From positions 64,001 to 82,566 of the IMG/VR virus record IMGVR_UViG_3300049811_000196: DNA of 18,566 nt. One strand, 5' to 3'. Every line of letters begins with the position of its first letter. Within the stretch, counting starts at the first letter, position 1. The translations under genes and the position numbers were made by a program. Of this stretch, positions 1-18,566 are shown one piece after another. The notes beneath the pieces were generated by a model that was not told where the DNA came from, did not search any database, and saw only the letters and a list, made by a program, of their open reading frames with translations. This DNA comes from a virus (taxonomy: Duplodnaviria > Heunggongvirae > Uroviricota > Caudoviricetes).

Positions 1-447
1 TAGTGACCCAGTTTTATTATCTACATCATATGTCTCCCAATTACATAATGGACATTTAAGACTATCCTCAGTTTTTTTATCTATTAAATCATAATATTGA
101 AAATGCCAATACTCACCTTTTGTTTTAAGATACATTGATCGTTTAAACTTTGTTGGTATTTCAATTTCAGGATAACATTCTTGGATATGGGATATCGGTC
201 TACCACTTTTATTCTCAACGTCATTCATCTCTTTTCCACATTTTTTGCATGATAATATTTTACCTTCAATCGGTATTTTTAATTCAACAAATTCCACATA
301 CTTTATTTGATTTCCCTTTTTTCTTATAGGTATATTATTATCCTCAAGTATTTTTTTTAACTTGAGTTTACCCATTTTGTATTTGGCAGCAACTTCTTCT
401 AAAGAAAGGTCTCCTTTTAGGTAATCTTGTATTATATTTATCTCCAT
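1..447 (-). CDS. Partial ORF (runs off the left edge): N-terminal HTH-like segment plus repeated CxxC zinc-finger-like modules; probable homing-endonuclease-type protein
   Basis: Not in the ORF track; translated by hand from ATG at 447, open to position 1 (149 codons): MEINIIQDYLKGDLSLEEVAAKYKMGKLKLKKILEDNNIPIR...SCKKCGKEMNDVENKSGRPISHIQECYP...KCPLCNWETYDVDNKTGSL. No nuclease domain is visible inside the window. Confidence 0.8.
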   Translation of the reverse strand, partial: MEINIIQDYLKGDLSLEEVAAKYKMGKLKLKKILEDNNIPIRKKGNQIKYVEFVELKIPIEGKILSCKKCGKEMNDVENKSGRPISHIQECYPEIEIPTKFKRSMYLKTKGEYWHFQYYDLIDKKTEDSLKCPLCNWETYDVDNKTGSL

Positions 448-457
448 GTTTAAATAA

Positions 458-465
458 TAAATATT
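458..465 (-). promoter_or_regulatory. ATATTTAT motif (candidate phage late promoter) 9 nt upstream of ATG 447
   Basis: Minus strand reads CTTAAA-ATATTTAT-TATTTAAAC-ATG. Confidence 0.45.
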
Positions 466-523
466 TTAAGGGGTAAAACCAAATGGGTTAGAGAAAATAT
501 TTTTATGATATTCAAAATATTTG

Positions 524-531
524 TATATTTG
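524..531 (+). promoter_or_regulatory. TAnnTTTG element (Bacteroidota-type -7 promoter box) upstream of ORF 547
   Basis: TATATTTG at 524-531, 15 nt before ATG 547; no clear -33 TTTG partner. Confidence 0.35.
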
Positions 532-546
532 TAAAAAGATTATATA

Positions 547-909
547 ATGAAAAAGAAAAGGATGATTTTACCTACGGAACAAAAAGAACCGATAGTGTAT
601 GAAAATCTTCGTATAGATATTTTAGAGAAATTAATCGATGAACGCAATATCGATTATAAAAAAAGTAGGAAGGATGCTGATACGAAAAAAACGATTATTG
701 ATTTATTGAAAATAGATGATGAGGGGAAATATATTAGAGAAACCACATATGAAAAATCTGAAGGTGGGTATGTTGTAGGTATTGATTTAAACAATCATAA
801 ACATCTTGTTGAGATTGGGAAATTAGTTGAAAAAAAAGAAGCTCATAATCTTTGTAGATACACATCAAATATGTTATATTATTGGAGTAAACAAAAACTC
901 CTTATTTGA
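547..909 (+). CDS. Hypothetical protein; N-terminal half resembles a HeH/SAP/Rho-N-type helical nucleic-acid-binding module
   Basis: 120 aa ORF; YENLRIDILEKLIDERNIDYKK...TKKTIIDLLK has the helix-extension-helix hydrophobic spacing; 6 nt from the next gene. Confidence 0.6.
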   Translation: MKKKRMILPTEQKEPIVYENLRIDILEKLIDERNIDYKKSRKDADTKKTIIDLLKIDDEGKYIRETTYEKSEGGYVVGIDLNNHKHLVEIGKLVEKKEAHNLCRYTSNMLYYWSKQKLLI

Positions 910-915
910 CGGACG

Positions 916-1356
916 ATGAATTGGGTTGATTATTTTTTAAACATTGCAGAGCAGGTAAAATTAAAATCAAAGGACAAATCAACCAAGATAGGGTCAGTTG
1001 TTGTTGGTAAAGACAATGAGATACTCTCTACGGGTTATAATTCATTTCCAAGGGGATTAGATGATAATTTAACAGAACGTCAGGAAAGACCCGAAAAGTA
1101 CTTCTGGATGGAACATTCGGAAAGGAATTGCATCTATAATGCGGCAAGGATTGGGGTCTCTTTAAAGGGTTCAACCATGTATGTCACATCGGGAATTCCG
1201 TGTGTTGATTGTGCCAGAGCGATAATAAATTCTGGAATAAAAAAGGTCTATTGTAAAAGAGAATGTACCACAAAGAATAAAGAAAAGTGGGAAGAACAAC
1301 AATCACGAAGCATTATTATGTTTAAAGAGTGTGGTGTTGAGTTGATGTTCTACTAA
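916..1356 (+). CDS. cd: dCMP deaminase (deoxycytidylate deaminase family)
   Basis: Zn-binding motifs HSE (HAE-type) and PCVDC (PCxxC); STGYNSFPRG and SKDKSTKIGSVVV match the family N-terminus. Confidence 0.93.
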   Translation: MNWVDYFLNIAEQVKLKSKDKSTKIGSVVVGKDNEILSTGYNSFPRGLDDNLTERQERPEKYFWMEHSERNCIYNAARIGVSLKGSTMYVTSGIPCVDCARAIINSGIKKVYCKRECTTKNKEKWEEQQSRSIIMFKECGVELMFY

Positions 1357-1848
1357 TCACCAAGCCTTGCAGCTCCAATAGCGCGGACGGTACTTTGGAC
1401 CAGGATTATCACATTTATGTCTTGCTCTAAATGATTTTCTTCTTTCGGGATCGTTTTTTTTAATCTTCATATTAGGATCTCCGAAATTAACTTTAACTAC
1501 ATTTCCTTTGTCATTTTTAACGTATACGGATCTTTTTTTAGGTCCGTCTGGTGTTAAAAAAGGTTTGTTTAATTGAACTTTACGTCCTTTATATTCGGCC
1601 TCATTTAAGTTATCATCTGCGATGAAATTAGTTTCTTCAACCGAACCATATTCATCTTCTTCAATAGTTTTCTTTTTAGGGACACAGTTAGGTACTTCTT
1701 TACCATTCTTCATCTTTTTACCGACCATTTCATACCCTTTCCAACAGGGGTTCTTGTCTTTATTTTCTATAAGTTTTTTTAACTGTGATTCGGTAATTAC
1801 AATTTTTTTAACAGATGCGGTTTCTTTTAAAATGTTAGAAAGTTTCAT
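1357..1848 (-). CDS. Modular phage protein (probable head-associated): ITESQLKKLIE leader, CWKGY...VPNCVP module, C-terminal FRARHKC...RYWSCKAW module
   Basis: 163 aa ORF; short Cys/Trp modules of a kind I recognise from uncharacterised phage proteins; function unknown. Confidence 0.75.
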   Translation of the reverse strand: MKLSNILKETASVKKIVITESQLKKLIENKDKNPCWKGYEMVGKKMKNGKEVPNCVPKKKTIEEDEYGSVEETNFIADDNLNEAEYKGRKVQLNKPFLTPDGPKKRSVYVKNDKGNVVKVNFGDPNMKIKKNDPERRKSFRARHKCDNPGPKYRPRYWSCKAW

Positions 1849-1852
1849 ATTG

Positions 1853-1860
1853 ATAAATAT
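1853..1860 (-). promoter_or_regulatory. ATATTTAT motif 4 nt upstream of ATG 1848
   Basis: Minus strand: TAA-ATATTTAT-CAAT-ATG; it fills the 12-nt intergenic gap. Confidence 0.55.
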
Positions 1861-3234
1861 TTATCTTTCTGAAACAATTTCATATTTTATGATATTATCA
1901 TAGAATACTTCTTCATTATATAATTTAGCCTTTATTTCGATAAAATATTCTCTTGGTATATAAATCGAGGTGTCTAAAACAAACGAGTTTTCATTGGTTT
2001 TATCCAATTTTGTCCAATCGTGAACATTGACTTCGGTTTTACCTTCTCGTATGAATATTCTATAATAGACATCATCAAATAGTTCATTACCTTGTCTCTC
2101 TAAAGACCTGAAATAAACGGTAATTTTTCTTAATTCTCCTCTTTTTATTTTTTCATTTTGTTTGATCCCAAAAAATTGAATTTTGTATCTTTTTGCTTCT
2201 GTTGAATTAGTACCAATACTATAATATTCACTATACGGTTTTGGTATAAACTGTTGTGTTACATTACTTATACTAACCCCATCTATATTTAGATTCTTCC
2301 ATACATCCTTAAAGAACTTTTTACCGTCACATGTTATTCCATCTATGTTAAAAGTTACCTTATAAACACCCTTTCTGATTTTGGTTGTTTGTAGGTCAAG
2401 TAATCCTCCTATTTGGGTGTTTGTTGCATCATAGATATCTACGGTAGGATTATTATCGAGGTCGTAAAAATTACCTCCTTTTGTGACATATAAATAAAGA
2501 TTTTGGTTTATTTTTTCTACGAACTCATATCTGTTATCTTCTATGGTATCTTCAAAATAAGATTCAATAAAAGGTTCATAAAATGTTTGTGTGTATTTTG
2601 TAAAAAACGCCACGGATTGGTCTATATCTGGTATAAGATCTTGGTATGATACCGAAAACGCCAACCCTAAACCATAATTCGTTTCTCCAGATAAAATAAT
2701 ACTATTTACATAATTTGTGACATCAACATCTATGTTTTCGTCTCCATTGTCAAAATGGATAGTTTGGATTATGTCAGGATTTGTTGAGTAAATACCTGGT
2801 ATTGTCCAAGTATTTAGGGTTGTTCTATTAAACCAGTTGGATGGTCTTTCATCGAATGTTTTATTTCCTGCGGTAAAATCATATTCGGAGTCTTGGTAAT
2901 CAAAACCGACACCTTCATCCCAAAATTCGTCTAATTTAAATAAAATTAAATCAAATGATGTTGACCTTTCTCTTCCCGTTCCTCTTTTTGCACCCAAGAA
3001 TGTTTCATCACCAAAAATAGTATTGGTTAATTTTAATTTATGAGTGGTTCCGGAAGTAATAACATAATCTCCGTTATCGATTTTAGATTTTATATCTGTT
3101 AAATCGACTTTAAAGATAAATTTTGAAAACCCAGATCCATAGAAGATTTCTGTTGTGGGATTTTTTGCAGTATTTACTTGTGAATCTTTTAATATGGTGT
3201 TATTCTTTTCAAAATATGAACGGAAATATGACAT
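1861..3234 (-). CDS. Hypothetical protein, probable virion structural (beta-rich; DNRLRE/carbohydrate-binding-like N-half, Ig-like C-half)
   Basis: 457 aa ORF rich in aromatic and beta-strand residues; FDLILFKLDEFWDEGVG...NW...W pattern; lies next to a baseplate-like gene. The fold assignment is tentative. Confidence 0.6.
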   Translation of the reverse strand: MSYFRSYFEKNNTILKDSQVNTAKNPTTEIFYGSGFSKFIFKVDLTDIKSKIDNGDYVITSGTTHKLKLTNTIFGDETFLGAKRGTGRERSTSFDLILFKLDEFWDEGVGFDYQDSEYDFTAGNKTFDERPSNWFNRTTLNTWTIPGIYSTNPDIIQTIHFDNGDENIDVDVTNYVNSIILSGETNYGLGLAFSVSYQDLIPDIDQSVAFFTKYTQTFYEPFIESYFEDTIEDNRYEFVEKINQNLYLYVTKGGNFYDLDNNPTVDIYDATNTQIGGLLDLQTTKIRKGVYKVTFNIDGITCDGKKFFKDVWKNLNIDGVSISNVTQQFIPKPYSEYYSIGTNSTEAKRYKIQFFGIKQNEKIKRGELRKITVYFRSLERQGNELFDDVYYRIFIREGKTEVNVHDWTKLDKTNENSFVLDTSIYIPREYFIEIKAKLYNEEVFYDNIIKYEIVSER

Positions 3235-3244
3235 TTTTTTATTT

Positions 3245-3252
3245 ATAAATAT
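3245..3252 (-). promoter_or_regulatory. ATATTTAT motif 10 nt upstream of ATG 3234, overlapping a 12-bp palindrome TATTTATAAATA (3240-3251)
   Basis: Minus strand: GG-ATATTTAT-AAATAAAAAA-ATG; it also contains TATAAATA, the T4 late consensus. Confidence 0.55.
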
Positions 3253-3258
3253 CCAAAA

Positions 3259-4746
3259 TCAGTTAATTTTAATGGATTTATTTAATATGTCATTTTCCAA
3301 ATTCTTTAATAACTCATCCAAAATTTTGTAATTATTATCTGATTTAACCAAAGGTCCAACAATATTATGTTGATGACTGATTAACAAATTTACAATCGCT
3401 CTTAATATCTTTATCAAATTTTCCCCTCTAACGGCAGAAAACGTATTTGGTTCTAATTTTAGAACATAATCTTCTTGAGTGAGTTCATATTTATCCAAAT
3501 CGGTAAAATCTATTGTCGGTGTGGTTTCGTTGGTATCGGTAGAAATCATAAAAATTCTGTCAGACATTATGGATCCAAATGTTTGTTCTTCAGAATTTCT
3601 ATCAATGGTTAAGTTTTTTTCAATTATTTCTTGATTAAATTCTTTTGGATTTACAGAGGTTGCTGACCAAAATAATCCACTTGATGGTCCTACAGTAGAT
3701 ATCTTAATCTTATTTAAGATTTCTTTCTTTATTGCCAATTGATCTTCTGTTCCCGTTAGAGATTTAAAAATTTCTGAAGGTCTGAAGAAAAATGGGTGTA
3801 AATCTTCTTTTGTGTATAAAGAATTTAATTCATTCAAGTTTTTGTCATGTAACGTGAAAATTTTGTCCCTTACTTCATTAGTAACCTGATATATTGATGT
3901 TATTGGAAATGTAAACGTTGGGGATTGATCATTGTTTTCATTTATTAACTTCACCGCAGATATAGGTAATGGTGAATTTTCATTAAAAAAATTTGTTTTA
4001 AATGTTTGTCCCAATGATGAAATCACTTTATAGACATAAAAACGGATTTCCGTTGGATTTGATAGTGAATTTATTTCATATTCGACAATATATTTTAAAT
4101 CCCTACTCTCAGTTCTGGTTTTATTTTTTTTTACGTACTCAACACTTGCTTTATTTGTAAATTTTTTAAGATGTAATTTAGCAACTTTATTTGATCCTAT
4201 TGGGTACGAAACTAATTTTTTCTTTTTACTTAGGTTATTGGTGTCTTTTGTTATTAATTTTCCTCCTCTAAGTATGACACCATTATCGGTAAAAATTGCG
4301 TCAGACCCATATTTACCATAAACCCCATAATCACTTTCTTTTGCGAATATATTTTCGGATTTATCTATGTAAGTACCGGTTTTATTTCTAATATCTGGTT
4401 TGTGTTTTACCGCAACTCCGTATGTTGTGTTTTCAATTTGTTGAGAAAATGTTTGAGAATTAAAATCATACATTGTTGTGAAAGGACCGGCAATATATTC
4501 TTGATTAACAGTTTCTTTATCGGTTGAGTAATTGATTATTTTTACAGATTGACCCTCATTTGGGATGAAATTAATGTTGGTTGGTAGAAATGGATGCGCA
4601 ACAAATGGATCTCTATCACTCCATTCTTCATAATCAATAGACTTTTCTTTTTCCCCAACATAATCGTTGTATCTGATGCATCTAATTCTTCCAATTCCTT
4701 TTGGATCTATATTATTTACACAGATACCGATATCAATTATTTTCAT
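3259..4746 (-). CDS. Putative baseplate hub/spike protein with gp5/VgrG-like N-terminal OB-fold
   Basis: N-terminus IGICVNNIDPKGIGRIRC...FIPNEGQSVKII matches the G-x-V-x-(D/N)-x-x-D-P-x3-GR and P-x2-G-x2-V pattern of gp5-N/Vgr OB-folds; the remainder is unassigned. Confidence 0.6.
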   Translation of the reverse strand: MKIIDIGICVNNIDPKGIGRIRCIRYNDYVGEKEKSIDYEEWSDRDPFVAHPFLPTNINFIPNEGQSVKIINYSTDKETVNQEYIAGPFTTMYDFNSQTFSQQIENTTYGVAVKHKPDIRNKTGTYIDKSENIFAKESDYGVYGKYGSDAIFTDNGVILRGGKLITKDTNNLSKKKKLVSYPIGSNKVAKLHLKKFTNKASVEYVKKNKTRTESRDLKYIVEYEINSLSNPTEIRFYVYKVISSLGQTFKTNFFNENSPLPISAVKLINENNDQSPTFTFPITSIYQVTNEVRDKIFTLHDKNLNELNSLYTKEDLHPFFFRPSEIFKSLTGTEDQLAIKKEILNKIKISTVGPSSGLFWSATSVNPKEFNQEIIEKNLTIDRNSEEQTFGSIMSDRIFMISTDTNETTPTIDFTDLDKYELTQEDYVLKLEPNTFSAVRGENLIKILRAIVNLLISHQHNIVGPLVKSDNNYKILDELLKNLENDILNKSIKIN

Positions 4747-4949
4747 ACAAGTGGTTTATTTCTTTTACCTAATTCTTTATTCACTTTATTATATAAATCT
4801 TCAACATAATCCATATGTCTTGTAAGATTAATAATCAATTCTTTTGTTTTTTCAAACTCTTCACTTAATTCAGACAATACTTTCATTAAATCTGAATTAG
4901 ATTTATTTTCTACGTCATTAACTATTTCAAGTAATTTTTCTTTATTCAT
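4743..4949 (-). CDS. Small coiled-coil hypothetical protein
   Basis: 68 aa with heptad pattern; ATGA overlap with the downstream gene. Confidence 0.75.
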   Translation of the reverse strand: MNKEKLLEIVNDVENKSNSDLMKVLSELSEEFEKTKELIINLTRHMDYVEDLYNKVNKELGKRNKPLV

Positions 4950-4951
4950 TC

Positions 4952-6832
4952 CTAAAAGAATTTCCCCGATGAATTTAATGTTCCGGGTGGGATTACAATA
5001 GCGCCGGTTTGTGACGGTATTATAAATTGTTTATTTGATGTTTTAATATATGCATTTTGATCGATTTCCTCCACTAATCCGTTTATAATCGATTTAATAA
5101 TCTTAGGTAAATTATTTTCTTCCTCAAAAACCGGACCCAATGATATTCCTTCCGATTCTATCCTATTAAAAATATTCAATAACGCTCTTTCGTTACTAAA
5201 CCCAGATTGGGAATCTGAGAATGCCAATAAAAGACCCGGTACAGAAAAACTACCTTTTGTTGAAAGAGCGCTGTCAATCGAATTTATGATGGTATTAAAT
5301 AGGTTATTGCAATTATCAATATCGTTAAACTTTATTTTAAGTTTTAACAAAGTCATCGATTTAATTATTGTAACATATCTCTTATATTTCGTTTTGATTA
5401 TTTGCGAAACAAATGTTTTTATGAAGTTATACAAATCCACCTTTACTCTTTTCCAAAATTCTCTAATAAATGTCCAATATATCTCTTTTATTATATTATA
5501 ATACATTTTTGAAAATCTCTTCATTAAATCCTTACTGTCTTCAATAACGTCATTGTTAATAGATTTATAGATTATAACAATAGGTAAAAAAATTTTTGGG
5601 GATAATACTGACGCAATTAATGCTTTCGGTAAATTAAGTATGAATGTGTTTATTAATGAAATGTTGAAATTTGATTGGGGAATATTTCCGTCCGTGTTTT
5701 CATAAACATCAGAAGATAATTTATTTAATGTTGTTGATATTAATTCATTAATTGGTTTTTTATCACTTAAATAAACAAAATCTTCAAATATGGTTGTATT
5801 AATTGGTGCTTCAAAATTATTACAATCAGTAAATCTCATCACTTTTTTATATCTTGCTTCTTCAAGATCCAAATCAATCCCTTCAACATCATTAAAATCG
5901 AAATAGTATTCCACCGTTTCTTCATTTTCATTAAATAAATCTAACGGATTTTGATTTTTTAATTTGGTTTTATCGACATCGGATCCACAAATAGCAAATA
6001 ATTTTTTTAAAAGTCTATCTAAATCATTTAAACTTTTATTAAATTGAGGATTGTCACTCCCGTCACCCTGTATAGTAAACAACATCGCATTTTTAATTAT
6101 CTCCTCAAAATTGGGAAATTCGACAGATGCAAAATAGTCTGTTAAAAAAGTTTCTGTTGTGATTTCTGAATTAAATTGGGTTAATCCGTTAATGAAAAAT
6201 TCTTGATTTGATGTGCTCCAAGATGCCGTAAATAAATCATCTCTCCCATTTGTGGTGAAAGTGTAATCACTGGACGTAAATGTGTTATATAATCTTCGAT
6301 TGACTTTTTGTTTACCAATATCTGGTGTTTCCGGTTCGTATATTATTTTACCAACGTTGGTTTCGGGATCTATGGTTAATATATTTAAGAAATCGATTTC
6401 CTTTGGTTTTATTCTTACTTCATCTACTTTAATTACTGTATTGGCACCACAAATACCATCACCAGAAAACAATGAAGATTTTATGTTTTTTTCGATGATT
6501 TCTCTACTCGATTCTAGCGTAACTTTTAGAGCCTCTATTGCATTTAACGTTACCTTATCTTTAATTAAAAGATTATTTGAATTTACCAATCCCTTACTGG
6601 AGTCTGTGAAAGTTGAAATGATCTCTAATAATTCCGAAAATATATCTTTACGATTTTCAATTTTCTTTTTTCTATTATCTAGAAATTCATCAAGTTTTTT
6701 TCCGAAAAGTTGATCTGATGATGGGAGGTCTTTTAAATATTTTTCATAAACAGAATCAACGATACTTGATTTGTCATTTAATGAATTTTTTATTGCATTA
6801 AGTTTGAATTTAATTTCATCTATTTTTCTCAT
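4952..6832 (-). CDS. Large hypothetical protein (possible virion component)
   Basis: 626 aa ORF, TAATG-coupled to the upstream gene; no recognisable catalytic motif. Confidence 0.8.
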   Translation of the reverse strand: MRKIDEIKFKLNAIKNSLNDKSSIVDSVYEKYLKDLPSSDQLFGKKLDEFLDNRKKKIENRKDIFSELLEIISTFTDSSKGLVNSNNLLIKDKVTLNAIEALKVTLESSREIIEKNIKSSLFSGDGICGANTVIKVDEVRIKPKEIDFLNILTIDPETNVGKIIYEPETPDIGKQKVNRRLYNTFTSSDYTFTTNGRDDLFTASWSTSNQEFFINGLTQFNSEITTETFLTDYFASVEFPNFEEIIKNAMLFTIQGDGSDNPQFNKSLNDLDRLLKKLFAICGSDVDKTKLKNQNPLDLFNENEETVEYYFDFNDVEGIDLDLEEARYKKVMRFTDCNNFEAPINTTIFEDFVYLSDKKPINELISTTLNKLSSDVYENTDGNIPQSNFNISLINTFILNLPKALIASVLSPKIFLPIVIIYKSINNDVIEDSKDLMKRFSKMYYNIIKEIYWTFIREFWKRVKVDLYNFIKTFVSQIIKTKYKRYVTIIKSMTLLKLKIKFNDIDNCNNLFNTIINSIDSALSTKGSFSVPGLLLAFSDSQSGFSNERALLNIFNRIESEGISLGPVFEEENNLPKIIKSIINGLVEEIDQNAYIKTSNKQFIIPSQTGAIVIPPGTLNSSGKFF

Positions 6833-7203
6833 TAAATTTTATAATTTTCAGACCTGTCTTGATCGTTGTCATCGTCGCTGATTAATTTTTCCAACAATTT
6901 ACGATCCTCATCGTTTAATGTTAGTTTTCCTCCACCGGAACCCTTTAATGAAGAATCCAGTTGTTTTATAAATATATTTTGTAATTTAACTAACGAAATC
7001 TTTTTTTCTGTACACTCATTAAGTATTTTTTGCTGCTCTTTAATTACCGGACCTATGGTACTCATGTCTTCCGAATCTTTCATGAAAGAAAGCATTTTTT
7101 TCATAATTAAAGATGCATAATTTTTCTGTTCCGTAATATCATTATAAATCTCCTGCATTAACGCAGCGGCAGAATCGGTATCTAATAATACGTTATTTTT
7201 CAT
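6832..7203 (-). CDS. Hypothetical helical protein
   Basis: 123 aa; two long helices, a GSGGG linker and a short C-terminal helix. Confidence 0.8.
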   Translation of the reverse strand: MKNNVLLDTDSAAALMQEIYNDITEQKNYASLIMKKMLSFMKDSEDMSTIGPVIKEQQKILNECTEKKISLVKLQNIFIKQLDSSLKGSGGGKLTLNDEDRKLLEKLISDDDNDQDRSENYKI

Positions 7204-7207
7204 ATAT

Positions 7208-7215
7208 ATAAATAG
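7208..7215 (-). promoter_or_regulatory. CTATTTAT variant of the motif, 4 nt upstream of ATG 7203
   Basis: Minus strand: TAA-CT-CTATTTAT-ATAT-ATG, in the 14-nt gap after the sigma factor stop. Confidence 0.45.
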
Positions 7216-7217
7216 AG

Positions 7218-7916
7218 TTAGTCTAAAAATTCTCCCAATATATTGGAGTAAAGTTTTTTAAACTTTTTCATCGATGTTCTTATTTCTTTTGTTGATAAAG
7301 ATGTCATTTCTCGTAATGACAAAAGAATTAGGTTTTTGTTAAACTTATTCCCCTCACCAATTTGAAATATTTTGTCAAAATTGTTAAAAATCTCAAGTAA
7401 CCCATACCCCAATTTTTGTTCGTTTATGGATAAATCTTCGGTTTCCATGAATTCTTCTAATGATACAATTAGTTTGATTATAACATCACCATAATCTATC
7501 GCATATTCATCTATGGTATAGGATAGATGAACATCTTCTTCAAGATTTGTTGAAATATCTTCATACGATACATTTCTATTTTTTTCTTTAGTGTCTTTTT
7601 GTATTGCACCCATTAAGTAGTTCTTACAAATAGTACCAAAATAGGAATATGCCTTATGGTTTTTTGTATGATCGAACTTATTAATCTTTGTAATTAAAAA
7701 AGACATGGTATCCGTATGGATATCTTGAAATTCAAAATCTTTTCTATATAATTTATAACGTCGAATTATGCTTTCGACCATTATAATCAGGGGTTCTCTT
7801 AAATATTCATCGAATATCTTATTCTTTTCTACTTCGGAATCAGATTTTAAATATCTTATTACCGCTTCTTCTTGAGCATCCCCAAAATACATTTTTTGGG
7901 TTCTCTTTCTTGGCAT
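7218..7916 (-). CDS. Phage RNA polymerase sigma factor (sigma70 family, T4 gp55-like)
   Basis: Region-2-like segment: EEAVIRYL...KNKIFDEYLREPLIIMVESIIRRY...DIHTDTMSFLITKINKFDHTKNHKAYSYFGTICKNYL (FD-x5-AYSYF motif); no clear region-4 HTH. Confidence 0.75.
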   Translation of the reverse strand: MPRKRTQKMYFGDAQEEAVIRYLKSDSEVEKNKIFDEYLREPLIIMVESIIRRYKLYRKDFEFQDIHTDTMSFLITKINKFDHTKNHKAYSYFGTICKNYLMGAIQKDTKEKNRNVSYEDISTNLEEDVHLSYTIDEYAIDYGDVIIKLIVSLEEFMETEDLSINEQKLGYGLLEIFNNFDKIFQIGEGNKFNKNLILLSLREMTSLSTKEIRTSMKKFKKLYSNILGEFLD

Positions 7917-8705
7917 TTAAGATTCTGTATAATTTATATCTCGTTTATTTTTGAAAAAAAATTCTTTTTTTGCCGAATCAATCCAAAATTTTACTTCATT
8001 TTCATCCATTTTTTCTTTTCCTTCATCATTTTTATACAACCAAAACAATGAATCTTCTCTAAAATTAACGTGTTGATATCCAATTCTTGGAACTGTCATA
8101 ATTTTAACGTGGTTATGTGTCAACCTAAGTAAAAACTCATACCCAAATGATAGTTTTATGTTTTCTTTCAACATTCCATTTTCTTTTATGATATCAGTTT
8201 TATACAATCCACCCGATATTTGATAATTTTGGAAATCTAACAACACTTCGTTATCTAAATAACCTTGTTTTTCGGTAAACCCATACGCCCACGTAGATTC
8301 ATTCGTGAAACTTTGGAACTTACCTTCCGTATTGATGTCTTTAACTATGGGTAGAAATACAGAAACGTCAGTAAATGTTTTCATGTATTCATTCATTGAT
8401 TTTAACCATATAGGTCTATATTCGTCATCAATTTCTAAAATTGAAAACCACTCAGTTTCACATACCTTTATTCCTTCATTTACTTGTGAACAAAAATCTG
8501 TTAACCCCGTGTGGGTTTTAAATTTAATTTCTAATTTTTGGCTTAAATTTATCTCCTGTATTTCTTTTTTTAATTTATTTGTTGTTACAATTAATAATAT
8601 CACATCATTATGAAAAGGTTCTACTGAAGAAACCGCATTATCTAACATTTTAATGTAATCATCATTTAATTTATGGATCGGTAAAATTATGGTAATGTTT
8701 TTCAT
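7917..8705 (-). CDS. Glycosyltransferase, GT-A fold (GT2-like)
   Basis: ITIILPIH N-terminal strand, QVNEGIKVCETEWFSILEIDDEY (N-x-G...ExDD form of the DxD motif), SGGLYK, GYEFLLRL. Confidence 0.8.
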   Translation of the reverse strand: MKNITIILPIHKLNDDYIKMLDNAVSSVEPFHNDVILLIVTTNKLKKEIQEINLSQKLEIKFKTHTGLTDFCSQVNEGIKVCETEWFSILEIDDEYRPIWLKSMNEYMKTFTDVSVFLPIVKDINTEGKFQSFTNESTWAYGFTEKQGYLDNEVLLDFQNYQISGGLYKTDIIKENGMLKENIKLSFGYEFLLRLTHNHVKIMTVPRIGYQHVNFREDSLFWLYKNDEGKEKMDENEVKFWIDSAKKEFFFKNKRDINYTES

Positions 8706-9769
8706 ACTAACTCTTCCTCCTTTTTCATTCTTTCTAACGATTTTTGAATTGTTTCCATTCTTTTATTTTTTAATGATGCAAATATTGACAATATATTTCC
8801 TTCTGTAATAGAACTATCATAAGGTAAAAGGGTCTCTTTCATTTTATCTTTTACCTCATCAGTAAGTTCTACTCCTTCTAACCAAGCTAAAATATACGTC
8901 CCGACGATTTCTGCAATTTTATTACTATCATATGTCCACATACCATTCTCCGATAACCAATCTGGTTCCATATTTGGTATTTTTCCGACCACGGGGACAC
9001 CACATTTCATCGATTCTAATGGAAATGTACCGAATGTAGATTCATCATCAACCCAAACAGAAACAAAACATTCTTTTAGTGCTTCAGCAAATTCATCATA
9101 TGTTAATTGAACCATATCTTTAAATGTAATCCAACGCAATTGTGGGTATTTTAAATAAAATTCTGATATGATTTTTTTACTTGTGTTTCTATCTCGACAT
9201 GAAATCGCGATATATGGTTTTAATGGTAATTCCGAAGGTTTAAAATTATCCCCAATCATTGGCGGAATGATATAAACTAACGATTCAGGAAAGTATTCTA
9301 ATATATATTTTTTTGAATTTTCAGTTGTTGTAATAACCTTGTCAAATCCAAAATCACTCCACCTACTACCAATAGGTAATGTTTCGAAAATATATTCTTT
9401 TTGTTGGATAAGCATCACCTTCACACACTTTAAATTCATCAATTGTTGTAATGCATTTGAATAGATTTCGGGTACAACTAAAATATCATCTATTTGAATT
9501 TGAGGTTTGTCGTCTTTGATTGACACAACCTCGATATCGTTATATTTATCCCCTAACCAACCGGATACTCCTCCGTATGTGTTATCTTCAACTAAGATTT
9601 TGGGAAAAAATCCATTTTCCTTAAGAGTATAAGCTAAATCATATATGTACTTTACCGCAGCTCTCGGATTATTTTTTGTATCGTAGGTTAAAAAGTAAAT
9701 TTTACTTTCATTGTTTATTAACCTATTAATGGAATCCTCTAATGTCTCTATTTTTTCTTTATTATTCAT
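8702..9769 (-). CDS. Glycosyltransferase, GT-B fold (GT4-like)
   Basis: C-terminal STFGTFPLESMKCGVPVVG (FG-x-P-x-E-x-M-x2-G-x-PV) and N-terminal IYDLAYTLKENGF. The track start is 9781; ATG 9769 (MNNKEKIE) is preferred because it gives a smaller overlap. Confidence 0.8.
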   Translation of the reverse strand: MNNKEKIETLEDSINRLINNESKIYFLTYDTKNNPRAAVKYIYDLAYTLKENGFFPKILVEDNTYGGVSGWLGDKYNDIEVVSIKDDKPQIQIDDILVVPEIYSNALQQLMNLKCVKVMLIQQKEYIFETLPIGSRWSDFGFDKVITTTENSKKYILEYFPESLVYIIPPMIGDNFKPSELPLKPYIAISCRDRNTSKKIISEFYLKYPQLRWITFKDMVQLTYDEFAEALKECFVSVWVDDESTFGTFPLESMKCGVPVVGKIPNMEPDWLSENGMWTYDSNKIAEIVGTYILAWLEGVELTDEVKDKMKETLLPYDSSITEGNILSIFASLKNKRMETIQKSLERMKKEEELV

Positions 9770-10043
9770 AATCAACATCAAAAATTAAAATATCGTTTTT
9801 TATTAAAGTATTTACTGCAATATCAAATGATAAATTATCTTTTTCCCCATCGGAAGAAAATAATTTAGAATCAACCTCTTCATCATTAAATTCATTTAAG
9901 ACCCTATCAATACACATTTTCATTAACTCATATTTAAAGATGTTGATATTACCATCATCTTTTTTGTCTTCATCATAGACTTTACATTTTTCCATAGCAT
10001 TATCTAAATCTAGGTAGTAACCTCTTCCAAACAATTCTGCCAT
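9762..10043 (-). CDS. Acidic hypothetical protein
   Basis: 93 aa ORF overlapping both neighbours in the operon. Confidence 0.75.
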   Translation of the reverse strand: MAELFGRGYYLDLDNAMEKCKVYDEDKKDDGNINIFKYELMKMCIDRVLNEFNDEEVDSKLFSSDGEKDNLSFDIAVNTLIKNDILIFDVDYE

Positions 10044-10615
10044 AATTCTTGTATTTCAGATAATTTAGTTATTTCTTTATTGTAAGTAAAGAATTTATTG
10101 TAATCGGTATTAAACTTAATTACTTTTTTATTTGTTGGGCACAAATCTATGATGTCTTTATTGTCCGTGATCCATAAATCACATTGTTCCCATAGTTTAG
10201 GGATATCTTCTATTTTTGAAAATTTAATATTATTACCCAAAAACCCGTTCTTGGAAAGAAAAAATAATGTTGCGGGTTTTGCTTTACCAAACTCATTTAA
10301 ACCAATGATGGTAAAATTAATTTCGGGGTTTTTATATATAATCTTATTCAATTCAGAAAATGTGTTTGAATAACTTAACCCCGCGTGTCCGAATATCTCA
10401 ATTGGATATTCGATAAATAAAAAATTTTCGTATTCTTCTACCGATTGAAATTTATAAGACGACAATAAATCGTTATTGTTAATGGGTTCAATAACATTAT
10501 ATTCGAATTCTACCTCATTTTCAAATTCGGAGTTAAGAAACGCGTCTTTGTAGTGGTAATCTAATTTTTGTACTGTATTTCGTAATACCCCATCAATACT
10601 TATGAAAACATCCAT
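10010..10615 (-). CDS. HAD-superfamily 5'(3')-nucleotidase-like protein with degenerate catalytic motifs
   Basis: Motif I FISIDGVLRN (canonical DxDGVL), KPATLFFLSK segment, motif IV CDLWITDN (canonical D-x-x-IDD), followed by VIKFNTDYNK. Confidence 0.7.
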   Translation of the reverse strand: MDVFISIDGVLRNTVQKLDYHYKDAFLNSEFENEVEFEYNVIEPINNNDLLSSYKFQSVEEYENFLFIEYPIEIFGHAGLSYSNTFSELNKIIYKNPEINFTIIGLNEFGKAKPATLFFLSKNGFLGNNIKFSKIEDIPKLWEQCDLWITDNKDIIDLCPTNKKVIKFNTDYNKFFTYNKEITKLSEIQELWQNCLEEVTT

Positions 10616-10621
10616 AAGTGG

Positions 10622-10650
10622 AATATAACAACATAACGTTTATGTGTAAA
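10622..10650 (-). promoter_or_regulatory. Sigma70-type promoter TTTACA-N17-TATATT, 6 nt before ATG 10615 (leaderless or near-leaderless)
   Basis: Minus strand: GAC-TTTACA-CATAAACGTTATGTTGT-TATATT-CCACTT-ATG; 5/6 match to both TTGACA and TATAAT with a 17-nt spacer. Confidence 0.55.
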
Positions 10651-10676
10651 GTCTATTTACTTTAGGAATATCTTGG

Positions 10677-10684
10677 ATATTTAT
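10677..10684 (+). promoter_or_regulatory. ATATTTAT motif 4 nt upstream of ATG 10689
   Basis: Plus strand: GG-ATATTTAT-AGAT-ATG. Confidence 0.55.
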
Positions 10685-10688
10685 AGAT

Positions 10689-11687
10689 ATGAAAAAAAGA
10701 AAACTGTGGTCATTAAAAGAAATTGATTTTTTAATTAAAAATTTTGATGATAAAACAAACGTGGAATTATCTAAAAAATTAGAAAGAACAGAAAGATCGG
10801 TAGCTAAAAAAGCTAATATTTTAGGGTTAAAAAAAAGTAAAAATCATAAATCAAAATGTATCGCTAAAAGAAATAAAATGGTTGGGAGAGATATAACCGT
10901 AGAGTTAATTATTAAAGAATCTAAAAAATATAAAACTAAATCCGAGTTCCAAAGAAAAGATCCGTCACTGTACTCTGCTGCCAGAAGATTAAATGTGCTA
11001 AATGATGTATGTGAACATATGATACCTCAGTCATTTAGTATACCTCAATTGATATTAAAAGAAATTTTAACTCAATTATTAAATGTAAAAATAATTTATA
11101 ATAGTAGAAGAATTATTAAACCATATGAGTTAGATATTTACATACCTGATTATAATATCGCATTTGAATACAACGGTAAATTATGGCATAACTCCAATCA
11201 AAATGATTTAAAAAAACAAATGATTTGTAATGAAAAGAACATTAAGTTATTTACAATTAAGGAAAATAATAGAAAATATGAAATAGAAATAAAAAATCAA
11301 ATAATAATGTTATTACCAGAAATAAATAACATAACTAATTTAAATTTGGTAAAAGATGATGTGAATAACATCATTCTTGGTGATGTTTTTAGTGAAATTT
11401 ATAATTATAGATCATTGCATGAGGTATGTAAAAAATATACATCATTTAAATCTTTTATTGAAAATGAAAAAAGTATTTACAGAAAAATATTAAAAATTAA
11501 AAAAATTGATGAATTTACTTCACACATGAAGGATAGGAGAAAAAGAAGAACTACAGATGAAATTGCTGCCATAATATCAAAGTACGAATTCTTACTTGAT
11601 TTAATTAAGAATGATCAATCAACATATAGTTATATTAAAAAGTTTAATTTAAATTATTTATTAGAACCTTTAAAAAGAAAAAGATGA
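10689..11687 (+). CDS. Free-standing putative homing endonuclease: PD-(D/E)xK/Vsr-like nuclease core flanked by helical DNA-binding repeats
   Basis: Core YELDIYIPDYNIAFEYNGKLWH...DLKKQMICNEKNIKLFTI; N-terminal Myb/HTH-like WSLKEIDFL...ELSKKLERTERSV; KY-x-(T/S)-x-x-(E/S)F...Y...HM repeats; single gene in the opposite orientation to the backbone. Confidence 0.75.
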   Translation: MKKRKLWSLKEIDFLIKNFDDKTNVELSKKLERTERSVAKKANILGLKKSKNHKSKCIAKRNKMVGRDITVELIIKESKKYKTKSEFQRKDPSLYSAARRLNVLNDVCEHMIPQSFSIPQLILKEILTQLLNVKIIYNSRRIIKPYELDIYIPDYNIAFEYNGKLWHNSNQNDLKKQMICNEKNIKLFTIKENNRKYEIEIKNQIIMLLPEINNITNLNLVKDDVNNIILGDVFSEIYNYRSLHEVCKKYTSFKSFIENEKSIYRKILKIKKIDEFTSHMKDRRKRRTTDEIAAIISKYEFLLDLIKNDQSTYSYIKKFNLNYLLEPLKRKR

Positions 11688-12413
11688 TTAAACATCAGAA
11701 TATCTTTCTAAGATTTGACCAATAATTGGGTTTCTAACAATGTCTTTACTACCAAATTCAAATATAGCAACTTCTTTCATAGATTCTAATCTTCGTTTTG
11801 CATCGTACAAACCAGATTTGGTTTTATCTCTAAATTTGTCAGTTTGTTCAATGTCTCCTGTTATAAAAAATTTACTATTAAATCCTATTCTTGTTAAAAT
11901 CAACTTCATTTCGACAGGTGTAGTATTTTGACCTTCTTCAACAATTAAAATCGCGTTATCAATATTATATCCCCTTAAATGACTTATACTCAAAATTTCA
12001 ACAATACCTAAATCCTTTAATTTTTCAAGTTCTTCTTTACCAATAATTTTATTTAATAAATAATATGATGGAATAATATATGGATCCAATTTTGCGTTTA
12101 AATCGCCAGGTAAATGACCTATTTCTGTTCCAGCAACAACAGGGGGTCTTGCTAGTACAATTTTTTCGTATTTATTATCTTCTTCCCATAATAAATCTAT
12201 CGCCTTTTTTAGAGTGACGTAACTTTTTCCAGTACCACTAGGTCCAATACATATTGTTATTTGATTTTCTCCCAATACCTTCCAATATTCTTCTTGGGAT
12301 TTTGTTAAAAATTTTTCTTTTGGTTTTTTTATTAGTTCTCTTATTCTTTGTTTCTGTGGTGTTGCTTTATCTTCTGTTACTTTAGTTCCGGGCTTACTTT
12401 TTTGTTTTATCAA
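11688..12413 (-). CDS. phoH: PhoH-like ATPase
   Basis: Walker A GPSGTGKS, LARPPV, IGHLPGDLNAKLDPY, LRG, EEGQN, TRIGFNSKFFITGDIEQTD, DIVRNP; TTG start. Confidence 0.95.
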   Translation of the reverse strand: MIKQKSKPGTKVTEDKATPQKQRIRELIKKPKEKFLTKSQEEYWKVLGENQITICIGPSGTGKSYVTLKKAIDLLWEEDNKYEKIVLARPPVVAGTEIGHLPGDLNAKLDPYIIPSYYLLNKIIGKEELEKLKDLGIVEILSISHLRGYNIDNAILIVEEGQNTTPVEMKLILTRIGFNSKFFITGDIEQTDKFRDKTKSGLYDAKRRLESMKEVAIFEFGSKDIVRNPIIGQILERYSDV

Positions 12414-12433
12414 TTTCTAATGGTTTTATTCAA

Positions 12434-12441
12434 ATAAATAT
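12434..12441 (-). promoter_or_regulatory. ATATTTAT motif 20 nt upstream of the phoH TTG
   Basis: Minus strand: TGA-AG-ATATTTAT-TTGAATAAAACCATTAGAAA-TTG, in the 30-nt gap after dut. Confidence 0.4.
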
Positions 12442-12443
12442 CT

Positions 12444-13013
12444 TCATTTTCCAGTACTGCCAAAACCACCATCAGATCTTTCGGTTTCCGATAAATCATC
12501 AACTTCAATAAATTGGATTTTAGGGTATGGTAGAATAATTATTTGAGCTCCTCTTTCTCCGATACTATATAATTTAGCATTTTCATCATATTTCCTGAAA
12601 GTTGACATTAGTTCCCCGCGATACCCCGAGTCTATTATTCCAACACAGTTCGTTAAAGATAAATCGTAATTTCTAACAGAAGACCTTGGAAAGATAAGTC
12701 CGACATACCCATAGGGTATTTCCACAGAAATACCGAAACCGTAGGTTATTTTTGTGTCGTCATTTGAATATATTGACGTTATTGTCAAATCCATCCCAGC
12801 ATCTCCATCTTTTGAATAAGATGGAGATACTGCATCAGGATGGATTTTTTTAAATCTAACATCTAATTTTGGTTGATTAAATGTTTGATTAAAGACATTA
12901 AATAACGAATCGATTTCTTTTAAAAAAGACAAATCATCTGATTTATCATCATTTAATTTATCTTCATATTCTTTAATTTTTGCAAATAATTCGGACATCT
13001 TTTCTTCCATCAT
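12444..13013 (-). CDS. dut: Trimeric dUTPase with ~48-aa N-terminal extension
   Basis: All five motifs: AGMDL, PRSS, GIIDSGYRGEL, ERGAQII, ERSDGGFGSTG. Confidence 0.96.
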   Translation of the reverse strand: MMEEKMSELFAKIKEYEDKLNDDKSDDLSFLKEIDSLFNVFNQTFNQPKLDVRFKKIHPDAVSPSYSKDGDAGMDLTITSIYSNDDTKITYGFGISVEIPYGYVGLIFPRSSVRNYDLSLTNCVGIIDSGYRGELMSTFRKYDENAKLYSIGERGAQIIILPYPKIQFIEVDDLSETERSDGGFGSTGK

Positions 13014-13243
13014 AAAACCATTTGTCTTTTTTCTTTTACAACTTTAAGCAACCATTCATCCATTTTCCTAACTCTATTTTTCAAATCTTCATCGGCAGGT
13101 CTAATACAGTATTCAACAAAAACATCGGTTATTCTTTGTAATTCTTCGACACTTACTTGAATACCCAAGGACGTTACATAATCAAAAGCTAATTTGATTT
13201 GTGATTGCCTAACTATTTGGATTTGATTACTATAAAATTCCAT
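13010..13243 (-). CDS. Hypothetical protein
   Basis: 77 aa helical ORF (IVRQSQIKLA...); ATGA overlap with dut. Confidence 0.75.
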   Translation of the reverse strand: MEFYSNQIQIVRQSQIKLAFDYVTSLGIQVSVEELQRITDVFVEYCIRPADEDLKNRVRKMDEWLLKVVKEKRQMVL

Positions 13244-13246
13244 ATT

Positions 13247-13266
13247 ATTTATTTATTTATTTATTT
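13247..13266. repeat. (ATTT)5 microsatellite spanning an intergenic gap and a stop codon
   Basis: Five perfect ATTT units read directly; (AAAT)5 on the coding strand. Confidence 0.85.
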
Positions 13267-13491
13267 ATAAAGTTCTGGTGTATTTTTTTTATCTAAAATA
13301 CATTCAATTTGCATCTTAACGATAGAAATACTTTCCGAAGATCTAATATCTCCCGCCCTGTATTTAGACGCAATTATTGTTGCCTCCTCAACGGATTCCG
13401 CTTGAATAATGTATTTAAGTTTTTGTAATCTAGGATTTCCATTTCGATCCATTTGTTCTGTTTCATACCCGATTGTGACTAAGTAATGCAT
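13261..13491 (-). CDS. Small protein resembling DUF4494 (Bacteroidota-associated)
   Basis: YLVTIGYE...NGNPRLQKLKYIIQAESVEEA resembles the Y...G..K....YLV.A.S..EA pattern I associate with DUF4494; judged by eye only. Confidence 0.6.
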   Translation of the reverse strand: MHYLVTIGYETEQMDRNGNPRLQKLKYIIQAESVEEATIIASKYRAGDIRSSESISIVKMQIECILDKKNTPELYK

Positions 13492-13503
13492 AATTGTTTG
13501 TTT

Positions 13504-14730
13504 TTAATTATTAATAATACTTTTAAAAAATTGAATACGATCTTTACTTACATTTTTTAATGAATATTTGTCTTTAACTGTTTCATATAACCTATTACCC
13601 AAATCTTCAATCATGTTCGGATTTTCGATCAATTTTTTCATATGTTGAGCCCATTGTTTATGATTTTTCTTTGGTGATACAAGAAGAGAATTACCTTTAC
13701 CATTAAATTTTCCTTCGGAAATACCTGAAATTAAATCCAAGGTATACGGTTTTACTTCACTTGCAATTAATGCTTTTTTATGAAATCCGGCCTCAATTAC
13801 CTTTAATTGAGATTTACTTTCATTAAATAATGATTCCACTAAAGGAGCCAAAGAAACGTCGAAATAATTGTAATTAGATGCATATGTATCAATATTTCTC
13901 GTCCACCTTCTTACATAAGGTTTATCCAAATCATTATATGGAGATTCAACAAAATTAAAAAGATATGTTTTATAGTCCATATCCAAAACCCTGTACTTAT
14001 CGGTAAAAATACTTTCGTATTTAAACCAAACCGTTTCAAGTGGTTGTATTGGTCTTTGTCTTTCTTCTCCTGTTTCTTTGTTGTATTCCGTAACCGTACC
14101 CCTTGTATCAAATCCACATAAAACAAACTGTATTTTATCTTTAAATTGATTATGGATTGTTGAAATCCCACTTTCCAATAATTCAATATCCGCCAAATGG
14201 CTTGACCCACCAAGCCAACCAAATCTGATTTTTTCAGAACTAATTTTATTGGGTTGAAATTGTGGTTCTTCGTCATTTACTGCATTTGGGAAAATGATAA
14301 TATTTTTAATATTTAATCTTTGTTTTATTGTTTCCGCAAATATTGGTGTTGTTGTTGCTACATAATCAGAACTTTTTAATAGTTCAACTCTTTTCTCAGC
14401 GACATTTCCCGCCTTTATTGCATAATATAAAGGATGTCTTTGATCTACAAACCAAAGATCATCAATATCCATTATTGTTTTTATTCCATTTTCCTTTAAC
14501 CATTTTAATCTATTGACATTATGTTGGTGAGATAATTTATGAATGAAACTATGAAAATACACAATGTCATAATTTCTAAAAAAATCGTCATTATTTGGAA
14601 CATCTAATGAAATATCAACATGAATTTCATCGGAATAATTGTCTGAAATGTATTTAAATGGATCTAAAATTCTAAATTTTCCAACACCGAATTGGTCTGA
14701 TGGAATTGCTAATACTCTTATTTTTGGCAT
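13504..14730 (-). CDS. Glycosyltransferase, GT-B fold (GT4-like)
   Basis: GVGKFRILDP, IMDIDDLW, RFGWLGGSSHLAD, and DVSLAPLVESLFNESKSQLKVIEAGFHKKALIASEVKPY (APL...FN..KS.LK..E signature). Confidence 0.88.
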   Translation of the reverse strand: MPKIRVLAIPSDQFGVGKFRILDPFKYISDNYSDEIHVDISLDVPNNDDFFRNYDIVYFHSFIHKLSHQHNVNRLKWLKENGIKTIMDIDDLWFVDQRHPLYYAIKAGNVAEKRVELLKSSDYVATTTPIFAETIKQRLNIKNIIIFPNAVNDEEPQFQPNKISSEKIRFGWLGGSSHLADIELLESGISTIHNQFKDKIQFVLCGFDTRGTVTEYNKETGEERQRPIQPLETVWFKYESIFTDKYRVLDMDYKTYLFNFVESPYNDLDKPYVRRWTRNIDTYASNYNYFDVSLAPLVESLFNESKSQLKVIEAGFHKKALIASEVKPYTLDLISGISEGKFNGKGNSLLVSPKKNHKQWAQHMKKLIENPNMIEDLGNRLYETVKDKYSLKNVSKDRIQFFKSIINN

Positions 14731-14830
14731 TAATTGTTATATTATATGTAGAAATAATAACAAAAACTTTTAAATAAAAAAAATGTACCCTCTTTATTTT
14801 AAATAAAAAGTTCAATAATATTAAACTTAT

Positions 14831-15535
14831 ATGAAAGATATTTTTAATAGTGCATATAATATGTTTAACAGCTTTTTAGAAAAAAAAATTGATGATTACT
14901 GGAATAATTTTGGTTATGAGGTAAGAAGAAATCAATGTATGTCATTGATTAATTCATTGAATGATAGATTTAATTTTGAAACATTGAGAGTATTAGAAAC
15001 CGGCGTTTCACAATCTTATAGAGATAGTTTATGGGGATTATTCCTTGGATTTGCAACAGGATTAACTAATGGTAAAATGGATGCTGTCGATATAAATGAA
15101 TTATATGCAGAAAATTCAAATAAACTTTTTAAAGGAATAATACCAAATTTGGATTACCAAACACATGTGCAAGATTCCATATTATTTTTAGAAAACTATC
15201 AACATCAACCAAATATTGTACACTTGGATAGTTGGGATTTAGACTTAAAAAATCCTTTACCATCTGCATTGCATGGATGGAAAGAATTTGTTGCAATTAA
15301 GAATAAAGTACCGAAGGGTGGTATTATTATTATCGACGACAACTATATAGATAAAACATGGATTGAATGGAATTACCCGAATGGGTATTCAGAAAAAATT
15401 GTAACTCAGTACCCCATGACAGGTAAAGGATCATTAATTTATCACCACGTTATTGAAGGAAAAGATGATTGGGAATTGATTGGTACGCATTACAATGATC
15501 ATACAAACATAAAAATAATAATTCAAAAAATTTAA
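14831..15535 (+). CDS. Class I SAM-dependent methyltransferase (Methyltransf_24-like)
   Basis: VLETG (motif I), AVDIN (acidic end of strand 2), QDSILFL, IVHLDS, PKGGIIIIDD. Confidence 0.82.
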   Translation: MKDIFNSAYNMFNSFLEKKIDDYWNNFGYEVRRNQCMSLINSLNDRFNFETLRVLETGVSQSYRDSLWGLFLGFATGLTNGKMDAVDINELYAENSNKLFKGIIPNLDYQTHVQDSILFLENYQHQPNIVHLDSWDLDLKNPLPSALHGWKEFVAIKNKVPKGGIIIIDDNYIDKTWIEWNYPNGYSEKIVTQYPMTGKGSLIYHHVIEGKDDWELIGTHYNDHTNIKIIIQKI

Positions 15536-16095
15536 GACTTTTTTGACTTATTCACCCCTGTAATTTTACCTTTAAAAATAGAATCTCCTACTTTAAGCAC
15601 TAAGGTTTCATTAATTGACTTTGTTTCCTGTGCGGTCAATATTTGATTTAATTTTTCATCTAAAACTTTTCTAACAACATTTTCAACGATTGTTGTGATA
15701 AGATTAATGTCTAAATTAGATGTGTTGTGTGATTGTTTTGGTTTTTCGGATTTTGATGATAGACCCTCTCTCTCCATTAATTTTTTTGCCCCTTTAATAA
15801 AACTCATATCCAATGTATCGTTTAATGATACTTGTGGTATTGGATTTTCAATCATCGCCTTTTTAATTGCATCGGGTAATTTTGATTGATTTATTCTGTC
15901 TACATCAACCATTTGTTTACTATAATTTGTAGGTGGAGTGACTATTTTGGCAACTTCTTCGGGATCAGATCTTAATATATCTTCATTCACATTTCCTTTT
16001 TCAAAATCACCAATCTCTACTTTATCCATTACTTTTTTAGCTCTGACTAATCTACTCATTAAATCGTTTTGTGATATTGATCCTTGTTGTGACAT
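15532..16095 (-). CDS. Hypothetical phage protein
   Basis: 187 aa; SKLPDAIKKAMIENPI segment, C-terminal short beta-hairpin (LVLKVGDSIFKGKI). Confidence 0.8.
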   Translation of the reverse strand: MSQQGSISQNDLMSRLVRAKKVMDKVEIGDFEKGNVNEDILRSDPEEVAKIVTPPTNYSKQMVDVDRINQSKLPDAIKKAMIENPIPQVSLNDTLDMSFIKGAKKLMEREGLSSKSEKPKQSHNTSNLDINLITTIVENVVRKVLDEKLNQILTAQETKSINETLVLKVGDSIFKGKITGVNKSKKS

Positions 16096-16099
16096 AATA

Positions 16100-16107
16100 A
16101 TAAATAT
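16100..16107 (-). promoter_or_regulatory. ATATTTAT motif 4 nt upstream of ATG 16095
   Basis: Minus strand: AAAAT-ATATTTAT-TATT-ATG, in a 20-nt intergenic gap. Confidence 0.55.
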
Positions 16108-16115
16108 ATTTTTTT

Positions 16116-17021
16116 TTAATCAAACATTAAAGATTTAATTCTAAATATAGTTTCTTGAAGTTTATTATCTTCATTTGGTATATTGTTTACTACCTTTATG
16201 TTGTTTTTATTTAGAAAATTGGATAAATTGGATTTAGTATCCATTTCGAATTTTCTTCTTGTTCCTTCACCAGGTTTAATGTTTAAATTACTATCCCTCT
16301 GTTTTTTTATCCAATCATTTTCTTGTGATTTATATAAATCATTTGCGATTTGATTGAATTCGTCAGTTGAGATAAATTTTTGACCATTAACCTCTTTTGG
16401 TGTTATTCTATTTGGTAATTGCTTTGTGTAATCGGGTCTTTCGTCATCAGGAGAAACAGGCGGTTTTTCAATTGGTACCGGTTCTGGCAATTCCTGATCC
16501 GTTGGGGGTTCGGTTTCAGGTTCTCCTGTAATTTCTGGTTCTGGTTTAACTTCTGGTTCTGGTTTAACTTCTGGTTCTTTTTTGATATCTGGTTCTGGTT
16601 TATCTGTCCATACAGATTTAACAAGTGTTCTGACCATTGGACTTCCAGCCTTTTCATCATCTGGATTATATCCCGGTCTTTTTTCATTAAAAACTTCGTC
16701 TTCTAAAACCCTTATATTAGACATTCTATCAATCCTAAAAGTTCTCCAATTGGTTTCGTCAAATCCTTTTTTGGATACGGATGGTGGTTGAACATAAGCT
16801 CTGATTAAAACGTTTCCTTTTCTGCTTAATCCCATTGCAACCGCTTCAGCTCGTATCCTAACACCAGGTTTTACACTATCTTTTAAAGAATTTGTGTTTC
16901 CTTTATAATAAAAAGTAATTGGGTGTCTATTAGTTATAGCATTAACGAGAGACTTGTTCTTACGACCTTTCTCGATGTTTTGTTCGTTAATAATACCCTT
17001 TATTAATTCTTTAAATAACAT
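16116..17021 (-). CDS. WYL-domain protein without HTH; Pro/Glu-rich linker and unknown C-terminal domain
   Basis: AITNRHPITFYY...RAEAVAMG...VLIRAY...WRTFRIDRMSNIRVL matches WYL (AI..R..+.F.Y; R-x-FR-x-DR); then KPEPDIKKEPEVKPEPEVKPEPE...PP linker. Confidence 0.8.
   Translation of the reverse strand: MLFKELIKGIINEQNIEKGRKNKSLVNAITNRHPITFYYKGNTNSLKDSVKPGVRIRAEAVAMGLSRKGNVLIRAYVQPPSVSKKGFDETNWRTFRIDRMSNIRVLEDEVFNEKRPGYNPDDEKAGSPMVRTLVKSVWTDKPEPDIKKEPEVKPEPEVKPEPEITGEPETEPPTDQELPEPVPIEKPPVSPDDERPDYTKQLPNRITPKEVNGQKFISTDEFNQIANDLYKSQENDWIKKQRDSNLNIKPGEGTRRKFEMDTKSNLSNFLNKNNIKVVNNIPNEDNKLQETIFRIKSLMFD
16533..16578. repeat. 18-bp tandem repeat (TTCTGGTTCTGGTTTAAC x2.5) encoding PEVKPE repeats
   Basis: Units start at 16533, 16551 and 16569 (partial), with a degenerate copy near 16588-16602. 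Confidence 0.9.
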
Positions 17022-17398
17022 TAGAAATCAGGATAACCTTTATTTGAATTATATTTATTTCTCGCTACGGAATCAATTCTTACATTTATATCTGTATTTG
17101 ATCCGACACTATTATTTAATTCTCCTTTACCTCTTTCATCACCATCAGATAACGCGTTTTTATTTACTGATGAGTATTCGTTGTTCGGATCATAATAATT
17201 TCTACCGGTGTTATCTATCCTTGTTTGAATATCCACACTAGATCCAACATTACCTCCATTTTCTCCCTTACCTTTTTCATCACCATCAGATAATGCATTT
17301 TTGTTGGTGGAACTATAATTTCCTTCTTGGTTATAAGCATTTCTTGCAAGATGTTCTTGTCTATACTTATTTGCTAAAATTTCAAGTTGTGTTGCCAT
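17021..17398 (-). CDS. Hypothetical protein made of ~2.3 copies of a 47-aa repeat
   Basis: YSSTNKNALSDGDEKGKGE and YSSVNKNALSDGDERGKGE lie 47 aa apart; TAATG-coupled to the WYL gene. Confidence 0.85.
   Translation of the reverse strand: MATQLEILANKYRQEHLARNAYNQEGNYSSTNKNALSDGDEKGKGENGGNVGSSVDIQTRIDNTGRNYYDPNNEYSSVNKNALSDGDERGKGELNNSVGSNTDINVRIDSVARNKYNSNKGYPDF
17121..17302. repeat. Intragenic direct repeat, 141-bp period
   Basis: tctcctttacctctttcatcaccatcagataacgcgttttt at 17121 versus tctcccttacctttttcatcaccatcagataatgcattttt at 17262. Confidence 0.9.
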
Positions 17399-17399
17399 A

Positions 17400-17897
17400 T
17401 TAGTATAATATTAATTTTTTTATTTTATTTATTTCTTCATACAGTTTCATGTTTTTTAATGGTGAAACCGAAGTTTTATGTGAATTACTTTTTATAAGAT
17501 TTACAGGAATTTTAAAGCTAAATTTTTTCTCATGTTTTTTTATATAACTATTTTTTCTTTGTCCATCTATCGCACCAATCTCATCAGCCCTCTTTTTCGA
17601 TTGTTTCCTGTCTTTAATTAAATCACGTTCACCTTTAAGATATTGTTTCGACCAATCAAACATCAAATCTCCCCCGTATAAATCATACCTAACTCTATCA
17701 TTTATCTTATCTATATTTTGTAAATCGTGAATAATTCTTTTTAGTTGCCCATATTTTACCGTTTTGTCTGACAATAATTTTTTTGCTCTTTTAGAACCAT
17801 TTACATTTTTTCCCTCCAACCCCACTATCGTGTGATTTATTTTATCTAATATGTTTTGGGGTATTTTAAATACCCTACCTTTTAGTTCTTTATTCAT
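17400..17897 (-). CDS. Basic hypothetical phage protein with C-terminal KLYEEINKIKKLI motif
   Basis: 165 aa ORF; RAKKLL...LKRI...YDLYGGDLMFDW core. Confidence 0.8.
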   Translation of the reverse strand: MNKELKGRVFKIPQNILDKINHTIVGLEGKNVNGSKRAKKLLSDKTVKYGQLKRIIHDLQNIDKINDRVRYDLYGGDLMFDWSKQYLKGERDLIKDRKQSKKRADEIGAIDGQRKNSYIKKHEKKFSFKIPVNLIKSNSHKTSVSPLKNMKLYEEINKIKKLILY

Positions 17898-18564
17898 CCT
17901 CTTTAAAAAAATTAATTACATCCTCAAGAGATATGTCATTGTTTTTTAACGAATTCTTTAATGACATAAGTTGTCTTTTGACTATTGGATTAATTTCTCC
18001 TTTATCTTTATTGACAAAATCGTGGTTATTCGTTTTTTTTGACAAAATATTGTCAATATATTCTTCAATAAATTTTTTAGGGTTTTCAACTAACCTTACT
18101 TTTTCTTTTGGTAAATCTTCATCATATCCCATCTTTTCCAATCTTTCTTCGGTTTCGTCATCACTTAACCCCAGATCTTTTTTAAAATGATTTTTGGCTT
18201 GTTTAATATCCACATCTTTACCTAGTGTTTCATCATACCCCAATGACTTACTCATATCAGCCTCCGCCCAATATCTTAACGATGTGTGAGTACCATGAAC
18301 TCCATGTGTTCCCATACTACCGGCGGCGGTATTTACAACATCATCTGTCGTTTTTTTCTGAGTAATTCCTTTTGTATTAAAATCTGTTGGTTTTTTACTT
18401 CTCTTGATATTTCCTTTCTCATCTACAATTTCGTCAATGTCTTTTTCTACTTTTTCTGGAATTTTTTCAAAGTCAGTATCTTTAGAAAACTCATTTGCCC
18501 ACTTTTTCCATTTCTTTCTTTCTTTTTTGGGTAATGATTTATCTGAAGATTTCGCATAAAAAAA
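17890..18564 (-). CDS. Partial hypothetical protein (start lies beyond the right edge)
   Basis: The track calls 17890..18315, but the frame stays open to the window end: FFYAKSSDKSLPKKERKKWKKWANEFSKDTDFEKIPEKVEKDIDEIVDEKGNIKRSKKPTDFNTKGITQKKTTDDVVNTAAGS-MGTHG... Confidence 0.85.
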   Translation of the reverse strand, partial: FFYAKSSDKSLPKKERKKWKKWANEFSKDTDFEKIPEKVEKDIDEIVDEKGNIKRSKKPTDFNTKGITQKKTTDDVVNTAAGSMGTHGVHGTHTSLRYWAEADMSKSLGYDETLGKDVDIKQAKNHFKKDLGLSDDETEERLEKMGYDEDLPKEKVRLVENPKKFIEEYIDNILSKKTNNHDFVNKDKGEINPIVKRQLMSLKNSLKNNDISLEDVINFFKEDE

Positions 18565-18566
18565 CT

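Follow-up and report, generated by a model that had tools for sequence, protein, structure and literature searches.

What does the short AT-rich word that stands immediately before several genes of an uncultured phage do, and what reads it? The stretch of DNA analyzed (the window; 18,566 nt, positions 64,001 to 82,566 of IMG/VR record IMGVR_UViG_3300049811_000196) belongs to an 82,566-bp phage contig (82.6 kb) with a GC content of 32% and a CheckV completeness of 21%. The terminase of the contig places the phage in the T4 superfamily, and the source is probably an uncultured giant T4-like lake phage with a host among the Bacteroidota. A search of a cultured-phage collection revealed no close DNA relatives of the contig, and the public runs containing this DNA were only wetland and subsurface DNA metagenomes. 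We consider it probable that the word, TATTTAT, is a T4-type late promoter of the phage that consists of a -10 element only, is read by a sigma factor, and yields leaderless mRNAs at its short-spaced sites.

The original prediction described a recurrent octamer, ATATTTAT, upstream of seven genes of the window, and on rechecking the positions and spacings of all seven sites were correct. The sites and the features related to them are as follows.

457 to 463, minus strand: TATTTAT box, separated by 9 nt from the ATG (447) of a 544-aa homing-endonuclease gene (minus strand; phrog_3339, E = 5e-86) that extends past the left end of the window
1853 to 1859, minus strand: TATTTAT box in ATATTTAT, followed after 4 nt by the ATG of gene 1357-1848 (163 aa)
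3245 to 3251, minus strand: TATTTAT box with GGA in front of it, followed after 10 nt by the ATG of gene 1861-3234 (457 aa)
6968 to 6975, minus strand: copy of ATATTTAT inside coding sequence 6832-7203, 135 nt before the next start
7208 to 7214, minus strand: TATTTAT box in CTATTTAT, followed after 4 nt by the ATG of gene 6832-7203 (123 aa)
7218 to 7916, minus strand: gene, without a box of its own, for the phage sigma factor (232 aa) that is proposed to read the box
10616 to 10650, minus strand: two-part promoter-like site, TTTACA, 17 nt, TATATT, 6 nt and the ATG of gene 10010-10615
10678 to 10684, plus strand: TATTTAT box in ATATTTAT, with GGA in front of it, followed after 4 nt by the ATG of HNH/homing-endonuclease gene 10689-11687
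12434 to 12440, minus strand: TATTTAT box, followed after 20 nt by the TTG start of PhoH-like gene 11688-12413
16100 to 16106, minus strand: TATTTAT box in ATATTTAT, followed after 4 nt by the ATG of gene 15532-16095 (187 aa)

To define the word, the 45 nt before each start of the 112 contig genes were scanned for 7-mers, and dinucleotide-preserving shuffles of the same regions (n=2000) were used as the null model. TATTTAT was the most enriched sense-strand 7-mer, found upstream of 27 genes, whereas the shuffled regions had it in 4.8±2.1 genes with a maximum of 13. The octamer was a real conserved signal framed one base off: its core is TATTTAT and the preceding base varies (A14/G7/C4/T3 at 28 contig sites). 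The next base was usually A or T, and G plus a purine often stood in front of the word. Every one of its seven positions matters: none of the 21 single-base variants had more than 12% of its copies upstream of genes, compared to 29% for the exact word. The predicted strand and position bias extended over the contig, with the reverse complement upstream of 11 of the 112 genes vs 27 for the sense word, and with 9 of the 28 sites ending 4-6 nt before ATG (binomial P=1.7e-4). Alignment of the 28 sites revealed zero information content 20-40 nt upstream, where a -35 partner was looked for. A Shine-Dalgarno core was present upstream of 2 of the 112 contig genes and of none of the 27 TATTTAT genes, in agreement with the earlier remark that no such sequence accompanies the motif. 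The box is very likely to be a promoter, formed by a single -10-region element without a -35 partner.

In the contig, TATTTAT preceded the genes for TerL, portal, prohead protease, endolysin and PhoH, six HNH/homing-endonuclease genes, and a 424-aa gene that lies before the one for the major capsid protein. No box was found before the genes for dCMP deaminase, dUTPase and glycosyltransferases, the Clp ATPase pieces, or the sigma gene. We compared orthologous sites in 160 related metagenomic IMG/VR loci, including 80 sigma-centred loci; these are close relatives (75-84% protein identity) and non-independent, and about a dozen orthologous sites underlie the counts. The box was kept before TerL in 80 of 80 orthologues, before portal in 58 of 59 and before the protease in 40 of 40, and was absent before the sigma gene (0/80) and the major capsid gene (0/23). 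Among the genes of the window, it was present 4-6 nt upstream of the gene after sigma (6832-7203) in all 79 orthologues, with a spacer of varying sequence, and 11-15 nt upstream of gene 1861-3234 in 73 of 74, usually as TTGA-TATTTAT. Gene 15532-16095 kept it in 33 of 72 orthologues, at 4-6 or 19 nt, and the PhoH-like gene in 49 of 76, at 29-39 nt; in no orthologue of gene 4952-6832 was a box found within 40 nt of the start. Across the 160 loci the word was invariant at orthologous sites while spacers and flanks varied, which indicates, at the level of sequence comparison, that the box sites are under purifying selection. Within a cluster only the first gene has the box, and the major capsid gene is an example of one without. 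These results support the view that the box marks late genes (virion, packaging and lysis) and not early ones, with timing judged from gene function. Some boxes precede genes that are not necessarily late (PhoH). As to the claim that the motif precedes both endonuclease-like and virion-like genes, the endonucleases were borne out, while family searches did not confirm a virion role for the window's own motif genes; for the 123-aa gene after sigma, a PDB search returned designed-repeat noise and PHROG and Pfam searches were empty.

In T4, gp55 recognizes the late promoter, TATAAATA, acting together with gp33 and with gp45, the sliding clamp (Geiduschek and Kassavetis 2010, PMC2988020). The present box resembles it (PMC2988020) in being a single AT-only element about one helical turn before the start, with no -35 element and with AT-rich sequence just downstream. 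As in T4, it precedes virion, lysis and mobile-endonuclease genes. The phage also encodes a divergent sigma, to which gp55 is the closest, though weak, match by sequence in PDB. With both boxes read in one direction, TATTTATA and TATAAATA agree at 6 of 8 positions and differ at the central two. The original prediction had instead pointed to the motif as essentially the reverse complement of the T4 box; that relation carries no mechanistic weight and was rejected, because promoters are directional and the word lies on the sense strand. The box of this phage also often abuts the ATG, a trait that is not known from T4 late genes. In the 21%-complete fragment we found no gp33-like co-activator and no sliding clamp; the search for the gp45 family carries no information, since the controls gave no signal in it either. 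A gp33-like role for the 123-aa product of the gene after sigma would be speculative.

The distance from box to start ranged overall from 4 to about 43 nt. In the 80 sigma-centred loci pooled, which hold few independent sites, the box ended 4, 5 and 6 nt from the start 101, 49 and 17 times, respectively, 0-3 nt from it once, and 7-9 nt from it never. We then considered 52 leadered sites from three phages, in which A made up 71% and 75% of the 5th and 6th bases after the box, compared to about 45% at bases 2-4. This peak lies where the A of ATG falls at a spacing of 4-5 nt. Transcription would begin at an A that lies about 5-6 nt past the box, and at sites 4-6 nt before ATG the A of the start codon would itself be the start site, giving an mRNA that is leaderless or has 1-2 extra bases. 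The peak fits the earlier proposal that 4-nt spacing would place the start at or near the ATG. The balance of the evidence favors this step, and about one-third of the sites are so near the ATG that the mRNA is probably leaderless. Candidates are TerL, portal, the gene after sigma, 15532-16095, 1357-1848 and several homing endonucleases; at the other sites the same promoter would yield leaders of 10-40 nt that are A-rich and free of Shine-Dalgarno sites. A point against this geometry is that, with a spacing of 4 nt, the A of ATG comes only sixth after the TATTTA hexamer, a base nearer than the position at which bacterial transcripts canonically begin.

Known leaderless genes of bacteria have TANNNT as a signal at about 12 nt upstream of the start codon (Zheng et al. 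2011, PMC3160421). The short-spaced sites are similar to these (PMC3160421) in having a -10-type signal, with its first T 11-13 nt before ATG at nine contig sites and at the TerL, portal and post-sigma orthologues, no Shine-Dalgarno sequence, and a sharp positional peak. They differ in that the signal, a 7-mer specific to the phage, departs from TANNNT and marks a subset of late phage genes, and in that it is presumably read by a phage sigma and not by the host primary sigma.

It is also conceivable, although unlikely, that the promoter is real and the short-spaced sites are not leaderless. Transcription would then start inside or beyond the ATG and serve downstream genes, while the adjacent gene would depend for its translation on read-through transcripts or on a different start codon. 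T4-like geometry would place the start 1-2 nt past the A at 4-nt spacing, some TerL orthologues have a spacing of 7 nt and one a spacing of 0, and leaderless translation is undocumented for the presumed host phylum in the literature found. However, the TerL locus has a GC-rich hairpin with a T-run, then immediately the box and the ATG, and with a terminator directly upstream of the box, few read-through transcripts would be expected; strong hairpins lie upstream of five box sites in the contig. The TerL and portal N-termini align 1:1 from the box-adjacent ATG, with no nearby alternative in-frame ATG, and orthologues of 6832-7203 have an N-terminus conserved from the ATG at 7203. The sharp peak at 4-6 nt with none at 7-9 nt is what a start-site constraint predicts, and the A-rich positions of the leadered sites coincide with the A of ATG. 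Leaderless initiation at the short-spaced sites therefore remains our preferred reading.

To examine the putative reader, the product of 7218-7916 was compared with known families and structures. It matched Sigma70_r2 (E = 6.6e-4) and the late sigma family phrog_234 (E = 8.9e-4), and its match to T4 gp55 (7d7c_F), the best in PDB by sequence, was weak (E = 0.045); with a profile of 67 homologues, primary sigma region 2 scored slightly above gp55. An AF2 model built from the 67-sequence alignment had a pLDDT of 93.4, compared to 43.7 for the single-sequence model. Residues ~10-115 of the model superposed on sigma region 2 (4lup, Z 9.1, rmsd 2.5 Å over 91 residues; 5h6x, Z 9.3; overall Z about 9 and rmsd 2.5-3 Å), and all top Foldseek matches were sigma factors. 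The product is thus predicted to have the -10-binding sigma region 2 fold. Unlike T4 gp55 (185 aa), it has 232 aa, and full-length sigma-factor alignments extend to its C-terminus; it may carry a region 4-like domain, yet the box has no -35 element.

Two cultured phages were found to share the word, and each encodes a homologue of this sigma. In Flavobacterium phage immuto, TATTTAT stands upstream of the genes for TerL, portal, sheath, tail and baseplate. In the structural module of Microcystis phage Mel-JY01, it is the top upstream 7-mer (10 of 39 genes), with boxes 25-35 nt upstream and leaders carrying GGAG-type Shine-Dalgarno sites. The exact word is thus kept across recorded hosts of different phyla. 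Full-text literature searches (TATTTAT or TATTTATA with phage, promoter or sigma; immuto; Mel-JY01) turned up no account of this promoter; a Ma-LMM01 transcriptome paper was set aside as irrelevant because that phage lacks gp55.

The region 2 fold, the gp55 match and the box in two homologue-carrying phages all point to the encoded sigma as the reader, as originally proposed, and host core RNA polymerase with this sigma is likely to recognize the box. The sigma gene is the last of an operon headed by gene 10010-10615, before which the two-part arrangement is kept in most orthologous loci. Transcription of sigma from this host-type promoter would set up an early-to-late cascade, and the first late box fills the 14-nt gap directly after the sigma stop codon (7208 to 7214).

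Primary-sigma promoters of Bacteroidota have TTTG at -33 and TAnnTTTG at -7. The two-part site before 10615 resembles this type, and the box is like these promoters in being an AT-rich element near the start in a Shine-Dalgarno-free genome, while TATTTAT differs in having neither the TTTG end nor a -33 partner. A contig scan for TTTG-N17-21-TAnnTTTG revealed only 11 sites, few of them before genes, and a TTKAC-N17-19-TATAWT scan gave one relevant site; with so few host-type sites, the fragment says little about early promoters. Could the host primary sigma nevertheless read TATTTAT, as a -10 or a Bacteroidota '-7' element, while the phage sigma does another job? TATTTATN matches TAnnTTTG at both TA bases and at two of the three T's, the genome is AT-rich and free of Shine-Dalgarno sites like those of Bacteroidota, and the clear host-type promoter of the window uses the similar TATATT. 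We regard this as improbable, because the box lacks the conserved -35/-33 partner that the promoter before 10615 has, TATTTA lacks the last-position T kept by TANNNT-type elements, the exact word recurs in phages of different host phyla that all encode the sigma homologue, and the box is confined to late-type genes.

The word is strand-specific and near start codons in a genome without Shine-Dalgarno sites, as would be expected of a UAUUUAU element that is no promoter but acts in RNA, by binding a translational regulator, by recruiting ribosomes as an AU-rich element or as the target of an RNase. This is very improbable, since the distance to the start varies from 4 to ~43 nt, the word follows terminators and would thus often escape transcription, and only the first gene of a cluster has it (the major capsid gene lacked it in 23 of 23 orthologues). 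In Mel-JY01 it lies upstream of leaders with their own Shine-Dalgarno sites, which indicates that the word itself is not a ribosome signal. That TATTTAT is a chance AT-rich word of a 32% GC genome has a negligible probability: the octamer count in the window was within chance, as the original prediction had cautioned (12 vs 7.27 expected; 15 of 200 shuffles reached 12), but the enrichment upstream of 27 genes, the strand bias, the invariance at orthologous sites and the recurrence in distant phages refute it. The octamer inside a coding sequence (6968 to 6975), present as stated earlier, is probably a chance copy.

Phage sigma factors with -10-only late boxes and leaderless genes with a -10 signal are both established concepts, and the system described here is a variant, not a new kind. 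If the short-spaced sites are leaderless, essential virion genes would use initiation at a 5'-terminal AUG in a Shine-Dalgarno-free host, probably of the Bacteroidota. Should the phage also bias ribosomes toward such AUGs late in infection, promoter-ATG spacing would become a second, translational layer of late-gene control, independent of host ribosome-binding signals. A wider scenario, which we hold to be doubtful, is that one sigma-TATTTAT pair is common to T4-like phages of different host phyla and that a freshwater giant lineage moved TerL, portal and mobile endonucleases to leaderless translation. With the late promoter known, late genes and operon starts could be annotated from sequence in thousands of metagenomic contigs. 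The T4 and TATTTAT boxes, two central bases apart, also form a natural pair for studying the -10 specificity of gp55-type sigma factors.

The sigma family comprises more than 7,900 clusters at 90% identity, on contigs of up to ~350 kb. In two further sigma lineages (32% and 36% identity) the gene following sigma is likewise preceded by the box. Sigma and box may co-vary in a distant lineage, L170, which has CTATTTAA or CTATTTAC in place of TATTTAT.

Across the whole contig, TATTTAT, the core of the octamer in the original prediction, showed the strongest upstream enrichment of any 7-mer: it preceded 27 of 112 genes on the sense strand, and its reverse complement preceded 11. When these upstream regions were shuffled with dinucleotides preserved, 4.8±2.1 genes carried the word, with a maximum of 13 in 2000 shuffles. 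Counting both strands, 44 of the 92 copies lay in intergenic DNA, which makes up 12% of the contig. Single-base variants of TATTTAT showed no upstream enrichment on the contig. Each box site and spacing of the original prediction was re-checked on the window sequence and was correct. Its caution that the evidence was positional rather than numerical also held, since the octamer occurred 12 times in the window against 7.3 expected, which is within chance; the positional signal was clearer for the 7-mer. The flanks of the box were low in information (weak G at -2, non-T at -1, A or T after the box), and the -35 region of the aligned box sites held none. A (TAAA)n/(TTTA)n run at window 13244-13268, ahead of gene 13010-13243, yields several overlapping antisense TATTTAT copies and inflates the reverse-strand count.

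The source is a single IMG/VR virus contig of 82,566 bp, of which the window forms the final 18.6 kb, with a GC content of 32%, dense coding under table 11 and a CheckV completeness of 21%. Its packaging and head genes (TerL, portal, prohead protease and major capsid) belong to the T4 superfamily. Clustered at 90%, the relatives of its sigma gene (window 7218-7916, minus strand) numbered more than 7,900, and the contigs bearing them reach ~350 kb, which indicates that the source is part of a giant, uncultured phage that is very common. By both sigma and TerL, the closest cultured phages were immuto (Flavobacterium) and Mel-JY01 (Microcystis), at ~27% identity. A Shine-Dalgarno core was found in 2 of the 112 genes. 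Strong AAGGAGG-type sites occurred only twice in the 82.6 kb, at window gene 7917-8705 (site 8706-8730, minus strand) and contig gene 13397-13858 (site 13859-13880, minus strand).

We compared 80 sigma-centred and 80 TerL-centred IMG/VR loci; as these 160 loci are close relatives, the counts below amount to about a dozen sites and not to 160 independent events.

TATTTAT boxes ahead of genes (distance from box to start)
TerL: contig, 6 nt; 80/80 orthologues, 0-7 nt, mostly 4
Portal: contig, 4 nt; 58/59 orthologues, 4-6 nt
Prohead protease: contig, 14 nt; 40/40 orthologues, 16-21 nt
424-aa gene preceding the major capsid gene: contig, 21 nt
Endolysin: contig, 16 nt
PhoH, six HNH/homing-endonuclease genes and several unknowns: contig, box upstream
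Gene after sigma (6832-7203, minus strand): 79/79 orthologues, 4-6 nt
Gene 1861-3234: 73/74 orthologues, 11-15 nt
Gene running off the window's right end: 58/59 orthologues, 14-18 nt
Sigma gene: 0/80 orthologues
Major capsid gene: 0/23 orthologues

On the contig, the box was absent upstream of the genes for dCMP deaminase, dUTPase, glycosyltransferases, Clp ATPase pieces, tRNA nucleotidyltransferase and sigma. The capsid gene, having no box of its own, is probably co-transcribed with the preceding gene. Among orthologues, the bases upstream of the box and between box and ATG varied freely, while the box itself was invariant. The counts show purifying selection on the box at about a dozen orthologous sites. 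The PhoH-like gene has an apparent TTG start (window 12411-12413, minus strand) two codons past an in-frame TAG, and the 80 nt that follow hold no ATG in the same frame; in relatives, its late box lies 29-39 nt from the start.

On the contig, 9 of 28 boxes ended 4-6 nt before an ATG (P=1.7e-4). In the pooled sigma-centred loci, the distance from box end to start was 4 nt in 101 cases, 5 nt in 49 and 6 nt in 17; the 0-3 nt range held a single box, and the 7-9 nt range was empty. At the 4-6 nt spacing, the first T of the box is 11-13 nt ahead of the ATG, the same distance as that of the -10 signal in bacterial leaderless genes (PMC3160421). At 52 leadered sites of three phages, A made up 71% and 75% of the fifth and sixth bases after the box and ~45% of bases 2-4. 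The fifth or sixth base is likely the transcription start site, and it coincides with the A of the ATG at 4-5 nt spacing. The N-termini of TerL, portal and the gene after sigma aligned from the box-adjacent ATG. Upstream of TerL (locus L083, 16580-16640; relatives L085-L164), a GC-rich strong terminator hairpin with a T-run directly abutted the box in nearly all relatives, leaving little room for another transcript. On this contig, the TerL start is preceded by two boxes, at 37 and 6 nt from the ATG, and the terminator-then-box layout was seen at five of the contig's sites. These findings suggest that short-spaced boxes would give leaderless mRNAs.

In immuto, TATTTAT followed by A or T was located 11-42 nt upstream of late-type genes (GenBank gene calls), namely TerL, portal, tail sheath, tail completion, baseplate hub, tape measure, tail fibres, PhoH and the gene after the sigma homologue. 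In the structural module of Mel-JY01, it was the top upstream 7-mer (10 of 39 genes, 25-35 nt upstream). The Mel-JY01 leaders downstream of the box have their own GGAG-type ribosome sites, which rules out the box as a ribosome signal. The recorded hosts of the phages that keep the box belong to two phyla, which favours reading by their shared phage sigma over reading by each host's primary sigma. Two more sigma lineages (32% and 36% identity) carried the box ahead of the gene after sigma. In a third, distant lineage (locus L170, 33% identity), CTATTTAC or CTATTTAA stood in place of TATTTAT (10760-10810, 14800-14846 and 1140-1185), which may reflect sigma-promoter co-variation.

The 232-aa sigma gave weak scores for Sigma70_r2 and the PHROG 'late sigma' family, and its best match among PDB sequences was T4 gp55 (7d7c, a weak E of 0.045). 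Its AF2 model, built on an alignment of 67 homologues, had a pLDDT of 93.4, and residues ~10-115 superposed on sigma region 2 at 2.5-3 A. The top Foldseek matches were all sigma factors, with alignments extending to the C-terminus. The sigma gene is the last in a glycosyltransferase operon headed by gene 10010-10615, which is preceded by the following site, kept in most related loci.

Window 10616-10650, minus strand: two-part promoter-like site (TTTACA, 17 nt, TATATT, 6 nt, ATG of gene 10010-10615)

This candidate promoter would also yield a leaderless mRNA. The position of the sigma gene behind it fits a cascade in which a host-type two-part promoter would drive the phage sigma, which would in turn activate the late boxes. 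Directly after the sigma gene, gene 6832-7203 encodes a conserved 123-aa helical protein without a family match. This gene also follows the sigma homologue in immuto and three other sigma lineages, and in every case a late box, in standard or variant form, precedes it. One idea is a candidate role as a co-activator like T4 gp33.

Among known systems, the T4 late promoter is the closest: gp55 reads an 8-bp TATA-type box that has an AT-rich segment downstream and lacks a -35 element (PMC2988020). Read in the same direction, the T4 and TATTTAT-based boxes match at six of their eight positions, the two mismatches being the central pair; the reverse-complement relationship originally proposed is a by-product of near-palindromy. 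A literature search found no description of a TATTTAT promoter.

Outside the window, the portal gene (locus L084, 449-3433, equal to contig 54449-57433) is interrupted in frame by a 386-residue insertion that includes an HNH endonuclease domain. The insertion begins with Cys and ends with His-Asn followed by Thr, and the portals of relatives match residues 1-95 and 482-993 on either side; by these features, it looks like an intein.

Follow-up and report, generated by a model that had tools for sequence, protein, structure and literature searches.

The window considered here is the whole stretch of 18,566 nucleotides that was analysed, and corresponds to the final 18.6 kb of an 82.6-kb viral contig of IMG/VR, whose completeness is estimated at 21%. 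On its minus strand, an ORF located at 16116..17021 opens with an ATG and encodes a protein of 301 aa, the plus-strand frame at this place being packed with stop codons. Homologues of this protein (hereafter the WYL protein) form more than 450 clusters at 90% (best E-value 2e-103) and are covered by 141 representatives at 50% identity, a number far above chance, and as judged from such sequence comparison the ORF is clearly a real gene. The genes of the locus, and the parts that can be distinguished in the WYL protein, are the following:

17890..18564, minus strand: opening gene of the operon, truncated at the contig end (~248 aa in relatives)
17400..17897, minus strand: 165-aa operon partner, whose helical domain is followed by a disordered stretch and by the terminal tag also present in the WYL protein
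17021..17398, minus strand: 125-aa repeat protein, directly upstream of the WYL-protein gene and translationally coupled to it (219 aa in most relatives)
16116..17021, minus strand: WYL-domain protein gene, 301 aa, with its stop codon at 16116-16118 and a start codon that shares bases with the stop codon of the gene upstream (TAATG)
16983..17021, minus strand: N-terminal extension, aa 1-13, MLFKELIKGIINE, with a hydrophobic-hydrophobic-x-Glu end; candidate propeptide
16602..16970, minus strand: basic WYL / Sm-like beta-barrel and short C-terminal extension, aa 18-140, pI 10.1
16422..16601, minus strand: acidic, Pro/Glu-rich linker, aa 141-200, predicted to be disordered from its pLDDT (48-71) and composition
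16514..16602, no strand assigned: 18-nt tandem repeat in 4.9 copies, encoding linker hexapeptides of the EPEVKP type
16167..16421, minus strand: C-terminal alpha/beta domain, aa 201-285 (85 aa), with an invariant PGEGTRR motif
16119..16166, minus strand: terminal tag, aa 286-301, made up of the amphipathic helix TIFRIKSLMFD and the L-Q-E site just before it
15532..16095, minus strand: 187-aa last gene of the conserved block, with ATATTTAT at 16100-16107, 4 nt upstream of its ATG

PHROGs holds no family for the WYL protein or for any of its four operon neighbours, nor for the large ORFs at 1861-6832, and a set of 50,697 phage records gave no match, either to the WYL protein by tblastn or to the window by megablast, i.e. 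no cultured relative. Because none of the four neighbours falls in a known family, the 'virion-like operon' proposed in a preliminary description of this DNA is not demonstrable by annotation. The window also encodes a dCMP deaminase, PhoH, a dUTPase, glycosyltransferases and a late-sigma-like ORF.

The nature of the phage is given by the rest of the 82.6-kb contig, which encodes a large terminase and a portal protein with an HNH insert, as well as a gp21-type prohead protease of 228 aa encoded at 58925-59611 (phrog_207, 3e-43), next to a gp23-type major capsid protein (phrog_138, 2e-66). A very acidic ORF of 424 aa lies between the protease and capsid genes, which is the scaffold position. 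Alignment to T4 gp21 recovers the LNHP and SSRG motifs in the protease, whose tail lines up with the C-terminal helix of gp21 itself, after KEITE/SQ. The maturation site of the capsid protein, searched for by alignment to T4 gp23, was ambiguous (LINE/AA or GSFE/T) and was set aside. The closest cultured relatives of this capsid protein, Flavobacterium phage immuto and Microcystis phage Mel-JY01, are only ~40% identical to it, which points to a distant T4-like jumbo phage; related contigs span up to 251-334 kb, and the clade occurs in freshwater and marine samples.

The WYL barrel and the parts attached to it

WYL domains are known almost solely as sensor modules of bacterial gene regulators involved in DNA-damage and anti-phage responses. 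The AlphaFold2 model of the present protein, built from 142 sequences (mean pLDDT 87, and 88-98 across aa 21-130), contains a helix preceding an Sm-like SH3 barrel whose strands lie at 35-105 and 131-135. Among solved structures, the model is best matched by PafBC, BrxR, DriD, CapW and WYL1 (Foldseek probability 1.0 for the first four), with VIA Z-scores of 9.7-8.6 for PafBC, BrxR, DriD and CapW (rmsd 2.6-5.0 A over 84-103 residues) and of ~6 for Hfq/Sm proteins, and many clusters named 'WYL domain-containing protein' match the model as well. At the sequence level, a PDB search with the single WYL protein returned nothing, and a search with a profile of the N-domain gave weak matches only, to PafBC and BrxR (E 0.01-0.1). 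Likewise, HMM support for the WYL assignment comes from the family and not from the query: 71 of 142 relatives match the Pfam WYL family (PF13280) at E<=0.01 (best 41.6 bits, 1.3e-10), whereas the protein itself stays below threshold, at 19.7 bits for a cut-off of 21.8 and over aa 88-105 only. Pfam contains no HTH family matching the protein, and the model leaves only 17 residues ahead of the helix that belongs to the domain itself; there is no Pfam match to WCX either, and the part that comes after the barrel in the model is the disordered Pro/Glu linker. The modelled central domain is thereby confirmed as a WYL fold, predicted to bind nucleic acids, without winged HTH or WCX.

Several basic residues of the domain are under strong conservation: R55, R74 and R93 do not vary among close relatives, R99 being kept as well. 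In a profile alignment to BrxR, R74 falls on the second arginine of the RWHVR motif, and later BrxR arginines are the counterparts of R93/R99. The first Arg of RWHVR is replaced by an invariant Asn (N70) in the phage protein, the canonical W is replaced by V/L, and a conserved SVSKKGF loop is inserted in the domain. RWHVR-type residues are those through which CapW senses ssDNA (PMC11662680).

Upstream of the barrel, residues 1-17 are modelled as a helix consisting of MLFKELIKGIINE followed by QNIE, the leader itself ending in IINE, with E13 invariant among 38 close relatives. A hydrophobic-hydrophobic-x-Glu site occurs within the first 22 aa in 189 of 259 family proteins. Since cellular stand-alone WYL models start to align only at residue ~18-27, this N-terminal extension appears to be an add-on to the WYL fold. 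However, the leader profile, although the leader is conserved within the family, has no significant match outside it, and the leader could simply belong to the viral WYL domain.

Downstream of the barrel, the linker (aa 141-200) contains 17 Pro and 19 Asp/Glu residues and has a pI of 4.2; its length varies from 49 to 71 aa in 121 relatives, for an identity of 28% only. The C-terminal domain is modelled with a pLDDT of ~96, but the fold searches gave nothing convincing, the best matches being helical hairpins by VIA (Z<=5.8) and PIN-like models in the Atlas (TM<=0.5); a Pfam match to Mer2 was dismissed as sub-threshold. These parts behave as modules: among the 141 representatives, the N-domain is found in 129, the C-terminal domain in 34 and both in 22. 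In relatives, the C-terminal domain may also occur alone, duplicated or be absent; many relatives are bare WYL proteins of 100-135 aa, and others carry different C-terminal parts. Some of the latter looked by eye like R-S-E ADP-ribosyltransferases (relatives P0238 and P0201) or a kinase (P0235), for which Pfam gave nothing, and fusions to Fic/Doc (21.9 bits for a cut-off of 24) and to a 2OG-Fe(II) oxygenase (20.6 bits for 27) are sub-threshold leads only. As to overall architecture, the preliminary description was correct in reporting a leader ending in IINE, a WYL domain devoid of HTH and WCX, a ~60-aa Pro/Glu linker with a tandem repeat (here resolved as an 18-nt unit), and an additional C-terminal domain (here placed at aa ~201-285, without clear fold relative) followed by a terminal motif, which turns out to be highly conserved.

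Operon context and the terminal tag

The order p248, p164, repeat protein, WYL protein, p199 and glycosyltransferase is kept in 38-42 of 44 loci, these loci having been found via the WYL protein itself, and the block is usually divergent from an ORF of 1150 aa. When large contigs are picked by the capsid protein alone, the WYL gene is present in five out of five, with one copy each (apparently frame-split in one case), and can thus be considered as a single-copy core gene of the clade. The motif ATATTTAT lies at most 40 nt upstream of 44 of the 296 ORFs considered in a 287-kb relative (86% complete), compared with 1.8 expected, and [AG]TATTTAT lies upstream of 60 ORFs of the same relative, including scaffold, protease, terminase, large operon-adjacent ORFs and many leader-bearing ORFs. 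Across 41 of 41 loci, the opening gene of the operon likewise has [AG]TATTTAT upstream of it. These motif counts show that the operon shares a promoter-like motif with head genes and other large, late-looking genes.

The last 16 residues of the protein recur at the end of 184 of 261 family proteins, whatever domains precede them, with the consensus (E/N)(N/P)-L-Q-E-S-I-K-R-I-K-T-L-M-(L/F). Over 122 distinct tails, conservation reaches 85% for L, 92% for E, 92% for R, 99% for K and 98% for L, and among close relatives the tag and the WYL domain are equally conserved (64% identity), above the C-terminal domain (44%). A profile made from these last 16 aa of the family retrieved, in the same contig, the C-terminus of the 165-aa ORF, which is unrelated and lies two genes further upstream (16.4 bits), the N-terminus of the ORF at 4080-4376 (13.5 bits) and, with a weak score of 2.3 bits, the end of the late-sigma-like ORF (...MKKFKKLYSNILGEFLD). 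In 43 related IMG/VR loci, the position was C-terminal for 28 of 28 matches of at least 10 bits, and for 50 of 56 matches of 4-10 bits; the 164-aa neighbour, for example, always ends there in LFEE(V/I)ERIKKLM(L). In the window, the tag of the 165-aa partner (LYE/EINKIKKLILY) is encoded at 17403-17444, and AlphaFold predicts for this protein a helical domain and a free terminal helix, with a disordered stretch between them. It has no match among solved structures (best Z 5.2), and its helical domain resembles, in the AlphaFold DB, domains fused to prohead proteases, XkdF proteins and a portal, with probabilities of 0.95-1.0 and weak E-values (0.01-0.6).

In the 287-kb relative, the tag helix opens several unrelated proteins (MNLQENIQRIKEMMGL..., MNLQENIQRIKEMMGLISE..., MKKQNLNEQVSRIKKMMGLNE...) and is then followed by L-x-E, these proteins being located in a region dense with ORFs that have common short leaders. 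In every tagged case, a (L/I)-x-E triplet lies between the helix and the cargo. The WYL protein holds three [LI]-x-E sites only (IINE/Q, one in the linker, and LQE/T), and the 165-aa neighbour a single one, directly before its tag. As far as sequence comparison goes, the terminal helix is thus shown to be a portable and strictly terminal tag, able to stand at either protein end. It is modelled at pLDDT 81-91 in the WYL protein, and so may pack on the C-terminal domain in this particular architecture, which argues against a prohead cargo.

Does this tag have a counterpart in the head itself? The hexamer R[IM]K.[LM]M, which was written post hoc once the resemblance had been noticed, occurs three times in the 112 ORFs of the contig, at the C-termini of the protease, the scaffold and the WYL protein, and five times in the 404 ORFs of the 287-kb relative, where all cases are terminal (protease, scaffold and three N-terminal leaders); ~0.1 matches are expected from composition-preserving shuffles. 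In 80 loci fetched by the capsid protein alone, the looser pattern R[IMFLV]K.[LMI][MIL] is present within the last 22 aa of the scaffold in 69 of 81 tails and of the protease in 34 of 77, the other protease tails being mostly near variants (e.g. RMSKLMG, KMKNLMS). Some scaffold tails, PQFSRIKEMMRKIK and IRRIKEMMGIVK, are nearly identical to the leader sequence. The likeness of the WYL tag to scaffold and protease tails is nevertheless limited to a core of 6-8 residues. The profile of WYL-family tails scores 3.9 and 2.0 bits against scaffold and protease tails, respectively, which is not significant, and profiles made in the reverse direction, with scaffold or protease tails as input, retrieve as next-best matches the N-terminal leaders and the tail of the 164-aa neighbour (iE 0.03-0.2), and not the tail of the WYL protein. 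Given the post hoc hexamer, the low profile scores and the marginal reciprocal profiles, the link between the tag and the head scaffold and protease is chained rather than proven, and only suggestive. The 'head-protein-like terminal motifs' of the preliminary description can be retained for the C-terminal tag, which is portable and bears a suggestive resemblance to scaffold and protease tails, and not for the N-terminal leader, which is not significantly common to other proteins.

Possible roles of the WYL protein

The reading that we favour, with evenly balanced confidence, is that the WYL protein would be a cargo loaded into the prohead and trimmed by the protease, by analogy with T4 Alt and the T4 internal proteins. 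First, the tag helix would dock the WYL protein into the assembling prohead core. The prohead protease would then cleave at L-Q-E just ahead of the helix, and perhaps also at I-N-E after residue 13. The trimmed protein (~Q14-E290) would finally be held on the packaged DNA via its WYL domain, and enter the host together with this DNA. Docking, cleavage, packaging, binding to DNA or ssDNA, and ejection are thus what we infer for the WYL protein, and capsid loading is probably more likely than a role as a classical regulator. Packaging may reasonably be deduced from the combination of a portable, scaffold/protease-like tag, the (L/I)-x-E junction, the gp21-type protease encoded nearby and the shared promoter-like motif. 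Two weak leads are in agreement with it, namely the resemblance of the 165-aa partner's helical domain to domains fused to head proteins and a viral Atlas cluster that combines a modelled WYL-like barrel with Peptidase_S78_2. Besides the possible packing of the helix mentioned above, three observations argue against a cargo: the tail-profile scores for scaffold and protease tails are not significant, a fixed single-copy core gene is unlike the variable internal proteins of T4, and the N-terminal leader is not significantly common to other proteins.

Part of the same evidence would also fit an accessory of the prohead core or of packaging that is not delivered, and which would organise or hold the incoming DNA, or leave with the scaffold, without any role in the next host. 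The gene is a core, single-copy and syntenic one beside head and other large late genes; the core of its tag is common to scaffold and protease, both of which are themselves removed; and the helical domain of the 165-aa partner resembles domains fused to prohead proteases, XkdF proteins and a portal, as described above with weak E-values. In addition, one viral cluster of the Atlas is modelled with a WYL-like barrel, with Peptidase_S78_2 in 36% of its members. However, the three [LI]-x-E sites would leave the WYL protein largely intact after maturation, like the T4 proteins that are retained in the head and unlike the scaffold (PMC9026906), and we regard this alternative as rather unlikely.

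Somewhat less probable again is a late protein that stays unpackaged in the cytoplasm, with a helix serving for membrane association (MinD/FtsA-like), docking to the clamp or sigma factor, or Clp degradation, and a WYL domain sensing a nucleic-acid or nucleotide ligand. The helix is indeed of a generic basic amphipathic type, the late-sigma-like ORF ends with a weak match to the tail profile, and in other systems WYL domains serve as sensors within fusions to effectors (PMC4012209). Yet the tag residues E, R, K and the second L are 92-99% conserved (85% for the first L), beyond what a membrane helix needs, the L-x-E is always on the cargo side of the helix, and the head is indicated by the occurrence of the same core in scaffold and prohead protease.

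An injected decoy as put forward in the preliminary description, i.e. a packaged HTH-less WYL protein that would soak up the ssDNA signal or poison CapW/BrxR so that defence operons stay repressed, is doubtful: its fold is nearest to that of ssDNA-sensing regulators, the WYL domain is basic (pI 10.1) and retains R74, which matches RWHVR at its second Arg, together with R93/R99 according to the BrxR profile alignment, and the packaging signals are the same as for a cargo, but nothing connects the gene with a defence system, its status as a single-copy core gene with a fixed place in a late operon contrasts with the variability usual among counter-defence genes, an invariant Asn stands in place of the first RWHVR Arg and V/L in place of the canonical W, and hetero-dimer poisoning is unlikely since the dimer-forming linker helices and WCX of the regulators are absent. 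Just as doubtful, in particular, is a 'signal sponge', in which hundreds of injected HTH-less WYL copies would mop up host alarm ssDNA fragments in the first minutes of infection.

Significance and comparison with known systems

In this phage clade, a fold otherwise encountered in bacterial sensors occurs as a conserved late protein of giant phages from which the DNA-reading parts have been lost, and whose tag resembles an address label for the capsid that would derive from the head scaffold. Should packaging be confirmed, this tag would represent a defined and portable signal, usable at either protein end, for loading T4-type capsids; it would also provide a first functional context for many unstudied stand-alone WYL proteins, and a candidate nucleic-acid-binding protein that travels with the genome of a jumbo phage, where it could anchor DNA, protect its ends or act as a ssDNA sponge. 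Were the sponge reading to be true, the phage would turn the host's own sensor fold against the host and keep inducible defence operons silent.

The preliminary description knew of no described system of this kind, which is too strong a statement, as the CTS of T4 together with the doubly trimmed Alt constitutes a described analogue, and stand-alone WYL proteins are numerous. What was already known is thus the T4 CTS and the existence of HTH-less WYL proteins, which are common in databases though unstudied. What is new is the proposed WYL cargo, a tag that can be located at either protein end, the suggestive likeness of this tag to scaffold and protease tails, and the status of the WYL gene as a core gene.

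Compared with the wHTH-WYL-WCX regulators (CapW, BrxR, DriD, PafBC), the phage protein has the same central Sm-like WYL barrel and, by profile alignment, appears to keep several basic residues of the groove. In contrast, it lacks the winged HTH, the linker-helix dimer module and WCX, it has other residues in place of the canonical W of the WYL triad and of the first RWHVR Arg, and it has acquired the SVSKKGF loop, terminal tags and a place among late phage genes. The same HTH-less barrel is found in the stand-alone WYL proteins of the AlphaFold DB clusters (73-196 aa), one entry of 95 aa superposing on the model with a TM of 0.80 by hit and a rmsd of 2.2 A, and in viral entries of BFVD named 'WYL domain containing protein'. 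Unlike the phage protein, these database proteins are bare, without N-terminal extension, Pro/Glu linker, second domain or tag.

Scaffolds and maturation proteases with common coat-binding C-terminal tails are represented by the assemblin/scaffold of herpesviruses, the HK97 protease and the P22 scaffold. In the present phage, scaffold and protease likewise appear to end in a common short helix, preceded by a putative protease site. Here, however, the helix is also borrowed by proteins that do not take part in assembly, and its binding to the capsid protein is putative.

The nearest parallel is that of T4, where the CTS brings otherwise unrelated proteins into the prohead core and is removed by gp21 after (L/I)-x-E, where both ends of Alt are trimmed by gp21, and where gp21 itself is processed C-terminally (PMC9026906, PMC3012670). 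As for IPI-III and Alt, a short terminal peptide is common to unrelated proteins in the present phage, with a (L/I)-x-E boundary, and gp21-, gp22- and gp23-type genes are present. The phage tag (LQE-x-I-x-RIK-x-LM) nevertheless does not resemble the T4 CTS (MKTYQEFIAE) in sequence, so that the relation is one of analogy and not of homology, and it differs from the latter in standing at either protein end and in its suggestive likeness to the C-termini of scaffold and protease. Finally, in contrast to the variable internal proteins of T4, the predicted WYL cargo is encoded by a conserved core gene.

A promoter-like octamer

A promoter-like octamer occurs in the window, and the same sequence stands 5' of many ORFs in a 287-kb relative (G001):

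16100-16107, minus strand: promoter-like octamer ATATTTAT

In that relative, 44 of the 296 ORFs have the octamer at most 40 nt upstream (1.8 expected), and these include the scaffold, the protease and the terminase as well as leader-bearing ORFs, a distribution which makes it likely that this is the late promoter of the clade.

The WYL gene and its operon neighbours

Among the genes upstream of the WYL gene in its operon are these two:

17021-17398, minus strand: 125-aa protein built from a doubled 47-aa repeat (…NKNALSDGDE(K/R)GKGE…)
17400-17897, minus strand: 165-aa tagged protein with a helical domain

The repeat protein, which belongs to no known family, has a counterpart of 219 aa in most relatives, and the number of repeats therefore varies. 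Among AlphaFold DB clusters, the helical domain of its neighbour resembles small 'DNA-binding proteins' as well as the domains at the C-terminus of proteins named 'prohead serine protease', XkdF or portal, with match probabilities of 0.95-1.0 but E-values of only 0.01-0.6. The WYL gene itself matches a 251-kb relative (G003, 60120-60486) in three consecutive pieces in differing frames (L155-L157), a pattern due either to a frameshift in that copy or to faults in the assembly. Elsewhere on the whole 82.6-kb contig (G000), the tag recurs at an N-terminus:

G000 4080-4376, outside the window: 98-aa ORF beginning with the tag (MKKGKITLEETIKKIKKLN..., 13.5 bits)

Endonuclease-like elements

Two ORFs carry endonuclease likenesses:

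G000 54449-57433 (L004:7450-10434), outside the window: 994-aa portal ORF
10689-11687, plus strand: homing-endonuclease-like ORF (phrog_3339, 4e-17)

HNH-endonuclease matches at aa ~120-285 of the former, N-terminal to the portal domain, suggest an inserted or fused homing-endonuclease-like module. The latter sits between the HAD-like gene and phoH, on the opposite strand, and is absent from this site in most relatives.

A second type of leader

Within the 111-140 kb region of G001, nine ORFs bear [ILVF]TES[QE] in their first seven residues (0.09 expected); this start is a second type of leader. One example reads MKIIITESQLKK. In the window, one ORF is of note here:

1357-1848, minus strand: 163-aa ORF with KKIVITESQLKKLI at aa 14-27

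T4 gp21 itself carries KEITESQ, which precedes its C-terminal helix.
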